Below are positions 1-64,000 of a stretch of 64,000 nt of DNA, one piece after another. A program made the translations under genes and the position numbers. This DNA is from an uncultured Alphaproteobacteria bacterium. Its GTDB lineage: Bacteria > Bacteroidota > Ignavibacteria > OLB7. The stretch is taken from positions 192,212 through 256,211 of the forward strand of contig CAYVWR010000006.1 of NCBI GenBank assembly GCA_964455525.1. Direction: 5' to 3'. Positions within the stretch are counted from its first letter, which is position 1; each line of letters starts with the position of its first letter. The notes beneath the pieces were generated by a model. It had not been told where the DNA came from. It worked only from the letters and a program-made list of their open reading frames with translations, and ran no database searches.

Positions 1-349
1 GCGCTCGGCACGGACACGATCATCGCTGCTACCGGTCGCCAGCCATCGTTCTTTATATGCCACGGCCAGCCCGTAGAGCGCGCGCAGATCCGTAGGGTTC
101 AGCGCCACCGCCTCCGACAGTTCTGCGATGGCATCCCCCCACCGCCTGTGTGCTCCATGCAGCAACCCGCGCTCGATGTATGCTTCCACGGCTTTGTCGG
201 CGGCGGCCATGTCGTCGTCCGACATCCCGAGGTCACGGGCGATCTCTTTTAAATCGTCGATAACAAGCGCACGCTGGTATTCGTTCTGAAGCAATGCCAC
301 CCGCCTGCTATAGTTCCGTAGGATCTCCTCCTGATTGCTTTTCTCCATC
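1..349 (-). CDS. TPR-like repeat protein, 3' end cut by the window edge; paralog of 662..1267
   Basis: Reverse-complement of 1..349 translates in frame from ATG-ATG at 344-349 (MMEKSNQEEILRNYSRRVALLQNEYQRALVIDDLKEIARDLGMSDDDMAAADKAVEAYIERGLLHGAHRRWGDAIAELSEAVALNPTDLRALYGLAVAYKERWLA...). It aligns closely with the 662..1267 protein (LGMSDEDMAAADAAAARHLERGFGHLQHQLWDAAVADLSSAVALNPESSRGFYGLASAYKGRWLA). Not in the ORF track because it runs off the window. Confidence 0.55.
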
Positions 350-661
350 ATCCCCTCCTGATTGTGCTTGCGATAGGACTGGATCCCACAGGACCATGCC
401 GGGAAGGTCTGCGATGCGATGACAGCCATGTTGCACCGGCATCTCATCGTTCTTTCACGCTTCCAGAGCGGAGCCGTTACACAAGCTCCATATCACCAAA
501 AAAAAACGTATAGCCCTTTCAACACCCCGACCACGATAAAGGTTTAGCCGCAGAAACCGATGATGGCATCGCACAGAACATCGGCATCGGCGCCATCCCG
601 CGCTTGTCCCTCTATGGGCCGTATCAGATACAATGTATCGGCATGGCCCCTCCTGTGGCCA

Positions 662-1267
662 TCACAGCCCGAGCACCCCGGTATCCCTGCGGCCGCCCCA
701 GACAAGCAGGATGAACACAACCACAACGGCAATCAGGATCACCAGCCCAACCCACCGAAGCAGACGTTCGCGCGACCGTCCCGACATGGTGGCCAACGAA
801 GGCCCGGAGGATTCGTTCAGCTCCTTCAATAACGCAAAGGAGGGGGCATGTCGGGGATCAACTCCCAACGCTTTTCCGGCGGCCTCCGCCGCAGCAGCCC
901 GATCGGCAGGATGACCATCGGCCAGCCAGCGTCCCTTGTATGCAGAAGCAAGCCCATAGAATCCCCGGCTGCTTTCCGGATTCAACGCCACTGCGCTTGA
1001 AAGATCGGCAACGGCAGCATCCCAGAGCTGGTGTTGGAGGTGGCCAAACCCGCGTTCCAGATGCCTGGCAGCGGCAGCATCGGCAGCAGCCATATCCTCA
1101 TCGCTCATACCAAGTTCGCGTGCAACCGCCTTTAACTCGGCAAGTGTCGGCGCCTGATTTCCATCCTGTTGCAAGGCAAGCACCCGCTTCAGATAGCTAT
1201 CAAGCGTTTCGCTTCGATCAATCCGGGACATCATTACCTCCGCATGAGTACTGGTAGAGTGTGACAA
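662..1267 (-). CDS. TPR-like repeat protein with C-terminal transmembrane anchor
   Basis: 201-aa ORF. Soluble N-terminal helical repeat region, hydrophobic C-terminal stretch (WVGLVILIAVVVVFILLVWGG). Tandem paralog of the truncated gene at 1..349. Confidence 0.55.
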   Translation of the reverse strand: MSHSTSTHAEVMMSRIDRSETLDSYLKRVLALQQDGNQAPTLAELKAVARELGMSDEDMAAADAAAARHLERGFGHLQHQLWDAAVADLSSAVALNPESSRGFYGLASAYKGRWLADGHPADRAAAAEAAGKALGVDPRHAPSFALLKELNESSGPSLATMSGRSRERLLRWVGLVILIAVVVVFILLVWGGRRDTGVLGL

Positions 1268-1531
1268 CTGGTTTCATAGAGTGAAGCACTCGCAGGCTCC
1301 GTCTCCAGCAGCCCCATGCAAATTTCCTACCGGGAGCTTACGCCGCCACCATCAATTCCGGGACTTTATCAACTCATCCAGGTCTGAACCACCAGAATAA
1401 TGGGACCGATGATCGTTCTGCCCCCCCGCAGTGCAACATTTCTGGCATAATTCTGTAGGCATTCCATCCAATCGCGTATCATCGTGCGCGATCAAGTACG
1501 AACAACAGTTGAATAAGCAGGAGATAGGGAA

Positions 1532-1852
1532 ATGGCACGTGGAATTATCAAAACTCTGGGACTGGCAGGCGCGGCCCTGACAGCCTGGTATTTTCTTGAT
1601 CCGAAGAAGGGTTCAGACCGACGCGATAACTTTATGAAGAGCGCAAAGGATCTCTATAACACGGCTGGCGATGAATTCGGCAGAATCGGCAAGGATATCT
1701 CCGGTGGCCTTTCCGAGACGCTCACCAAGGTGAGCGAGATGACCGGTATGGGTGCCGGGAACGGCAAGGAGTCCGAGGCAAGCGCCCAAACGCCCGATAT
1801 GCAGAACGCCGCGTCCCAGTCCGAGACGGCCAGCGCCCCTATCAGCGTCTGA
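1532..1852 (+). CDS. YtxH-like small protein
   Basis: 106 aa. N-terminal amphipathic segment GLAGAALTAWYFLDPKKGSDRRDNF typical of the YtxH/DUF948 family. Acidic/Ser-rich tail. Not strongly diagnostic. Confidence 0.45.
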   Translation: MARGIIKTLGLAGAALTAWYFLDPKKGSDRRDNFMKSAKDLYNTAGDEFGRIGKDISGGLSETLTKVSEMTGMGAGNGKESEASAQTPDMQNAASQSETASAPISV

Positions 1853-2143
1853 TATGCCTTCCTGCTCCGGGCAGGTTGATCCAGCAACTGTATGGCGGGA
1901 TATCCACATTATGGGTATCCCGCTTCATGTTTCACTGCGGAATATTGGTAGCGCGCACCTTGCACGCCCCCGCATATGCCTACACGACGGCAATATCTCC
2001 ACAACGTCCTCTCTTGTATCTTTGTTGGGGCCATCCAAAGATGGAGGCATTCTCCAGAGCAACGGACCACCGGCTGGCATGGTATCTGATGCAAGCCGCC
2101 CTGCGAAACAACCCTTTTCCACTCTGAAGCATTAACACACACA

Positions 2144-2959
2144 ATGCTTGAAATTCTGTCCGATCCAACTGCCTGGGCCAGCCTTGCCACGCTGACGCTG
2201 ATGGAGGTAGTTCTTGGCATCGACAACATCATCTTCATTTCCATTCTTGCGGCCAAACTGCCGGCCGATCAGCAAAACCGTGCACGGCTGGTGGGCCTGT
2301 CCCTGGCCTGTATCACGCGTCTGCTTCTGTTGCTTGCGATAAGCTGGCTTGCCGGGCTTACCGAGCCCCTTATCACTATTCTTGGTCATGTCTTCTCCGG
2401 TCGGGACCTTATTCTGCTGGGAGGCGGCATCTTCCTGATCTATAAGGCAACAAAGGAGATTCACGAAAAGCTGGAAGGCCCGGACGGGGCACCCGATATG
2501 GCAGGCAAACCGACGGTCAGCTTTGCGGGGGTGATCGTCCAGATCCTTCTGCTTGATATCATCTTCTCGCTCGACTCGGTAATCACCGCCATTGGTATGG
2601 CCGAGCATATCGAAGTGATGATGGCCGCCGTGATCATCTCGCTTGCGTTTATGCTGATGATAGGCAAGTCGATCAGCACATTTGTGATGCGCCATCCAAC
2701 CGTGAAGATGCTTGCCCTCTCCTTCCTCCTCCTGATCGGCGTCTCGCTGACAGCCGAAGCGTTCCATCAGGCGATTCCAAAGGGATATATCTACTCGGCA
2801 ATGGCCTTCAGCGTGCTTGTGGAGATGCTGAATCTGATGTCGCAGAAGAAGAAAAAAGCCAAGAACGATGCCATCGCCGACCCGGTTCAACTCCGCCAGA
2901 ATGTGGTTGGCGTCCCGATCGGCACAGAGACGGCACCAATAACCAAGAACGCCGGATAG
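2144..2959 (+). CDS. TerC family integral membrane protein
   Basis: 271 aa, polytopic, with the TerC/Alx-type signature LMEVVLGIDNIIFISILAAKLP and a repeated DS/acidic membrane motif (LLLDIIFSLDSVITAIGMAEH). Confidence 0.8.
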   Translation: MLEILSDPTAWASLATLTLMEVVLGIDNIIFISILAAKLPADQQNRARLVGLSLACITRLLLLLAISWLAGLTEPLITILGHVFSGRDLILLGGGIFLIYKATKEIHEKLEGPDGAPDMAGKPTVSFAGVIVQILLLDIIFSLDSVITAIGMAEHIEVMMAAVIISLAFMLMIGKSISTFVMRHPTVKMLALSFLLLIGVSLTAEAFHQAIPKGYIYSAMAFSVLVEMLNLMSQKKKKAKNDAIADPVQLRQNVVGVPIGTETAPITKNAG

Positions 2960-3335
2960 CCCCCTGGTTGGCACCCCTATAGGCTGGTGAAACGCCGCGG
3001 TCGGCAGGGCATGGCCCCCCGGGATATGGCCGACGAAATGTTGGAACGGATATCCAATCCGGCCCCCTGCTCCCTGTGTATATACGTGGAGAGGGGAGGA
3101 ACTGATCCTCCCCTCTCCATATCCACTCGAAAACGGATAGTGCTCACCACTGGCTTCATCGGCGCCCCCGATCATCCCCTCTCACCAACACGGCCCCGCC
3201 ATCTTGCAGAAGAACCGGCCCGTGAACGGCAAACGTTCGGGGTGTATAGGATGCCCAGATACGCCATGCGCAGACTTAGCCACGGCATGGCCTCCTGATT
3301 CCTCGCCCACCACACGTGGCAGGGAAGACCTGCCC

Positions 3336-5252
<1,917 letters not shown>

Positions 5253-5528
5253 TTACCACAAGAACGGCTCCGGTTACCACCATGCAACCATGCCAACGGC
5301 ACACCGCAGGTGCACGGAGAATATCGTTCAGGAAGACGTAATGAAATACCGAACCGTTGTAGGGAACGTAATGTACTGAAAGTCCGGCAAACTGCCGATC
5401 ATGCAAGCAGAAGAAATGGTGGAAGGCCGCCATACCGAGGCGGCCCGGCTGGTGCGGGCACGTGTGGGACACCGGCCGGGCCACAGGGCAACCCGGCGCA
5501 AATGTGTTGCGATGTTCAGGCAGGCGGA

Positions 5529-6086
5529 TCAGCCGATCTCGATCCTCTTATCCCCTTTCTCAATGATGATCTTGCCGGCCCTGCTGTCGATCGTCAGGCT
5601 TTTCCCTCGTCTTGTCCCCACTGTTACCCCCCCCTTCTGCTGGCGTCCCTCACGCTCCAGAAGCCGCCGGGCGCCTCGCTCCACCGACTTCTCTTTTGGA
5701 AAGAAGGTATCGGACGCATCGAACACCAGCCCGATGCCCCAGCCAAGGAGAGGCCAGAGAAACCAGCTCCCCCCACCGCTTATCATCGCGATCAAGAAGA
5801 TAAAGAAGTTGACGATCGCATAGCTGCGAAGGTGTTCGAAGAACTTCTTCTTGCGCTGTGCCTTCCAGGCCGCCCGCGCCGCATCCATCGCCCCATCACG
5901 CTCGTGCTCGGTAAGCGCCGCCTCTAGCTGCGATGGATCGATACCAAGCTCCCGGGCCGTTTCCAGAAGATCATCGTACGTGAGCGCTCCGGATGTACTG
6001 CCCCCTCCCTGCCGCGCAAGAGCGCGCTGGAGAATGGCATGCACTTCCTCGTTTGAAAAGCGTCGTGGAGATTGTTCCGGCATCAT
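5529..6086 (-). CDS. 2TM-domain membrane protein
   Basis: Motif FFEHLRSYAIVNFFIFLIAMISGGGSWFLWPLLGWGIGLVFDA matches the 2TM domain family. Start placed at internal ATGATG (6081-6086) rather than the upstream ORF start at 6170. Confidence 0.55.
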   Translation of the reverse strand: MMPEQSPRRFSNEEVHAILQRALARQGGGSTSGALTYDDLLETARELGIDPSQLEAALTEHERDGAMDAARAAWKAQRKKKFFEHLRSYAIVNFFIFLIAMISGGGSWFLWPLLGWGIGLVFDASDTFFPKEKSVERGARRLLEREGRQQKGGVTVGTRRGKSLTIDSRAGKIIIEKGDKRIEIG

Positions 6087-6197
6087 AGCGTTCTCGTTGT
6101 TACCTGTTGACAGGCCAAAGTTGACGAGCGAGCAGGCAGATAGGTTGCAGTAAAATCCGGGAAGCGCCAAACTACCGGAACAGCGGGCAGTTCCCTA

Positions 6198-6947
6198 TCA
6201 GGCAAAAACAGCCATCACCGGGGCATGATCGCTGGTGCCCACCTCCCGGAAGACCGTGCAGCCAACCGCATGGCGGGCGATGGCCTCGCTTGCAAAAATA
6301 TAGTCGATACGCCACCCCAGATTCCGTTGCCGGGCAGTCCTCCAGTAGGGCCACCAGGTGAACAGCCGGTTGTTCTCCGGCTCCAGCATCCGTGCCACAT
6401 CAATCAGCCCCTCGCCGATCATCAGATCCAGTAACAGCCGCTCATCCGGGCGCGTGCCGATGATACCTGGCTTGTTGTGCGTGGGATGGATATCGGCATC
6501 GGTACGGGCCACATTCATATCGCCGCAGAGAATCATCGCAGCTCCTTCCGTGTGAACGGCATGTACATACTGCTGCATCGCCGTAAGAAAGGCCAGCTTG
6601 GCAGCGTAATCCTTTCCTCCGTTGGGAACATAGACAGAGGCAAACACAAGATCGCCAACACGGGCCTGTACGATACGGGTTTCCATATCAAATGCAGGAT
6701 GGCTGAACAGAGGCCGATCAGGGAAGCTCGACGTACTGAGATGCAGGCTGACGCCGGAATATCCTCCGGCAGCACCATGCCAGCAGTTCCAGTACCCCGG
6801 CATCTCCAGAAGATCGGCCGGGATCTGCCCGAGCGCGGCCTTGGTCTCCTGCAAACAGATCACGTCGGGCCTGGCAATAGCACACCACGCAAGAAACTGG
6901 GCCTGGCGTGCCCTGATGCCATTGACGTTCCATGTCGCGATTTTCAT
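6198..6947 (-). CDS. xth: exodeoxyribonuclease III (AP endonuclease, Xth family)
   Basis: MKIATWNVNGIRAR...DVICLQETK...SDHAPV are EEP-family AP endonuclease hallmarks. About 250 aa. Start chosen at MKIATWN (6945-6947). Confidence 0.88.
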   Translation of the reverse strand: MKIATWNVNGIRARQAQFLAWCAIARPDVICLQETKAALGQIPADLLEMPGYWNCWHGAAGGYSGVSLHLSTSSFPDRPLFSHPAFDMETRIVQARVGDLVFASVYVPNGGKDYAAKLAFLTAMQQYVHAVHTEGAAMILCGDMNVARTDADIHPTHNKPGIIGTRPDERLLLDLMIGEGLIDVARMLEPENNRLFTWWPYWRTARQRNLGWRIDYIFASEAIARHAVGCTVFREVGTSDHAPVMAVFA

Positions 6948-7023
6948 GTGCGTGATGTCCACAGCCTGCCTTCCATAACTATTTCAGCTCCCCGGGGATC
7001 GCATGCCGGAATTCCGTTGTTCC

Positions 7024-7698
7024 TCATCCCTGTTTCATGACCAGCCCAGGCAGCCGATACAACCCCTGCATCAGCTCGCGGCGCTCGCTGCTGGCACCGA
7101 TAAAGGTAAAGGAGACCCGCACATGCCCCTCCTCCCCACCAGCGATCATGAAGTCCTCGATATTGTCGTCGTATGACCCAATAAGCGCAGCCACATATTG
7201 TCGGGAATTGGGATCGTCGCGGATGATGAAGCTGGCCCTGCGGGCATGCTGGCGCCGCACACGAATCTCCAGGCGCCGAAGGGTCAGGAGCATCAGAACG
7301 GTAGCGGCCGTCACAGCCATTGCCGTTATCAGATAGCCCCCGCCGATCATCATGCCAAGCGCAGCTATCAGCCAGATCATGGCGGCCGTGGTCACCCCCT
7401 TGACCCCACCACGCCGTTCGTGCAGGATAACACCGGCACCGAGAAAACCGATGCCGGAAACGATCTGCGCGGCGATACGGCCACCGTCGCCACCGCTGGC
7501 CTGCCCGATTGCCGCGCTCATCTGCGTAAACAGCATGGAGCCAAGGCAGACGACGATGCTGGTACGAAGCCCGGCCGGCTTGCCGGTGGTCTCCCGTTCC
7601 ATACCGATCGCACCGCCACAAAGACTCGCCACCAGAAACTTCAGCGCGAACTCCGGACCGATTATCAGAAGATGATCAAGAGTCTCAAACGTATCCAT
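7024..7698 (-). CDS. mgtC: MgtC/SapB family membrane protein
   Basis: LASLCGGAIGMERE...GLRTSIVVCLGSMLFT...GIGFLGAGVI is the MgtC N-terminal membrane domain. A C-terminal ACT-like soluble part follows. Start at MDTFETL (7696-7698). Confidence 0.78.
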   Translation of the reverse strand: MDTFETLDHLLIIGPEFALKFLVASLCGGAIGMERETTGKPAGLRTSIVVCLGSMLFTQMSAAIGQASGGDGGRIAAQIVSGIGFLGAGVILHERRGGVKGVTTAAMIWLIAALGMMIGGGYLITAMAVTAATVLMLLTLRRLEIRVRRQHARRASFIIRDDPNSRQYVAALIGSYDDNIEDFMIAGGEEGHVRVSFTFIGASSERRELMQGLYRLPGLVMKQG

Positions 7699-7880
7699 AC
7701 ACCGGCAATCTACGGGCAAACAGCGGATTAACGGCGTCCTGCCCCCCTTCTCCCTGCACAACGATCTATTAATTTCAGCGGGGCGGCGCCCACCGCAACC
7801 GAAACAACGTAAATGCTATCTTTACAGCAGCGTTCCACGTCGTTTCATGGACGCCCCCTGCACCTTCCGGAACTTGTATT

Positions 7881-9557
7881 GTGAGATCGCTTCGTCTCTG
7901 GCATATGCTCCCGCTGCTTGGCACGCTCCTTCTTGGAGGGTGCTTTAGCGTTGTGCATTTCCCGGACCGGGCACGTATGGAATGCATTGACCCACCTCCG
8001 CCACCCTGTCTTCCGGGTTCATTCAGCGAGATCACCATCGACACATCCTCTACAACAGGGCGCTCATCGCATTATCTGAAGATCGAACGGGTGGGCGGGC
8101 TGAGCGGCGCCGATGACGAATTCGGCATAGGGTTTATCGAACGTGATGGAAGCCGTGGCATTGCCACGATCCGGGGCCGGAACGGGGGGCCGAGCCTGGA
8201 AGAGATGATCGCGATTCGCCTGCCGGACATCACCCGGGCTGTCGCCGAGCAAAGCGTGACAGTCCAGAATATACAAGGTGCGGTCGGCGGCGCAACCTTG
8301 ATCGCCGGAAGCGCTCCCATATACTTTGCCGCACGCTCGGCAGGAAGTGTTGCAGGCGATTATGATCTCTTCGCAGGCAACTACGAGGCCCGGATCGAGG
8401 CCACCCCCTGGAACACGATCTCCTCGCTCCTTTACTGGGACGCACAACCGGCGATCGCCCCTGATGGCAACGCCATCTATTTTGCCAGCGACCGCCCAGG
8501 CGGGTTCGGCGGCACCGACATTTATGTCAGCCGACGTGCAGCCGATGGCACATGGAGCGATCCGCAGAATATCGGCCCTGCGGTCAACAGCTCCTGCGAC
8601 GAACTGTCCCCCTGGGTAAGCGGCAACGGACGCTGGCTGTATTTCTCCTCGGCCGGACATGCCACCGTAGGGGGATACGATCTCTTTCGCGCACCGATTC
8701 TCGGCGAGCAGTTCGGGGCGGCCGAAAATCTCGGCCGTCCGATCAATACCCCCGGCGATGAGCTGTTCCCCTCCGCGCCCGTCGGTGCTGATCCGGATAC
8801 ATTGCTCTATTACAGCTCGAATCAGCCCGGCTCCCAGGGCTTCGATATCTATGTGCTGCATCGCCTTCGCCGATCCGGGCGGCCGATCACCAACGTGGCA
8901 TCACGCACGGTAACCATGAACGGCATCGTGATCGACCCTCAGGGCAGGCCCGTGCCACACGCACAGGTGACGATCGAACAGCGAGACCCACCAGGCCCCC
9001 GCATCCAGATAGAGACGACCCCCGAGGGAAACTATCAGGTCCAGGTGGAGGAGGGACGCACCTACGAGATCGTGGCGGGATCGCAGAACACCCTCTATTA
9101 CCAGGAGGAGGTACGCATTCCCATATCCGACGGGCGCACCTCCCTTACCCATACCGCGATCATTCCCGATACGGTGACCTTCAGGGTGAACTTTCCGTTC
9201 AACGACGCATCCACCCCCTACCCGTTCACGCTCGACGCAAACGGGCTGCCGACCAATCTCCGCTGGGACGATATGATCGATCGGGCGGCGACATTTCTGC
9301 AACAGTTCAATAACCGCCAGGCGTACCGATTCCAGATCAATGGCCATACCGATCCGGTCGGCTCAGACGCCTTCAATCTCGATCTGGGGCGCCGACGCGC
9401 CGAATTTATCCGCAATGAACTGGTACGGCGAGGCGTGTCCTCCCAGATTCTTTCCATTGGCTCGGAAGGAGAGAACCGTCCGCTGCCAGCCAGAGAAGGG
9501 GAGGATCAGACGCTGTATCACGCACGGCTGCGTCGTGTGGAGTTGATACGGAAATGA
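7881..9557 (+). CDS. OmpA-family lipoprotein with TolB-like beta-propeller (PD40) repeats
   Basis: Lipobox LLLGGC. Repeated PD40-like units (PAIAPDGNAIYFASDRPGGFGGTDIYVS; LSPWVSGNGRWLYFSS). C-terminal OmpA_C domain (NGHTDPVGSDAFNLDLGRRRAEFIRNELVRRGV). Confidence 0.75.
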   Translation: MRSLRLWHMLPLLGTLLLGGCFSVVHFPDRARMECIDPPPPPCLPGSFSEITIDTSSTTGRSSHYLKIERVGGLSGADDEFGIGFIERDGSRGIATIRGRNGGPSLEEMIAIRLPDITRAVAEQSVTVQNIQGAVGGATLIAGSAPIYFAARSAGSVAGDYDLFAGNYEARIEATPWNTISSLLYWDAQPAIAPDGNAIYFASDRPGGFGGTDIYVSRRAADGTWSDPQNIGPAVNSSCDELSPWVSGNGRWLYFSSAGHATVGGYDLFRAPILGEQFGAAENLGRPINTPGDELFPSAPVGADPDTLLYYSSNQPGSQGFDIYVLHRLRRSGRPITNVASRTVTMNGIVIDPQGRPVPHAQVTIEQRDPPGPRIQIETTPEGNYQVQVEEGRTYEIVAGSQNTLYYQEEVRIPISDGRTSLTHTAIIPDTVTFRVNFPFNDASTPYPFTLDANGLPTNLRWDDMIDRAATFLQQFNNRQAYRFQINGHTDPVGSDAFNLDLGRRRAEFIRNELVRRGVSSQILSIGSEGENRPLPAREGEDQTLYHARLRRVELIRK

Positions 9558-9696
9558 TCTACGGCCCCCTTGCGTTCGGGCCAACGTGGCCGGGAGATCG
9601 GCACAACGTAGCATTCCCACAGTTTCCAGCGATTACATCTTCCGGCCGCCCACCGAGAAGCCCAGCTCGACTTATGTATGCTTCAAGCATCTGCCT

Positions 9697-11112
9697 ATGA
9701 ACCGATTGTACTCCATCCTTGCCATTATCGCAGCATCTTCGCTTCTGTTCGGGGGCTGTTTCAGCATCACCCGTGTAGAAAGCGATCTCTACACCATCAC
9801 CAATCGCGATACGACGGTGCGCGAAACGCTGCTGAACGTTCCAGGCGAACGGGATAATGGGACGATCTATCCTTCCACCCGTGGCGTAGAGATCACACGG
9901 AACTATGTTCAGCACGATTCCACTGTCGAACGCTATTATCCCGCCTTCCTCCGGTACGGAGGCATCGAAACGGCATCCTTTATCGGCGGCGGAGCAGGCG
10001 GCAAAGGAGGTGGGAACGGGCTGTTCGGCATCTACAATCTCCTTACCGGCAAGAACCCGGAGGAATCGCGAACCTTTGGGTCCTACATGTATCGTGTTGC
10101 GCCGTACGAGATCCGTCTTCGCGCGTTTAATGATGCCCCGGACTGGACACTCGGCAGCGCCGCCTACGAGCGATTCATCCTCCAGCGTGATAGCAGTGCC
10201 GTTATCAACTCCGACGAATCCCTTACCGGCGTTCTCCCGATCTATGTTCGCAAACGGTTCTTTTTTCGGGAAAAACCACCATATGTGATGGCGGTTCCCT
10301 TTCTTGGCATCTCGCTTTTCCCTTCGCAGTACGTCAATCTGGGCGCCACGCTCGATGTGGGTTCCTACGGTGGCTTCAACTTCCGCGCATACCTCGGCTA
10401 TGTGGCCGGAACAACCCTGGCCCTGGTCGATACAAACATGCAGGGAAACCAGGATGTTCGCTTCCCATACTTCGGCTTCGGAATCTCGGCACTCGACTTC
10501 GTCAACCGCGCCGAGGAACTCTTTATCGAATGGAAGGATCATGACCACTCGGCGATCGAGGTGAACGCTCTGGATCTTAATCTGGTCTATTCCACAACAT
10601 CGAACGTAGGCTCGCTCCTGCGCGATTATCCCATCGATCGCAGCTCGGCGATCCCACGGCGCGACTCCACGACATCGTTCCCTTCCGGCATCATCCTCCG
10701 CTTTGCCTCGGCACACTACCCCATTCCATTTGGAAACGGCCAGTTCTTCGTCGGCACATCGCTCTTCAACTTTCTTGGCCTCTCGCGTGAGGAGATCGCT
10801 TACGGATTCCTTCCGATCAGAGTTGGTTACCGCCTTGATCTGATCGCCCCCGATCTGACCCTTGAGCCGTTTGCCGAGTATACCTACTACTCCTCCAGCG
10901 CCCTGCACCTGGGCGCACGTGCGTCGCTGAAGATCAGCGACTGGGCCAGGATGAACGTCATGCTCGGCTATGTGAACGGCTCGCCAAACGACGATGTCAC
11001 CGACACCGTCAAGGACCTGCGGACAACAAGGGATATCTCGACGGTGTACCTTGGCGTGGGACTTGGTCTGGGAGATGTCTTCTTTACGCCGGAGGAGGTG
11101 CGGCGTAAATGA
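9697..11112 (+). CDS. hypothetical lipoprotein, possibly beta-rich outer-membrane protein
   Basis: Start at MNRLYSILAIIAASSLLFGGC (lipobox), with the upstream in-frame ORF part ignored. Gly-rich loop GGGAGGKGGGNG. Alternating aromatic/hydrophobic pattern. No recognisable catalytic motif. Confidence 0.55.
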   Translation: MNRLYSILAIIAASSLLFGGCFSITRVESDLYTITNRDTTVRETLLNVPGERDNGTIYPSTRGVEITRNYVQHDSTVERYYPAFLRYGGIETASFIGGGAGGKGGGNGLFGIYNLLTGKNPEESRTFGSYMYRVAPYEIRLRAFNDAPDWTLGSAAYERFILQRDSSAVINSDESLTGVLPIYVRKRFFFREKPPYVMAVPFLGISLFPSQYVNLGATLDVGSYGGFNFRAYLGYVAGTTLALVDTNMQGNQDVRFPYFGFGISALDFVNRAEELFIEWKDHDHSAIEVNALDLNLVYSTTSNVGSLLRDYPIDRSSAIPRRDSTTSFPSGIILRFASAHYPIPFGNGQFFVGTSLFNFLGLSREEIAYGFLPIRVGYRLDLIAPDLTLEPFAEYTYYSSSALHLGARASLKISDWARMNVMLGYVNGSPNDDVTDTVKDLRTTRDISTVYLGVGLGLGDVFFTPEEVRRK

Positions 11113-11669
11113 TACGTGCTCTCCTGCTGGCCGCTCTCCTTCTGCCGATGCTCGCAGGGGGCTGTGCCTATGAACGGCTTGAGATCTACTCCAATGGCGA
11201 TATCTATTCCGGCGAGATCCTCTCGCATTACGACGATGTGAAGGGGTCACAAGGGAGGATCACCCTGAAGCCGGGAGCACGGTTCGCGATCCGGACAGGC
11301 TATGGGACCCAGTTTCTCGGCCAGTTCGACATCGCTATCATCTCAGGCGACGGGATAACAACCTACCTGCGAACGGTTGCCCACGACTTCGATTCATCGA
11401 AGGGAATCGCCTTCCGCTATGCCACCAATGGCTGCTCGATCCGCAGCGGAGACGGCCGGACAATCCCCCTGAGCTACAACGCGGAGAACGGAACACAGAC
11501 CATCTCGTTCTATAACGAGGCAAATCTTGTCTCGATATCGGTCGGGTGCCGGACGCTCCATAAAGAAGAGACCCTGCTTCCCGGCACCGAGTATGTTATC
11601 TTCGAGACGCTCCCTGGAAGCACCGTGGAAATCCGCTCGGTCACGTACTTCGATACCGATGACGAGTGA
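11109..11669 (+). CDS. hypothetical lipoprotein
   Basis: ATGA start/stop overlap with the upstream gene, so translationally coupled. Lipobox LLPMLAGGC. 186 aa. Confidence 0.55.
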   Translation: MIRALLLAALLLPMLAGGCAYERLEIYSNGDIYSGEILSHYDDVKGSQGRITLKPGARFAIRTGYGTQFLGQFDIAIISGDGITTYLRTVAHDFDSSKGIAFRYATNGCSIRSGDGRTIPLSYNAENGTQTISFYNEANLVSISVGCRTLHKEETLLPGTEYVIFETLPGSTVEIRSVTYFDTDDE

Positions 11670-11705
11670 GACGGCCGACCCGCAACAAAACGGCGCCTGC
11701 ACCGT

Positions 11706-12707
11706 GTGAGCCTGCCGGAAGCGGCAACGATGAATCCAGAACTCTTTACGTGGTATCACGATATGGAAGAAACCAGTACTCTACGGCCGATGTCCTTCGG
11801 CGAACTCTATAGCAACACCTGGACACTGATGCGCCGCACGCTCCCGACAGCGGGAATTCTGGCACTGCTGATCCTGGTGGGTGTTGGGATGGTGCAGAGC
11901 TTCGGCACCATGGGCTACCTTGAAGCAATGGCGGAAGCCGCAGCCACAGGCGGATTGAAAGAGGGGGCCGACCCGGAGCTGGCAACCGAAGCGGGCACCA
12001 TCGTTGTAAAGGCGCTGCTCCCCTTCCTCCTTAGCAGCATCCTCAATATCGTCGGCATCATCTTCACCATGACCATGTTGACGGTCGCCGGATGGTACGC
12101 CATCCATAATGAGAACCTGAGCATCAAGGAATTGCTCGACGAGACCATGGGACGCCCGTTCTGGATGGCGCTTATCCAGACGATCATGCTCGCGTTTTTC
12201 ATGATGGTGGTTGTTATGATAGCCCTCATCTTCGTGTTTGGTCTGGGGGGAAGCAAGGCGATGATGTACCTGCCGTATATCGCCGGGCTTCTTGCGCTCT
12301 ATCCCCTCATCGCCACGTCGCTTCGCGTCCATAAGATCGTCGCCGAGGACCGAGGCCCATGGCATGGTATGATTTCGAGCATCGCGCTGGTGAATTCCAA
12401 CATCGGCCGGGTCTTTGCAGCGCTGATCGTGCCGACGGTGATCTACTATGGATTTGTTACCGTTGTGGGCCTGGCGACCGGAAACGATGCGGCAGGCTTT
12501 GGCATGATGAATCAGGACGGAGCCGATCCTGAGTCGATGGCACACCTGCGTGACAACTTCACCTGGACCACGGCAACGGTCAACATCCTCCTTACATCCG
12601 TCTTTACCATCTTTATCGCCTATCTGCTTACCCCGATCTATGTGGATCTGCGGGCACGGCGGGGAGACTTCGACCCGGAGATCGAAGAGCAGTACACCGC
12701 CTATTGA
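11706..12707 (+). CDS. hypothetical polytopic membrane protein
   Basis: 333 aa with about 6 hydrophobic helices (LALLILVGVGMV, LLPFLLSSILNIVGIIFTMTMLTVAGW, LIQTIMLAFFMMVVVMIALIFVFGL, ...). Alternative start at MNPELF (11730). Same strand and tight spacing with the 7881-11669 genes. Confidence 0.5.
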   Translation: MSLPEAATMNPELFTWYHDMEETSTLRPMSFGELYSNTWTLMRRTLPTAGILALLILVGVGMVQSFGTMGYLEAMAEAAATGGLKEGADPELATEAGTIVVKALLPFLLSSILNIVGIIFTMTMLTVAGWYAIHNENLSIKELLDETMGRPFWMALIQTIMLAFFMMVVVMIALIFVFGLGGSKAMMYLPYIAGLLALYPLIATSLRVHKIVAEDRGPWHGMISSIALVNSNIGRVFAALIVPTVIYYGFVTVVGLATGNDAAGFGMMNQDGADPESMAHLRDNFTWTTATVNILLTSVFTIFIAYLLTPIYVDLRARRGDFDPEIEEQYTAY

Positions 12708-12936
12708 GGGGTAGCGCCCCCCATGTGATACCTCCGGTGGCGATGCACGCTTCTGGCAGCAGCATGTCCGGCACATCCGGCCCCTGGCAGCCACGGTCCC
12801 CATATCCGTGCGCAACGATGTTGCAGCACAACGCCATATGCGTCGATCAGATATGGGCCGTGGCCTTCAGGGCAACGGCACAGATGAATTCAGGATGCGA
12901 CTGCCGGATACGATATACCAGGCCAAGGAGAATACA

Positions 12937-13923
12937 ATGCGATCCGCCTACCCTTTTCTGCCAGCGCAGGCGATGCTGCTAGCCATCGCTCTTGCCACAT
13001 CGGCCCAGGCCCAACCAGACGCCATACTACCCCCTGCACAGCAGCCGGCAGCGGTCATTGAATTCGAGCAGAAGCTTGCCCGGATCATGCTGGATTACTG
13101 GGAGCCGAAGCTGAATGGCTACAAGGAGCGTATCGATAAGGCGCTTCTCCCGAACGATCGTGCCGAGCTGAACCGCCTCCGCGTTCGAGCGGCTCTTCTC
13201 TCGGAGAAAAACCGATCGCGAGAGATCCTGCACAACAGCGTGGAGGATGGGAATGCCGAGTTCGCCCTTGCTGGCAACGACCTGAGCGACGCACTTGCCA
13301 TGTTCTCCGATACCAAGACTCTTGCAGCACAGTACAGGCATGAGCTGGACCTGATTGGAACCGATGTGGTTCATGACCTGGTTGGCTCCATCAAGCTGAA
13401 TTCGGTTGAGATCGTGCGGTTTCAGAAAGAACATCCGGGGCTTGCAAAGCATCTCGGCTTGCTCCAGGGTGAGATGCTCGATATCTGGGGAGATGAGCAC
13501 GCATCGGCCCTGGCCAGCGAGTTTATGGAAGTCTATCCTATCACCCTGGAGATCGCTGTGCTTCTGTACGACAATACAACCCTTGCCACGCTGGTAGAGG
13601 GGATCAACCAGGTGAGCGGCATATCCACCGGCCTCACGCTGCCGGAGAACTCCGCACTGCGGCAGAACTTCCCGAACCCCGCATCCTCGACCACGACGAT
13701 CACCTATCTGCTGGCCGAGCCGAGCAGCGCAACAACGCTCAGCATCTTCGATGCGCGTGGCGATCTGAGAGGAACATATGATCGCGGCCCCCTTGCCTCC
13801 GGCGAGCACACCATCGATATTGATGTCTCCGATCTGCCAAGCGGCTCCTATCTGTATCGTCTTAGCGTCCGTACCGAGCGCGGCGAGCGAACCTATGCCA
13901 AGGCCATGCAGGTGGTGCGGTAG
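12937..13923 (+). CDS. secreted protein with T9SS C-terminal sorting domain (paralog A)
   Basis: Signal peptide MRSAYPFLPAQAMLLAIALATSAQA. C-terminal ~90 aa (LPENSALRQNFPNPASSTTTITY...SGSYLYRLSVRTERGERTYAKAMQVVR) matches the Por/T9SS CTD pattern (type A). Paralogous to 14122..15507. Confidence 0.7.
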   Translation: MRSAYPFLPAQAMLLAIALATSAQAQPDAILPPAQQPAAVIEFEQKLARIMLDYWEPKLNGYKERIDKALLPNDRAELNRLRVRAALLSEKNRSREILHNSVEDGNAEFALAGNDLSDALAMFSDTKTLAAQYRHELDLIGTDVVHDLVGSIKLNSVEIVRFQKEHPGLAKHLGLLQGEMLDIWGDEHASALASEFMEVYPITLEIAVLLYDNTTLATLVEGINQVSGISTGLTLPENSALRQNFPNPASSTTTITYLLAEPSSATTLSIFDARGDLRGTYDRGPLASGEHTIDIDVSDLPSGSYLYRLSVRTERGERTYAKAMQVVR

Positions 13924-14121
13924 GCCACCCCCCGTAGAAGATAATGTGCTCCTGCGCCCCAGTCTTCACCCTGTGATACCGGGGCGTCTTTGTATCTTTT
14001 CCGCTCCTCCCCCCGTACGGCATCCTTGCAAACCAGCCCCCCCCCAACTACACTGGCAGGCTAAACTCTCCCGGAACCGCGCCTGAAGTGCCCAAGACTC
14101 CACGAAAACGATCAAGACCAC

Positions 14122-15507
14122 ATGAACATGTTTACCGCATCCGTACGTTGCGCCACCGCTCTGGCGCTGGTGCTTGCATCCGCAACGATCGCCAGCGCCC
14201 AGAACGAGGAGCGTATCGACCCCGAATGGGGATATAGGTATGATTCCACCGACGACACGTATACACCTCCACCGAAGTCCGCAGTGATGCAGGCGTTCGA
14301 GTCGCAATTCGCCTGGAAAGTGATCGATTACTGGAATACTCAGCTTAACGCGTACAAATCCCGTATCGACCGCACGGTTGCCCCATGCGATCTGGCGGAA
14401 CTGAACCGCCTCCGCGTCTACTGGAGCATCTTTATTGATGAAAAGAAGTGGGAAGGACTGGCCGAAGGGGTGGACGGCATCTTCGGCACCGGGTTCGGAG
14501 GCTCCAGCAATACGTATAACTATAGGGCAACCGATACCGTCATCTATGCCTATCCCGCCGATGACCCCGACTACGTGGAATATTATGAGGAAAATGGCTA
14601 TGATGGTGACGACGGCAATACTGCGCCGATGACCGTCGAAAGCCCCGCAACGGCAGAAATCGCAGCGGAGGTGGCAACGGCATATCCCGCCGATGGCCCC
14701 TGGGAGGCCCCATCCTACGCACTCGGCAGCGCCGACGCAAGCGACACCCCGGCAGCCTACTCCGACGAGTATTCGGGACTCTCTCTGGCCACCCCTTCCG
14801 ACGGGGACGAGGAGGCGGAACTGAAGGAGGTGCTCGTTTTTGTCGACCGTATAAGCGAGATGGCCGAGACATTTTTCGTCGCCAAGTGGATAGCTCGCCG
14901 TTACCGCCCGGAGTTCGATAAGATCCGCGACGATATATCGGCCGATACCAGGCGATGTATCGATACCCTGCTGCTTTTCAAGGAGAACTTCCAGCGGCAG
15001 CATGCCGCAGCAATCGCCGCCGATCCAGAGGCGACCCGTGTGATGGAGGAGTTCACCCGCGATCAGGCCGATATCATGTTTGCTGAGCTAGGCTCTGAAA
15101 AAACGTTTATGATGATCTATAATGTCGTTATCGAACCGTTCCTTCTCCTGTACAACGGTCAGGACTTTCGGAAGCTTCTCAAGGAAGTGGACGCGCTGCC
15201 ACGGGAGATCTCCGGCATTGCGCTCCCGGAAATGTCGGCACTGCGGCAGAATGTGCCCAACCCGGCAGCGATCACGACAACCATTCCCTATGTTCTTGAT
15301 GAGCCAAGCAACGGGACAACGCTTCGCCTCTACAACTCCCGGGGCGATCTGATGCAACAGAAGGAGTTGGGATTCCGCTCCTCCGGCGAGCATACCGCCG
15401 ATCTCGATGTCTCGAAGCTTCCCCCAGGCTCCTATCTCTATCATCTCACCGTCCAGGGAACACGTGGAGAAAGGGTGTACTCGAAGACCATGCAGGTGGT
15501 GCGCTGA
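14122..15507 (+). CDS. secreted protein with T9SS C-terminal sorting domain (paralog B, acidic insert)
   Basis: Signal peptide. Conserved N-module with paralog A (YWNTQLNAYKSRIDRTVAPCDLAELNRLRV vs YWEPKLNGYKERIDKALLPNDRAELNRLRV). A D/E/Y-rich insert. CTD LPEMSALRQNVPNPAAITTTIPY...GSYLYHLTVQGTRGERVYSKTMQVVR. Confidence 0.7.
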   Translation: MNMFTASVRCATALALVLASATIASAQNEERIDPEWGYRYDSTDDTYTPPPKSAVMQAFESQFAWKVIDYWNTQLNAYKSRIDRTVAPCDLAELNRLRVYWSIFIDEKKWEGLAEGVDGIFGTGFGGSSNTYNYRATDTVIYAYPADDPDYVEYYEENGYDGDDGNTAPMTVESPATAEIAAEVATAYPADGPWEAPSYALGSADASDTPAAYSDEYSGLSLATPSDGDEEAELKEVLVFVDRISEMAETFFVAKWIARRYRPEFDKIRDDISADTRRCIDTLLLFKENFQRQHAAAIAADPEATRVMEEFTRDQADIMFAELGSEKTFMMIYNVVIEPFLLLYNGQDFRKLLKEVDALPREISGIALPEMSALRQNVPNPAAITTTIPYVLDEPSNGTTLRLYNSRGDLMQQKELGFRSSGEHTADLDVSKLPPGSYLYHLTVQGTRGERVYSKTMQVVR

Positions 15508-15600
15508 GTTCCCGATGGACGATCTCCACCGGTATCGCTAACGCCTATGAAAAGGCATCACGGCTCGATGGAAAAACTCCATACCACGTACACTTATTCG

Positions 15601-15670
15601 GCCCCGGCTTCGCCTATGAAGGAGATGCCGGGGCATCTTGTACCCCAGCCGTATGGCCCCGGATTTTTCG
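15601..15670 (+). terminator. candidate rho-independent terminator/attenuator hairpins downstream of 14122..15507
   Basis: Three mutually complementary GC blocks: GCCCCGGC (15601-08), GCCGGGGC (15627-34), GGCCCCGG (15655-62). The last stem is followed by T5 (15664-68). Confidence 0.4.
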
Positions 15671-15783
15671 TTGTACCCTCCGGTCATCGTTGAAGCCTCC
15701 TGCGCTGGTTCGTATTTTGTAACGAGTTCTATGTATGCCGCGTTATTGATGTAGATGAATCGCTTACTCTTGCCCTGACGACT

Positions 15784-17457
15784 ATGAAAACCCCGATACC
15801 GCTCTCACGCCGTCTCGCCCTGCTTCTGCTGCCGGCCGCCGTTGTTGCAGTTACCGCATTCACCTGGAAGGATGAGAACAACTACTACTATAAGGTGAAC
15901 AAGGGACTGGAAATCTTCGGTCAGGTCTACCGTGAAGTAGCCCAGAACTACGTCGATGAGGTGGACCCTGAGACGTTCATCAACGCTGGCATCGAGGGGA
16001 TGCTCAAGACACTCGATCCCTATACGGTCTATCTCAAGAAGAAAGATGCAACCGATATCGATCTGCTGACCAATGGGGCCTATGGCGGCATCGGCATCAC
16101 GGTTGGGATGCGCGATAGCACCGTTACGGTGATAGAGGTGGTCGATGGATATTCGGCACAGCGCGAAGGCATTCGCATTGGCGATAAGATCCTTGCGATC
16201 AATGGCACGGACGTGCTGCGTGGTCCGGTGGACGCGCTTCGCGAGTATACGCGGGGGGAACCGGGAACCACGTTTGCCATGACGGTCCTCCGCGATGGAA
16301 TCGACAAGCCCATGACCTTCACCCTGACTCGCGAGACGATCAAGGTGCGCAGCGTCACCTATAGCGGCGTCATTCATGACGGTATCGGCTATATCAAACT
16401 GGAACGATTCAGCACCAATGCAGGCGAGGAACTTCGCCAGGCCATTCTTGAGTTGCAGAAGCAGGGAACCTATGGCGGCCTGGTGCTTGATCTGCGGGAT
16501 AACCCCGGCGGACTCCTCGAATCCGCCGTCGAGGTCAGCTCCAAGTTCATACCGAGCGGTAGCGTAGTGGTCACAACCAGAGGACGCGACTCCGCCGAGG
16601 ACAGGGTTTACCGCTCTACCGAGGAACCCATTGCCGGCTCGATGCCGCTGGTGGTGCTTGTCAATGCAAACTCCGCCTCGGCCTCCGAGATCGTTGCCGG
16701 TGCAATCCAGGATCTTGATGCTGGCATCATCATGGGAGCGCAGAGCTTCGGCAAGGGGCTGGTACAGTCGGTACGCAGGCTTCCCTACGAGTCCACGCTG
16801 AAAATCACAACCGCACGGTATTATACCCCCTCCGGCCGTAGCATCCAGAAAATAGACTATGTGATGCAGCGTACCGGGCAGCCAGGCTTTAGCGTTGATA
16901 ACCTGGCCCGCACCTATCGTACCCAGCATGGCCGCACCGTCATCGAACATGGAGGCATCGTCCCCGATACCCTGGTCGGCGAGGTAACAACACCAGCGAT
17001 CGTACAGCAGTTGCGCGATGCATCGATATTTTTCAAGTTTGCAACCCGATACACTGCCAACATGAATGCTCTTCCGCCGAATTTCGCCGTAGACAACAAT
17101 ATTCTGCGGCAGTTCGAGGCATTTGTGGCAGATGGCGATCGAAACGCAGCCCTGGCAACCTCGGCGGTGGCAAAGGCACAGGAACTTCAGCGTGCAGCAC
17201 GAAACGATGGCCTCAACGCCGACCTTGTGCGCAAGATCGAGATTCTACAGGGGGAGATCCGCGATGAGCAGCAGGCATTTCTGACACGCTACCGGGATGA
17301 TATCCGGCGTGAGCTGTACCGTGAGATCGCCTCGCGCTTTCAGCGGCAGCACGAACGCAATAGTATGATGCTGCCGGATGACACTCAGATTCAGGCCGCG
17401 ATCGGCCTGCTGAAGTCGGGCCGCCATGACTACAGCAGGATGCTCAGCGTTCGCTAG
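15784..17457 (+). CDS. ctpA: carboxyl-terminal processing protease (peptidase S41)
   Basis: N-terminal TM/signal. PDZ segment (GIRIGDKILAINGTDV). S41 catalytic region (LVLDLRDNPGGLLESAVEVSSKF ... NANSASASEIVAGAIQD...GKGLVQS). Confidence 0.88.
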   Translation: MKTPIPLSRRLALLLLPAAVVAVTAFTWKDENNYYYKVNKGLEIFGQVYREVAQNYVDEVDPETFINAGIEGMLKTLDPYTVYLKKKDATDIDLLTNGAYGGIGITVGMRDSTVTVIEVVDGYSAQREGIRIGDKILAINGTDVLRGPVDALREYTRGEPGTTFAMTVLRDGIDKPMTFTLTRETIKVRSVTYSGVIHDGIGYIKLERFSTNAGEELRQAILELQKQGTYGGLVLDLRDNPGGLLESAVEVSSKFIPSGSVVVTTRGRDSAEDRVYRSTEEPIAGSMPLVVLVNANSASASEIVAGAIQDLDAGIIMGAQSFGKGLVQSVRRLPYESTLKITTARYYTPSGRSIQKIDYVMQRTGQPGFSVDNLARTYRTQHGRTVIEHGGIVPDTLVGEVTTPAIVQQLRDASIFFKFATRYTANMNALPPNFAVDNNILRQFEAFVADGDRNAALATSAVAKAQELQRAARNDGLNADLVRKIEILQGEIRDEQQAFLTRYRDDIRRELYREIASRFQRQHERNSMMLPDDTQIQAAIGLLKSGRHDYSRMLSVR

Positions 17458-17653
17458 AATGCATATCGGCGCCGACATCGTACCTTGAAACGTGTGGCGG
17501 GGGGCGGCGTTCCCCCGTTGTGTATGGCTAAACTCCGGCGGCACATCCATGTCTAGCCGGTTGGCATCTGTTGCGATACTCAGCCGGGAGCCTGGCGTTC
17601 CCCCTATTCGCGGCACCGTATCCTGCATTTCATCAGTACTCTAGAACCCCTAC

Positions 17654-18187
17654 ATGAAAAACATTCGTCTGCTCCTACCCGGATTGGTCCTCCTTCTGGC
17701 GCTGTTCGCCTGGTCGCCTGCACTTCATGCGCAGATATTCGACTCGAATGTCGTCCCCCCCACCGAGGAGAAGGATACCCTTGGCACAGCCCTGTTGCAG
17801 GAATTCGATAAAGACTTCGATGATGTTTTCAAGGCCACCCGTACCGCCCTCGAAACGTTGGGATACAAGGTCACCTATGCCAGCAAAAAACGGAAACTCG
17901 TCGAGACGGATTTCAAGCAGCTTGCCAATGAGGACAACTTTCATGATGTCATGAACACATTTGGCGATGTCCCCTATATGCGCTCGCCCGGCTGGACGAT
18001 CGGGCGAACCAAGGTCACCGTAGACTTCGAGCAGATCGACAGCACCCGTACTGCCGTCAAGGTACTGGCCCAGTTGAGCGGGTATGAAGATCGGTTCACC
18101 AACCTGTGGCATTACTGGCGCTCCAACGGCAAGATCGAGGAAGAGGCGATGAACGCGATCATCAAGGAGATCGAAAGCCCGCAATAA
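17654..18187 (+). CDS. hypothetical secreted protein
   Basis: Signal peptide MKNIRLLLPGLVLLLALFAWSPALHAQ. 177 aa. No recognisable motif. Confidence 0.5.
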   Translation: MKNIRLLLPGLVLLLALFAWSPALHAQIFDSNVVPPTEEKDTLGTALLQEFDKDFDDVFKATRTALETLGYKVTYASKKRKLVETDFKQLANEDNFHDVMNTFGDVPYMRSPGWTIGRTKVTVDFEQIDSTRTAVKVLAQLSGYEDRFTNLWHYWRSNGKIEEEAMNAIIKEIESPQ

Positions 18188-18536
18188 TGCCCCGGCCCTG
18201 CCAGGCTGCACCAGTCAGGCCATGTTTTCAAAGGAGCGGCCGGGCCATACGCTCGGCCGCTTACCGTTTCCCCCCTCCCGGATTCTTCCGCACATCACCG
18301 ATCAGCAGCAAGCGGCAACGGCCCATTCCTTGCAGTGGATTCTGCTGGTTTGTTCATACTTCCCCCCAGTGCCAATGGAGCTGGCGTATGGCACGCACGG
18401 CTCCTATCATTGCATGGCTTCTAGCACGTGCCGCCGTTCTCTACGTGTTTTCGATCCCCGGATAGTGTAAATTCCCCTCAATCTCCTTACCGGCTTCTGA
18501 TCCGGCGGCAGCCGCCAACTTGACAACGCAGCAGAT

Positions 18537-21500
18537 ATGAAAGCAGCATCTACCTCTGTTCTGATGTTTTTTCTCCTGGCCTTCACTGCGATGGCACAGC
18601 CGAGGGTATCGTATATGATACCCGATATCGGTGCCCCCGGCATGAATACCTATGTGGAGATCATTGCACCGTTTGATGCCATCAACACGTTCGGAAGCAA
18701 TGGGCCATCGCTCAACAAAGGGGATGGCACCGATAACGTGAGCGTCACCCCGGCGAACCTTTCCGATACCAACAGGATTGTGGTAGGCCCGCTTGTGGTA
18801 AGCTGGGACGCACGGCTTATCGCCACCCAGATATTCGTAAAGCCTGGCGCTACGGTAGGCATAGTCCCCCTGCGTATCACGGTTGGCGGCCTGAGCACCG
18901 TTATCAACGAATTCGAGATCGTAACCCCGCAGATCCTTGGCACAGGAGGCACGGTCACCGGCGGTGGCATTATCGGCCAGGGAGGCTTCGGGGTCCGCTC
19001 CAAGCGTGGCGCCATGATCGTGGACAGGCTGGTGCTGGATGGGGGAGAATATCGGATCAGCACCCAGGACCCTGATCTCAGCACCCCCGGCAACCAGGGC
19101 TATCTTCCCTTTATCCTGATCTCCAAAGGGCTTCTCGCCATTACCCCGGGAACCACGCTTCGCGCCGATGGATCAACGCTTGATGCAGGCCCTGGCGGCG
19201 GCGGCGGCGGCGGTTTCTTCTGCGATAAACCGTTTGTTGGCACCGGCAATCCCGGGAGCAATGGCGGTGCCGGCTACACAGGCGGAGGGTCCGGCGGCAG
19301 AAACAACAACAATGGCACCGGCAGCTACAACGCGGTTGGAAACGGCAGCGGACAGGATGGGAAAAGCCTGAATGGAATCGATCCAGGCGGATATAATGCA
19401 TGCAGTTCCTGGGAAGGAGCCGGCGGAGGAACCGGACACCCGTTTGGTTCCAGTGCCCCGGCAGCGTGCCTCCCCGCATCCGGCACCTTTGGTGGAGGAA
19501 CTACCGCCGGCAATACAGGAGGAGGAGGGGGAGCAGGATATGGGTCGAACGGACAACCCGGATCGGGTCTGAATGCGTCCAACAACTATGGCCGCCAGCA
19601 TGGCAACCGGCAGGGAGTTCCTGTTGCCGGAGGTTCCGGGGGGGGCAGCGGCAATCCACAGTCGGCTGGCATCCTCGAAGCCTGTGCAGGTGCAGGTGGC
19701 GGCGGCGGCGGCGCAATCGCCCTGTTCTCGATGGAGACCCTGAACAATAACCTTGTCAGCGCCAAAGGAGGCGATGGCGGCAGCCGCTCCGGCGCAACCA
19801 GTGGCGCAGGAGGCGGAGCCGGATCGGGTGGCTATATCACGCTTGGCGCAAAGGTGGGATTTTCCGGCGGAGGCTCCGGCGACGTTACCGGCGGCGCAGG
19901 GGGCAATTCCAACGGCGGCAACGGTGCACCGGGCCGGGCACGCTTCGATGGCTTTACCCTAGGCGTACAGCCGACGTTCGATGGGCAGAGCGATCCCTAT
20001 ATCGGCCCCACGATCGATACCCTTACCTACTGGCAGTCCCCCACCATTCCTCTGCACGGCACATTCAATGGCAACGATGCCATCCGGGTGTATATGAAGA
20101 AGGATGGGGGCGGCTCCTGGCGCCAGGTGGTTCCCGATCCCACGTACGTTGGCCGCGAGTGGAACCAGCCGGTAACCGTTACCGAAGGGGAGGGACTCTA
20201 CTATTTTGTGGCAGTCCAGGTTGTGCCAACCCCTTCCACCGATCCCAACCAGAGCGAGCCGAGCTGGGTCTTCTCCCAGGCAGCAGCCAATATGATCTAT
20301 GTGGACCTGATCCCGAAGATCGAGGTGGATCGCACATCGCTCAGTTTTCCTGATGTTGCCTGCGAACACGAGATGTTTGACACCGTCAAGATCTGGAACA
20401 GCGGCGATGATACGCTGATCGTCACCAACCCGACGGTGACGGGCGATTTCTCTATCCTTCCGCCGTATGGCACAACCTTCAGGATCGCCCCGACGCTGGC
20501 ACCACCATACGACACAGTTCGTATGGTAATCCGCTTTGCGCCAACAACGCCGGGAGCCAAGACAGGAACCCTGACCCTGCCAAATAACGATCCCCGGACA
20601 GGAAAAAATCCGGTCCTGGTCCAGCTCACCGGCACCAAGCTGAATATTCAGTCCGATCTGTCGCCACGGATCATCGACTTCGGCGAGATCTGCCAGGATG
20701 CGATAACAACGGCATCCGCCCGGTTCAGCGTTACCGGCGACCTGAACGGGGCCATCAAATCTATCACACGTCTTGGCAGCGGCCCCACACCTTTTGCACT
20801 GATCGCCCCATTGCCGGCAAGCCTGCCGCTTGCGGTTGCCAGCGGTTCAACAAGCGACATCACCGTGGAGTTCAGACCAACGGCGACCGGAACGTTTATC
20901 GACTCCTTCCAGGTTGTGGTTGATCCGTGCGATAGCTCCTACGTGGTTGTGGTAACAGGCCGGGCGATCGAGACCGCCGTGCGCGTAATGCCCAACCCGC
21001 TTCCGTTCGGCAGTGTCCTTATCGGTGATCCAAGCCCCTCGATCGCCGTTACTATAGAGAATACAGGGAGCGATCCTGCGGTCATCACCGATATGTTCAT
21101 CCGTCCAGCAGGGGCGCCGTACACCGCCCCGACAGGGCTGATCGGCACATCGGTGGCACCGGGAGCTACAAATGCCGTCAGCGGCGCCGTGACCTTTACG
21201 CCAACAACGCCCGGCCTGGCAAACGCCGAACTGGTCGTCATCCTTGGAACGCTCTGTCCCGATACGGCTATCGTCACGATCGTGGGCAACGGGATACGTT
21301 GCGCCCAGCCGATCCCGGCACCGCTGAGCCTTGATTTCGAGCAGGTGCTGCTCGGCACTTCCAGGCTCGATACGGTGACGCTGACAAACAACTCTGCCGA
21401 TCCCATGGAGATCACCGAGATATCGGTCCCAGCGCCGTGGTCGATCGTTGAGCCGACTCCGCCGCTTACGCTTCTGCCCTCGGGATCGGTGCAGGTAGTG

Positions 21501-22673
21501 GTGCGATTCACTCCGGCCGATACACAGACGGTATCCGACAAGATCACCATCCGGCAGGCAACCCCCTGCCCGGACTCGCTTTTTGTGCTGGTAACCGGCA
21601 ATGGACGCTGCGCGACGGTACAATCGGATTCGCTTCAGATCGACTTCGGCAGCGTTATCGTGGGCGCCTCCGATGAACGGTTGTTCACGCTCACCAATCC
21701 ATCGGCCGGTCCAATGGATATCACGGAGATAACGGCAACGGCTCCATGGACGATCCTCCAGCCGACTCCCCCGCTAAGCCTGGCTCCTGGCGGCACGGTG
21801 CAGGTGCGGGTACGTTTCCAGCCGACCGATACGGTGCTTGCGACCGGCAGCCTGGTTATCAAACAGAATACTCCATGCCTCGACTCGATAACGGTACCAT
21901 TGCGTGGAACCGGACGGATCATCGTAGGAGGCCGGGCGCTGATCGTGATCCCACAGACGGTGCAAGGCTCCCCAGGCGATCGCATCGCCATCCCAATCGT
22001 TCTGCAGGAGGCACAACTGCTTCGTGAGTCGGAGGCAACGACCATCCGTGCAACCATGCGGTTCAATGGCACGCTCCTGTATCCGGTTGGCATTCGTTCC
22101 AAGGGAGAACCGTTCCAGAAGACATCGGCCGATGCGGCCACAACGGTCGGCAGCATCATATCGCGTCATCTGGTGAACGGCGAGCAGGTGCTGACGTTCG
22201 AGCTACAGAACAATCCGGTGCCGCTGGCGCCCGATACGCTTGGCTATATCGATGTCGTCGTGGCACTTGGCAATGCGCTGACAACGCCGATCAGCTTTGA
22301 TACGCTTTTCTGGACCGATGGAGAAGTGGAGCAGGAGCTGCGCGACGGCTTGTTCTCGCTTTCCGGTTACTGCGATGAGGGAGGTACAAGGCTCTTCCTC
22401 CAGAACGGCACATTCGGCATCAAGCAGGCAACGCCAAATCCGTTCAATCCATCGACTGAAATTTCGTTCGAGTCGATCGGAAGTGATAAAACTTCACTGG
22501 TGATTTACGATCTTTATGGCCGCCCCGTAGAGACGCTCGTCAATGAGGAGCCACTGCCTGCCGGGGTCTACACACGTCCATGGAATGCTCTGAATTTCCC
22601 ATCCGGCATCTACCATGCGGTGCTTACATCATCGAATCTCCGCAGCAGTCACCGGATCGTTTTGCTTAAATAG
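18537..22673 (+). CDS. giant T9SS-secreted surface protein with Gly-rich region and tandem PapD/ASH-like repeats
   Basis: Signal peptide. ~280-aa Gly/Ser/Asn low-complexity block (about 19140-19980). At least 5 tandem ~95-aa repeats of the type IDFG.V..G......TLTN.G..P..IT.I......F........L.PG (choice-of-anchor-D/ASH-like). C-terminal T9SS CTD (GIKQATPNPFNPSTEISFES...GIYHAVLTSSNLRSSHRIVLLK). Confidence 0.8.
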   Translation: MKAASTSVLMFFLLAFTAMAQPRVSYMIPDIGAPGMNTYVEIIAPFDAINTFGSNGPSLNKGDGTDNVSVTPANLSDTNRIVVGPLVVSWDARLIATQIFVKPGATVGIVPLRITVGGLSTVINEFEIVTPQILGTGGTVTGGGIIGQGGFGVRSKRGAMIVDRLVLDGGEYRISTQDPDLSTPGNQGYLPFILISKGLLAITPGTTLRADGSTLDAGPGGGGGGGFFCDKPFVGTGNPGSNGGAGYTGGGSGGRNNNNGTGSYNAVGNGSGQDGKSLNGIDPGGYNACSSWEGAGGGTGHPFGSSAPAACLPASGTFGGGTTAGNTGGGGGAGYGSNGQPGSGLNASNNYGRQHGNRQGVPVAGGSGGGSGNPQSAGILEACAGAGGGGGGAIALFSMETLNNNLVSAKGGDGGSRSGATSGAGGGAGSGGYITLGAKVGFSGGGSGDVTGGAGGNSNGGNGAPGRARFDGFTLGVQPTFDGQSDPYIGPTIDTLTYWQSPTIPLHGTFNGNDAIRVYMKKDGGGSWRQVVPDPTYVGREWNQPVTVTEGEGLYYFVAVQVVPTPSTDPNQSEPSWVFSQAAANMIYVDLIPKIEVDRTSLSFPDVACEHEMFDTVKIWNSGDDTLIVTNPTVTGDFSILPPYGTTFRIAPTLAPPYDTVRMVIRFAPTTPGAKTGTLTLPNNDPRTGKNPVLVQLTGTKLNIQSDLSPRIIDFGEICQDAITTASARFSVTGDLNGAIKSITRLGSGPTPFALIAPLPASLPLAVASGSTSDITVEFRPTATGTFIDSFQVVVDPCDSSYVVVVTGRAIETAVRVMPNPLPFGSVLIGDPSPSIAVTIENTGSDPAVITDMFIRPAGAPYTAPTGLIGTSVAPGATNAVSGAVTFTPTTPGLANAELVVILGTLCPDTAIVTIVGNGIRCAQPIPAPLSLDFEQVLLGTSRLDTVTLTNNSADPMEITEISVPAPWSIVEPTPPLTLLPSGSVQVVVRFTPADTQTVSDKITIRQATPCPDSLFVLVTGNGRCATVQSDSLQIDFGSVIVGASDERLFTLTNPSAGPMDITEITATAPWTILQPTPPLSLAPGGTVQVRVRFQPTDTVLATGSLVIKQNTPCLDSITVPLRGTGRIIVGGRALIVIPQTVQGSPGDRIAIPIVLQEAQLLRESEATTIRATMRFNGTLLYPVGIRSKGEPFQKTSADAATTVGSIISRHLVNGEQVLTFELQNNPVPLAPDTLGYIDVVVALGNALTTPISFDTLFWTDGEVEQELRDGLFSLSGYCDEGGTRLFLQNGTFGIKQATPNPFNPSTEISFESIGSDKTSLVIYDLYGRPVETLVNEEPLPAGVYTRPWNALNFPSGIYHAVLTSSNLRSSHRIVLLK

Positions 22674-22785
22674 AAGCTGAGTTGTAATCTTCGTCGTTGA
22701 TTACTCATCCGGCGTCCTGGCAGAAGCCAGGACGCCGCCAACGACGCCGCCCCCAATCATATCGACTATCTCAAATGGCTTCTCT

Positions 22786-24876
<2,091 letters not shown>

Positions 24877-25003
24877 CGCCTGATATTCGCAAGAAACAGC
24901 GACGGGCGGCCGGTTATCCGGTCGCCCGTTTGTATTCCGGCGATCGCCCATCCCCCTGCAATACGGCTTCGGCATGCCGAAGCATCTCCCCTCCGATCCT
25001 ATG

Positions 25004-26008
25004 CTACCGAAGCGCCAATGCCATCTCGATGATCTCGCGTGGGATGTCATCATGATTGGCGCCTGGAACGATCGCCTCGGCCAGAGGTACCCGGTTTGGC
25101 GGCGCTCCGGCATTGAATGCGCCAAAAAATGCGCTTCCCTGGCCGGCAAGCACCGAATTGACCATGGTATAGCCAAGCCAGTTTGCACGCAGCACATCGC
25201 TGATAGCCGCCTGTCCTCCCCTCTGGAAATACCCCATATCCACGGTCCTGATCTCGTGCCGACTGCTGCGACGCTCCAGCGTATGCGCCAGAAGTCCCCG
25301 TATCTCCTCAAGTGACTTTGGATATGCCTCACTGACGATAATGCGGGTATCACGGTCTCTGGATTCGATCATGTCGGCCACCATATCGAAGCTCACATCC
25401 TCGTCCGGACGGATAACATATTCGGCACCGGTAACGATGCCTGCATAGAACGGGAGAAACGCCGATTGCCGTCCCATCGACCCGATGATATAGACACGCC
25501 GGTGGGCCGATGCGGTATCGCGTATCCATTCCATCATCTCCAGACTCCGGCTTATGGCCGAGTAGAAGCCAAGCGACGTGCCATAAATGTTGGCGACGTC
25601 ATTATCGATCGAGGCAGCCGTGAACAGCACAGGAACAGAGCTGCCTGCCTGCTTGAGCATCGAATCGAGATCGTGTGCCGCATGCAGGCTCCCGTTTCCA
25701 CCGCAGGCAAAGAGCACATCAAATTCATCTTCGATGAAATTGGCAAGCACCCGCTGCTTCAGCGCAATGTCCTCACGCAGCTCCGGCACCCGCAATGTGC
25801 CCAGAATCGTCCCTCCCAGCGTGCTGATGCCCGCGGTGTCTATGGAAAAAAGCCTCCGGTAGCTCCGCTCGATAAGCCCGCGCCAGCCATCGAGAATGCC
25901 CCACACCTGGGCGCCGGGATGGAGGTTCAGCACCGAACGGGTGACCGCTCGGATGAATGCGTTCATGCCGGGGCAATCGCCCCCACCAGTTAGTATACCT
26001 ACTTTCAT
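25004..26008 (-). CDS. pfkA: 6-phosphofructokinase (PFK family A)
   Basis: MKVGILTGGGDCPGMNAFIRAV... and ...FACGGNGSLHAAHDL...IDNDV are PFK nucleotide/F6P-binding motifs. Start placed at MKVGIL (26006-26008). ATP versus PPi specificity cannot be read from the sequence alone. Confidence 0.85.
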   Translation of the reverse strand: MKVGILTGGGDCPGMNAFIRAVTRSVLNLHPGAQVWGILDGWRGLIERSYRRLFSIDTAGISTLGGTILGTLRVPELREDIALKQRVLANFIEDEFDVLFACGGNGSLHAAHDLDSMLKQAGSSVPVLFTAASIDNDVANIYGTSLGFYSAISRSLEMMEWIRDTASAHRRVYIIGSMGRQSAFLPFYAGIVTGAEYVIRPDEDVSFDMVADMIESRDRDTRIIVSEAYPKSLEEIRGLLAHTLERRSSRHEIRTVDMGYFQRGGQAAISDVLRANWLGYTMVNSVLAGQGSAFFGAFNAGAPPNRVPLAEAIVPGANHDDIPREIIEMALALR

Positions 26009-26500
26009 GCAGCCAAAGATGTCTTGAGTTAGAGAGCCGAACCGGACCGACGGCATCCGCCAACCACACCTACAGGCACGTCCCTGCCACGTGGGCAGCG
26101 TTGCGCACCATCGCATAGACCAATGGAGGTTGCAGCGCATACGCATCCCTGGGCACTCTCACGGCAGCAACAAACAGGATCACAATCCCGAGCAATCTTA
26201 TACCGCGATGGTGTCACCAGCCTGGCTCAGGGGGAGGCCTCGAAGAATGGTGCTTCGGAGAACCGAACGGGCCATGGTTTTGCGCAAGGTAGGCACACGG
26301 AGGGGCACTGCCAACCATTGCTTCCCTTTTTTATGAAGAAGCATCATCGCATCATATTCCACTAGCCGATCTGCCGATCGTAGCCCCGCACACTTTCGGT
26401 ACGGCCACCTCCTCTTCTGTTGCCTAACTTCGCAGCTTCATCAACAGCCGGTCGTGACCGGCCGCACCCGGCTGAACAAGAAACAACCGTTCCGAATCAG

Positions 26501-29014
26501 ATGGCAACACTCCCGATCGAGGAGGCGCTCCCAAGGTTGAAGGAGGCCCACCGCCTCCACCGCAATGTCGTCCTTCAGGCTCCCCCAGGCGCTGGAAAAA
26601 CCACCCGGGTGCCCATCGCACTTCTTGATGAGCCTTGGCTCCAGGGAGGCACCATAGTGATGCTGGAGCCTCGACGGCTTGCCGCACGCGCAGCCGCGCA
26701 ACGCATGGCCACAATGCTCGGCGAAAATGTTGGCGGCAGGGTCGGCTACCGAATGCGTATGGATAGCAAGATCGGTCCCACGACACGCATCGAAGTGCTC
26801 ACCGAAGGAGTGCTCACGCGTCGGCTGCAATCGGACCCTGCTCTGGAAGGGGTAGGGCTGGTGATCTTCGATGAATTCCATGAACGGAACCTTCAGGCGG
26901 ATCTGGGACTGGCCCTTACGCTCCAGTCGCAGCATCTTCTCCGTGAGGATCTTCGGATTCTTGTCATGTCGGCAACGCTGAACAGCGAGCCGGTGGCAGA
27001 CCTGCTGGGCAATGCCCCGATCGTAACAAGCCAGGGACAAAGCTACCCGGTTCAGACCCGCTATCTCCCCCGACGCCAGGATGAGCGGCTGGAGCGAGGC
27101 ATGGCCACGGCAGTGATGGCAGCCCTGGCACGCGAGCATGGAGATATCCTGGCCTTTCTTCCAGGCGCTGGAGAGATACGCAGGGTGGCCGAACTGCTGA
27201 AGGAAAGCCATCTGCCACCGGAGATAGCCGTTGCCCCGTTGTATGGCACTCTGCCACAGGAGGCACAGGACAACGCAATCGCTCCCAGCCCGCAAGGCAG
27301 CCGCAAAGTGGTGCTCGCTACGTCCATCGCAGAGACAAGCCTGACAATCGAAGGAATACAGGTTGTTGTGGATAGTGGCCTGATGCGCATCCCGCGGTTT
27401 TCTCCTCGCAGTGGCATGACCCGTCTGGAGACCACTCGTGTCTCGCGGGCATCGGCAGATCAACGCCGGGGCCGAGCCGGGCGTCTTGGTCCCGGCATCT
27501 GCTATCGACTCTGGAGCGAAGCAGAGCAGGAAGCGCTCCCCCCCTACAGCACGCCGGAGATCCTGGAGGCAGATCTGGCGCCGCTTGCGCTCGATCTGGC
27601 CGAGTGGGGGGCCACACCGGAGGATCTGCTCTGGCTCGATCCTCCATCGGCGCCATCGTATGCACAGGCACAAACCCTTCTTCATGAACTTGGGGCGCTC
27701 AGCGCCGCAGGTGCCCTCACACCACATGGGCGCCGGATGGCAAAACTCCCGGTTCATCCCCGTCTTGCCCATATGATGCTCAAGGGAGAAGCGCTCGGCC
27801 TTGGCGGGCTGGCTTGCGAGCTTGCTGCTCTGCTGAGCGAACGAGACCTGTTTCGGGCTGGCAACGGCCCCGGCGATGCCGACATCCGGCTTCGGCTCCA
27901 GGCACTTCGTGATCTCGACCGGGGAGTCCGTCTGGACCAACTCCGAACCCATCATCACCAGCTCGATACAGGCTCTGCCCGTAAAGCCCTTGCCGAGATA
28001 CGACGGTGGAAAAAAATAATGAAGGTGCAAGGCACAGAAGACGATATCGAGCGTTGCGGGCTGCTGCTGGCATTTGCCTATCCCGACAGGATCGGCGCTC
28101 GGCGCCCAGCCTCATCCGGGCGCTATCTCCTGCGAAATGGTGGTGGAGCATATTTCGCCGAGCCGCAACTTCTATCACAATCGCCCCATATCGTCGTCGC
28201 CGATCTGGATGGCAAGCGCCGAGAGAGCAGGATATTTCTTGCCGCACCAATGGCACTGGAGGATATCGAGGAACATTTCAATGAGGAGATCATCAGAGAG
28301 GATGTGATCTCATGGGATGCCGAGGCAGGAGCGGTGCGGGCACGGCGGCAGGAACGCCTGGGAGCCATCACCCTTCATGAACATCCTCTGGCAACGCCCG
28401 ATCCTGAAACCGTGGTAACGGTTCTGCTGGAAGCGATCGCTCACGAAGGACTTGCCATACTTCCCTGGAGAGGAGGAGCACGACGGCTCCAGGAACGGAT
28501 GATCTTTATGCACCATCATGATCGTTCATGGCCGGACGTTTCCAACGAAACATTGGCAGCCACACTCGATCGCTGGCTTGCACCACACCTCTATGGCATC
28601 CGCCGCCGCGACGATATGGCACGGCTCGATCTGGAACGCGTGCTTGGCGGCATGCTCTCGTGGGAGCAACGGAATATGCTCGATACCCATGTGCCAACGC
28701 ATCTTACCGTCCCAAGCGGCTCGAATATCCCGATCGACTATGAAAACCCGGAAGCCCCCGCGCTCTCGGTCAGGCTACAGGAGATGTTCGGCCTCACCGA
28801 AACACCTCGTATTGCGCGGGGCATGGTACCCCTTACGGTGCATCTCCTCTCGCCCGCACACCGCCCGGTACAAGTCACCCGCGATCTGGCCAATTTCTGG
28901 CGCACTACCTATTTCGAGGTAAAAAAGGATCTGAAGGGACGATATCCCAAGCATTACTGGCCGGATGATCCGCTTCAGGCAGTCCCGACCAATCGTGCAC
29001 GGCCACGGAGATAA
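26501..29014 (+). CDS. hrpB: ATP-dependent RNA helicase HrpB
   Basis: Walker A APPGAGKTT. DEFH box (VIFDEFHERN). HrpB-specific C-terminus YPKHYWPDDP. Length and order of motifs colinear with E. coli HrpB. Confidence 0.9.
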   Translation: MATLPIEEALPRLKEAHRLHRNVVLQAPPGAGKTTRVPIALLDEPWLQGGTIVMLEPRRLAARAAAQRMATMLGENVGGRVGYRMRMDSKIGPTTRIEVLTEGVLTRRLQSDPALEGVGLVIFDEFHERNLQADLGLALTLQSQHLLREDLRILVMSATLNSEPVADLLGNAPIVTSQGQSYPVQTRYLPRRQDERLERGMATAVMAALAREHGDILAFLPGAGEIRRVAELLKESHLPPEIAVAPLYGTLPQEAQDNAIAPSPQGSRKVVLATSIAETSLTIEGIQVVVDSGLMRIPRFSPRSGMTRLETTRVSRASADQRRGRAGRLGPGICYRLWSEAEQEALPPYSTPEILEADLAPLALDLAEWGATPEDLLWLDPPSAPSYAQAQTLLHELGALSAAGALTPHGRRMAKLPVHPRLAHMMLKGEALGLGGLACELAALLSERDLFRAGNGPGDADIRLRLQALRDLDRGVRLDQLRTHHHQLDTGSARKALAEIRRWKKIMKVQGTEDDIERCGLLLAFAYPDRIGARRPASSGRYLLRNGGGAYFAEPQLLSQSPHIVVADLDGKRRESRIFLAAPMALEDIEEHFNEEIIREDVISWDAEAGAVRARRQERLGAITLHEHPLATPDPETVVTVLLEAIAHEGLAILPWRGGARRLQERMIFMHHHDRSWPDVSNETLAATLDRWLAPHLYGIRRRDDMARLDLERVLGGMLSWEQRNMLDTHVPTHLTVPSGSNIPIDYENPEAPALSVRLQEMFGLTETPRIARGMVPLTVHLLSPAHRPVQVTRDLANFWRTTYFEVKKDLKGRYPKHYWPDDPLQAVPTNRARPRR

Positions 29015-29057
29015 CGGAGGCCATACCCGCACCCTCCATCGAAATATATCAGTGCGC

Positions 29058-29684
29058 TCACGCCCCCTTGAGCACATCCAGTTCGATAAGTTGTTCGATA
29101 GCGCCGACCAGCCCTCTGACCTGATAAGCCGATATGCCGACCGCACGCGCCCCCTCTATATTCAACCGGTTATCGTCGAGAAAGAGGATGCGCTCCGGCG
29201 GATATCCAAGCTGCTCCACGATATACTCGAATATCTCACGATCGGGTTTGAGCAACCCAACCAGATGCGAAGCGAATGTATGCGAGAAGTACGGCAGCAG
29301 GTTCATCTCCCGATCGATACGAGACCAGTGCAGCGCATTGGTGTTGCTCAGACATGCCACGGGATAATCGACTGCAAGCTCTTCGAGCAGATCCGTTGCC
29401 CCTGCATATGCCCCCTTCGTCCAGGCGGTAAACTCCTTGAGAAACTGGTCACCGCTCACAGGGATCTGAAACTCCGCAAGAAAATCCTCGGCAAACCGAT
29501 TTGCGTCGATACGTCCGCACTCAAAGCCACGAACGCTCTCCGAGACAAGCCATCGCTCCCAGAGCTCGTCGGCGGAGACATGATCGCCCAGCCATTCCTG
29601 CATGCGAGAGACCCCTGTCAACTCGATAAGCACCCCTCCCAGATCGAACACAATAACATCGAACCGCCGCCCATTGGTGCTCAC
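29058..29684 (-). CDS. HAD-superfamily hydrolase (subfamily IA-like)
   Basis: N-terminal FDLGGVL (DxG motif I). Downstream motif LSNTN...K...LDDN pattern. 208 aa. Confidence 0.7.
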   Translation of the reverse strand: MSTNGRRFDVIVFDLGGVLIELTGVSRMQEWLGDHVSADELWERWLVSESVRGFECGRIDANRFAEDFLAEFQIPVSGDQFLKEFTAWTKGAYAGATDLLEELAVDYPVACLSNTNALHWSRIDREMNLLPYFSHTFASHLVGLLKPDREIFEYIVEQLGYPPERILFLDDNRLNIEGARAVGISAYQVRGLVGAIEQLIELDVLKGA

Positions 29685-29867
29685 TCAGACTCTCCTCGGC
29701 CATATGATTATCACAGTCTTCTCCAAGGTTGTTTCACCTGTATCGCTATAACATTATCCGCCATTTGTACACGGTTTTGCGCGCATATATATCCATGGAG
29801 ATAGAGGTAAAACCGCGCTTTGCTGTACCACTCCCGCGTTCTTCCAGACGCATAAACTCCTCGAACG

Positions 29868-29981
29868 ATGGCAAGCATCAAGATCGCTCTCCGCAAGAAG
29901 GCAAACAAGGATGGAACCTATCCGCTGGCGTTACGGATCACCAAAGATTCGGAAGGCGTGTTATATCTATCTGGGCTGTAA
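29868..29981 (+). pseudogene. tyrosine recombinase/integrase N-terminal fragment (37 codons)
   Basis: MASIKIALRKKANKDGTYPLALRITKDSEGVLYLSGL* has the characteristic N-terminus of Bacteroidota-type integrases (arm-binding domain, MASIKIxLRK-KANKDGxYPLxLRITKD). It ends at a stop after 37 aa with no catalytic domain downstream. Confidence 0.6.
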
Positions 29982-30095
29982 CTGTTATGCCATGACCCGG
30001 ATTATGCCGATTTTTTGAGAGACGCATCGGATTTGCGCATGATCGCCACGCTGGCGGTCGGCAGAATCGGCACCGTTGGGTGGAAAGCGGCCGTT

Positions 30096-30704
30096 TCAAT
30101 GCTCTTTCCTGAAGGCGAGCCAGGTCCAGCGAACGCCCATCGCTTGATTGCCCGGCTGTATGGAATCCACCTGCGACTGGCGTAACAGAAGGAAGCCTGA
30201 TCGGATGGCTGCCTCGATCGTTTCGTCTGGCGACACCTGAAATACGCGGCGCCCGGGCGCTCCCGGCCCGTGGCGAAGTGACATAATCAACAAGCCACCA
30301 ACCGATACCATTCGCCCTAAATTCACCATGGCGATTTGTCGTGCCGCATCGTCGATATGCTGCCACACGCCGCACAGCGTCACCAACTCGAAAGGGCCAT
30401 ACATCGGCACATTCACAAGGCTGGGAAGCCTGTCATCCAGCCACGTAATCTTGTCGGCCCGATGCAGCGCCATTCCAGCTTCGCGAAGCTCGTTGACAGG
30501 CTCAACCGCTAGCACGTCATGCCCTTGCTGAGCGAACCAGGCGGCATCCCTCCCGGTTCCAGTCCCGATGTCGGCCACCCGCACCGGCTTCTTGGGCAGG
30601 AGATCGAGCACCGGCACATAAAGCTCATTCGGGTCAAATGCCTCGAATCGTGAGATCAGCGAAGGCGTCGCTGCGGCCGCATATCCCTCTAGGATATCGT
30701 TCAT
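30096..30704 (-). CDS. class I SAM-dependent methyltransferase
   Basis: VADIGTGTGRDAAWFAQQGHDVLAVEP is Rossmann motif I (GxGxG) plus an acidic residue at the end of beta-2. About 200 aa. Confidence 0.7.
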   Translation of the reverse strand: MNDILEGYAAAATPSLISRFEAFDPNELYVPVLDLLPKKPVRVADIGTGTGRDAAWFAQQGHDVLAVEPVNELREAGMALHRADKITWLDDRLPSLVNVPMYGPFELVTLCGVWQHIDDAARQIAMVNLGRMVSVGGLLIMSLRHGPGAPGRRVFQVSPDETIEAAIRSGFLLLRQSQVDSIQPGNQAMGVRWTWLAFRKEH

Positions 30705-31653
30705 CGTATGTAAGGTTTCCACCGATCTTGACTGTCGTGCCTCTACGGTATTTTGCCGACCGTTGCAACAGCATCCAGATAATCCGCCCACGCCCGCATA
30801 ATCACCGTCCCAGAACTTCTGAGGTCAGAGGACAAAACTGGCGGCCATGCGGTCCATGGCAATCGAACCAGTATTGGCATGTCGTCAGCAGATGGTTGTC
30901 ATGGCCAACCGACGCCTCGTCGATGAACGCTTTGACCTCGTCGTCGGCCAGCCCCGCGTTGCATACCGCACGCTTACAGAGACCGAGGGCATTGAAGGCG
31001 TTCCCATCCTGGCCCATCAGCCGAACGCAAATGTCAGGGAATTTGATGATGGCATTACAGACACATCTGAAGATAGGGAAGGCCGCTGCCGGAATTTTCG
31101 GCAGCGGCCTTCGCTTGCCTGAAAACCTTGCCGAGCAGGGGAAGAAAGCTGTAAACGCAAAAGCGCACTCCATCACATTCAAAAGAGCCAATGCCGTGCA
31201 ACTAGTTGCACGAGCGGATATCTTTTTTACCGACCGTCAATCATTCCTGTTCTTGAATGGAGAGTAAGGAGCTTTTGCATTTCATGGTTTTTCGGAAGGA
31301 CCGCAGAAAGCGTTCACGCTGAATGGTGAGAGGGCGAACAGGATGGCCAGGGAACAGATTCGACAACGTGTATCAGGGAGGAAGTCTTATACCATAAGGG
31401 AACCGCTCGCTGGCAGGGCCACAGGTTCAATGGTCGGCAGCACACAGCAACAACGCACCTTCTGCCTTATCATCGAGTGCGCTGAATGAATGCAGACCCG
31501 GCCCCGAGAAGAGCACAGGCCTGCTCCCTACTCACGACAGACAGCAGCCGATCATAACCGACATTGCATCCACCCCGGCATTATTCTCTTCAGCCGTATG
31601 GCCTGAACATGCTCGGCCCATATGGCTCTCTACGGAAGAACATTGCAATCCTC

Positions 31654-32019
31654 TCAGCCGGCCGCAGCAGGCTCAAAGAACGTAACGCAGTTGCCATCGG
31701 AGTCGAGAATGGTAAATTCATTCATCCCCCATGGCTGCCGCTGTATCGTTCCATTCGGATGAATCACCCCCTGGGACCGCATCTCCTCGTACAATCCGTC
31801 GATCTCCTTGACACCAACACGACAACTGGTCAAGGCTGGGATACTTTTATCATTACAATTCCAGAAATGGATCTGCACAGCATCACGCTGCACAATGCCA
31901 TACGAGCCTGGTTCCTGATACACTGATGTAAATCCGAGCGTACCGACCCAGAATTCTACGGTCTTGGGAATATCAAGCGAGGCAAGAACGGGCACTGCGC
32001 TCTCTAAGATGGGCGACAT
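31654..32019 (-). CDS. VOC/glyoxalase-bleomycin resistance family protein
   Basis: MSPILESAVPVLASLDIPKTVEFWVGTLGF...HFW...TILDSDGNCVTFFEP fold pattern of glyoxalase/BLMA-like small proteins. Start at 32017-32019. Confidence 0.6.
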   Translation of the reverse strand: MSPILESAVPVLASLDIPKTVEFWVGTLGFTSVYQEPGSYGIVQRDAVQIHFWNCNDKSIPALTSCRVGVKEIDGLYEEMRSQGVIHPNGTIQRQPWGMNEFTILDSDGNCVTFFEPAAAG

Positions 32020-32425
32020 AAAACAATTTCCCCCTCTAACGGCTTGTGTGTATAGGATTCCCTCCCTTCGCACCACGCTACAATTAGTGTGGCACAATAT
32101 ACACACTCAAATGCGGTTTATGCCGTAATGATTAGGGCATCATATGATTATTCCAGCGCTATTATGGTTGCATTCACAGATCCCAGGCAATATGATCTGC
32201 ATTGGGCATTGCTCCTAAACCCTGCCATCCCGTATCCACAATCAGCACAGGCCGCGAGTCTACTACCAGTAGAACCACATCCCCAACCACATAGGCATCG
32301 CAGGGGCCGCCGACAGAAGAAACTGAGAGCATACGAAGTTATCCACAGGCTTATACTATCACTGGTGTATATGTGGAGAAGTATGCCACGGCATAAAGCA
32401 GAAGGTGGAGTATAACAAAAGCAAT

Positions 32426-32472
32426 GCGGATACCACGTGGTCATTGGGGTGTAATGACCACGTGGTATCCGC
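32426..32472. terminator. 20-bp near-perfect palindrome (GCGGATACCACGTGGTCATT-GGGGTG-TAATGACCACGTGGTATCCGC); likely bidirectional terminator or protein-binding site
   Basis: Read directly from the sequence. It sits between the anti-sigma gene end (32513, minus) and the VOC gene. On the minus strand it is followed by ATTGCTTTTGTT. Confidence 0.5.
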
Positions 32473-32512
32473 ACAGAGAGGGCTTGCGGCCCCCTTTATC
32501 GCACAAGCGTTA

Positions 32513-33370
32513 CTAGCGCTGCTGGGGAGGGGTAAACTGCATCTTGACCTTCAGCGTATCATTGGTCTTACGTTGCAGGGTCGGTTCCTGCATCTGCAGG
32601 GCCGAGCGTTCCTGATCGACCTGCTGTGCAGAGAATTCCGCTGTGGTCTCAGAAACGGGCACGGTAGCCGGTGCCGCCTCTCCTGCCGCAACGATGCCCC
32701 CGATAGAGGAGGACTGCGCAACGGGCAGGGTTATCGAAGACGGGGTTCGTGCTGCTCGACCAAGCGAGCGGCCCTCCTGCCCTTCGGCGGCACTGACGTG
32801 CAGTGCCGCGCCTGGGTCTTCCGAAGGCATCATGGAGGCTTCCTGAGCGGCTTCATCCCCTCTCGGAAGCGTTGTATTGGGAGGAACTGCCTTGATAACC
32901 GGAGCCTTGGCGGCTCCGGTCTCTCTATTCAACTGCTGCTGTATCCCGGAAGATGGGGTGGTTTCCCCCGGAGCATTTCCTACAAACAAGGCAACTGCAA
33001 ACCCTGCAATCGTAAAACCGATTGCGGCAACCACCGCGATGATCCACTTGAACATCCCGGGACTCAACCCTGCCCCTCCACTACGCGGGAACACCTTTGC
33101 CGTGGGAGCTGCCGGAGTAGTAGTGGGTTCAGGACCGGCCACAGCAGTGACCTTTAGCATATCAACGACTTTGGAACGAAGCCCTGCATGCCGCGAGGGA
33201 ACCGCGTCGCGATGTTTCCTGATAGCGCTCTCGACGATTCGGTAGGCTTTCAGCGTTTGGCGCAGATTGTTGTCGACCGCTACCTGTATGAAAAATTCCT
33301 GTTCATCTGCGGAGTTCATCTCTCCGCTAAGGTAGCGTTCAACCCAACGTTCCTGTTCCGTGCGCGTCAT
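32513..33370 (-). CDS. anti-sigma factor (single-pass membrane protein)
   Basis: Start ATG overlaps the sigma gene stop (ATGA). N-terminal cytoplasmic segment MTRTEQERWVERYLSGEM...EQEFF. Single TM (WIIAVVAAIGFTIAGFAVALFV). Pro/Thr/Ala-rich periplasmic region. Confidence 0.7.
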   Translation of the reverse strand: MTRTEQERWVERYLSGEMNSADEQEFFIQVAVDNNLRQTLKAYRIVESAIRKHRDAVPSRHAGLRSKVVDMLKVTAVAGPEPTTTPAAPTAKVFPRSGGAGLSPGMFKWIIAVVAAIGFTIAGFAVALFVGNAPGETTPSSGIQQQLNRETGAAKAPVIKAVPPNTTLPRGDEAAQEASMMPSEDPGAALHVSAAEGQEGRSLGRAARTPSSITLPVAQSSSIGGIVAAGEAAPATVPVSETTAEFSAQQVDQERSALQMQEPTLQRKTNDTLKVKMQFTPPQQR

Positions 33371-34026
33371 GGTGCCTCCCTGGGGATATCTTGAGCGCCC
33401 TTCTGATTGTTGTCGTCGTCCAATCCTATCATAACCGATATAATTCTTCCAAGGTGAGCTCTTGCCCGCCATGCGCGAGTACGAACCGCACCAACCGGCT
33501 CGCCGAGCATCTCAGCAATTTCATCAAAACGATAGCCAGAATATGCGTGGAGCACCAACACCTCCCGTTGAGCATCAGGAAGGTGTGGCAACGCGAGAAT
33601 CACCAACTCCTCCATATGCGATAGTTCTGGTACATGGGCAACAGGATGGCTGGCTTCCGAGATCTCATCCAGATCTGCGTGACGGCGCTCTCTACGAATA
33701 TTGTCCAGACAGAGGTTTCTTGCAATCGTCAACATCAGACCGAGGGGGTTCTGGACAGTTGTCCGCTCGTTACTGCGGAGCCGGATCACCCGTTCCCACA
33801 TCTCCTGCGTAAGATCCTCTGCCTGCTGCTCATTGCGCGAGAACTGCAAACAGTAGAGGTATAATCGATGATTATGGCGATCGAACATTTCGACGAGCGC
33901 TACATCATCACCTTCCAGGAAACGGGTAAATAGCTCCGCATCGCTGCTAGATGGTTTCGACTGGTTTGTCTCCTTATCATGCTTCACAGCCTTGCGCGAG
34001 GAGAGGATGTGGTTGTACCAGATCAT
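33367..34026 (-). CDS. ECF-type RNA polymerase sigma-70 factor
   Basis: Region 2 (DLTQEMWERV...) and region 4 HTH (YSGYRFDEIAEMLGEPVGAVRTRAWRARAHL). Confidence 0.8.
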   Translation of the reverse strand: MIWYNHILSSRKAVKHDKETNQSKPSSSDAELFTRFLEGDDVALVEMFDRHNHRLYLYCLQFSRNEQQAEDLTQEMWERVIRLRSNERTTVQNPLGLMLTIARNLCLDNIRRERRHADLDEISEASHPVAHVPELSHMEELVILALPHLPDAQREVLVLHAYSGYRFDEIAEMLGEPVGAVRTRAWRARAHLGRIISVMIGLDDDNNQKGAQDIPREAP

Positions 34027-34384
34027 AGGCTTTAAGAGAGTCTTCCCAGGTATAACGCACCGGAATTCTCAAACATCACCATTGAAACTTTTTTTCTCGA
34101 AGTGTGATGTTTAGATTCGTTGTAACGTTCTATGGAAGTACAGCATTCTGTGTGTCTATGCGTAACGATACTCTTGTGATGTGCTACCCTGGATCGAGTA
34201 CTGGGGTTCTGGCTGTTGGACCCGACATGCTAGTGCAGCACTCCGGGGGCCTTGCTACCTCCAACGTGCTTCGTGGCTTCTTTCACCCTACGTTCTGCGC
34301 TCCTTTCCATAGTGAAATGAGCCGGTTTATCATGTGCACCCTTGATGATAAGGCGTGCTCAACCATGTGATCAGAGGCTTCTCG

Positions 34385-37300
34385 ATGAAGGTACGTTACT
34401 CTCCTGCACAAGGCTTGTACGCTTTCATGATGGCACTTGCCATCTCGGTGACCGCGTTCGCGCAACAGCAAGCCACACCCCGGCAGTTGCTGAACATCGG
34501 CGCAGTGCGGTTCACCGAGAATCGGGGGCAGATCGTCAACACCCCAGGCGATCCGTCCCCCGATGTTCTTTATAGCACCGCCTCGCGCAATACAGCCATT
34601 TACTTCCGAAATTCCGGCATCTCCTATGTCTTCACCCGAGCCGGTGCCGCCGATAACCAGCCCCCCTCCGACCGGCTGGTCTCTCGGGAAGCCGGCCAGG
34701 CCGTTATATCGGCCTATCGTATGGATATGGAGCTTCTTGGCGCCAATCCTTCGGTGAGAGTTGTTCCACAAGAGGAGTTGGACGAGCAAAGCACCTACTA
34801 TTCCCCCCATTTCCCTGAAGGCATCGCCCGTCTCCGCAATTTCGGCAGGATTGTCTACCATGATATCTATCCGGCGATTGATCTTCTATTCTATGGCAAC
34901 GAGGATGGGTTGCACTATGAGTTTGTAGTACGCCCCGGCGGCAATGCCGCCGATATCCGGCTACGGTATATCGGAACAGATGGCGTTCGGATGGCTTCTC
35001 AGGGCACTGTGATGGCATCCACCCCTCTTGGCACGGTTGAACAGAGGCTCATCAACAGCTATCAGGCTGCCGAGCCTGCTGCACTGCAACGCAACACCAC
35101 AGGACACCCAACCCCTGTTCGCGGCTCCTACAAGCTCGGGAACAACGGTATATCCTTCACGATAGGCTCCTATGATCGCAGCCAACCGCTGGTGATAGCT
35201 GGCTCGCTGTTGTTTTCCACCGATTACGGCGACGACACCCCCTCTGGAACTTCCACCACGATCCCTTATGAGCAGGATCGGCGCCCTGAGAGTGCCAACA
35301 CCACTATTCCGTCAAGGCCTGGCATGGTACAGACGATCCTGGTAAGGCCAGAGGGTGATGATGGCAGTATGACCAGGCTCTCCGCCGATGATTCCCGCCC
35401 GGAAGGCCCATCGGACAGTGGTATCCGGCTGGCAAACGGCCTCTCCCCCGGCCACAGTATCAGCAATGCCATGAGGCTGGCCGACAGTATATCGGCGGAA
35501 ATGATGGCTGGCGATGTCGTGCCGCTTGGGAATGGAGGATCGCAGAGCAGCGGCAGCGACGCAACAAGCCTGTCGCTCGCGATGAATCCGATGATTACCA
35601 TCAAGGGCGCAACGGAGATCTGCAACGGCGACTCAACGATCCTTTCGGCCCCCTCCGGCTTCCAGTCCTATCGCTGGTCAACCGGCGATACAACCCAGGA
35701 GATCGTTGTCTATCAGTCGGGAAAGTATCGGGCTACGGTCGGCAGCAACGGATCGTACGGAATCACCGAGACCGTAGAGATCATCGTTCACCCGGTTCCG
35801 CGAAGGGTGATTGGCGCCATCGGCTCCACTGAACTCTGCGAGGGAGACAGCGTTCTTCTGACTCCGGGCAAGGACTTTATCTCCTACCGCTGGTCAAACG
35901 GCGCTACCTCGCCCCTTATCGTTGTCCGCGAGCCAGGACGCTTCACCGTCTCCTTTGTCGACATCAACGGCTGTGTTGGCAGGACCGACACGCTTGTGGT
36001 GACACTGCGCCCAAAACCAAGGCCGACGATAACCGTGGAGGGCAACCTTACCTTTTGCACCGGTAACAGCACGGTGCTGGACGCAGGAGCAGGATACCAT
36101 GAGTACCTCTGGTCAACCGGCGAGCGGACGCAACGGATCACCGTTCGTTCCTCCGGCAGCTATTCGGTTCGTGTTGCCAATGAAGCAGGCTGCTGGGGCG
36201 AAGCGCCACCGGTCTCGGTGGTAGCGCTGCCGGCACCGCATTTCCGTATAGCAGCGCTTCTGCCAACCGCATTCTGCGCAGGCGACAGCACAGTACTTAC
36301 CGCCTCGAACGATTTTGCACAGTATAGATGGTCGACCGGTGATACAACCAAGACCATTACCGTGCGAACGCAGGGAACATATACATTGACCGCATTCAAT
36401 GCCAATGGCTGCGGTTCAAGCGCATCAATCAGCGTACTCATCGCCCCCGATCCAAATCCAACAGTCATCACCAATCGTTCGCCCCGCATCTGCGCCGGTG
36501 AAACGGTTGTGCTCGACGCAGGCGAAGGATATAGCTCCTACCGCTGGTCAACCGGCCAGAGGACTCAACGTATCGTTGTAAGCGAGCCGGGACTCTATAA
36601 TGTCTCCGTTATCAACAGCCTCGGCTGCTCCGGCACCTCCAACATGGTCAAGGTGGAGGTCCTGCCAAAACCCATTGTCACGTTAAACGGCGCCCTGGCC
36701 GTCTGTGTGAACTCGAAGGCTACCTACACCGTGCCGCTGGCCATGGGGGTAAACTATGAATGGTATGCAACAGGAGGAGGCGCCACCATCGAATCGGGCA
36801 ACGGCACCAATACCGTCGTTGTGCGATGGCGGACAAAGGGAACAGGCAGGGTACATCTTCTGGCCCGGTATCCCGGTTCAGCCTGTACATTCAGCACCAC
36901 CATGGATGTGGCCGTAGGAGAGGCGCTCACACCAATGATCACGGCCGATGGACCAACAACCCTCTGCTCCGGCAGACAGGTCAGGCTCGATGCAGGATTG
37001 GGATATGATAGATACCTCTGGTCCAATGGCGCAACCACACAGAGCATTATCGTAGATCGTGCAGGGCGCTACTCCGTCACAGTCGCCAATGAAGGCGAGT
37101 GCTCCGGCACCTCCGCCCCCGTCATCGTAGAGCAGGCATCCCTGCCGGAGCCGAGCATCGTGGCACTCGGCAGCACGACTTTTTGCGGTGGAGGGAGCGT
37201 AACGCTTGACGCTGGCCCCGGCTATACGCGCTATCTCTGGTCGAACGGCGCCACAACGCGCCAGATCACCGTCGATGAGGCCAATACCTACTGGGTGAGC

Positions 37301-38956
37301 GTAACAACCGCAGGCAACTGCTCAGCGGTATCACCAAGCATCACAACCACTGTGGCTGCCGCTCCGGCACCAAAGATCACTGGGCCAACGGCGGTATGCC
37401 GCAACATCCGGGCAACCTACAGAACCCCCACCGTGCCAGGCCATCGGTATTACTGGACCGTGGTGGGCGGAGAGCTTCTGACCCCGCAGGGACTTCCCAT
37501 AGCTACCGTCCAGTGGGAAACCCCTGGTTCCGGCACGCTGGAACTTCGCCAGGAATCACCCGACGGAGCCTGTGTTGCAATAACCCAGGATATGATCGCG
37601 ATTGCCGACAGCATTGTTCCAGAGATCGAGGTAATCGGGTCGACAGCGATCTGCGCCGGTGGAAATGTCACGCTTGATGCAGGCCCCGGCTATACATCCT
37701 ATCTCTGGTCCAATGGCGCAACCACACAGGCGATCACCGTGGACCGCGCCGCCTCGTACTGGGTATCGGTCAGGGACGAGGGTGGCTGCGGAGGAACGTC
37801 GCGGCCGCTCGCCGTTACGATGAAACAGTTGGCATCCCCAGCAGTGACGGCGCTCGGCCCAACCGAGTTCTGCGAGGGCGCATCGGTAACGCTCAGTGCG
37901 CCGGAAGGCTTTGCGTACTACCGCTGGTCGAACGGCAGCACCATGCGCCAGATCACGGTTGCAGCAACCGGCACCTATAGCGTTGTCCTTGTAGACTCCA
38001 CCGGGTGCGACGCTGCATCGCTGCCGATGGATGTGATAGTCTACCCACGGCCTGAAAGACCGGATATCAAGGTGAGCGGAAACATCCTGATGGCCCCGGA
38101 TGCGGCCAGCTACGGATGGGCGCTGAATGGGGTGCCGATCCCAGGTGAGACATCACAACAGCTTATCGCCCGGGACACCGGAGCCTATACGGTCACGATC
38201 ACAAACCCGGCAGGCTGCATCAATACATCGGCACCGTTTATCAACCGTGCTACCAGTACACACGCCTCTCGTACCGTCTGGATCGACACGGCCAGCAGCC
38301 ATGTCGGCGACCGCTTCCGTCTGACGATGCATGTGCATCCTCCACTTGAGCACGACGACCAGATCAACGGCTTCACGGCATGGATCAGGGTTCCGGCCCA
38401 CTCTCTGTTCCTCCATCATGTGATCTCTCCCGATGCCGACCACACTGGCGACCCTGCGGTTGCAGGGGTTGAAGCACATGATCTTGTGGTCATCAACCGT
38501 CCGGCATCCAGTCCGATAATGACTGGTAGCAGGCTCTTCCAGATGGAGCTTGAAGGACTTTCCACAGCCGTACCATACAATACGATCAGGATCGACAGTG
38601 TCATGTTTGCGGATGGCACCATAGGGATGGCCACGGCTCACGGCACCGTGCTCCTGAGCGGCTGTGATGTCGGCAAAAACTTCGATTTCGGCAAACGTGC
38701 TCACCTGCAATCGATTTATCCGAACCCCGTCAGCCATGAAGCGGCGATCGCCTATCGCGCTCCCCTCGGCTCCTCGCCGGTAGTTCGCCTTATCAATACA
38801 ATGGGCCAGGGAGTCCTGGTCCTCTCACTTGCAACGGGAACCGGCGAAACGCAGGAGATGAGATTGCAACTTGGTGAGGTGGCCTCCGGCATCTATACGC
38901 TGGAACTGCGCGACGGCGGCGAGATCAGCACAATGCCGCTCGTCATCCAGAAGTAA
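34385..38956 (+). CDS. giant T9SS-secreted adhesin-like protein with ~13 tandem SprB-type Cys repeats
   Basis: Signal peptide MKVRYSPAQGLYAFMMALAISVTAFAQQ. Tandem ~75-80-aa repeats with 2 Cys and the core Y(R/L)WS(T/N)G(D/A)TTQ.I.V...G.Y.V...N..GC (for example at 35670, 35890, 36110, 36330, 36545, 37015, 37240, 37700, 37920). C-terminal T9SS CTD (IYPNPVSHEAAIAY...SGIYTLELRDGGEISTMPLVIQK). Confidence 0.8.
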   Translation: MKVRYSPAQGLYAFMMALAISVTAFAQQQATPRQLLNIGAVRFTENRGQIVNTPGDPSPDVLYSTASRNTAIYFRNSGISYVFTRAGAADNQPPSDRLVSREAGQAVISAYRMDMELLGANPSVRVVPQEELDEQSTYYSPHFPEGIARLRNFGRIVYHDIYPAIDLLFYGNEDGLHYEFVVRPGGNAADIRLRYIGTDGVRMASQGTVMASTPLGTVEQRLINSYQAAEPAALQRNTTGHPTPVRGSYKLGNNGISFTIGSYDRSQPLVIAGSLLFSTDYGDDTPSGTSTTIPYEQDRRPESANTTIPSRPGMVQTILVRPEGDDGSMTRLSADDSRPEGPSDSGIRLANGLSPGHSISNAMRLADSISAEMMAGDVVPLGNGGSQSSGSDATSLSLAMNPMITIKGATEICNGDSTILSAPSGFQSYRWSTGDTTQEIVVYQSGKYRATVGSNGSYGITETVEIIVHPVPRRVIGAIGSTELCEGDSVLLTPGKDFISYRWSNGATSPLIVVREPGRFTVSFVDINGCVGRTDTLVVTLRPKPRPTITVEGNLTFCTGNSTVLDAGAGYHEYLWSTGERTQRITVRSSGSYSVRVANEAGCWGEAPPVSVVALPAPHFRIAALLPTAFCAGDSTVLTASNDFAQYRWSTGDTTKTITVRTQGTYTLTAFNANGCGSSASISVLIAPDPNPTVITNRSPRICAGETVVLDAGEGYSSYRWSTGQRTQRIVVSEPGLYNVSVINSLGCSGTSNMVKVEVLPKPIVTLNGALAVCVNSKATYTVPLAMGVNYEWYATGGGATIESGNGTNTVVVRWRTKGTGRVHLLARYPGSACTFSTTMDVAVGEALTPMITADGPTTLCSGRQVRLDAGLGYDRYLWSNGATTQSIIVDRAGRYSVTVANEGECSGTSAPVIVEQASLPEPSIVALGSTTFCGGGSVTLDAGPGYTRYLWSNGATTRQITVDEANTYWVSVTTAGNCSAVSPSITTTVAAAPAPKITGPTAVCRNIRATYRTPTVPGHRYYWTVVGGELLTPQGLPIATVQWETPGSGTLELRQESPDGACVAITQDMIAIADSIVPEIEVIGSTAICAGGNVTLDAGPGYTSYLWSNGATTQAITVDRAASYWVSVRDEGGCGGTSRPLAVTMKQLASPAVTALGPTEFCEGASVTLSAPEGFAYYRWSNGSTMRQITVAATGTYSVVLVDSTGCDAASLPMDVIVYPRPERPDIKVSGNILMAPDAASYGWALNGVPIPGETSQQLIARDTGAYTVTITNPAGCINTSAPFINRATSTHASRTVWIDTASSHVGDRFRLTMHVHPPLEHDDQINGFTAWIRVPAHSLFLHHVISPDADHTGDPAVAGVEAHDLVVINRPASSPIMTGSRLFQMELEGLSTAVPYNTIRIDSVMFADGTIGMATAHGTVLLSGCDVGKNFDFGKRAHLQSIYPNPVSHEAAIAYRAPLGSSPVVRLINTMGQGVLVLSLATGTGETQEMRLQLGEVASGIYTLELRDGGEISTMPLVIQK

Positions 38957-38971
38957 CCGGACGTCTCGGTC

Positions 38972-41008
38972 ATGAAGATTGCACGGGCATGCTCGATTCT
39001 GGCGCTTGCGGTTGCGGCAACAGCATCGGTGCAGGCCCAGAATAATAGTCCCGCACCGATTCTCCTCGGACCATTTGTCGGGGTTGATCTGGCCCTTGAG
39101 TCGGGGCGCATTCCGGTCTACGCATTCTCCGCCGACTGTGGAGAATTCACATCCGGCATGGCTAATATCGTCACGGCCGGCGCGATCCTGACCTATTCAT
39201 CCCTCTTTGCTCCCCGCCTTGGACTCTCGCTGGCAGGAAGTGTCTCCAGCTCCACCGGCATCTTTACCACAGCGCCAACCGGACCCACATCAATCGTCGA
39301 GCAGGGGGTTCTCATCCAGCTCGAACGCGAGTACAGGCTTCGCCACAAGGCGCTCCGATTCACGGCCGATCTGCTCGGCACGTTCCGCCCGCTCACTCAC
39401 CTTGAACTTGCCGCTGGATTATCGGTCGGCTACCAGCCAGCCATATCATTCTCGCAGACCGATAACATCACAGGCCCGGATAACTATAGCTTTCCCGATG
39501 GGCAAAGCTCGCACACCATGCTCGACGGAAAGAAGCTGAGCAGTTCTCTTGTTCAGTTCGGCCCGCGCATCCGTGTCGCCTATCGGCTCCCGGTTGGCCC
39601 ACGGTTATGGCTACAACCCGCGCTCACCGCCCATATGGATCTGGCTTCAGTGGTGCGCGAGGCGAGGTGGCAACGGTTTGGAGCCGGTGCAGCGATAGCG
39701 GTTCTCTTCGATCTCACGCCGGAGCAGCCAGCAATGCCCCAGCCACATGCCGTAGAGGAGAAATCGAAGCCTGTCCCCCTGTTGAAAGCAGCCATCGAGC
39801 TTTATGGCATCGACGACCACGACCAACGCCGTCCCGTGGCAACGGTCAAGGTGGACGAGATACTTTATCGCCAGCATACTCCGCTCCTTCCGATCATCTA
39901 TTTCGATCAGGCCGCACTAGAGTTGCCAACACGATATCAGGGGCTACCAGTGGCCGGAACCGATACTCTCAAGCTGGAGAAGCTTGCCGCAAAAAGTATC
40001 GTGGAGATGCAGCATTACACACTCGACGTGATCGGCTGGCGGCTCCGCGCCGACACAAACGCACATATCACCCTTATCGGTTCCACATCCCAGGATGAAG
40101 CGGCGGCGCTTGCACGGGGACGAGCTGAAACCGTACGTTCATATCTGGAACGGACCTGGGGGATCGGCCATGAGCGAATGACGATCAATGATGGGAACGG
40201 AAATCTCCAGCACTCCAATGAGGCTACCGAGGATGGCCGTGCCGATAACCGCCGCGTGGAAATCATCGCCAGCGTCCCCGAGATCACATCATCGCTGGTT
40301 ACCGAGCAGATCGTCCGCAATTTCAATCCACCCGTTATCCGCATTCTCCCCTCGTTCGAGTCGGAGGCTGGCGTTCGGAACTGGGCCGTCACGATCTCGC
40401 AGGAGACGAATATCATCGCCCGCTACTCGAACCGTGACGATCAGACCATGGATGACTCGGAGTTTACATGGAGCATCATCCATAGCAAGATCGACTCGGC
40501 GCTGGCGCCACTGGTGGCAGAGCTTGTTGTGGAGGATTCGGCCGGTACCAAGGCCAGGGCGCTGACATATATACCGCTGGAGCTTGAGAAACAGCTACGA
40601 GTGGTGGATGGGGCGGTAGAGCATCAGGGAAATCACGAGCAGATCGGCCATACCCTGGTAGCATTCAACTACAACTCCGCCGAGCTTAAGGCCTCGCACG
40701 AGGCCACACTGGATCAGGTCGCACGTCAAGTACATGATAGCGCCCAGATCACCATTGTAGGCTATACCGACCGCATTGGCGATGAGCGTTATAATGCCGG
40801 GCTTTCCACGCAGAGAGCCGAGCAGGTGGCATCCGCACTCCGAGCAAGACTTCAAAGGCGTGGCATCCAGGGTGTCAGGATCAAGGCAAACGGCGCCGGC
40901 ATGGAAACCGAGCGATTTACCAACCACCTTCCGGAAGGCCGCACGCTTTCCAGAGGAGTCAGCATCATAATCGAGCAAAAGATCGTGGCCGACGCACCCG
41001 GACAGTAA
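38972..41008 (+). CDS. OmpA-like outer-membrane protein: N-terminal barrel plus two OmpA_C domains (paralog of 22786..24876)
   Basis: Signal peptide MKIARACSILALAVAATASVQA. Homologous linker (TVKVDEILYRQHTPLLPIIYFDQAALELPTRYQ vs [34 protein letters not shown]). Two OmpA_C domains (ITLIGSTSQDEAAALARGRAE...; ITIVGYTDRIGDERYNAGLSTQRAEQVASAL). Confidence 0.75.
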   Translation: MKIARACSILALAVAATASVQAQNNSPAPILLGPFVGVDLALESGRIPVYAFSADCGEFTSGMANIVTAGAILTYSSLFAPRLGLSLAGSVSSSTGIFTTAPTGPTSIVEQGVLIQLEREYRLRHKALRFTADLLGTFRPLTHLELAAGLSVGYQPAISFSQTDNITGPDNYSFPDGQSSHTMLDGKKLSSSLVQFGPRIRVAYRLPVGPRLWLQPALTAHMDLASVVREARWQRFGAGAAIAVLFDLTPEQPAMPQPHAVEEKSKPVPLLKAAIELYGIDDHDQRRPVATVKVDEILYRQHTPLLPIIYFDQAALELPTRYQGLPVAGTDTLKLEKLAAKSIVEMQHYTLDVIGWRLRADTNAHITLIGSTSQDEAAALARGRAETVRSYLERTWGIGHERMTINDGNGNLQHSNEATEDGRADNRRVEIIASVPEITSSLVTEQIVRNFNPPVIRILPSFESEAGVRNWAVTISQETNIIARYSNRDDQTMDDSEFTWSIIHSKIDSALAPLVAELVVEDSAGTKARALTYIPLELEKQLRVVDGAVEHQGNHEQIGHTLVAFNYNSAELKASHEATLDQVARQVHDSAQITIVGYTDRIGDERYNAGLSTQRAEQVASALRARLQRRGIQGVRIKANGAGMETERFTNHLPEGRTLSRGVSIIIEQKIVADAPGQ

Positions 41009-41225
41009 GATGGCCGAGGGTGCTTCATCAGATAGGAGCTTCTGATTTCCTGGAATGGGATTACGATGGTAACTTCCCGTGGGCACTACAGATTCGAGGA
41101 GTGGACTCGTCCAATGGTCTGCTCCTCCTTCTCCCTGTTTCTACCCCCGCAGTAGCAACAGGCAGTTGGCTGTTTCCACCGATGCCCGGTCGTTCTTTCC
41201 CTTTAATCCTTCACCATTCAGGTCC

Positions 41226-42353
41226 ATGGATGATAAGCTCGGTATCTACCGCACCCTCTCCGGTTTCAACTGGCCCCAATCCTATCTCGGCAAATTCCTT
41301 CTGACGGCATTTGTGGGAGTACATGTGCCACTGATCGCAGTGATAGCATATGTGGTAATCGCCGCATCCGACTGGGAAAACGTGCTGCCGGTCCTGATCG
41401 TTGCGCTTGTGGCAACCCTTCTAGGAACGATCGCCACCCAATTTGTTCAAGGAAGACTTCTTATCCCCGTCTTAAAAACATCACGGGCGCTGGATGATTA
41501 TTCCAAAGATCGCACGCTGCCCGACCTGCCCCCGGAATTCCCGGACGAAGCGGGCCTCCTGATGAGCAACGCACAGACCTGCATCACATCCCTTGATGAG
41601 CTGCTCCGGCTGAAGAACAACCTGCTGGCGGTGCTCTCGCATGATACCCGTCTCCCCATATCCACCATCAGCCTTGCAAGCAGCATCTGTCTCGATATCC
41701 TCGACAGCCCGGAGGTTGATATCGATGAGCTACGTTTTATGTGCGGCAAGATTCAAGATGCGGCCGATAGACAGGCCATTATGATGAACAGCATCCTGAC
41801 GCTCGCCCGCGCCGATGCCGGTGTTATCACGGTCCAACGAAATGAGATAGCCCCGGATGATCTGGTCCGTCAGGCAGCCGACAATGTTCGGCTTCAGGCC
41901 AATGGAAAGGGCATCAGGCTTGAGGTGACCAATGAGCTTCCACCCGGAATGCTTGCCATGCTCGATATGGCAAAAACCGAACAGGTACTCAACAATCTGC
42001 TGACCAATGCAATTAAATTCACGCCACGCGGAGGAACCGTAACGCTCGGCGCCAGCACCGACGGAACATCGATAAAGTTTACGGTCCATGATACAGGCGT
42101 AGGAATGCCACCTGATCTACTCGCACAACTGTTCACCCCTTTCACAAGGGCGCAACGAACCGGAACGGCAAAGGAGAAGGGGACAGGGCTGGGGTTGTGG
42201 ATATGCAAGACGTTTATAGAGCTTCAGGGAGGCACGATCCAGGTGAAGAGCAGCACGACAGCAGGAACGATGATGGGGATAACGCTCCCGATCCTTCGAT
42301 CGCAGGAGGCGCTGGCCCCGGCCCTGCTGGTGGCATATAGCTCTCAGAACTGA
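41226..42353 (+). CDS. sensor histidine kinase
   Basis: Two N-terminal TM helices. H-box LAVLSHDTRLPIS. HATPase_c N/G boxes (LNNLLTNAIKFT...HDTGVGMPPD...GTGLGLWICK). Confidence 0.85.
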   Translation: MDDKLGIYRTLSGFNWPQSYLGKFLLTAFVGVHVPLIAVIAYVVIAASDWENVLPVLIVALVATLLGTIATQFVQGRLLIPVLKTSRALDDYSKDRTLPDLPPEFPDEAGLLMSNAQTCITSLDELLRLKNNLLAVLSHDTRLPISTISLASSICLDILDSPEVDIDELRFMCGKIQDAADRQAIMMNSILTLARADAGVITVQRNEIAPDDLVRQAADNVRLQANGKGIRLEVTNELPPGMLAMLDMAKTEQVLNNLLTNAIKFTPRGGTVTLGASTDGTSIKFTVHDTGVGMPPDLLAQLFTPFTRAQRTGTAKEKGTGLGLWICKTFIELQGGTIQVKSSTTAGTMMGITLPILRSQEALAPALLVAYSSQN

Positions 42354-42407
42354 AACCTGGCCCGCTCGAACAGCCAGGTTGCCATAACCACACCAATGGA
42401 TAAAAAA

Positions 42408-42471
42408 GGTAGCCGCAAAGGCTTCGACCGGTACCCACGCATACGTACACCGATCCAAGCCTGCGGCTACC
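42408..42471. other. long imperfect stem-loop (GGTAGCCGCAAAGGCTT ... AAGCCTGCGGCTACC)
   Basis: 15-17-bp complementary arms around a ~32-nt loop, 55 nt downstream of the histidine kinase stop. Not followed by a U-tract. Confidence 0.35.
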
Positions 42472-42938
42472 TTAATGTCTTGAGGACAACCATCCATACC
42501 TGCCTATCCCATGTCACCCAACCTTTCGTGACCTCGCCGAGTTGAAGATCCTTGCCGAGCCGGGGATTCATTGAGCTGTACGCCATTGCATCCCATACAA
42601 GCAACTGGCAAGCACCCTCCAGCCCCGCAGAGCCATCCCCATACCGTCCTGACGGTCCCCTAGCTGCTGCCGCGCAACTTCAGGGCATTCTACCGGCTGG
42701 GTAGAACGGGTATCATCGGGCCATCTGCGAATCGCACAGTACAGACCGGCAGTATCGGCACCCCTTCCCGGACCAGGAGATATATGCACAATGAACTGTC
42801 CATACAAGCACAGAGAGATCCCCGCGAGCTGTGCGCCAAATAACAGCGATTAAATTATTGAGCGAAGATTAGCCGAAGATTAGAGATGGTGGGAACACAA
42901 GGCGGCCACGTAAAAAAAATATACGCAGGCTACAGAAC

Positions 42939-42968
42939 CATCATAGGCCATCACGATGGCCTATGATG
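42939..42968. other. perfect 13-bp palindrome CATCATAGGCCAT-CACG-ATGGCCTATGATG
   Basis: Read directly. Lies in the ~800-bp gene-free gap between the kinase and response regulator genes. On the minus strand a T8 run follows about 20 nt later. Confidence 0.4.
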
Positions 42969-43160
42969 CTGCCAGAAACTCAGACATCTGCCCCCCTGCA
43001 CACCACAACCAGAAAAGGCACTGATTCTCAGCAAGATCGCCAGCCCAGCCACGTGCTCCTGCAAAAGAACCATGACATTCCGATCGGCTGAATCAGGCCG
43101 GGACAGGACTTTTCAGCACGACGATACCAGCAAACGTAGCGGCAGTGCCTACGATATCGC

Positions 43161-43835
43161 CTATCCTCCAGCACTAAGCCGATAGCCCACGCCACGAACC
43201 GTATGGATCAACGCCTGTTCATAACCGCGATCGACGCTCAAACGCAAACAGGACATCAGCGACTCGATCACATTCGATTTCGGATCGAAATTGTTATCCC
43301 AGACATGTTCTGCAATCGCCTCGCGGGTAACCACCTTCTCCTCGTTCAGGGCAAGGTATTCAAGAAGAGCAAACTCCTTGGCTGTCAGGGTGATATCATT
43401 GCCACCACGTATAACACGCCGCCGAGCGGTATCAATGACCAGATCGGCAATACGGATTTCCGCTGTCTTCTGCTCCGATCCCCGCCGCGTGAGAGCGCGA
43501 ATCCGCGCCATAAGAATGCCGAAGTTGAATGGTTTCGCCAGGTAGTCATCGGCCCCCATATCCAGCCCCTTGATGACATCCTCGGTTGAGCCTAGCGCGG
43601 TCAGCATCAATACCGGCGCCATCACCTTCTCACGACGCAAGGTTTGGCAGACTGTGCGCCCATCCATTTTCGGCAGCATTATATCCAGAACGATCAGGTC
43701 GTAATCGTTACAAAGCGCCAGTTCCAGCCCTTCTTCACCATCCTCTGCCACATCGACACTGTAGTGCTGTGCAATTAGACCTCGCCGCACAATCTGCGAG
43801 ATATCCTCATCATCTTCTACCAATAGAATTCGCAT
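43161..43835 (-). CDS. OmpR/PhoB-family DNA-binding response regulator
   Basis: Receiver domain (MRILLVEDDEDI...DLIVLDIMLPKMDG...LTALG). Winged-helix output (IRIADLVIDTARRRV...LTAKEFALLEYL...TVRGVGYRL). Confidence 0.88.
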   Translation of the reverse strand: MRILLVEDDEDISQIVRRGLIAQHYSVDVAEDGEEGLELALCNDYDLIVLDIMLPKMDGRTVCQTLRREKVMAPVLMLTALGSTEDVIKGLDMGADDYLAKPFNFGILMARIRALTRRGSEQKTAEIRIADLVIDTARRRVIRGGNDITLTAKEFALLEYLALNEEKVVTREAIAEHVWDNNFDPKSNVIESLMSCLRLSVDRGYEQALIHTVRGVGYRLSAGG

Positions 43836-44135
43836 ACATCCTCCCTTAAGAGGGCTCTACCACTCGTCAACAGTTATGATCTTATAGGCCTTATCCTTTC
43901 AGGTACAAGGAAGAGGCCAACAAGACAGGAAAATTGATCGTGATGCGCAAAGAGCACCGAAGTTGCGGGAGGCAGAATATACCGAACGACAGTGCACCAC
44001 ACTGAGATAGAACAGGACAATAATAGCACCCATGAAGTTCTGGCACAAGATGGTGAAACAAGCAATAGGATACGCCACTGCCTCTGGAACCTGCGATTCC
44101 AGAGGCAGTGGCCACAGTTCGATTGGTTCGCACGA

Positions 44136-45002
44136 CTATTTGATCGGGAAGTACCCAACCTCCTTTACAACTGCCTGCCCATCGGCACCAAGCACCCAGT
44201 CGATATACTGCTGCACGGCACCGCTTGGCGACTGACGCAGATAGAAGTAGAGATCACGGGAAAGCGGATAGGCGCCGGAACGAATGTTCTCCTCGCTGGG
44301 CGCAACAGCCGAGCCGTTCGCCGAGACGACCTTCACCATCTTTACCCCGCTGCTATAGGCCTCGCCGCCATAGCCAATGCCATTTGCATCCTTTATGATA
44401 GCGCTTACCACAGCGGCAGTGCCGGGAAGGGTCTGTGTGGTGGGAGCAAAATCCCCCTTGTTCAGCACATGCTCCTTAAAAAAGGTATAGGTGCCGGAAC
44501 TGTTCTCCCGACCATATAGAATGATCCTGGCATCATGGCCACCAACCTCTTTCCAGTTTTTGGCCTCGCCTGCATAGATCTTGCGAATCTGGTCCATCGA
44601 GAGCGAATCTACCGGATTTGACTCGCTTACATAAATGGCAACCCCATCCTTGGCCACCGGAATCTCTACCACATCGGTGCCGAACTTCTGCTTGATCTGC
44701 TGGCGCTCCTGATCGTTCATAGGACGAGAAGCATTGGCGATCTCCGTGGTCCCATTGATAAGAGCGGAAATGCCGGTGCCACTACCACCACCATTTACCA
44801 AAACCTGGATATTGGGATTTTTGCCGCCAAATCGCTCGGCCCAAGCCTGCGCCAGAAGCACCATCGTATCGGAGCCTTTCTGCGTAATTGTTTCCTTTTT
44901 GTCCTCCTGGCCAGCATTCTTCTTTTCAGGGTTTCCGTCGCATCCGAGAACGAGTAACGCACTCAACAGGAGCAGCGCCGATCTCTTCAATACACTAGTC
45001 AT
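44136..45002 (-). CDS. pstS: phosphate ABC transporter substrate-binding lipoprotein, PstS family
   Basis: Lipobox LVLGCDG. SGSGTG-like anion-binding motif (NGGGSGTGISALINGTTEIANASR). PBP fold length 288 aa. No pstCAB genes nearby. Confidence 0.75.
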   Translation of the reverse strand: MTSVLKRSALLLLSALLVLGCDGNPEKKNAGQEDKKETITQKGSDTMVLLAQAWAERFGGKNPNIQVLVNGGGSGTGISALINGTTEIANASRPMNDQERQQIKQKFGTDVVEIPVAKDGVAIYVSESNPVDSLSMDQIRKIYAGEAKNWKEVGGHDARIILYGRENSSGTYTFFKEHVLNKGDFAPTTQTLPGTAAVVSAIIKDANGIGYGGEAYSSGVKMVKVVSANGSAVAPSEENIRSGAYPLSRDLYFYLRQSPSGAVQQYIDWVLGADGQAVVKEVGYFPIK

Positions 45003-45712
45003 ACGTTCCGTTGTTTGTTGGAGAGCAGATATCCGATTGAACGTGCGTGTGAATTGAGCAGATCAGCACGACCAACCAGCCACCTGCGTGATGATAGATT
45101 ACGTAACGGCTACAATGTTACCTGAATGCCTCGTCGCGGGAACGTTAAGAAGCCATAACATCGAGATTCTATCATGGGTTGAAAGAATCTCTCCCATCCT
45201 CTCCTTCCAGTAACAAAGCCCCTTTCCAGAGCGGAAGACCGGTTTTCGGATCAAAATCTCGGGAGATGGTGCCCCTGTTCAGCTTTGTTAGTACTATTTC
45301 ACAGGAATAGACAGCCGAGCCGATTGAAAGGCTTCCTCCGAGCAGATTCCCATGAGTGCAACCAGTGCATCTGCGCCGGTAGGAATCCGGCCCGCAAAAA
45401 TCCGGCCCTGTTCGTATGGTTTGCGTGTCATCATAGCTCTGCAAACGATATGTGGTATGTATGGCAAGCATCGTCCTTGGAGGTCGCGAGGGCTGTTGTG
45501 CCGCCGGCCGAATGGCAGAGACGAAAGGGGCTGCGCAAAGGCTACCGGGACTATGGGGTTGTGTATGCCCCGCCATCGGCCGGATTGAACCTGCCGGGCA
45601 GCCAGCGCCAGGGCCGATAACGGCATGCTCGGTGGCCGCTTATACCTGTCACCATGGAAACTTCTCATATTTTCAGGACATTCTTACTGTCAGGAACGCG
45701 TCTCCCCATGCG

Positions 45713-46711
45713 ATGAGCACACTAATAGACCGCTTTGGCCGAAACCATACGTATCTGCGGATCTCCGTCACCGATCGGTGCAATCTTCGCTGCTCCTACT
45801 GTATGCCACAGGAGGAGATGCAATGGAAGCACCGCGACGAGATACTCAGCTACGAGGAGATCATCCGTGTGGCGCGGATTGCCGTTGGGATGGGCATCGA
45901 GAAAATCCGCGTTACCGGAGGGGAGCCGCTTGTACGAAACGATATCGAACAACTCCTGACGGGACTGCGAACCATACCGGGACTGAAATCTCTGGCGCTG
46001 ACCACCAACGCGATCCTCCTCCGCCGAAAGCTTCCCGCGATCCGTTACTCCGTCGATAGTCTGAATATCTCGCTTGATACATTCAACCCGGAACGGTTCC
46101 GGGACTTTACCCGTCGTGATGCTCTGGATGATGTGCTTGATGGCATCGAAGCTGCGCTGGAAGCTGGCTACAGGAATGTCAAGGTGAATGCCGTTATCCT
46201 GCGTGGTATCAACGACGACGAGATCTGCGAGTTTGTACGATTCACGGCAGACCGGCCCATTGCAGTACGTTTTATCGAGTTTATGCCATTTGCCGGCAAC
46301 AACTGGCATCAGGGCCACTGCATGACGATGAATGAGATCCTGGCGGTTATAGAGCAGCAATTCATACTGGAACGGATACCGGATGGGCCGTCACCGATCA
46401 GCCGCGATTATCGCATAACCGACCGCCATAGCGGTCGGCAACATACCGGCACTGTGGGTGTTATCGCCTCGATGTCGCAACCGTTCTGCGAAAGCTGCTC
46501 CCGTCTTCGTCTAACCGCCGAGGGGATGATTATGCCCTGCCTCCACTCACCACTCGAATTTGATGTGCGAGAAGTGCTCCGCTCCGGCGGCAACGATACG
46601 GCAGTGGCAGAGGTGTTCCTGCGTGCCATCGGCGCAAAGCCTATGGAACACCCCCCGGCCGATGAGCTTCTAGCCCAGAGCGGACGGGTGATGATACAGA
46701 TCGGAGGGTGA
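45713..46711 (+). CDS. moaA: GTP 3',8-cyclase MoaA (molybdenum cofactor biosynthesis, radical SAM)
   Basis: YLRISVTDRCNLRCSYCMP radical-SAM CxxxCxxC. GGEPLVR. C-terminal auxiliary cluster cysteines (CESCSRLRLTAEG...C). Start placed at MSTLIDRF (45713); the upstream in-frame part of the ORF is not used. Confidence 0.85.
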   Translation: MSTLIDRFGRNHTYLRISVTDRCNLRCSYCMPQEEMQWKHRDEILSYEEIIRVARIAVGMGIEKIRVTGGEPLVRNDIEQLLTGLRTIPGLKSLALTTNAILLRRKLPAIRYSVDSLNISLDTFNPERFRDFTRRDALDDVLDGIEAALEAGYRNVKVNAVILRGINDDEICEFVRFTADRPIAVRFIEFMPFAGNNWHQGHCMTMNEILAVIEQQFILERIPDGPSPISRDYRITDRHSGRQHTGTVGVIASMSQPFCESCSRLRLTAEGMIMPCLHSPLEFDVREVLRSGGNDTAVAEVFLRAIGAKPMEHPPADELLAQSGRVMIQIGG

Positions 46712-46934
46712 TATACAGAGCGGTTCCCGACCTACCCCATGGTATAGGCATGCCCCTAATGCCTATCATCACCACACGTCCGGCACCACCAACCAACCAT
46801 CCTTTTCGTTTTGCATCCTCTGTGCATTGTGTAGTGGCAGACATCCTCCGCCCATCCCTTCCCATCTCATCCTCCAGCACCGCAACATCCTCCAAAACCG
46901 GCCATGACAGGCCAATTCTTTCACGGATAGTGCC

Positions 46935-47636
46935 GTGACAATCCATCTTCGACATGCTATCTTTGGATGCGGGCACACATTATGTTTGGGAATCCAAAAG
47001 ATGTCTATGGACGATCCATATTCAACCCGCCTGGCGCGAGGCACATTGTTGATGATCCATTCACCGGCAGTGCATGCCAGATATGCTCATATCCGGCGCC
47101 TTATAATATTCGAGTCGATAGGGATCATCGGAGCGGGGCTGCTGGCAGGGGCGATGGGAGTGCTCGGCAGAGAGCCGATCGTGACCGATTGTGGCATCGC
47201 AGCGGTAGTACTAGGGGTGATAAGCTGGATCATACGCGGCCTGCGCGCCGGTTTCAGACGCCGATACACGCCAACCATACTGCTGATCTCCGAGGAGGGA
47301 ATAGGCGCAATTCTTCCCAACACCTCATCGCTGCACCTCCGCTGGAGCGATATACGGGCCAGGGAGATTCGTATGCAGGCAGATAGCAGCGCAGTTCCGA
47401 CGCGGGAAGACGATCTGATAGCCGGGGACCAGCCGCGATGCAGCATCCAGCTCAAGGGGTATGACCGGCAACGGCTGTACCTTACCGAGGATCTCGACGG
47501 CTACAACGAACTTCTGGAAATTCTGAACGAGCTTGAGATCAAAGTAAGACCATCAGGCAGCCCCAGGCTCCGCTTCGGCATAAGCCATGATCGGCCGAAC
47601 GGGCTTGAACGCCGCACATGGCAGACACGGAACTGA
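46935..47636 (+). CDS. hypothetical membrane protein
   Basis: 233-aa ORF with two hydrophobic helices (IIFESIGIIGAGLLAGAMGVL; IAAVVLGVISWIIRGL). No motif. Start uncertain (alternative MSMDDPYS). Confidence 0.35.
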   Translation: MTIHLRHAIFGCGHTLCLGIQKMSMDDPYSTRLARGTLLMIHSPAVHARYAHIRRLIIFESIGIIGAGLLAGAMGVLGREPIVTDCGIAAVVLGVISWIIRGLRAGFRRRYTPTILLISEEGIGAILPNTSSLHLRWSDIRAREIRMQADSSAVPTREDDLIAGDQPRCSIQLKGYDRQRLYLTEDLDGYNELLEILNELEIKVRPSGSPRLRFGISHDRPNGLERRTWQTRN

Positions 47637-47709
47637 AGTTTCGCGATCCCTTCTCTCTGTTCTGCGTCAGCACGCCCATATGCATGCAGGCACATCCTGC
47701 ACTCTGCCA

Positions 47710-49896
47710 TCATGAATGGTGGTTGCAGATCCCTTCCTCATGATTATGGTGGTAAGCGGCCGCAACCGGTGTGGCTCCTCCCCTCCCCAGAAGCCGCAAC
47801 CCGTTGGCGACCACGATCAGCGAGGCGCCCATATCGGCAAACACCGCCATCCAGAGCGTGGCCTCCCCTGCCAGCGCAAGCGCAAAGAACACCCCCTTCA
47901 GCCCGAGAGCAATCCAGATATTCTGCTTGAGCACGGCAATGGTACGCCGCGAGAGTTCGATAAACTCGGGAAGTTTTCGCAGATCATCGTTCATCAGGGC
48001 CACATCGGCGGTCTCCAGCGCTACATCGGCGCTTGCAGCACCCATTGCAAAACCGACGGTGGCCTGGGCAAGCGCAGGAACATCGTTCACACCATCACCC
48101 ACCATGCCCATCGCGCCATACTCTCTCTGAAGTCCGGCCAGCGCAACGATCTTCTCATCAGGAAGGAGATTTGCACGCACGTCATCGATACCAACACGAC
48201 GTGCAATGCTCGCAGCGGTCACCTCGTTATCGCCGGTAAGGATGGCAGAGCGCAGCCCAAGCTCATGCAGCCGTCGTACCGCATCCACGCTGGAGGAACG
48301 CACCGTATCGGCCACGCCGATCACCCCCAGCACCTTCTGTTCGGTCATCACCACCACCGTCGTCTTTCCATCGGTCTCCAGCCTCTGAAGCTCCAACTCC
48401 AGCGAAGGGACGCAGACCCCCAGATCATGTGCCAGCCTGTGGCTGCCAACATGAATGCGGGTACCATCGACAACAGCGCTTGCTCCCCGTCCGGGAATCG
48501 CATGGAACTCGGAGATCTCCAGATCGCCCTCCGCCGCATGTTGCAATTCATGCGCAGCAATGATGGCCGAGGCTATCGGATGCTCCGATTTTGCCTCCAC
48601 CGCAGCCGCAAGATGAAGCAGGTCTTCATCCGGCAGCCCATCGAGCGACACCACATCGGTAACGCGGGGGCGACCTTCGGTCAAGGTGCCGGTCTTATCA
48701 AAGGCAACCCCGCGCAGCACACGCCCAAGCTCCAGGTACTCCCCTCCCTTTACCAGAATACCCCGCCGTGCGGCAGCGGCAAGGCCGCTCACCACCGTAA
48801 CCGGCGTGGAGATCACCAGGGCACAGGGACAGCCGATCACCAGGAGCACCAGACCATTATAGACCCATGTGTCCCATGCAGCCCCTGTTAGGAGCGGTGG
48901 CAGAACCGCAACAAGCAATGCCACGGCAAAGATGGCCGGCGTATAATAGCGCGAGAACCGATCAACAAAACGCTCGGTGCGTCCCCGGTTCACCGTTGCC
49001 TTCTCCACAAGCTGGACGATTCTGCTGATAGTGGATTCAGCGGCGGTATGTGTGGCCTCGTAATCCACAGTCCCTGACCCGTTGATGCTTCCGGCGAACA
49101 CCCGTTCACCCACGCCCCGCTCCACCGGGATTGATTCCCCTGTGATAGAGGCCTGATTGAAGGTGGAACGGCCGGAGATGATGAGGCCATCGAGCGGAAG
49201 CCGCTCCCCTGGTTTTATCCTGACCCGCTCCCCCTGGCGGATATCCTCTACCGGCACAAGCTCCAGCCCTCCGCCGCGCAGCACAAGCGCACGCTCCGGC
49301 GTCAGCTCCATAAGCAGACGGATGGCCCGCCGCGCACGGTTCAGACTCTGCGCCTCGATAAGCTCCGCCACAGCAAAGAGGAAGACCACCATGCCGGCCT
49401 CGGCCCACTCTCCAAGAGCAACAGCACCAACAACCGCCAGCGCCATCAGAAAGTGAATATTGAGCGTCAAGGTCCGAAGCGAAGTCCATGCCTTGCCTGC
49501 CGTTTCGTACCCTCCCGTCACAATCGCCACAGCGGCCAAAGCCCGTACCGCAAACGCATCCTCGGCGAGTATCGTAAGGGCAAGCACCTCGGCCACCAAT
49601 GCACAGACACCCGAAACAAGCGTCAGGATCGTGCCCGGCTTACGCCAGAACGATGGTGCAAGCACCTGCAATTCCAATTGGGGTGTGGCGCCTACCGCCA
49701 CAGCCTCCATACCAAGCGTCCCGATGGCGGTAACAATGGAAGATTCCTCCGGCAGCCGATGTTTCACCGTGAGAACACGCGCTATCAGATTGAAACTGAG
49801 GTCATCCACCCCTTCCATTGCCGAAAGACGGTTGCGAATCAGCCGTTCCTCGGTAGGACAATCCATCTTCTCTATGCGAAACGTTGAAACCTTCAT
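47710..49896 (-). CDS. heavy-metal translocating P1B-type ATPase (Zn/Cd/Co-type)
   Basis: N-terminal HMA-like domain with MDCPTEE. TM CPC motif (VIGCPCALVISTPV). DKTGTLT phosphorylation motif. GDGVNDVPAL. His-rich C-tail (AAAYHHNHEEGICNHHS). Confidence 0.88.
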   Translation of the reverse strand: MKVSTFRIEKMDCPTEERLIRNRLSAMEGVDDLSFNLIARVLTVKHRLPEESSIVTAIGTLGMEAVAVGATPQLELQVLAPSFWRKPGTILTLVSGVCALVAEVLALTILAEDAFAVRALAAVAIVTGGYETAGKAWTSLRTLTLNIHFLMALAVVGAVALGEWAEAGMVVFLFAVAELIEAQSLNRARRAIRLLMELTPERALVLRGGGLELVPVEDIRQGERVRIKPGERLPLDGLIISGRSTFNQASITGESIPVERGVGERVFAGSINGSGTVDYEATHTAAESTISRIVQLVEKATVNRGRTERFVDRFSRYYTPAIFAVALLVAVLPPLLTGAAWDTWVYNGLVLLVIGCPCALVISTPVTVVSGLAAAARRGILVKGGEYLELGRVLRGVAFDKTGTLTEGRPRVTDVVSLDGLPDEDLLHLAAAVEAKSEHPIASAIIAAHELQHAAEGDLEISEFHAIPGRGASAVVDGTRIHVGSHRLAHDLGVCVPSLELELQRLETDGKTTVVVMTEQKVLGVIGVADTVRSSSVDAVRRLHELGLRSAILTGDNEVTAASIARRVGIDDVRANLLPDEKIVALAGLQREYGAMGMVGDGVNDVPALAQATVGFAMGAASADVALETADVALMNDDLRKLPEFIELSRRTIAVLKQNIWIALGLKGVFFALALAGEATLWMAVFADMGASLIVVANGLRLLGRGGATPVAAAYHHNHEEGICNHHS

Positions 49897-50298
49897 ACGT
49901 CATCTACAGGATAAATGTGGCCGGGCATTGCTGGCAAACGGCAGCCACATCATAATAATGGAGGCACTGGCTCTCAACTGATTCTCAGCAAAAGCCCCCG
50001 TGTTATAAACTCGGCAACCACAGCCCCGGGCACGCAAGGAGAGCGTCCTATTGTACCAAAATGTTGCTGCATTCGCCGACCGGGGTTGTCTCCTATGCAA
50101 CGACGCCGTAATATTGAGCGGCGTGTACACCCCCGGGGTTCACTGTACCGCTGGCGCGGAGTAAAATTATCGTTTTCGGCATCACCACGCATGCGATCGG
50201 CCGGTGGCTCCCGGATAGCCGAATCGATGTATGGCTGCCCCTGCTCGCGTCGTATGGCCATCTCATCAGCCTTGCAACCACAAAAAGGAGATCACGCC

Positions 50299-52323
50299 AT
50301 GAAATTGCCTGGTACGCCACTACGCTGCATCGTGTTAACGGCAGCATTATTACTTCCCCCACTTCTGCACGCACAATCGCCCCGCATGGTCCTTGTCGAA
50401 GAAGCAACAAACGCCAGTTGCGGACCGTGTGCCTCGCAGAACCCTTTTTTCGAGCGGTATCTGGCGATGCCACATAACCGATCGGATATTATTCCCATTG
50501 CCTATCGTGCCAATTTTCCGGGACGTGATGTGATGAACGCGGCCAATCCGGCCATGCACAACGGACGCGTAGCGTATTATACGATATCCGCGGTCCCCAC
50601 GGCCCTCGTCAACGGTGCGATTCCACCCCCATCGGGCAGGGGTTATGCCGGGGCACCGGCCGATACAGTGGCAATTGCGCGCGAAGCAAACAAAATTCGC
50701 GGCACCATCTCGCCGATCACCATCGATATCACAGAATCCACGACCGATACCAAGGTGACCGCAACCGTCGATGTATCGAGCACCGAGGCGCTCAGCGGCA
50801 AAAAGCTCCATATCGTTGTCGTGGAAGGGCATCATTATTATGCCAACGCAGGGAGCAACGGGGAAAAGGACTTCAACCATATCGCCCGACTGATGCTTCC
50901 AGACCATAACGGCACCATGCTCGATCTGGCAGCAGGAGAGAAAAAATCGTTTTCGCAGGAATTCACTCTCGATCCGGGATGGACCCCCAGCGAAATCTAC
51001 ATCGTGGCCTTTGTAGAGGACCCCAGCACCAAACAGGTGCTCCAGGTCGGGACCGATCGTGGAAGCCCACGCATCGAGACGACCACGGCTACCACCATCA
51101 TCCAGCAGTCGAAGGAACCGGGAAGCTGGCCGGCCATATTGAATACCAACAGCAGCGGCGAGTACACGGTTGAGATCGAGCAGAAACTTCCCAAGGAATG
51201 GTCAACCAGCGTCATGATCGGGGAGCAGGCCATCGCACATGGCGACAAGATCAACCTGGAAGCCCAGACACCGGTTGGCATGAACGTAACGATCAGCCCA
51301 GGCCCCGGCGTTCAAGGAAAAGGCTCCATGACCGTGACCCTGAGGGGGAACAAGGGTGGTGAGTGGAAACAACGGTTTACCATCTATGCCTCCGACATCC
51401 AGGCACTGGTCATCACCAAGGATGAGGGCAATGAACTGATCGCCAATTCCTACGACGAGGCGATGGCACTTGGCGATGTCCGGTATGCTGTTGTGGAGCG
51501 GGGCGACGAACATCTGTTCGATTACAGCAAACACGTCCTTGTCTACGAGGTCGGCAAGTGGATTCTGGAACGTGCCGATATCGAGCAGCTTCGCGAGCTT
51601 TTCGATCGGGGCGGAATGCGCGTATATATGATTGGCGCAGAGATCGGCTATGGTCTGGCCGATCCAGGCAGCTCGCAGAAGGATGCGACCGACATCGAAT
51701 TTATGAACAAGTACCTCCATGCCGATTATATCAGCGACGACGTGCCAAGCAGCACCGTCCGAGGCATCGAGGGAGACCCAATCGGCGACGGGCTTAACTT
51801 CTCGATAACAAACGGCATCCAGAACCAGGATACGCCGGATGAACTGGGACCACGTGATGGTGCGGTGCCGATCCTCTACTACGGAACGCTACAGAATCAG
51901 GTTGCCGGAATTCGGTACGAGGATGAGGACACACGGTTGATCTATCTCGGCTTTGGCGCCGAAGGCATCGGCAGCAAAGCGATGCGCGCCAATCTGCTGA
52001 AACGTGGCATCGCCTGGCTGCTTGGCTCGCTGATGAGCGTAAACGATGCCGAGACATCGCATGGCACCACATTGCTGGCATCGCAGCCGAACCCGGCAGG
52101 TGTATCCTTCACGCTCCCGTTCCGACTGGAGAGGGTAGCCCATGTGGCGATTGCCCTGCATGACATGAACGGGCGGCAGATCGCAGTGCTTGCCGACGGC
52201 ACCTACGAGCCAGGCGAGCATGCTATCACCTACAATGCTTCGGCGATCCCATCTGGAACCTATATCGCCACCATGGAAGCGGGCGGGGTGCGGTCGTCGC
52301 GGATGATAACAATCGCACGATAG
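50299..52323 (+). CDS. T9SS-secreted protein with N-terminal thioredoxin-like (SCGPC) domain
   Basis: RBS aaaggag 8 nt upstream. Signal peptide MKLPGTPLRCIVLTAALLLPPLLHAQSP. CGPC motif at VLVEEATNASCGPCASQNPFF. C-terminal T9SS CTD (LLASQPNPAGVSFTLPF...SGTYIATMEAGGVRSSRMITIAR). Confidence 0.7.
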   Translation: MKLPGTPLRCIVLTAALLLPPLLHAQSPRMVLVEEATNASCGPCASQNPFFERYLAMPHNRSDIIPIAYRANFPGRDVMNAANPAMHNGRVAYYTISAVPTALVNGAIPPPSGRGYAGAPADTVAIAREANKIRGTISPITIDITESTTDTKVTATVDVSSTEALSGKKLHIVVVEGHHYYANAGSNGEKDFNHIARLMLPDHNGTMLDLAAGEKKSFSQEFTLDPGWTPSEIYIVAFVEDPSTKQVLQVGTDRGSPRIETTTATTIIQQSKEPGSWPAILNTNSSGEYTVEIEQKLPKEWSTSVMIGEQAIAHGDKINLEAQTPVGMNVTISPGPGVQGKGSMTVTLRGNKGGEWKQRFTIYASDIQALVITKDEGNELIANSYDEAMALGDVRYAVVERGDEHLFDYSKHVLVYEVGKWILERADIEQLRELFDRGGMRVYMIGAEIGYGLADPGSSQKDATDIEFMNKYLHADYISDDVPSSTVRGIEGDPIGDGLNFSITNGIQNQDTPDELGPRDGAVPILYYGTLQNQVAGIRYEDEDTRLIYLGFGAEGIGSKAMRANLLKRGIAWLLGSLMSVNDAETSHGTTLLASQPNPAGVSFTLPFRLERVAHVAIALHDMNGRQIAVLADGTYEPGEHAITYNASAIPSGTYIATMEAGGVRSSRMITIAR

Positions 52324-52608
52324 ACCGATATCATGCGCATAGACTCGCAGAAAGGGGCACGGCAATACACGCCCTGCCCCTTCTGCTTCAAAACATCCCT
52401 ATCAGCACGATCTCTAGGCGAGGCGCCACCATCATCCGCTGCCATCCCTTCGATCGCGCACAGCATAGTACTGTTCCGGCGAACCGCACCATGCTGGATA
52501 TCTGTGGCAGGAGATAACCAATCCGGCGCATAGGCCAGCATGCTACAGACATCCCGACATTACTCCCAGCACAACGCAGACACAGCCCCGCAACACCCTA
52601 GCAAACGG

Positions 52609-53559
52609 CTAGAAGCGCCAGATCGCAGCAATCCCATTCACCGATGGAACGATCATCCACCCCGCCTCCGCCGGACTGGCATCGTGCAGATGCACCACAC
52701 CATAACCACAGACCGTTCCCACCACGGCACCAAAGATGATATCGCTTCCCCAATGCCTATCGGCATACAGACGGCTTAGCGCGGTGGCTCCGGCGAGCGT
52801 GTACAGCCCGACCGATGCCCAGGGATCGTCTATCTCCGCGGCAAGCGTGGAGCTTACAGCAAAGGCGATGGTCGAATGCCCGGACGGAAATGAATGATAG
52901 TCATCCTTTGTGGTAGGCCCCTCGAACGTATACGGGCCATCCTCCAACCCCGGACGATGACGGCCAAGGAGAACCTTGGTAAGCGTGGTGATGGCCGCGG
53001 CATATACTACCGATTGCACCACATGGCGTCCGGCACGCCGGATACCCGGCTCATCGAAGGCAAGGCCGCTCAGATAAAGGCCTGATGATATCGCCGCGGC
53101 CGGAATCCATGTGCCGTAGATATCGCCGATGCCACGGGCAACAGCGGGTATGGTGCCACCACGTCTGGCGAACAGCGGCCGGATGCCATCATCGGCAACA
53201 GCGGTCATCCCGGTCCCGATGAACGTCCAGCCGGCAACTCCCCATTGGCGAAGGGAAAACCGCGCAGGAGCGCTGAAGAACAGAACCGCATCGGCAGCGC
53301 TCTCCTCCACATCCCGCCAGAGCGTATCGGCGATGCTGGGAGATGACAGCGCCGGATGCCGAAGAGAATCGGCCAAAGAGGCGGCGGACAGATTCGCCGA
53401 TATCATCCCGAGAAAGATCAGACCCAACACGGTGGCGCCCGCCGCGTTAGATCGCTGCAAACAATTCGATCGATGTCCTGTATGCACGCAAACTCCACCA
53501 TCTGCTCGTGTGACGTGGCAATTATTTATCACGATTATATACTTGGAGAACCCGTCCAT
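52609..53559 (-). CDS. PAP2-family phosphatase (membrane)
   Basis: PAP2 motifs KVLLGRHRP ... PSGHS ... SRLYADRHWGSD. Start uncertain (M at 53559, or the internal MISANL). Confidence 0.75.
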   Translation of the reverse strand: MDGFSKYIIVINNCHVTRADGGVCVHTGHRSNCLQRSNAAGATVLGLIFLGMISANLSAASLADSLRHPALSSPSIADTLWRDVEESAADAVLFFSAPARFSLRQWGVAGWTFIGTGMTAVADDGIRPLFARRGGTIPAVARGIGDIYGTWIPAAAISSGLYLSGLAFDEPGIRRAGRHVVQSVVYAAAITTLTKVLLGRHRPGLEDGPYTFEGPTTKDDYHSFPSGHSTIAFAVSSTLAAEIDDPWASVGLYTLAGATALSRLYADRHWGSDIIFGAVVGTVCGYGVVHLHDASPAEAGWMIVPSVNGIAAIWRF

Positions 53560-53601
53560 TGCCGTTTTTCACCTAAAATAAGGTGAAAAACGGCAATGGA
53601 C
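53554..53601. repeat. perfect 21-bp inverted repeat GTCCATTGCCGTTTTTCACCT-AAAATA-AGGTGAAAAACGGCAATGGAC overlapping the transposase start codon
   Basis: Read directly. Right arm contains ATG 53596-53598 of the IS1595-like ORF. Lies at the GC-drop boundary. Confidence 0.85.
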
Positions 53602-54415
53602 GATCCCGGACTCAAGAATCTTTCCGACTTCGATAAGCAGTTCCCGGATGAGCAGGCATGCCGCGATTATCTGGAGAAATCTCGCTGGAAGGGCACATCA
53701 CCTGTCCTCATTGTTCGGCGGATAAGGTGCATCACTTCACCGATGAAAAGCGCTACAAGTGCGGGATGTGCCGGAAGCAATTCACGGTGAAGGTCGGGAC
53801 GATCTTTGAGCAATCCCCGCTGCCGTTGCAGAAATGGTTGCTCGCGATGTATGTCCTCACTGCACATAAGAAAGGCATCGCATCTACTCAACTCGCCAAA
53901 GATGTTGGCGTCACGCAAAAGACAGCGTGGTTCATGTTGGGACGGCTTCGCTGGGTGATGCACACCAAGTCTTTTGATAGACCGCTGAAGAACGTTGTGG
54001 AGGCGGATGAGACGTATGTAGGAGGCAAGCCACGGAAGAAGGAAGAGAAGCGCCAGCGAGAGCGGAGCAACGATCGTAAGGCACCCGCTGCTGGTGTAGT
54101 AGAGCGTAATGGCGAGCTTCGGATAATGCCGGTTCCAAACATCAAGGCGGCGACGCTGAGGAGCTTTCTAACGGCAAATGTAGATAGCACGGCGGTTCTC
54201 CTGAGGGACTCCTACAACTCCTATATTCCTGCCGGTAAGAGCTTTGCGGTACATGAGAGTGTGCACCATGCTCAAGGGGAATACGTTCGCTTTCGGACGG
54301 GCTGAAGGTGGATATGGGCTTTGATGAGTTTGTAGATCGGGTGGTTAGAGTGAAGCCAACTCAGCGTAAAGAAACGACGGCTCGAAGTAAGAATAGCGGC
54401 AGTAAAAACGCGTAA
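53596..54415 (+). pseudogene. IS1595-family (ISXO2-like) transposase, frameshifted and internally degraded
   Basis: Frame A (53596..) MDDPGLKNLSDFDKQFPDEQACRDYLEKSRWKG. Frame B (53658..54305) continues with the zinc-ribbon ITCPHCSADKVHHF...YKCGMCRKQFTVKVGTIFEQS...LAMYVL. After the stop at 54305 a third frame reads GLKVDMGFDEFVDRVVRV, resembling the family C-terminal YLDEF.FRFNRR. No intact DDE core. Confidence 0.65.
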
Positions 54416-54432
54416 CAGCATTTAAGGCTACA

Positions 54433-54954
54433 TTAAGATCTCCCCTTAGAACGTGTCTTTGCACTCTTCTTTTGTCCTGATGTCTGTGGTTTTTCCGATG
54501 CCTGTTGTATTGGTTTTGTTCCATGCATAAACAGTGTGGCTGGATCGGCAGGCGGGAGAATTAATCCTCGATACATCGTACCTGCCAAGCGCTCAAAGAG
54601 CATCCCACGCATTGTAGAATATGTAATACCAAGCAGCTCAATGACAAACACATTGGGCAATTGCAGTATATCATTCTTCCGAACTACAGGATCAAATGTC
54701 GAGACTTCAAAGGTGCATCGAGCCATCATCTGGAAGATCGGCTTAAGGGGATCTGTATTAAGAGCAGCAATTACTCTGCCTTCGATTGCAACTAAGCGAT
54801 CTATTTCGTTAATACGGAGACTCCAGCCAAATTGCATTGTGACATCTTCAGGATCAGGCTCTGCAATACTACTTTCAGTATGTAAGTAATTAGGGATATT
54901 AATAGAGTAGATTCTATACTGAATGGTTTGCACTTCAGTCTCAGACTTAGCCAT
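54433..54954 (-). CDS. hypothetical protein, third gene of the HigB/HigA-like cassette
   Basis: 173 aa. Start ATG overlaps the upstream stop (TAATGG). Lower GC than the surroundings. Basic/Ser-Lys-rich C-tail. No recognisable motif. Confidence 0.5.
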   Translation of the reverse strand: MAKSETEVQTIQYRIYSINIPNYLHTESSIAEPDPEDVTMQFGWSLRINEIDRLVAIEGRVIAALNTDPLKPIFQMMARCTFEVSTFDPVVRKNDILQLPNVFVIELLGITYSTMRGMLFERLAGTMYRGLILPPADPATLFMHGTKPIQQASEKPQTSGQKKSAKTRSKGRS

Positions 54955-55385
54955 TAGACTCGCACCTGCTTTCTTGTAGTTGATTTCGCATAGGAAGCGA
55001 CAACATTAAGTATAACGAACTGTAGGGTCTGCATCCCCTGAGAAGCTAAATACGTCTCTTCTGGTGAGGAAGACACAATTGGCACTGAGGCTGATTGTGG
55101 CACTATAACAGGAGTTTGTGAGCGAAACATAGGGGATTCAATCAGATTTTTCCCCGTTGCTAGCTCAAGACGTACAACAGTTTTTAGTGTCAGATTTTCG
55201 TCACCGGAAAGAATTTTACTAATCCTAGACTCAGTCATCCCAGTGATATTTGCTAGTTGTCTCTGAGTCATGCTCAAGGCAGACAGAACACTTGCTAAGT
55301 GAACGGCAATATCCCCTTGCAAGTCAATTAAACGCCCTGTAAGTAGATCAACCTTAGATGCTATTTCACGGATGATCGATTTCAC
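54954..55385 (-). CDS. XRE-family HTH protein (HigA-like antitoxin candidate)
   Basis: HTH MTQRQLANITGMTESRISKILSGDENLTLKTVVRLELATG. Probable GTG start at 55383-55385 overlapping the upstream stop. Extended C-terminal tail. Confidence 0.55.
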   Translation of the reverse strand: MKSIIREIASKVDLLTGRLIDLQGDIAVHLASVLSALSMTQRQLANITGMTESRISKILSGDENLTLKTVVRLELATGKNLIESPMFRSQTPVIVPQSASVPIVSSSPEETYLASQGMQTLQFVILNVVASYAKSTTRKQVRV

Positions 55386-55867
55386 AAGTCCTCCTCTAGT
55401 GGAAAATAGAGATTTCCTATAAGTTCCCCACAATTGCCAAACCAGACCTCATGATCCCTTATTCTTGCTTGTAGACACCGGTCCACATACATCATAGCTT
55501 TCATATGGTCATCCAGAATTTTGTCTTCTTTATTGGCTCGGACTTTCTTGATTGCACCTCCACCAAGAATCAATAAACTCTCCCCCCATCGACAACAATA
55601 CACTCTCAGCCTTCCACTCTGTTTACTGAGAGCCGCAACTGAATCTGAGGAACGCCCTTCAGGCCTAAAGAAGTTCGCCGTGAACCCCCACCTATCTAGC
55701 ATCCCATTCATTTGACGAATAAGGTGCTCAAACTTAGGCTCGCGCTGGATCTCAGGATTTTCAACAAACTTCTGGAACTCGCTCTTAGACTCCCCGTCTA
55801 TTCGTACACTGTAGAGGTTGCCCTTTGGGCCTTGATCCTCAAGCTCGATAAAGAATCCAAATTTCAC
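55382..55867 (-). CDS. Gp49/HigB-like toxin-family protein (COG4679-like) with N-terminal extension
   Basis: C-terminal half RLRVYCCRWGESLLILGGGAIKKVRANKEDKILDDHMKAMMY fits the Gp49-like/HigB consensus (R.lY.f.....i.LLhgF.KK.qktP..EI..A). First gene of a 3-gene minus-strand operon. Low GC. Confidence 0.5.
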   Translation of the reverse strand: MKFGFFIELEDQGPKGNLYSVRIDGESKSEFQKFVENPEIQREPKFEHLIRQMNGMLDRWGFTANFFRPEGRSSDSVAALSKQSGRLRVYCCRWGESLLILGGGAIKKVRANKEDKILDDHMKAMMYVDRCLQARIRDHEVWFGNCGELIGNLYFPLEEDL

Positions 55868-56106
55868 TTTTAAGATAAGTTATTGATTTAAAGTATCCAA
55901 GGAATATCAGTGAGGTAGGCTGATCTCGGGTATGATAGTATACTAGCGCTTAAGATAGAACACTGTAAGGAAACGGCCTCTACCTTAGTAGAGCCACATT
56001 GAAGGTAAATAGTGGGGGTATGTCAAGGAACATTAGGATCTCCTAGTGAGTTTATGAATGGCCCCGCCTGTCACCAGCGGGGGCCACCATAACATCGAAT
56101 TAGCGG

Positions 56107-56316
56107 CTAGTTAGGGGAAACACCTAACAGGCCATCTCCCGATCTTACGCTAAAGAAGTACGCCCTCATCGGCAGGAAGAAGTGAGCATGCCCAGCCAGA
56201 ACCGCAACAGGCTTACCGTCACGCATGATGATGCATGGATCTTCCGACATGCCCACACGCTCTACAAGATCGGGAAGTGTCTCTTGTGCCTCGCTAAGAT
56301 CAAATCCTCCTGATTG
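56107..56316 (-). pseudogene. Phd/YefM-family antitoxin remnant (no start codon, diverged C-terminus)
   Basis: Minus-strand frame between TGA (56302-56304) and TAG (56107-56109) reads WISEQSGGFDLSEAQETLPDLVERVGMSEDPCIIMRDGKPVAVLAGHAHFFLPM.... The segment SEAQETL.DLVERV...EDPCIIMRDGKPVAVL matches the Phd/YefM N-terminal core (SEAR.NLS.L.D.V..GEPV.ITR.GKPVAVL). No ATG/GTG/TTG lies upstream of the homology, and the region after AVL is non-homologous. Confidence 0.35.
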
Positions 56317-56687
56317 CTCCGATATCCATCATAGTAGCGCCTCCCGAACCCGTCCAAGGCGTTGGCAATACGCTCCAGTTGAAGAGCGATGTAGTCCGCC
56401 ACATGCAGCCGCGAACCGTAGTCAACACCGTGGTTGGCGGTAACTCGCTCCAAGGTGTCATGCAGACAGCCCACAAAGCCCTGAAGCCGGTCTAGTGCGT
56501 CGATACAGTTGCCAAGAAGTTCGTTGGAGAATAGCTCTCTCTGCGGTAGCCTGTCGGCATCTCTGCCAGATAAGCACTCTGTCATGGTTTCGCAAGGTTG
56601 AACAGATAGCCCGGACTGTTCATACCTTGCGAGCGCCGCCGTCGTTACCGATGGGCGCATCCAGACTAATGTCAGAGAATGACGCAA
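56262..56687 (-). CDS. hypothetical protein
   Basis: 141-aa ORF. No motif recognised. Its 3' end overlaps the Phd/YefM-like remnant in another frame. It may itself be a degraded or fused remnant. Confidence 0.3.
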   Translation of the reverse strand: MRHSLTLVWMRPSVTTAALARYEQSGLSVQPCETMTECLSGRDADRLPQRELFSNELLGNCIDALDRLQGFVGCLHDTLERVTANHGVDYGSRLHVADYIALQLERIANALDGFGRRYYDGYRSNQEDLILARHKRHFPIL

Positions 56688-56820
56688 GGCATGAACAACG
56701 AAAAGATATCCGAAACGTACAGCCGTGCATCTATCAAAACCTTGGAATTGCCGGGGTTACCGGCCGATTCGTACCTTGCGGAAGGTAGCGAACTCTGGGT
56801 TCCCCAAATAAGTAGCCGCG

Positions 56821-57378
56821 TTACTTTTTATGCTGCCAGCAATACCCGGAGCTATCGGCCGTACCACGAGAGCACTGGCGCCCGGTTTTGGTCACAGCCT
56901 GGCATTGTGCTCCCTTTCCCTTCTTCGCACGCTCCTTGGTTCCCCTGGAAGATACGGCCACAAGAGAATCGGGCATGGGGAGATCACCATCTCCGCCGCT
57001 CGCACTCCTTTGCAATGGCAATGCCGCTTTTTCCCCCTGCGATCTCTGGTTTTGTTTTGCCCGTGCCTTCCTGGCTCTCTTTTCTCCTCCCGCCGGCCGA
57101 TCCGGCTGCACATTCGACCAGTAGAGATACCCCTCCCGTTCTCCGAACCTGATACGATAATACCGCCCGCTTGCCGCCAGAGCCTGGATGCTATCGCCGA
57201 GCCGGAGTTCACCGACGATTGCCGACATATGATCGGCGGAATCATAGACCGGAGCGCCATCATAGATCACATACAGGATCTTCGGATAGGAGGCCGATGA
57301 TTGGGAATAAAGGCCGGGGTGGCACAAGGCGGCCCACAGAGCGCCAATGATGGCAACAAGGAGCAGATGGTGTTTCAT
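56821..57378 (-). CDS. secreted protein: SH3-like domain, basic linker, C-terminal Cys3-His zinc-ribbon-like tail
   Basis: Signal peptide MKHHLLLVAIIGALWAALCHPGLYSQ. SH3b-like segment (GDSIQALAASGRYYRIRFGEREGYLYWSNV). K/R-rich linker. C-terminal CQAVTKTGRQCSRGTADSSGYCWQHKK. Confidence 0.55.
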   Translation of the reverse strand: MKHHLLLVAIIGALWAALCHPGLYSQSSASYPKILYVIYDGAPVYDSADHMSAIVGELRLGDSIQALAASGRYYRIRFGEREGYLYWSNVQPDRPAGGEKRARKARAKQNQRSQGEKAALPLQRSASGGDGDLPMPDSLVAVSSRGTKERAKKGKGAQCQAVTKTGRQCSRGTADSSGYCWQHKK

Positions 57379-57482
57379 GATAGTATGTGGAGATCGGTGC
57401 ACATCACGAGTCCAGAAACTGCGAGGAATATAGTGCTGGCAGTTCCACGCGTCAACCCATGATATCCCCCCTGTTCTCCAGG

Positions 57483-58337
57483 TTACTTCGCTGCCCCGGC
57501 AGCCTGCCGCCTCTCCTGTACCCCCTTTACCACACCCCGCATCGTCACAGCCGCCACCACGATCGCTCCGCCGATAACAGCCAGCGGCGCTGGATATTCA
57601 TCATAGAAGAGAGCCACCCAGAGTGGGTTCAGCAATGGCTCGATGACCGGAATCAAGGTGCCCTCTACTGCGGAGATAGACCGTACCCCCCGAACGAAGA
57701 GGATATAACCGAGGCCAAGCTGAAGCACCCCAAGCGGGAGAAGGAGCAGAAGATCGTTGCCGCCGGGCAATCTCTCGAAAAGGAAGGGAAGCCCGATAGC
57801 GGCAGTGATAAGATTGCCGAGCAGAACGATGGACAGAGGCGAGCCGTCACGTTCGCGACGCAGCAGTACCACACAGAGCGCAAAAAATATTCCGCTGATC
57901 ACTGCAAAGCCATCACCCAGCGCCCCGCCACTCCCCAGAAGATTGAGAAGAAAGAGCGCCATACCGATCAGAACGACAACGATCGAGGCCCAGTCGATTC
58001 CAGTAATACGTTCCCCCAGCATCCGATAGCTCATCAGCGCAGCGTAGACCGGCGCGGTATACTGCAACAGGATGGCGTTGGCGGCCGTGGTCATCTTTGT
58101 GGCAAGAACAAAGAAGGTGACGGTCCCGGCATACGAGAGTGCCCCCATGAACTGCCCTCTGGTATAACGGCCGGTGCGGGGACGTGTCAGCGCCCAGATA
58201 GTCACGGCCGCAATCAAGCTTCTCCCACCAGCGGTAGCCATAGGATGCAGATCGATCAGCTTGATAAGCAGACCACCAAAGCTCCAGAGCACCGCAGCAG
58301 CGATAACGTAGACGATTCCCGTCGCTCGTTCAGACAT
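57483..58337 (-). CDS. EamA/DMT-family transporter
   Basis: 10-TM pattern. VLWSFGGLLIK and AVYAALMSYRMLGERIT are EamA-domain signatures. 284 aa. Confidence 0.75.
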   Translation of the reverse strand: MSERATGIVYVIAAAVLWSFGGLLIKLIDLHPMATAGGRSLIAAVTIWALTRPRTGRYTRGQFMGALSYAGTVTFFVLATKMTTAANAILLQYTAPVYAALMSYRMLGERITGIDWASIVVVLIGMALFLLNLLGSGGALGDGFAVISGIFFALCVVLLRRERDGSPLSIVLLGNLITAAIGLPFLFERLPGGNDLLLLLPLGVLQLGLGYILFVRGVRSISAVEGTLIPVIEPLLNPLWVALFYDEYPAPLAVIGGAIVVAAVTMRGVVKGVQERRQAAGAAK

Positions 58338-58392
58338 CGGGCTTATGGAAGTTCACTGGTAATCCGCATCGGGTTGCCTTGCGGGCGCTCTA

Positions 58393-59076
58393 TCACCCCT
58401 GATCCTCGATCGGCCGGATGCACTCGGGAGTATCGTTCCGGGGATTATTCACCAGAACGCCCACCTCGAACGCCGCCATCTCTTTGGATGGATACGGCTC
58501 AAGCAACTTGAAAAGCTCGGCAGAACGGGCCTTGGGGTCAAGCCAGGCCGATAGATCGTCGGTGCGGAGGATCGCGGGCATCCTATCGTGGATATCGCGC
58601 ATATATGTGTTGGCGGGCACTGTAATGATGGCGCAGGTAGCCCGTTCGGAACCATCGGCGGTACGCGGCATACTCCAAAGCCCCGCCATGGCAAAGATGC
58701 CCCCATCCTTCAACCCTATCCTGTAGGGACGTTTCCCTTTCCCTCCGCTCTCCTTCTTCCATTCATAGAAGCCATCGGCCAGCAGGATGCACCGAGCGCT
58801 TCGGAACGCCCCCTTGAAATAGGGCTTTTCCTCGACAAGCGATTCCACCCGCGCGTTGATCACCGAACGCATCTCCGCATCGGGGCGTGCCCACGACGGG
58901 ACAAAGCCCCATTCAAGCACCTCAAGCCGAGGAGTGGGATCGGCAACAACTGCTACAACCGGCTGGCTTGGCGCGATATTATATCGTCTGGCATGCGCCA
59001 ATTCCTCCGGCACATCGAGATCAAAAAGCGTGAGGAACTCCCCGATGTCCGTCGCAAGCGTATAACGTCCGCACAT
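58393..59076 (-). CDS. yedK: SOS-response-associated peptidase (SRAP/YedK, abasic-site processing)
   Basis: N-terminal MCGRY (catalytic Cys2). YNIAPSQ. ADGFYEW...E motifs of DUF159/SRAP. Start at 59074-59076. Confidence 0.8.
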   Translation of the reverse strand: MCGRYTLATDIGEFLTLFDLDVPEELAHARRYNIAPSQPVVAVVADPTPRLEVLEWGFVPSWARPDAEMRSVINARVESLVEEKPYFKGAFRSARCILLADGFYEWKKESGGKGKRPYRIGLKDGGIFAMAGLWSMPRTADGSERATCAIITVPANTYMRDIHDRMPAILRTDDLSAWLDPKARSAELFKLLEPYPSKEMAAFEVGVLVNNPRNDTPECIRPIEDQG

Positions 59077-59284
59077 GATAAATTCTCCCATCTGATGATA
59101 CAACAACGGTTGCAAAGATAACCGGGGGAAACGTCCCATGGTTACTGGCGCACATCCTCACCGTACATGCCATCGCCCGACGCGGTTGCAGCATATGGCC
59201 CGCCACACGCTCCCATATCTCCGAAATAATAACGCCCCCCCAGCCCATGAACTGGAAGGGCGCCTTATGCACGTGCGATTCGGA

Positions 59285-62200
59285 TCAGTGGGTTAGCACC
59301 ATCGTTCCTCGCACGGCACTGCCTTTTGAACGAAGCTCGTAGAGATACGTGCCGGAGGAAAGCCCCTCGGCGGCGAGCATAATACTATGGCGACCCGGCT
59401 CGCGTGAGCCGAGATCAAGGCTCCTGAGAAGAGCACCATCCTGACGATAGATACGAAGCTCCACCGTGCTCGAACTCTGCTGCTCCCAGCGGAGTTCGGT
59501 GCTCCCTGCAAAGGGGTTCGGGTAGTTGCCCAGCAGGCGAAGGCCATGCAATCCCGCAACAGCGCCGCCGCCACCGGCCACGCTGCTACGAATGGTGAAG
59601 ACAGCATCGGAGACATCGCTCTGCGATGCGTCGGCGGCATTGCTGAGACGCACCAGAGCAACATCGGTCGCCTGGGGGAGCGTCGGCAGGGTCCACTGGT
59701 AGGACATGCTCCCGGCCGCCGAAGGTACACCGGTCTGGATATCCGTCCAGGTGGTACCACCATCGGCAGAGAAGGCGATATCAACCGCCGTGATCTCATC
59801 CGGTCCGTCCCAGGTGATATTCCGCTGCTCTCCCGACGTCCAGATCTCCCCACCGTTCGGGGCAAGCACCTGAAGCACCTTGACGATCGGACGAGAGATC
59901 GTAAAGATCTCCGACATACCAATTATCGAAGCGCCGGACACCCTGATCGCCGCGTTGGTGGTCGGCTCATCCGGCACAACCCAATCGTGCGAGTACGTGC
60001 CATCCGCGATAGCGTTCACCGTGGTGATCTCCGCCCAGTTCATGCCACCATCAACCGAATATTCCACGATCATAGGGCCGGTGATATCGGCAATGCTCCA
60101 CTCCACCCGTTCGGTGCTTCCCACCTTCAGGTCGGCATCACGGGTCGGCGTGACGATGGTGATCGTCGGCTGCGGACGGCGGCGGATCTCGAAGGCGGCA
60201 TCGGAACGATCGACAAGCGTGCCGGAAGCCGCAGCAACCTCCACCAGATATCTGGTGCCCGGCGCCGGAGCCGTCCAGTCGATAAAGCCAAGGCTGGCCG
60301 CCACATTCTGCTGAATGATGGTCCAGCTTGCGCCGTTATCATCTGAATAGGAAATCGTCACCTGTGCGACATCCGACACATACCAACGAACGCGGATATC
60401 ATCCCCTTCGGTAAAGCTCTCGCCGCCGTTCGGAGCAAGCACACGCAATTCCGGCGCGGCCGGCTCAACAACCGAGAACAGCCCGGTCTCACCCACGATG
60501 CCTTCCGCACCTACCTCCACGATACGGATCTTCCCCTGGGTCGTCGTCTGGTTCGGCACAGTCCACACATAGCTTCCCTCCCATGCATTCATGCTTGACA
60601 CCAACGTCTGCCAGGCAGCTCCATCATTGGGGCGATACTGCACCGTCACACGATCCACCTGAGGGGCATCCCAACTGACGACCGTGGTCGATCCACGCAC
60701 AAAACGATCGCCCGTAGCCGGTGTATAAACAACGATCGACTTCGGCTGAAGGATCTCGAACGTACGATCGGACTGATCGGCGATCTGCTCGCGATCGGCG
60801 TTGACAAGCCGCACCAACGCTGCGCGCGTCGGGGTGGGGGGGAGCGTAACAGTGATACTGCCAAGCGTGGCATCGACCATATCGAGGATGGTCTGCCAGG
60901 TGAAGCCATTATCGCTGGAGAACTGAAGGCGCAGATGCTCTGCCTCCTGCGATGCCCATGTTACCGTGATCGGCTCGGCAAGAGGATACTTCTCGCCGCC
61001 ATTCGGCGAAAGCACCTGAACCACCGAGCGGACAATCGCCAGGGTTGCATCGGAAGTATCGGCAAAACGGGAACGCTCTACGTTGGACACACGCACCAGA
61101 ACGTTGTTCGAGGGAGAGTTCGGTATCGTCCAGGCATATTCTCCCAGAAACGCCGGGATATCGACCCCTGCTGGAACCACATTGCTCCAGGTGGCGCCGC
61201 CATTGATCGAATATTCCAGCCGCACATAGTCCGTGGTAACGGCAGTCCAGCGGATGGTCTGCTGCTCGCCGACAAACAGCTTGCCGCTGTTCGGCCAGAC
61301 AAGCGTGATATTCGGCTGCGGTTGAATCGTGAAGACCGCATCGGAGAGATCCTCCGAGTCGATCCCCACAAGCTTCACACGAACCTGCACCGAGGTGCTC
61401 GGCGTGTTTGGAATCTCCCAACTATAGCTATTGGAGCCTGGGGCATTGACCGTGGCAAGATCGGTGGCAATCGGCAGCCAGTTTGCGCCATTGTCGGTCG
61501 TGTAATCAAGCTGCACCTTGAAGCCTTCTGGAATGGAATTGGAGTTCCAGGTGATATCGAACATATCGGTCGGCACCAGCGTCTCGCCACCGTTCGGGGA
61601 GAGCAGGGTGAACTCGGGAACGAATATCTCGAACGTGGCATCGGAGAGATCACCCTCGGCCTCGGTCAGCATGCTGACAACCTGCACAAGCGCTGTCGTT
61701 GTATTGAGAGCAGGGGGGGTCAGGAGAACGGTGTTTTCCCCCTCGACCGTTGCAAGCGTTGCAACGGTGGTCCAACTGCTACCATTATCAACCGACAGCC
61801 TGAGAAGAACGTCCATCTCGCGTGTTGCAGTGAATCGCACCGGAATGTATGCTGTGGAAGAGAACTTCTCGCCGCCATTTGGTTCAAGCAGAATCAGCCC
61901 ATCGCCATTGAAATTCCCTTCATCGGCACCGATATCGGGACGCACAGGAGAGAGGAGGTCGCCATCGATATCCACCAGGTAGCCAAGCGGTGTACCGGCG
62001 GATTCCCCCTTGAACGGCACGATAGCGTCGATATGAAGATCGCCATCGGCAACGCCTGGGAAGGCGGGCGCGCTGAAGATGCTGCTCAGATCGTTGCCGG
62101 TTGCTTCCTGCCATTCCTCCAGGGATATACGAAGCCCGCCCCCATATGCACCTACTGCTGTGCCCGGTCCTTCGGCATAATAAAGGTTGTGGTCGCTGGT

Positions 62201-63388
62201 AAAGGAAGCAGGTGAGATGTCGCGGAACAGCAGCAGGTTACGCTCACTTTCGGAGGTCCTGGTATTGCTGAGGATGTTGTTGCGCAGCATCACGTTGGCA
62301 AGCGGCACAGAGATAGCATGCGATGCCGAGAGGTCATCGCTGGAGCCGGTGATGAAGATGGAGTTATGATCGACGAAGTAGACGGAGTTCTCGCTGGATT
62401 CCAGCGAGATGCCGGTAAGAGTTCCCGCATCGGCTACAAGCGTAATCATATTGTGATGGATTACCATCGGCGTGATACCGAGCGCATTCACGCGGATACC
62501 GTAGAGTTCGGCCTCCGCATTCAGCGGATTCAGGTCCCAGATCCGGTTATAGGCGATCGTATCGTTGCGGTTGCCGCTGTAATTGTAGTAGATACCCACA
62601 ACCACATCCACCGGCGCGGTGCCAGCAGTGCTGGTCTGCCGGATATGATTGCCAAAAACCTTTACAAAGCGATTGTTCGGAGCGATGTAGATGCCATAGC
62701 TGGCATTGTTTCCACGGCCGAAGTTGATGATATCATTTCCCTCGATCCTGTTGGAACTATTCCGATAGGTACCATGCCCACGCGCATAGATCGCGGTGCG
62801 TGAACGTAGGGTTCCGGTGGAATCTCCGATCGTATTCCTGGCGATAACGTTGAAGGAGTTCCCCTCATTTTCCGCTACGTTACCGATATGGACAATGCCG
62901 ACGGATGCGGCCGTTGCCCTTCCCACCAGATACATATTCTGAATCGTGTTGTAGGTGGCATCACCCACAAACTGAAGCACCGGGGCATTGCCCGTATTAA
63001 CGATCTTCCAATTGCGCGAGCTTCCACCTTCGCTATTCGATCCATCGAAGATGTAGAAATCGCCGCCGTTGAAGGTGAAGATCGGCGTTGCAAGATCCCC
63101 TTCGATCACCACTGCGGCATTCTCCGCAGGCTTGAAGGTGATGGTAGTGTTCTGGTCGGCACCAGCAACGCTTATAAGCTCGTAGCCCCCTTCAGGAGCT
63201 GTATAGGTGCCCTCATTGATGAGGAATGTGACCGGGCCGGTGACCCCGTCGCCAAGAGCAGCAACTGCTGCCTCGATTGTCTGGTAATCGGCCTCGGCGC
63301 CACCTATGGTATAAGTACCATTAAGCTCTGCGCGGGCGGTGGTACAACAAAATGCCATGATGAGCAGCGCTGCAAGCAGCCTGCTCAT
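59285..63388 (-). CDS. giant T9SS-secreted protein: N-terminal right-handed beta-helix domain plus at least 9 tandem ~75-aa Ig-like repeats
   Basis: Signal peptide MSRLLAALLIMAFCCTTARA. Parallel beta-helix-type N/G/I-rich turns (NNILSNT, GNDIINFGRGNNASYGIYIA). Repeats of type L.PNGGE....G....I.W........V.I.YS.D.G..W..I.......G.Y.W..P.......IR. C-terminal T9SS CTD (LLGNYPNPFAGSTELRWEQ...SGTYLYELRSKGSAVRGTMVLTH). Confidence 0.8.
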   Translation of the reverse strand: MSRLLAALLIMAFCCTTARAELNGTYTIGGAEADYQTIEAAVAALGDGVTGPVTFLINEGTYTAPEGGYELISVAGADQNTTITFKPAENAAVVIEGDLATPIFTFNGGDFYIFDGSNSEGGSSRNWKIVNTGNAPVLQFVGDATYNTIQNMYLVGRATAASVGIVHIGNVAENEGNSFNVIARNTIGDSTGTLRSRTAIYARGHGTYRNSSNRIEGNDIINFGRGNNASYGIYIAPNNRFVKVFGNHIRQTSTAGTAPVDVVVGIYYNYSGNRNDTIAYNRIWDLNPLNAEAELYGIRVNALGITPMVIHHNMITLVADAGTLTGISLESSENSVYFVDHNSIFITGSSDDLSASHAISVPLANVMLRNNILSNTRTSESERNLLLFRDISPASFTSDHNLYYAEGPGTAVGAYGGGLRISLEEWQEATGNDLSSIFSAPAFPGVADGDLHIDAIVPFKGESAGTPLGYLVDIDGDLLSPVRPDIGADEGNFNGDGLILLEPNGGEKFSSTAYIPVRFTATREMDVLLRLSVDNGSSWTTVATLATVEGENTVLLTPPALNTTTALVQVVSMLTEAEGDLSDATFEIFVPEFTLLSPNGGETLVPTDMFDITWNSNSIPEGFKVQLDYTTDNGANWLPIATDLATVNAPGSNSYSWEIPNTPSTSVQVRVKLVGIDSEDLSDAVFTIQPQPNITLVWPNSGKLFVGEQQTIRWTAVTTDYVRLEYSINGGATWSNVVPAGVDIPAFLGEYAWTIPNSPSNNVLVRVSNVERSRFADTSDATLAIVRSVVQVLSPNGGEKYPLAEPITVTWASQEAEHLRLQFSSDNGFTWQTILDMVDATLGSITVTLPPTPTRAALVRLVNADREQIADQSDRTFEILQPKSIVVYTPATGDRFVRGSTTVVSWDAPQVDRVTVQYRPNDGAAWQTLVSSMNAWEGSYVWTVPNQTTTQGKIRIVEVGAEGIVGETGLFSVVEPAAPELRVLAPNGGESFTEGDDIRVRWYVSDVAQVTISYSDDNGASWTIIQQNVAASLGFIDWTAPAPGTRYLVEVAAASGTLVDRSDAAFEIRRRPQPTITIVTPTRDADLKVGSTERVEWSIADITGPMIVEYSVDGGMNWAEITTVNAIADGTYSHDWVVPDEPTTNAAIRVSGASIIGMSEIFTISRPIVKVLQVLAPNGGEIWTSGEQRNITWDGPDEITAVDIAFSADGGTTWTDIQTGVPSAAGSMSYQWTLPTLPQATDVALVRLSNAADASQSDVSDAVFTIRSSVAGGGGAVAGLHGLRLLGNYPNPFAGSTELRWEQQSSSTVELRIYRQDGALLRSLDLGSREPGRHSIMLAAEGLSSGTYLYELRSKGSAVRGTMVLTH

Positions 63389-63973
63389 TCGCCCATTTCC
63401 CCATATGCGTATATGGGGTATACATGGAGCTTTTTGCATGGATGTTACCTCTTGGGATGATTGAGATTAGGAACAACCGTGCCGCCACAAGCCCCCGAAT
63501 TATTGTTCGGACTGTATGCTCTCTCTTCTAGATTTTTTGATGATACGGAATAGGATACTCTACCGCATGTACCAACTACCAGCGGAGACTATCATGACTG
63601 AAAACGAGAGCGCAGACCATCGGGGTGTATGATATGCGTATCGGTATCGTTCAATACAGTAACTCTTTAGCAGGTGAAAAGGTCACCAACGCAAGAGAGT
63701 TTTATGAGTTGTCGAAAAAATATATTCGTGTAAGAACAGGAGGGGAAGATAGGCGCTACGAAAGCTTTGTAGCAACAACCGAGGATTTGGGTTGCAGCGT
63801 ATCATGCGGCCTGTTATGAGGAGGGGACATCACCCGTATCACAGACCATGCCCGCCGGAACCATCCTCACGGTCGGAACACGCCAAGTGAAACGCAATGG
63901 TAGATCACGGAGGGGGGGGGAAGATAAGGATGTCCGAAAGGCACAGGAAAGTGCAGGGAGGTGGGAATAATAC

Positions 63974-63997
63974 GGGGCGCCTTTATTCAGGCGCCCC
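63974..63997. other. GC hairpin GGGGCGCC-TTTATTCA-GGCGCCCC at the window end
   Basis: Perfect 8-bp inverted repeat with an 8-nt loop. Context beyond the window is unknown. Confidence 0.4.
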
Positions 63998-64000
63998 AGA

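Follow-up and report, generated by a model that had tools for sequence, protein, structure and literature searches.

Cargo proteins of the T9SS that carry a type A CTD are normally cleaved and then joined to A-LPS by PorU. For type B cargo, static complexes anchored to the wall are described, with PorP-like and PorE-like proteins as partners (PMC9143113, PMC12618676); the PorP/SprF barrel has 14 strands (PMC9143113). SprF and PorG are linked to GldK by intermolecular disulfides fed by twin-Cys donors (PMC12635249), and the same source notes that in P. gingivalis and T. forsythia OmpA proteins form oligomers joined by disulfides. The pairing of T9SS cargo genes with genes for OmpA-like barrel proteins in the poorly studied Kapabacteria/Ignavibacteria, described below, suggests that surface proteins are attached to the cell in a manner not yet described. 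The initial annotation had called this partner system undescribed, and no prior description of a cargo/two-OmpA_C-barrel pairing was found in the literature; however, an analogue is known in type B cargo with its PorP-like and PorE-like partners (PMC9143113, PMC12618676), and the concept is therefore a variant rather than a new principle.

The window, that is, the whole stretch of 64,000 nt analysed, contains two cargo-follower gene pairs on the + strand, and all four ORFs of the initial annotation were confirmed at their coordinates.

18537..22673, + strand: cargo 1, a secreted surface protein of 1378 aa with a signal peptide cleaved between AMA and Q and a Gly-rich N-terminal region
22786..24876, + strand: follower 1, a 696-aa OmpA-like partner (AF2 pLDDT 92.4)
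34385..38956, + strand: cargo 2, a surface protein of 1523 aa from ATG
38972..41008, + strand: follower 2, a 678-aa paralog with the architecture of follower 1
22692..22746, + strand: GC-rich intercistronic RNA hairpin in the cargo 1/follower 1 gap (MFE -38.5 kcal/mol, z -3.9)
41022-41039: weak terminator-like site 3' of follower 2

Each cargo gene is followed on the same strand by its follower, with gaps of 112 nt (22674-22785) and 15 nt (38957-38971), as annotated initially. The ORF of cargo 2 starts with GTG at 34355, and the downstream ATG at 34385 yields a normal signal peptide. The inner stem of the hairpin comprises 12 bp (22710-22737) with no U-tract 3' of it, and a search for terminator-like sites in the cargo 1/follower 1 gap called none. 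L001 and other closely related loci have a corresponding stem, in which base changes are compensatory.

Both cargos end in a cohesin-like domain followed by a type A CTD.

21861..22424, + strand: cohesin-like pre-CTD domain of cargo 1 (aa 1109-1296; local HMM 174 bits)
22431..22661, + strand: T9SS type A CTD of cargo 1 (aa 1299-1375; TIGR04183 26.2 bits, cutoff 23)
38171..38710, + strand: cohesin-like pre-CTD domain of cargo 2, a divergent copy (local HMM 83 bits)
38714..38950, + strand: T9SS type A CTD of cargo 2 (TIGR04183 32.4 bits, cutoff 23; Pfam Por_Secre_tail 29.1 bits, GA 27)

Ahead of these domains, the body of cargo 1 is built of five choice-of-anchor-D/ASH-type Ig repeats. Cargo 2 features an N-terminal DUF7948 domain (34511-35197) and about 11 PKD_6/Ig_7 two-Cys repeats. 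Its description as "SprB-like" found no profile support; DUF7948, PKD_6 and Ig_7 are the domains matched in Pfam, and its CTD is type A, not B. The initial assignment of both CTDs to type A is supported: they score with TIGR04183 and gave no type B match. When the last 279 aa of cargo 1 were used as a query, the proteins found were mostly of PF18962. Giant size, as in the initial description, is not required of a cargo, with paired cargos elsewhere ranging from 284 to 3006 aa. The function of the cargos is probably that of adhesins. The two other CTD proteins of the window have neither a cohesin-like domain nor a follower.

The followers align over their full length (27% identity, E 5e-69), so that their description as paralogs of the same architecture stands. 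In each, the signal peptide is followed by a small beta-barrel of the OmpA/OprF class, then by a linker rich in Pro and finally by a pair of OmpA_C domains with a beta-sandwich between them (AF2 pLDDT 92). The signal peptides are type I, cleaved between A and Q, and without a lipobox. The parts of follower 1 are as follows.

22918..23610, + strand: outer-membrane beta-barrel (aa 45-275), about 10 strands as read off the DSSP string of the AF2 model
23617..23685, + strand: proline run of 23 residues (aa 278-300), with pLDDT <50 at aa 289-297
23788..24195, + strand: OmpA_C-like domain 1 (about aa 335-470)
24214..24504, + strand: beta-sandwich between the OmpA_C domains (aa 477-573; AF2)
24538..24864, + strand: OmpA_C domain 2 (aa 585-693), in which D631 and R646 are invariant

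The Pfam scores of OmpA_C (PF00691) in the two followers, 75.4 and 71.9 bits (GA 27.2), and the fold place the followers in the OmpA family; the presence of two such domains per protein shows also as an internal repeat in the alignment of the followers. An Asp/Arg pair of OmpA_C, as in AbOmpA and Pal, binds the DAP moiety of peptidoglycan, and D631 and R646 of domain 2 are presumably this canonical pair. In domain 1, the conserved Arg is kept (R419) and Ala/Ser stands at the canonical Asp position, according to a manual alignment to domain 2. The poly-Pro linker noted in one follower is the 23-residue run, which the model suggests to be a disordered periplasmic spacer, while the "conserved linker block" appears to be the first strand of OmpA_C domain 1, judging by the OmpA_C consensus and the AF2 model. 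The barrel of about 230 residues, which in follower 1 gives a weak OMP_b-brl_2 match in Pfam, has 8-10-strand barrels of the OmpA/OprF/OmpW class as its best structural matches, not 14-strand ones; as modelled, the N-domain is an OmpA/OprF-type small barrel (8-10 strands) ahead of OmpA_C.

Other classes were considered for the followers. PorP/SprF (TIGR03519/PF11751) gave no Pfam match, even with isolated N-terminal domains at E<=10, and the PorP_SprF profile is absent from the 25 NCBIfam families listed, of 27-28, for the followers. Their barrels, by length and structural matches, are not of the 14-strand PorP/SprF kind, and their cargos match TIGR04183 only, not a type B CTD, which agrees with the initial view of the partner as an OmpA-like barrel. 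PorE is a lipoprotein with TPR, beta-propeller, CRD and OmpA_C domains; its model (NF052230, cutoff 600) scored 44.5 and 31.2 bits, in the OmpA_C part only. No TPR or beta-propeller domains were found in the followers with Pfam or in the AF2 model, and no dockerin match with Pfam, isolated N-terminal domains included.

The recurrence of the pairing was surveyed with 83 members of the follower family, a clade-restricted family of about 700 aa with a conserved loop-1 motif LPGxPxCCPxF, from 79 Kapabacteria/Ignavibacteria loci and the window. Six-frame analysis, which does not depend on gene calls, showed that 52 of the 83 followers directly adjoin a T9SS cargo gene, located upstream in 40 cases and downstream in 12. 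The gene immediately upstream of the follower encodes a CTD in 35 of 61 scorable cases, compared with 73 of 651 other genes of the same loci (Fisher 6.6e-16); TIGR04183 matches 33 of the 61 upstream genes and 17 of 55 immediately downstream genes. The adjacency thus exceeds chance, and it is spread over about 20 of the 27 sequence clusters of the family; the two outcomes that the initial annotation had named as counting against it, a lack of enrichment and a generic barrel scattered randomly, were not observed. Part of this signal reflects shared ancestry, which inflates the counts. Many cargo-follower pairs have 4-nt stop/start overlaps, and independent gene calls agree, as in L080/L081, where the cargo ends 18 nt ahead of the follower. 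Several follower paralogs occur per genome, each beside a different cargo, and in at least one locus tandem cargos have one follower in common. The remaining 31 followers (about 30% to a third) have no adjacent cargo, although for five of them the upstream sequence is too short for scoring.

The paired cargos share a domain of about 170 aa just ahead of the CTD, which is present in 47 of 48 adjacent cargos and in 9 of 64 other CTD proteins (Fisher 6.8e-21). Of these nine, five or more are in fact adjacent cargos that had been missed, and another three are cargos in tandem. The minimal paired proteins consist of a signal peptide, this cassette and the CTD only (L019, 284 aa). Searched against the PDB, the cassette family profile found cohesins 2vn5_A (9e-6) and 1g1k_A (1.4e-5) with about 120 of 165 positions covered, and 17 of its 25 best matches are cohesins. 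Pfam Cohesin (PF00963) matches 12 of 48 cassette members (best E 1e-6); the window copies are below threshold, with E 0.13 for the cargo 1 copy alone. The AF2 model of the cargo cassette is too poor to judge the fold (pLDDT 51.6). At the profile level, the domain appears to be distantly cohesin-like. This resemblance to cellulosomal cohesins, together with the Fibrobacter proposal of OmpA proteins anchoring surface complexes (PMC6851124), could suggest that the domain recruits dockerin-bearing or other ligands into a scaffoldin-style surface assembly, to which the OmpA-like neighbour is related indirectly. We consider this improbable, as dockerins are absent from the followers, the proteins covered in this respect, and the cassette, which occurs in strict coupling with the follower gene, occupies the part of the cargo nearest to the membrane, so that the follower is the simplest candidate ligand. 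The absence of a dockerin-like element in the follower is also a point against docking of the cassette on the barrel.

Barrel and cassette sequences appear to co-diversify: their distances are correlated with Mantel r = 0.79, a value reached in 0 of 2000 permutations. The Mantel correlation is inflated by shared ancestry. Gene pairing and co-diversification resemble the pairs of SprF-like proteins and type B cargo, in which the barrel is needed for secretion (PMC12618676), and the follower might accordingly be a dedicated T9SS carrier or shuttle like PorV or PorP/SprF, which collects its cognate cargo from the translocon for export and is not primarily a static anchor; a single follower for tandem cargos would fit such a role. 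It is nevertheless an unlikely one, because the barrel is of the small OmpA class and not of the 14-strand FadL/PorV/PorP type, two putative peptidoglycan-binding domains argue for an immobile protein, and the CTDs are type A, handled by PorV in the systems studied so far (PMC12618676).

Both partners possess one conserved cysteine that would otherwise be unpaired. Its positions in the window are given below.

22993..22995, + strand: Cys70 of follower 1, in the putatively extracellular loop 1 (aa 62-77), the sole Cys of the mature protein
39137-39139, + strand: Cys56 of follower 2, in loop 1, the sole Cys of the mature protein
22371..22373, + strand: Cys1279 of cargo 1, 20 residues ahead of the CTD model start
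38663-38665, + strand: conserved Cys of cargo 2 (the 23rd in the protein), 97 residues ahead of the C-terminus

Of the 78 locus followers, 77 have the loop-1 Cys, as do all 114 full-length homologues from the database. The cargo-side Cys belongs to an L.G.C.EGG.R motif about 100 residues from the C-terminus, which is the terminal motif of the cohesin-like domain in cargo 1 (SLSGYCDEGGTRL) and reads LLSGCDVG in cargo 2. Cys1279 is the only Cys within the last 260 residues of cargo 1 and the 13th of the protein; both window cargos thus have an odd Cys count and both followers exactly one mature Cys, but across all cargos the parity is uninformative (26 odd, 23 even). The motif Cys is found in every cassette except that of L062, and this sole cassette without it is paired with the sole follower without the loop-1 Cys; the chance that a single loss on each side coincides among about 52 pairs is roughly 0.02. 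The co-loss is one event only.

Followers without an adjacent cargo still carry the loop-1 CC motif, hence the Cys may serve another role. These standalone proteins, roughly a third of the family, and the generic OmpA/OprF-like architecture would suit a protein that tethers the outer membrane to peptidoglycan in the general manner of OmpA, or one that maintains envelope integrity; it would be co-expressed with large surface proteins to reinforce the envelope, without direct cargo contact, and its loop-1 Cys would mediate homo-oligomers of the disulfide-linked kind known for OmpA in Bacteroidota (as stated in PMC12635249). Such a role is rather doubtful, less credible than that of a carrier, since it leaves unexplained the restriction of the cassette to paired cargos (47/48 vs. 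9/64), the multiple paralogs per genome beside different cargos, the barrel-cassette co-diversification and the joint Cys loss in L062.

The initial proposal of a dedicated partner is supported by the observed architectures and recurrent adjacency, and is strengthened because the cassette is specific to paired cargos, the partners co-diversify and their conserved cysteines are reciprocal, with one co-loss. With a probability of roughly 0.55, we interpret the genes as cognate cargo-anchor pairs, in which the cargo is fastened via the OmpA-class barrel to peptidoglycan; anchoring by the follower, rather than help in export, is suggested by genomics and domain logic. The cargo would be exported by Sec, after which its type A CTD would direct it through the T9SS across the outer membrane. 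The follower barrel is predicted to display the Cys-bearing loop 1 at the cell surface, and its periplasmic part, the Pro-rich spacer and two OmpA_C domains, would bind peptidoglycan. The membrane-proximal cohesin-like domain may dock on the extracellular face of the barrel, possibly locked by a disulfide between the L.G.C.EGG.R Cys and the loop-1 Cys. This would give the surface protein a mechanical link, across the outer membrane, with the cell wall. It counts against anchoring that type A cargo is normally attached to A-LPS via PorU, so that a second anchor is not obviously needed. A third attachment route for T9SS cargo, in which cohesin-like/type A cargo is covalently tied by a surface disulfide to a cognate, peptidoglycan-bolted OmpA-class barrel, is a more tentative proposal. 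The vicinal CC of the barrel might then represent a pre-formed donor disulfide; to our knowledge, no Dsb enzymes exist at the cell surface. If true, this route would be distinct from the A-LPS linkage of type A cargo and from the PorP/SprF carriers of type B cargo, and would provide a Gram-negative functional equivalent of wall-anchored adhesins.

Similar to the anchoring scaffoldins of Gram-positive cellulosomes (cohesin + SLH), a cohesin-fold module would serve as the docking element to a wall-bound anchor, a likeness at the profile level only (E about 1e-5); here, however, the followers show no dockerin, the cargo and not the anchor carries the cohesin-like domain, the envelope is Gram-negative and export occurs through the T9SS. 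In SprF-GldK and PorG-GldK, a conserved twin- or single-Cys motif of the barrel likewise forms a functional disulfide with a partner (PMC12635249), but those cysteines are in periplasmic C-tails and bound to the GldK/PorK lipoprotein, whereas the follower Cys is in a presumably extracellular loop and would form its bond, a hypothetical one, with the secreted cargo. The followers share with the OmpA/OprF family, including P. gingivalis Pgm6/7, an N-terminal small beta-barrel and a C-terminal OmpA_C, and for the proteins of P. gingivalis and T. forsythia, links between molecules through Cys are reported (cited in PMC12635249); they differ in the duplicated OmpA_C with a beta-sandwich between the copies, and in conserved synteny and apparent co-diversification with a specific cargo cassette. 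The PorP-PorE-PG1035 system of P. gingivalis and the Fjoh_3952/3951/3950-type operons of F. johnsoniae also place a cargo gene beside the gene or genes for its cognate barrel and OmpA_C module. In the followers, unlike PorP/SprF-PorE, barrel and OmpA_C are on one polypeptide, the barrel has a small OmpA/OprF-class fold without a PorP_SprF profile match, the TPR, beta-propeller and lipoprotein signal of PorE are missing, and the window cargos carry a type A CTD plus an extra cohesin-like adaptor domain. The proposed outcome is common to both systems, namely, a static surface protein that would be wall-anchored through the outer membrane (PMC9143113, PMC12618676).

Two tight same-strand gene pairs in the window, as proposed in the initial annotation, were recovered by ORF listing and translation. 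Each pair consists of a gene for a T9SS surface protein (cargo) and an OmpA-like paralog (follower) directly 3′ of it, with spacers of 112 nt in pair 1 and 15 nt in pair 2. The ATG start of cargo 2 (34385) gives a normal signal peptide. Two further genes encode proteins with a T9SS C-terminal sorting domain (CTD) and are unpaired.

T9SS cargo genes, followers and unpaired CTD genes (positions in the window)
14122..15507, + strand, unpaired T9SS CTD protein, 461 aa; an S41/CtpB-type peptidase at 15784-17457 follows
18537..22673, + strand, cargo 1, 1378 aa; signal peptide 18537-18602
22786..24876, + strand, follower 1, 696 aa; signal peptide 22786-22869
34355/34385..38956, + strand, cargo 2, 1533 aa from GTG, 1523 aa from ATG; signal peptide 34385-34470
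38972..41008, + strand, follower 2, 678 aa; signal peptide 38972-39040
59285..63439, − strand, unpaired T9SS CTD protein, 1384 aa, with Reelin-B/Big_7-like repeats

Cargo 1 contains five choice-of-anchor-D domains (169.5 bits), assigned by Pfam to the ASH/HYDIN/Cep192-type Ig, and its CTD is of type A (TIGR04183, 26.2 bits against a cutoff of 23). Cargo 2 features DUF7948 at the N-terminus (157 bits), two-Cys repeats of the PKD_6/Ig_7 type and also a type A CTD (32.4 bits with TIGR04183; 29.1 with Pfam against a GA of 27). Profile searches gave no type B CTD or SprB match in the cargos, so the earlier label "SprB-like" for cargo 2 is unsupported.

In all four genes, the signal peptide has a terminal Ala with Gln as the next residue (AMA↓Q, SSA↓Q, AFA↓Q and VQA↓Q), and Q28 is close to invariant in the follower family. 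In Bacteroidota, N-terminal Gln is commonly converted to pyroglutamate after signal peptidase I cleavage, and the A↓Q sites fit this processing. A divergent gene for an ECF-type sigma factor (33367-34026, − strand) is located upstream of cargo 2, and a histidine kinase gene (41079-42353, + strand) begins 70 nt past follower 2; both are possible local regulators. The region 54001-56000, with three small minus-strand ORFs (173, 159 and 161 aa) and a GC-content of 0.45 versus ~0.57 elsewhere, may be foreign DNA. Rfam and tRNA scans of the window gave no matches. A strong GC-rich hairpin (z −3.9) was found at 22692-22746 (inner stem 22710-22737), just 3′ of the cargo 1 stop codon. A hairpin follows the cargo stop wherever a spacer exists, including the spacers of the related Kapabacteria/Ignavibacteria loci L001-L007, L032 and L074; in L001 the stem is retained through compensatory changes (UCCUGG/CCAGGA to CCCCGG/CCGGGG), and a U-tract is mostly absent. 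The hairpin may serve in partial termination or in mRNA stabilisation and thereby set the cargo-to-follower ratio.

The two followers align from end to end (27% identity, E 5e-69), and the OmpA_C domains of both are far over threshold. In the AlphaFold2 model of follower 1 (79 homologues in the alignment, pLDDT 92.4), the signal peptide leads into a beta-barrel (aa 45-275). A proline run (aa 278-300), which is disordered, and a small beta unit link the barrel to OmpA_C domain 1 (~aa 335-470), and a beta-sandwich (aa 477-573) separates this from OmpA_C domain 2 (aa 585-693). From the DSSP string rather than coordinates, the barrel is predicted to comprise ~10 strands, with some of its hairpins very long. 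The invariant Asp/Arg pair is intact in domain 2 (D631 and R646, whose roles we take to be those in OmpA_C structures); of the two residues, domain 1 has only the Arg. Alignment, profiles and model bear out the architecture first described, i.e., clear paralogs with a barrel and two OmpA_C domains; from the model, we read the 14-residue "linker block" reported with it as belonging to OmpA_C domain 1, as its first strand.

The PorP/SprF profile did not match the followers, even when their N-terminal domains were searched alone at E ≤ 10, and the PorE profile matched the OmpA_C part only (44.5 bits versus a cutoff of 600). Profiles and fold rule out membership in either group and place the follower in the OmpA family; as modelled, it is of the OmpA/OprF type, and its wall-binding module is duplicated. 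Among the candidates tested, 268 relatives were found at E ≤ 1e-10, which, where named, are annotated as "OmpA family protein" of Kapaibacterium, Kapabacteria or Ignavibacteria, and in the species-representative genome set a relative is encoded by at least 572 stretches. The family is large and confined to one clade. An exact sequence look-up of follower 1 found no record.

The recurrence of the pairing was studied in 79 related loci and the window in two ways, using greedy ORF calls with curated profiles and a six-frame, HMM-only analysis independent of gene calls. With the ORF calls, TIGR04183 matched 33 of the 61 genes immediately upstream of a follower and 17 of the 55 immediately downstream; a local CTD HMM matched 35 upstream and 16 downstream neighbours, all on the strand of the follower. 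For other genes in the same loci, the CTD rate was 73/651 (Fisher 6.6e-16). The six-frame analysis found 83 followers. For 40 of them, the preceding 500 nt of the same strand contain the C-terminal end of a cargo, and 12 more have a cargo gene immediately downstream; for five of the remainder, the upstream sequence is too short to judge. Many pairs overlap by 4 nt, and the paired cargos are 284 to 3006 aa long. Independent gene calls from the database are in agreement: in L080/L081, the follower lies 18 nt past the end of one cargo or of two in tandem. L082 is a standalone follower. Since the counts are inflated by shared ancestry, the spread over clusters is the fairer measure, and the pairing is present across about 20 of the 27 follower clusters (55% distance). 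The adjacency to T9SS cargo is enriched, and the earlier proposal of a dedicated OmpA-like partner for giant T9SS cargo withstands the refuting conditions set out with it and has become more specific. Grouping of the cargos by BLAST single linkage was uninformative: common Ig/PKD repeats merge all 50 into one component.

When the C-terminal parts of adjacent cargos were aligned, a conserved domain of ~170 aa, hereafter the cassette, became apparent directly ahead of the CTD; its end motif, L.G.C.EGG.R-L, is located ~15-20 residues from the CTD. A cargo 1-seeded HMM, iterated blind to adjacency, detected the cassette in 47 of 48 adjacent cargos versus 9 of 64 other CTD proteins of the same loci (Fisher 6.8e-21). 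Five of these nine are truly adjacent and were missed by the gene calls or the scored-follower list (L005, L010, L022, L032 and L065), three are the leading member of a tandem cargo pair (L045, L048 and L066), and one (L012) lies ~4 kb upstream of its own follower. The window cassettes occupy aa 1109-1296 of cargo 1 and aa 1273-1452 of cargo 2 (GTG numbering). The two unpaired CTD proteins of the window (14122-15507 and 59285-63439) have neither cassette nor follower and therefore serve as internal negative controls. With such specificity on the cargo side, it seems improbable that the follower is a generic envelope tether, merely co-expressed with its neighbour.

Minimal cargos consisting of only a signal peptide, cassette and CTD still adjoin a follower (L019, 284 aa, ending 13 nt before it, and L072, 314 aa), which points to the cassette as the functional unit in its own right. 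An exhaustive phmmer search with the cassette yielded 392 clusters at 50% identity (E ≤ 1e-3), i.e., a sizeable unannotated domain family; in full-length matches the cassette ends ~82 residues from the C-terminus, and this constant distance marks it as a fixed unit. It replaced a search with the C-terminal part of the cargo, in which generic type A CTD proteins predominated, and one with the pre-CTD alignment, which gave one match. The cassette family profile matched solved cohesins (2vn5_A, 9e-6; 1g1k_A, 1.4e-5; ~120/165 positions), and cohesins are 17 of its best 25 matches. Pfam Cohesin matches 12 of the 48 cassettes (best E 1e-6). The window cassettes alone are sub-threshold (E 0.13), and the AlphaFold2 model of the cargo C-terminal 275 aa from a shallow six-sequence alignment (pLDDT 51.6) was of insufficient quality for confirming the fold; hence, the cassette is called cohesin-like and not a proven cohesin. 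Recruitment of other ligands by this domain appears quite improbable given the near-constant presence of a follower next door.

Several loci deviate from the simple pair. In L080, two tandem cassette-bearing cargos precede a single follower, which they may share; in L003, L008 and L009 a cargo lies on each side of the follower, and in L056 a second cargo lies between a first follower upstream and a second downstream. In three MAGs (L015, 3489-9941; L051, 3955-9825; L055), a DUF7948/Cys-repeat protein of 1956-2150 aa without cassette or CTD is encoded directly upstream of the follower, and its ORF enters the follower ORF by 35-58 nt in another frame; possible explanations are a deletion, a frameshift or an alternative arrangement. 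Clear Kapabacteria/Ignavibacteria-type modules also occur in MAGs labelled Alphaproteobacteria, Hyphomicrobiales, Chromatiales, Armatimonadota, Patescibacteria or Didemnitutus (L004, L005, L009, L018, L020, L023, L049 and others), likely mislabelled or chimeric bins.

Pairwise distances of barrels and cassettes are correlated (r = 0.79; 0 of 2000 permutations as high), and the nearest barrel neighbour is the nearest cassette neighbour in 22 of 43 pairs. Module copies therefore diversify as units, with part of the signal coming from shared ancestry.

Outer-membrane barrels have even strand numbers and the C-terminus of the follower barrel enters the periplasmic domains, so loop 1 (aa 62-77, between the first two strands) should be extracellular. 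Its motif, LPGxPxCCPxF, is conserved; the loop has at least one Cys in 77 of the 78 followers from the loci and in every one of the 114 full-length database homologues (CC in 86, single C in 28). No other conserved extracellular Cys was found in the followers; further recurrent Cys residues occur only in the periplasmic OmpA_C domains, near follower 1 residues 402 and 682 (50/78 and 35/78 members), where they might form an inter-domain disulfide, and are absent from both window copies. The mature window followers have one Cys each, C70 in follower 1 and C56 in follower 2. The cargo motif Cys is located 97-107 residues from the C-terminus in all cassettes but one and is frequently the sole Cys within the last 260 residues. 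The exception is L062, with no extracellular Cys in the follower and no Cys in the last ~390 residues of the cargo; given one loss per side in ~52 pairs, the chance of coincidence is ~0.02. There was no further co-loss among 120 database homologues, the full-length members of which all keep the loop-1 Cys. The window cargos contain 13 and 23 Cys, both odd; as a test for an unpaired Cys, count parity over all cargos was uninformative (26 odd, 23 even).

The architectures, synteny, cassette specificity, co-diversification and cysteine pattern are observed, and our preferred reading, with a probability of roughly 0.55, is that cargo and follower form a cognate cargo and anchor pair tied to peptidoglycan. 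The cargo would exit through Sec and then the T9SS via its type A CTD, and its membrane-proximal cohesin-like domain would dock onto the surface face of the neighbouring barrel, held in turn to peptidoglycan via the Pro-rich spacer and two OmpA_C domains. Cargo-follower binding, the loop-1 topology, the disulfide and anchoring rather than export are presumptive elements of this scheme; that the follower acts as a dedicated export carrier is unlikely. In the anchor scheme, a disulfide between the conserved cargo and barrel Cys may lock the contact, a step which we regard as tentative and rather doubtful. The vicinal CC of most followers could serve as a pre-formed donor disulfide, the same donor logic as in the twin-Cys tails of SprF/PorG, experimentally shown to bond to GldK (PMC12635249).

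Full-text search with partial journal coverage found no paper combining T9SS and cohesin-like domains, and no description of the module in Kapabacteria/Ignavibacteria. To our knowledge, only two routes have been described by which T9SS cargo is held and positioned at the surface: it is attached to A-LPS, or it relies on PorP/SprF carriers, in some cases together with PorE. The module suggests that a deep-branching part of Bacteroidota/FCB solved cargo retention with unrelated parts, namely, an OmpA-type barrel fused to a pair of wall-binding domains and, in nominally type A cargos, a cohesin-like adaptor, and that the use of the cohesin fold extends to Gram-negative surface anchoring. It also provides a testable pairing rule, in which a cassette in a cargo predicts a partner gene next door, and the cassette and partner could be used to display proteins at the cell surface.

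The closest analogue is the type B pathway, where PorP/SprF-like barrels bind cognate type B cargo and, in loci that also encode a PorE-like OmpA_C protein, have been proposed to form static wall-anchored complexes (PMC9143113, PMC12618676). The proposed module follows the same logic, but every part is different: the follower belongs to another barrel class, fuses the barrel and wall-binding module in one polypeptide and has no TPR or propeller domains, and the cargo has a type A CTD instead of type B and an extra cohesin-like adaptor. The candidate extracellular disulfide lock echoes the recent SprF/PorG-GldK disulfides.

Follow-up and report, generated by a model that had tools for sequence, protein, structure and literature searches.

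What does a low-GC cassette of three overlapping genes, bordered by decayed mobile-element genes, encode, and what is its third component? Within the 64,000-nucleotide stretch of DNA analysed here (the window), such a cassette had been predicted to be a tripartite toxin–antitoxin (TA) or phage-defence module acquired horizontally next to an insertion-sequence (IS) remnant. All of the computational evidence agrees with that reading and sharpens it: we consider it likely that the cassette is a horizontally acquired HigBAC-type toxin–antitoxin–chaperone (TAC) module, in the order toxin, antitoxin, chaperone, built from divergent toxin and chaperone families. Its role is probably phage defence or addiction. 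Taken alone, the window contains an ordinary horizontally acquired TA-type islet; the cassette is most likely a known kind of stress- or phage-defence system, in a form missed by standard domain databases.

Three intact, overlapping open reading frames on the minus strand encode proteins of 161, 143 and 173 residues (Table 1), lengths that separate gene prediction on identical metagenome contigs reproduces. The stop codon of gene 1 and the start codon of gene 2 share the bases GTGA, and those of genes 2 and 3 share TAATG. A mechanical call of gene 2 from a TTG codon gives a 159-residue frame that is too long; we prefer the 143-residue frame from GTG, which is preceded by a GAGGAGG ribosome-binding site. 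At a GC content of 0.438 (43.8%), the cassette is the minimum of the window, which averages 0.568 (56.8%) with a standard deviation of 0.031 among segments of the same size, and all 1435-bp segments with GC below 0.48 map to this locus. The coupling and the lower GC content of the three genes were thus called correctly from the start. Over gene 1 and the flank upstream of it, three aligned contigs do not differ at a single base, and the exact gene 3 protein is found on contigs of several related sequencing runs as well. A scan of species-representative genomes for LR[LVM]YCCRWG gave no match, so the window's own genome is apparently absent from the species representatives.

Table 1 Features of the cassette and its flanks (positions within the window).
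Feature	Position	Strand	Description
Gene 1	55382..55867	-	Putative toxin, 161 aa, GTG start; unclassified RelE/HigB-fold (BECR) family
Gene 2	54954..55385	-	Putative antitoxin, 143 aa, GTG start; XRE/HigA-like HTH plus C-terminal tail
HTH core of gene 2	55143..55277	-	~aa 37-81; Pfam HTH_3, aa 53-97 in the 159-aa ORF
C-terminal tail of gene 2	54957..55127	-	aa 87-143, candidate ChAD, FRSQTPVIVPQSASVPIVSSSPEETYLASQGMQTLQFVILNVVASYAKSTTRKQVRV; from alignment of 40 homologues
Gene 3	54433..54954	-	Putative divergent SecB-like chaperone, 173 aa, ATG start
Basic C-terminal tail of gene 3	54436..54504	-	aa 151-173; this copy only, tail columns gapped in others
Truncated IS1595-family transposase	53658..54305	+	3' flank of cassette; PF12762 2.8e-15 plus PF12760 zinc ribbon
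Upstream non-coding region	55868..56106	-	Presumed promoter/operator; GC 0.435
Phd/YefM-type antitoxin gene remnant	56107..56298	-	PF02604 5.7e-5, model 6-39 of 74, below cut-off

Gene 1 had been taken for an enlarged HigB, in which a Gp49/HigB-like C-terminal half follows an N-terminal extension of ~70 residues. By sequence, this assignment fails. The protein has no Pfam match at E ≤ 1, and the proposed check against PF05973 (Gp49/HigB) gave none, the gathering threshold not being reached; one of 81 members of the gene 1 family attains E 0.009 against this model. NCBIfam and PHROGs return nothing for gene 1, a word-indexed homologue search finds only the query itself, and a HMMER profile of the family finds nothing in the PDB. 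In hhalign comparisons, the gene 1 profile aligns with N15 gp49, Streptococcus pneumoniae HigB and Mycobacterium tuberculosis HigB1 no better than shuffles do. Mini-profiles of the whole length or of the C-terminal half likewise stay at shuffle level, leading us to reject Gp49 membership, and the best gene 1–Gp49 alignment joined the wrong halves. Other leads were also discarded: an internal duplication within gene 1 is unsupported, a phmmer match to engineered TPR proteins in the PDB is a summed-repeat artefact, and so is a match to a protein of 6474 residues (P0008), in which a 27-residue match recurs in 14 copies of less than 3 bits each.

Gene 1 nevertheless belongs to a large family: clustering at 50% identity yields 438 or more groups, whose representatives are nearly all 150–170 residues long, and PADLOC model PDLC04756 matches it over its full length (6.4e-33). 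An AlphaFold2 model from a 66-sequence alignment (pLDDT 91.3, pTM 0.87) predicts a single compact domain. When this model was compared with the PDB by Foldseek, RelE/ParE-superfamily toxins (HigB, HigB1, RelE and ParE) accounted for 12 of the 14 best matches, the top one being S. pneumoniae HigB (6AF4; E 5.6e-3, probability 1.0, TM-score 0.53), with TM-scores that are modest throughout (0.42–0.54). Also among the matches is M. tuberculosis HigB1, whose operon is the archetype of TAC systems; a search of a viral fold library gave weak, unnamed matches only. As modelled, gene 1 has a RelE-like (BECR) fold, and the predicted kinship with Gp49/HigB therefore stands at the level of fold only. Because the whole 160 residues are conserved as one family, the presumed N-terminal extension is part of the protein proper, and gene 1 represents a distinct family of ~160 residues rather than an enlarged version of a normal HigB. 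R88 and K107 show no variation among 81 family sequences, and the window copy has both. They are candidate catalytic residues, likened to K95 of M. tuberculosis HigB1 in a by-eye alignment without statistical support. Position 113 is unusual: the family carries Q, E or N there, and the window toxin K.

For gene 2, the predicted XRE helix–turn–helix (HTH) is borne out by PF01381 (HTH_3), which matches at 6.7e-8 with 32.9 bits against a cut-off of 23. TIGR02607 (HigA) scores 30.2 bits (2.9e-7), under its cut-off of 47.7, PADLOC model PDLC04760 matches at 2.8e-14, and phmmer finds no relative of gene 2 in the PDB. Measured against two-gene homologues, the protein runs 57 residues past the core, close to the C-terminal extension of ~60 residues that had been proposed. 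In an alignment of 40 homologues, a tail of 35–117 residues is present in 34 of 34 three-gene cassettes, and its length in two-gene cassettes is zero; the four two-gene cassettes, which come from genome and metagenome loci, all belong to one clade, so this correlation between tail and gene 3 is based on few independent events. Tail sequence is unconserved among the homologues, with a mean aromatic content of 11%. Published TAC antitoxins behave in the same way, their chaperone-addiction (ChAD) extension varying in both length and sequence (PMC5105189; bioRxiv 10.1101/2024.02.24.581848). The gene 2 tail looks like such a ChAD element, which would account for the enlargement of the antitoxin. 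By definition, TAC antitoxins rely on the chaperone to stay stable and to neutralize the toxin, a reliance that disappears with ChAD, and homologues without a chaperone have no ChAD.

Gene 3 has no Pfam match at E ≤ 1, SecB (PF02556) included, and no match in NCBIfam, in PHROGs or to the CmdC models of PADLOC. The word-indexed search returns only the query, a HMMER profile of the family finds nothing in the PDB, and a concatenated gene 1 and gene 3 profile retrieves only gene 1 relatives. AlphaFold, run on gene 3 as a single sequence, gave an unusable model (pLDDT 35). PADLOC model PDLC04763 does match (1.7e-12), and the family has a conserved core at residues ~4–150 in which R116 and P134 are invariant and G117 nearly so; the window protein has all of the family-invariant residues. 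The basic tail noted at the outset is present in this copy and is not a conserved feature, as the homologues stop near the position aligned with residue 150.

Profile–profile comparison points to SecB. With hhalign, the gene 3 family profile aligns with a 10-sequence SecB profile over its full length (134 collinear columns, score 30.1, E 3.2e-4), at a probability of ~39% computed without secondary-structure scoring. One hundred column shuffles score 11.0 ± 1.9 with a maximum of 16.0, placing the real score ~10 standard deviations higher, and reversed and unrelated profiles score 9.6–12.9. In the comparison with gene 3, Escherichia coli and Haemophilus influenzae SecB rank above all 187 decoy ORFs, and a conserved R...G-T...LP-x-IN-P/F motif is in register between gene 3 and SecB. 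Published TAC chaperones share just 14–19% identity with one another (PMC5105189). Gene 3 is most likely a very divergent, putative SecB-like chaperone.

Related cassettes bear out the arrangement seen in the window. A gene 2 homologue directly follows the gene 1 homologue in 39 of 39 cassettes, and in 33 of 38 informative ones a gene 3 homologue comes next in the same order. Gene 3, which had been called novel, is thus a recurrent family, and the proposed association of its homologues with HigBA-like pairs is found. One clade, with tail-less antitoxins, has no gene 3 and carries the two-gene form of the gene 1 family. At locus L013, a true SecB occupies the gene 3 slot (PF02556, 29.2 bits, 9.7e-7, cut-off 26) and also matches PD-T4-9_C, the CmdTAC chaperone model, at 2.4e-8. 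This protein lies outside the gene 3 family, and its SecB match is not counted there; a single true family member is as good as E 0.14 against PF02556. At another locus, L011, the gene 3 homologue carries a C-terminal TPR fusion. Hosts of the cassettes include Bacteroidota, Chlorobium, Balneolaceae, Ignavibacteriota, one Firmicute and one CPR bacterium, and further copies reside on two plasmids and a viral contig; the gene 1 family as a whole has its centre of distribution in Bacteroidota and the FCB group, gut Bacteroides plasmids included. A close homologue of the cassette is carried by a plasmid of B. thetaiotaomicron BFG-119. Integrases are the commonest neighbours, and others match type I and type IV restriction enzymes, PD-Lambda-1, IetS, Hhe and PbeA/AriA. 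Split (frameshifted) copies of gene 1 occur next to intact genes 2 and 3.

At the HMM level, the PADLOC check that had been suggested for the locus identifies a candidate system: all three adjacent window genes match models of PDC-M64, as do homologous cassettes. PDC-M64 is one of 145 candidates obtained by guilt-by-embedding (bioRxiv 10.1101/2024.01.29.577857). Its models carry no functional description and we found no text describing it; we infer that it is a TAC system. The closest known counterparts are the HigBAC-type TACs, such as Rv1955–Rv1956–Rv1957 of M. tuberculosis and HigBAC of E. coli NT1F31, which share with the cassette a three-gene operon, running from toxin through HTH antitoxin to a chaperone (a putative one here), a RelE/HigB-fold toxin (M. 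tuberculosis HigB1 being one of the best structural matches of gene 1), an XRE/HigA-like antitoxin bearing a variable C-terminal extension, a third protein of ~150–170 residues, whose SecB similarity is here at the profile level, and a tendency to lie near mobile elements and defence loci. The cassette differs from them in its toxin, which is ~160 rather than ~100–125 residues long and belongs neither to PF05973 nor to any other Pfam toxin family, in its putative chaperone, which the Pfam SecB and PADLOC CmdC models miss, and in its hosts, most of which are Bacteroidota or other members of the wider FCB group. In this group, annotated SecB is rare (9/3813; PMC4361572). In CmdTAC (PD-T4-9), the CmdT toxin is an mRNA ADP-ribosyltransferase rather than a RelE-fold protein, and the CmdC models miss gene 3. 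By contrast, two-gene HigBA or gp49–HTH pairs (phage N15 gp49–gp48, Vibrio cholerae HigBA2) resemble the cassette in their toxin-first order, RelE-fold toxin and XRE antitoxin, but have neither a third gene nor an antitoxin tail.

A TAC module of this kind suggests the following mechanism, for which we infer toxicity, RNase activity, chaperone dependence and a phage trigger. Gene 1, a RelE/HigB-fold toxin, would act as a putative ribosome-dependent mRNA endonuclease; in the RelE/ParE superfamily, toxicity comes from mRNA cleavage or, in the case of ParE, from gyrase poisoning. Gene 2 would bind this toxin and probably also auto-repress the operon, and its variable, partly hydrophobic and aromatic tail would render the antitoxin unstable or aggregation-prone unless the gene 3 chaperone holds the tail and thereby keeps the antitoxin functional. 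Titration of the chaperone by unfolded phage structural proteins, or by general proteotoxic stress, would then lead to loss of the antitoxin, freeing the toxin to stop translation, with abortive infection or arrested growth as the outcome. Chaperone titration by phage structural proteins has reportedly been demonstrated for E. coli HigBAC and CmdTAC.

More broadly, experiments have established TAC systems as a means of phage sensing, in which phage structural proteins hijack the chaperone. To our knowledge, TACs to date come mainly from Proteobacteria and Actinobacteria, and their toxins and SecB chaperones are within reach of domain models. Our results suggest that PDC-M64 is a TAC system whose toxin no Pfam RelE/ParE family accommodates and whose chaperone has diverged beyond the reach of SecB models. 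If this is confirmed, PDC-M64 would gain a mechanism, TAC biology would reach a major gut and environmental phylum, and SecB-based searches would be found to under-count TACs.

The identity of gene 3 is where another reading comes closest. The cassette could be a tripartite TA or defence module whose third protein is unrelated to SecB, perhaps sensing phage, acting as a second regulator or serving as an adaptor, with some lineages having exchanged it for SecB. The failure of every curated SecB model and of HMMER against the PDB, an hhalign probability below 50% and the TPR fusion at L011, a feature commoner in sensors and adaptors, all fit a component of this sort, whereas a full-length collinear SecB alignment ~10 standard deviations above shuffles with its motif in register, a core (135–160 residues) and position that are those of TAC chaperones, the true SecB in the same slot at L013 and the strict co-occurrence of gene 3 with the antitoxin tail do not, and we regard this reading as unlikely. 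Quite unlikely, too, is that gene 3 is a holdase or sensor of separate origin, which would have converged on the role of SecB and would be interchangeable with it (compare L013). In that case, PDC-M64 would constitute a second, non-SecB class of chaperone-addicted TA defence in Bacteroidota and their relatives, and the TPR-fused variants would hint that the third component senses phage directly.

Two further readings question activity rather than the nature of gene 3. That the cassette lacks a growth-arresting toxin and instead serves a mobile element as a regulatory module, combining a gp49-like protein, a Cro/CI-type repressor and an accessory protein in maintenance or lysogeny control, is highly unlikely: the structures nearest to gene 1 are almost all active RelE, HigB or ParE toxins, R88 and K107, both basic, do not vary among the 81 sequences, the toxin-first overlapping order is typical of higBA, defence genes often adjoin related cassettes, and a frameshifted gene 1 beside intact genes 2 and 3 is the decay expected for a counter-selected toxin. 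These points outweigh, in our judgement, the lack of a curated toxin family matching the gene 1 sequence, the prominence of integrases as neighbours and the homologues on plasmids and viral contigs. It is most improbable that the window copy was brought in by an IS1595-associated event and has lost its function, irrespective of what the family does in other genomes. The predicted IS remnant is indeed present as a truncated transposase, whose DDE domain ends at model position 109 of 153, and across the cassette the Phd/YefM remnant retains an N-terminal part only, with its start codon absent and an aberrant C-terminus. With decayed mobile-element genes on both borders, the locus, which lies outside any defence island, could be inactive, and the unusual K113 of the toxin and the failure to find a consensus promoter could be viewed in the same light. 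The promoter scan, with nothing above chance, covered the sigma-70 consensus only, however, which Bacteroidota-type organisms do not use, and decay is hard to reconcile with three intact frames joined by overlapping junctions and served by a strong ribosome-binding site, with the presence of all family-invariant residues, with three contigs identical over gene 1 and its upstream flank and with the recurrence of the gene 3 protein across related runs.

The non-coding region upstream of gene 1 contains a perfect 10-bp palindrome (TAGTATACTA, 55936–55945) and the inverted repeat CTCTAC-N4-GTAGAG (55978–55993), and is a putative operator. A terminator scan gave nothing above chance. Direct repeats of 14 nucleotides around the cassette (54430–54443 and 56030–56043, 13/14 identical) occur at about chance frequency for a 3.4-kb region, and we therefore make no claim of an attachment site. 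Rfam matches at 53537–53618 reflect a perfect hairpin that scores as microRNA precursors and are irrelevant here. A sister sample holds a frameshifted variant of the IS1595 transposase.

Given a probably SecB-like gene 3 product, the three-gene cassette agrees in anatomy, feature for feature, with HigBAC-type toxin-antitoxin-chaperone (TAC) systems, in which a toxin-first operon encodes a RelE-fold toxin, an HTH antitoxin and a SecB-like chaperone, the antitoxin ending in a variable chaperone-addiction element (ChAD) that is in part aromatic; the antitoxin is unstable through the ChAD unless held by the chaperone, for which phage structural proteins compete, releasing the toxin (PMC5105189, PMC6377645, bioRxiv 10.1101/2024.02.24.581848). 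By analogy, the antitoxin (gene 2) would be unstable through a ChAD-like tail unless held by the putative gene 3 chaperone, and phage structural proteins could compete for this chaperone and set the gene 1 toxin free. We infer that gene 1 would be toxic and act as an RNase, that gene 2 would depend on the chaperone and that phage might be the trigger. The cassette differs from known HigBAC systems in that no Pfam RelE/ParE family includes its toxin family and SecB models do not cover its putative chaperone; it may be best described as a TAC that would work in HigBAC-like fashion with divergent toxin and chaperone families.

The original prediction of three coupled, low-GC minus-strand genes beside an insertion-sequence remnant holds. 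Consecutive genes overlap (GTGA at the gene 1–gene 2 junction, TAATG at the gene 2–gene 3 junction), and independent gene calling on identical metagenome contigs arrived at the same lengths for all three proteins. A GAGGAGG stands seven bases ahead of the gene 2 GTG; a mechanical ORF list instead begins this gene at an upstream TTG, yielding 159 aa. GC content is 43.8% in the cassette versus 56.8% in the window (SD 3.1% among same-size windows), all same-size windows below 48% fall at this locus, and the 239 bp of non-coding DNA upstream is also low in GC. The ORFs, overlaps, GC dip and decayed flanking genes confirm the cassette as real, and its horizontal origin is well supported. Its arrival may have disrupted an older toxin–antitoxin locus, represented by the Phd/YefM fragment.

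Features of the cassette and its flanks (positions in the window)
Feature	Position	Strand	Details
Inverted repeat	53553-53602		perfect, 22 nt, 6-nt loop; between PAP2 gene and IS1595 transposase
IS1595 transposase, truncated	53596-54305	+	cassette 3' border; DDE domain cut short at model position 109 of 153
Direct repeat	54430-54443 / 56030-56043		14 nt, 13/14 identical; ACATTAAGATCTCC / ACATTAGGATCTCC
Gene 3	54954..54433	-	ATG start, 173 aa
Gene 2	GTG start at 55385	-	143 aa; start chosen as most plausible
Gene 1	55867..55382	-	GTG start, 161 aa
Hairpin	56052-56092		GC-rich; after Phd/YefM fragment
Phd/YefM antitoxin gene remnant	56107-56298	-	directly upstream of cassette; start-less, N-terminal part; PF02604 E 5.7e-5, model positions 6-39 of 74
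SH3/DUF5763 protein	56821-57402	-	193 aa; bacterial SH3 domain and C-terminal DUF5763 cysteine motif, both just under Pfam cut-offs

Several smaller features accompany the locus. The transposase is called as pieces of 179 and 64 aa in a sister sample (L053) versus 215 aa here, so that the samples differ in this pseudogene. The direct repeat flanks a stretch that coincides almost exactly with the three genes plus their upstream region; since chance alone predicts about one such pair in the 3.4 kb searched, it is possibly meaningless. An Rfam match of the inverted repeat to a microRNA precursor is meaningless here, and the repeat probably serves as a bidirectional terminator or forms the end structure of an IS. 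The SH3/DUF5763 protein has a very basic middle region and is unrelated to the cassette.

For gene 1, the predicted structure suggests a RelE/HigB-like toxin more clearly than the sequence does. The Gp49/HigB sequence match originally claimed was not recovered: gene 1 matches nothing in Pfam at E ≤ 1, leaving PF05973 (Gp49/HigB) unmatched, and nothing in NCBIfam or PHROGs. Only one of 81 family members touches PF05973 (E 0.009), the family profile found nothing in the PDB, and in hhalign a mini-profile made from phage N15 gp49, S. pneumoniae HigB and M. tuberculosis HigB1 did no better than column shuffles. At this level, links to HigB are absent or insignificant. When 1.84 billion cluster representatives were scanned exhaustively with HMMER, 438 relatives emerged (E ≤ 1e-3), nearly all of 150-170 aa and aligning end to end; gene 1 thus belongs to a distinct ~160-aa family (motif LRLYCxR-x6-LILGnGGiKxTRTYQEDPxL, with R88 and K107 invariant across the 81 sequences), and the notion of a 100-aa HigB carrying a ~70-aa N-terminal extension is rejected. 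An AlphaFold2 model from a 66-sequence alignment is a confident single domain (pLDDT 91.3, pTM 0.87). In a Foldseek search of the PDB with this model, RelE/ParE-superfamily toxins took 12 of the 14 top places, namely S. pneumoniae HigB (6AF4/6AF3; E 5.6e-3, prob 1.0), M. tuberculosis HigB1, E. coli RelE, Shigella HigB, V. cholerae HigB2 and several ParE proteins. At three related loci (L038:697-1202, L039:440-945 and L057:6001-6500), two ORFs take the place of a single gene 1 homologue upstream of intact genes 2 and 3, which could reflect toxin inactivation or sequencing error.

Gene 2, as predicted, joins an XRE-type helix-turn-helix to a C-terminal extension of about 60 residues: HTH_3 scores above the Pfam cut-off (a HigA match is sub-threshold), conservation stops near residue 86 in an alignment of 40 homologues, and the window protein continues for 57 non-conserved residues. 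Related loci came from two plasmids (Bacteroides thetaiotaomicron, Hymenobacter swuensis), 14 genomes, 22 metagenome contigs and two viral contigs. A gene 2 homologue directly follows gene 1 in all 39 cassettes, and gene 3 recurs behind the pair in 33 of them; one more contig stops too soon to show whether it has gene 3. Antitoxins in the four cassettes lacking gene 3 are 87-95 aa long and consist of the core with no residue beyond it (tail 0), and every cassette with gene 3 (34/34, the window included) has a tail of 35-117 aa; the rule also holds in both viral contigs. The four short forms constitute one clade (59-74% identical) and therefore represent essentially one evolutionary event, not four. 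The fifth cassette without a gene 3 homologue, in a Balneolaceae genome (L013), has a 26-aa tail and, in third position, a bona fide SecB (PF02556, 29.2 bits versus a gathering score of 26), which matches the PADLOC CmdTAC chaperone model PD-T4-9_C (2.4e-8) and a sister model, PDLC04072 (3.4e-7), also matched by E. coli SecB.

Profile comparison is more telling than HMMER on whether gene 3 itself resembles SecB. HMMER-level evidence is weak, with one family member reaching Pfam SecB at E 0.14. A 15-sequence gene 3 profile aligned collinearly with the single E. coli SecB sequence over 133 columns (E 0.011), and E. coli and H. influenzae SecB ranked above all 187 same-size decoy ORFs. Against a profile of 10 housekeeping SecBs, a 27-sequence gene 3 profile gave a full-length collinear alignment (134 columns, E 3.2e-4, probability 39%, score 30.1), compared with 11.0 ± 1.9 (max 16.0) for 100 column-shuffled SecB alignments, 12.9 for the reversed alignment and 9.6-12.9 for unrelated family pairs. 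The invariant R116, G-T and LP-x-IN-P...L of gene 3 align onto the conserved Y-A-R...G-F-P...L-x-P-I-N-F...L-Y of SecB. Published TAC chaperones share only 14-19% identity (PMC5105189), and the M. tuberculosis TAC chaperone was not among the PDB entries that phmmer retrieved with E. coli SecB; TAC chaperones are therefore normally this divergent. A single-sequence structure model of gene 3 gave no usable fold (pLDDT 35). On these alignments, we consider homology between gene 3 and SecB likely.

The third protein, originally called novel, has no Pfam, NCBIfam or PHROG match but does match a PADLOC model and has homologues in those 33 cassettes. Genes 1, 2 and 3 match PDLC04756, PDLC04760 and PDLC04763, respectively, all models of candidate system PDC-M64, under which name the cassette is already catalogued without function. 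The 145 PDC candidates were drawn from genes lying within BREX, DISARM and type I RM loci (bioRxiv 10.1101/2024.01.29.577857); a literature search gave no paper mentioning PDC-M64. The predicted tripartite toxin–antitoxin or phage-defense module of horizontal origin is supported by synteny, the PDC-M64 match and low GC, and we infer, more sharply, a TAC. More broadly, PDC-M64 is probably a cryptic TAC family, of which the window copy is an ordinary acquired TA-type islet. The range of the family centers on Bacteroidota and the FCB group, which have few annotated SecBs (PMC4361572).

The window cassette lies outside any defense island. Related cassettes, in contrast to this one, are often neighbored by defense-related genes. 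Phage integrase is the commonest Pfam family near them, and strong PADLOC matches include type I and type IV restriction enzymes, PD-Lambda-1, PDC-S11, IetS, Hhe and PbeA/AriA. A Bacteroidales genome (L008:4504-7171) carries tandem cassettes, a three-gene form with a long antitoxin followed directly by a two-gene form with a 95-aa antitoxin. In a Sphingobacteriales genome (L011:7015-8016; antitoxin tail 97 aa), the 333-aa gene 3 homologue joins the SecB-like core to C-terminal TPR repeats (TPR_1 2.5e-18), perhaps as a chaperone variant with a fused sensor. At a two-gene locus (L009:5617-6090), the ORF in the gene 3 position follows a 290-bp gap and shows similarity to the N-terminal domain of anti-restriction factor ArdC (PF08401, 3e-5), suggesting a conjugative-element context. 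On B. thetaiotaomicron plasmid NZ_CP103284.1 (L004, locus 1151-2551), a PD-Lambda-1 protein (PADLOC 2.9e-169; DUF4041/T5orf172) is encoded 1.4 kb upstream of the cassette and adjoins a phage antirepressor gene.
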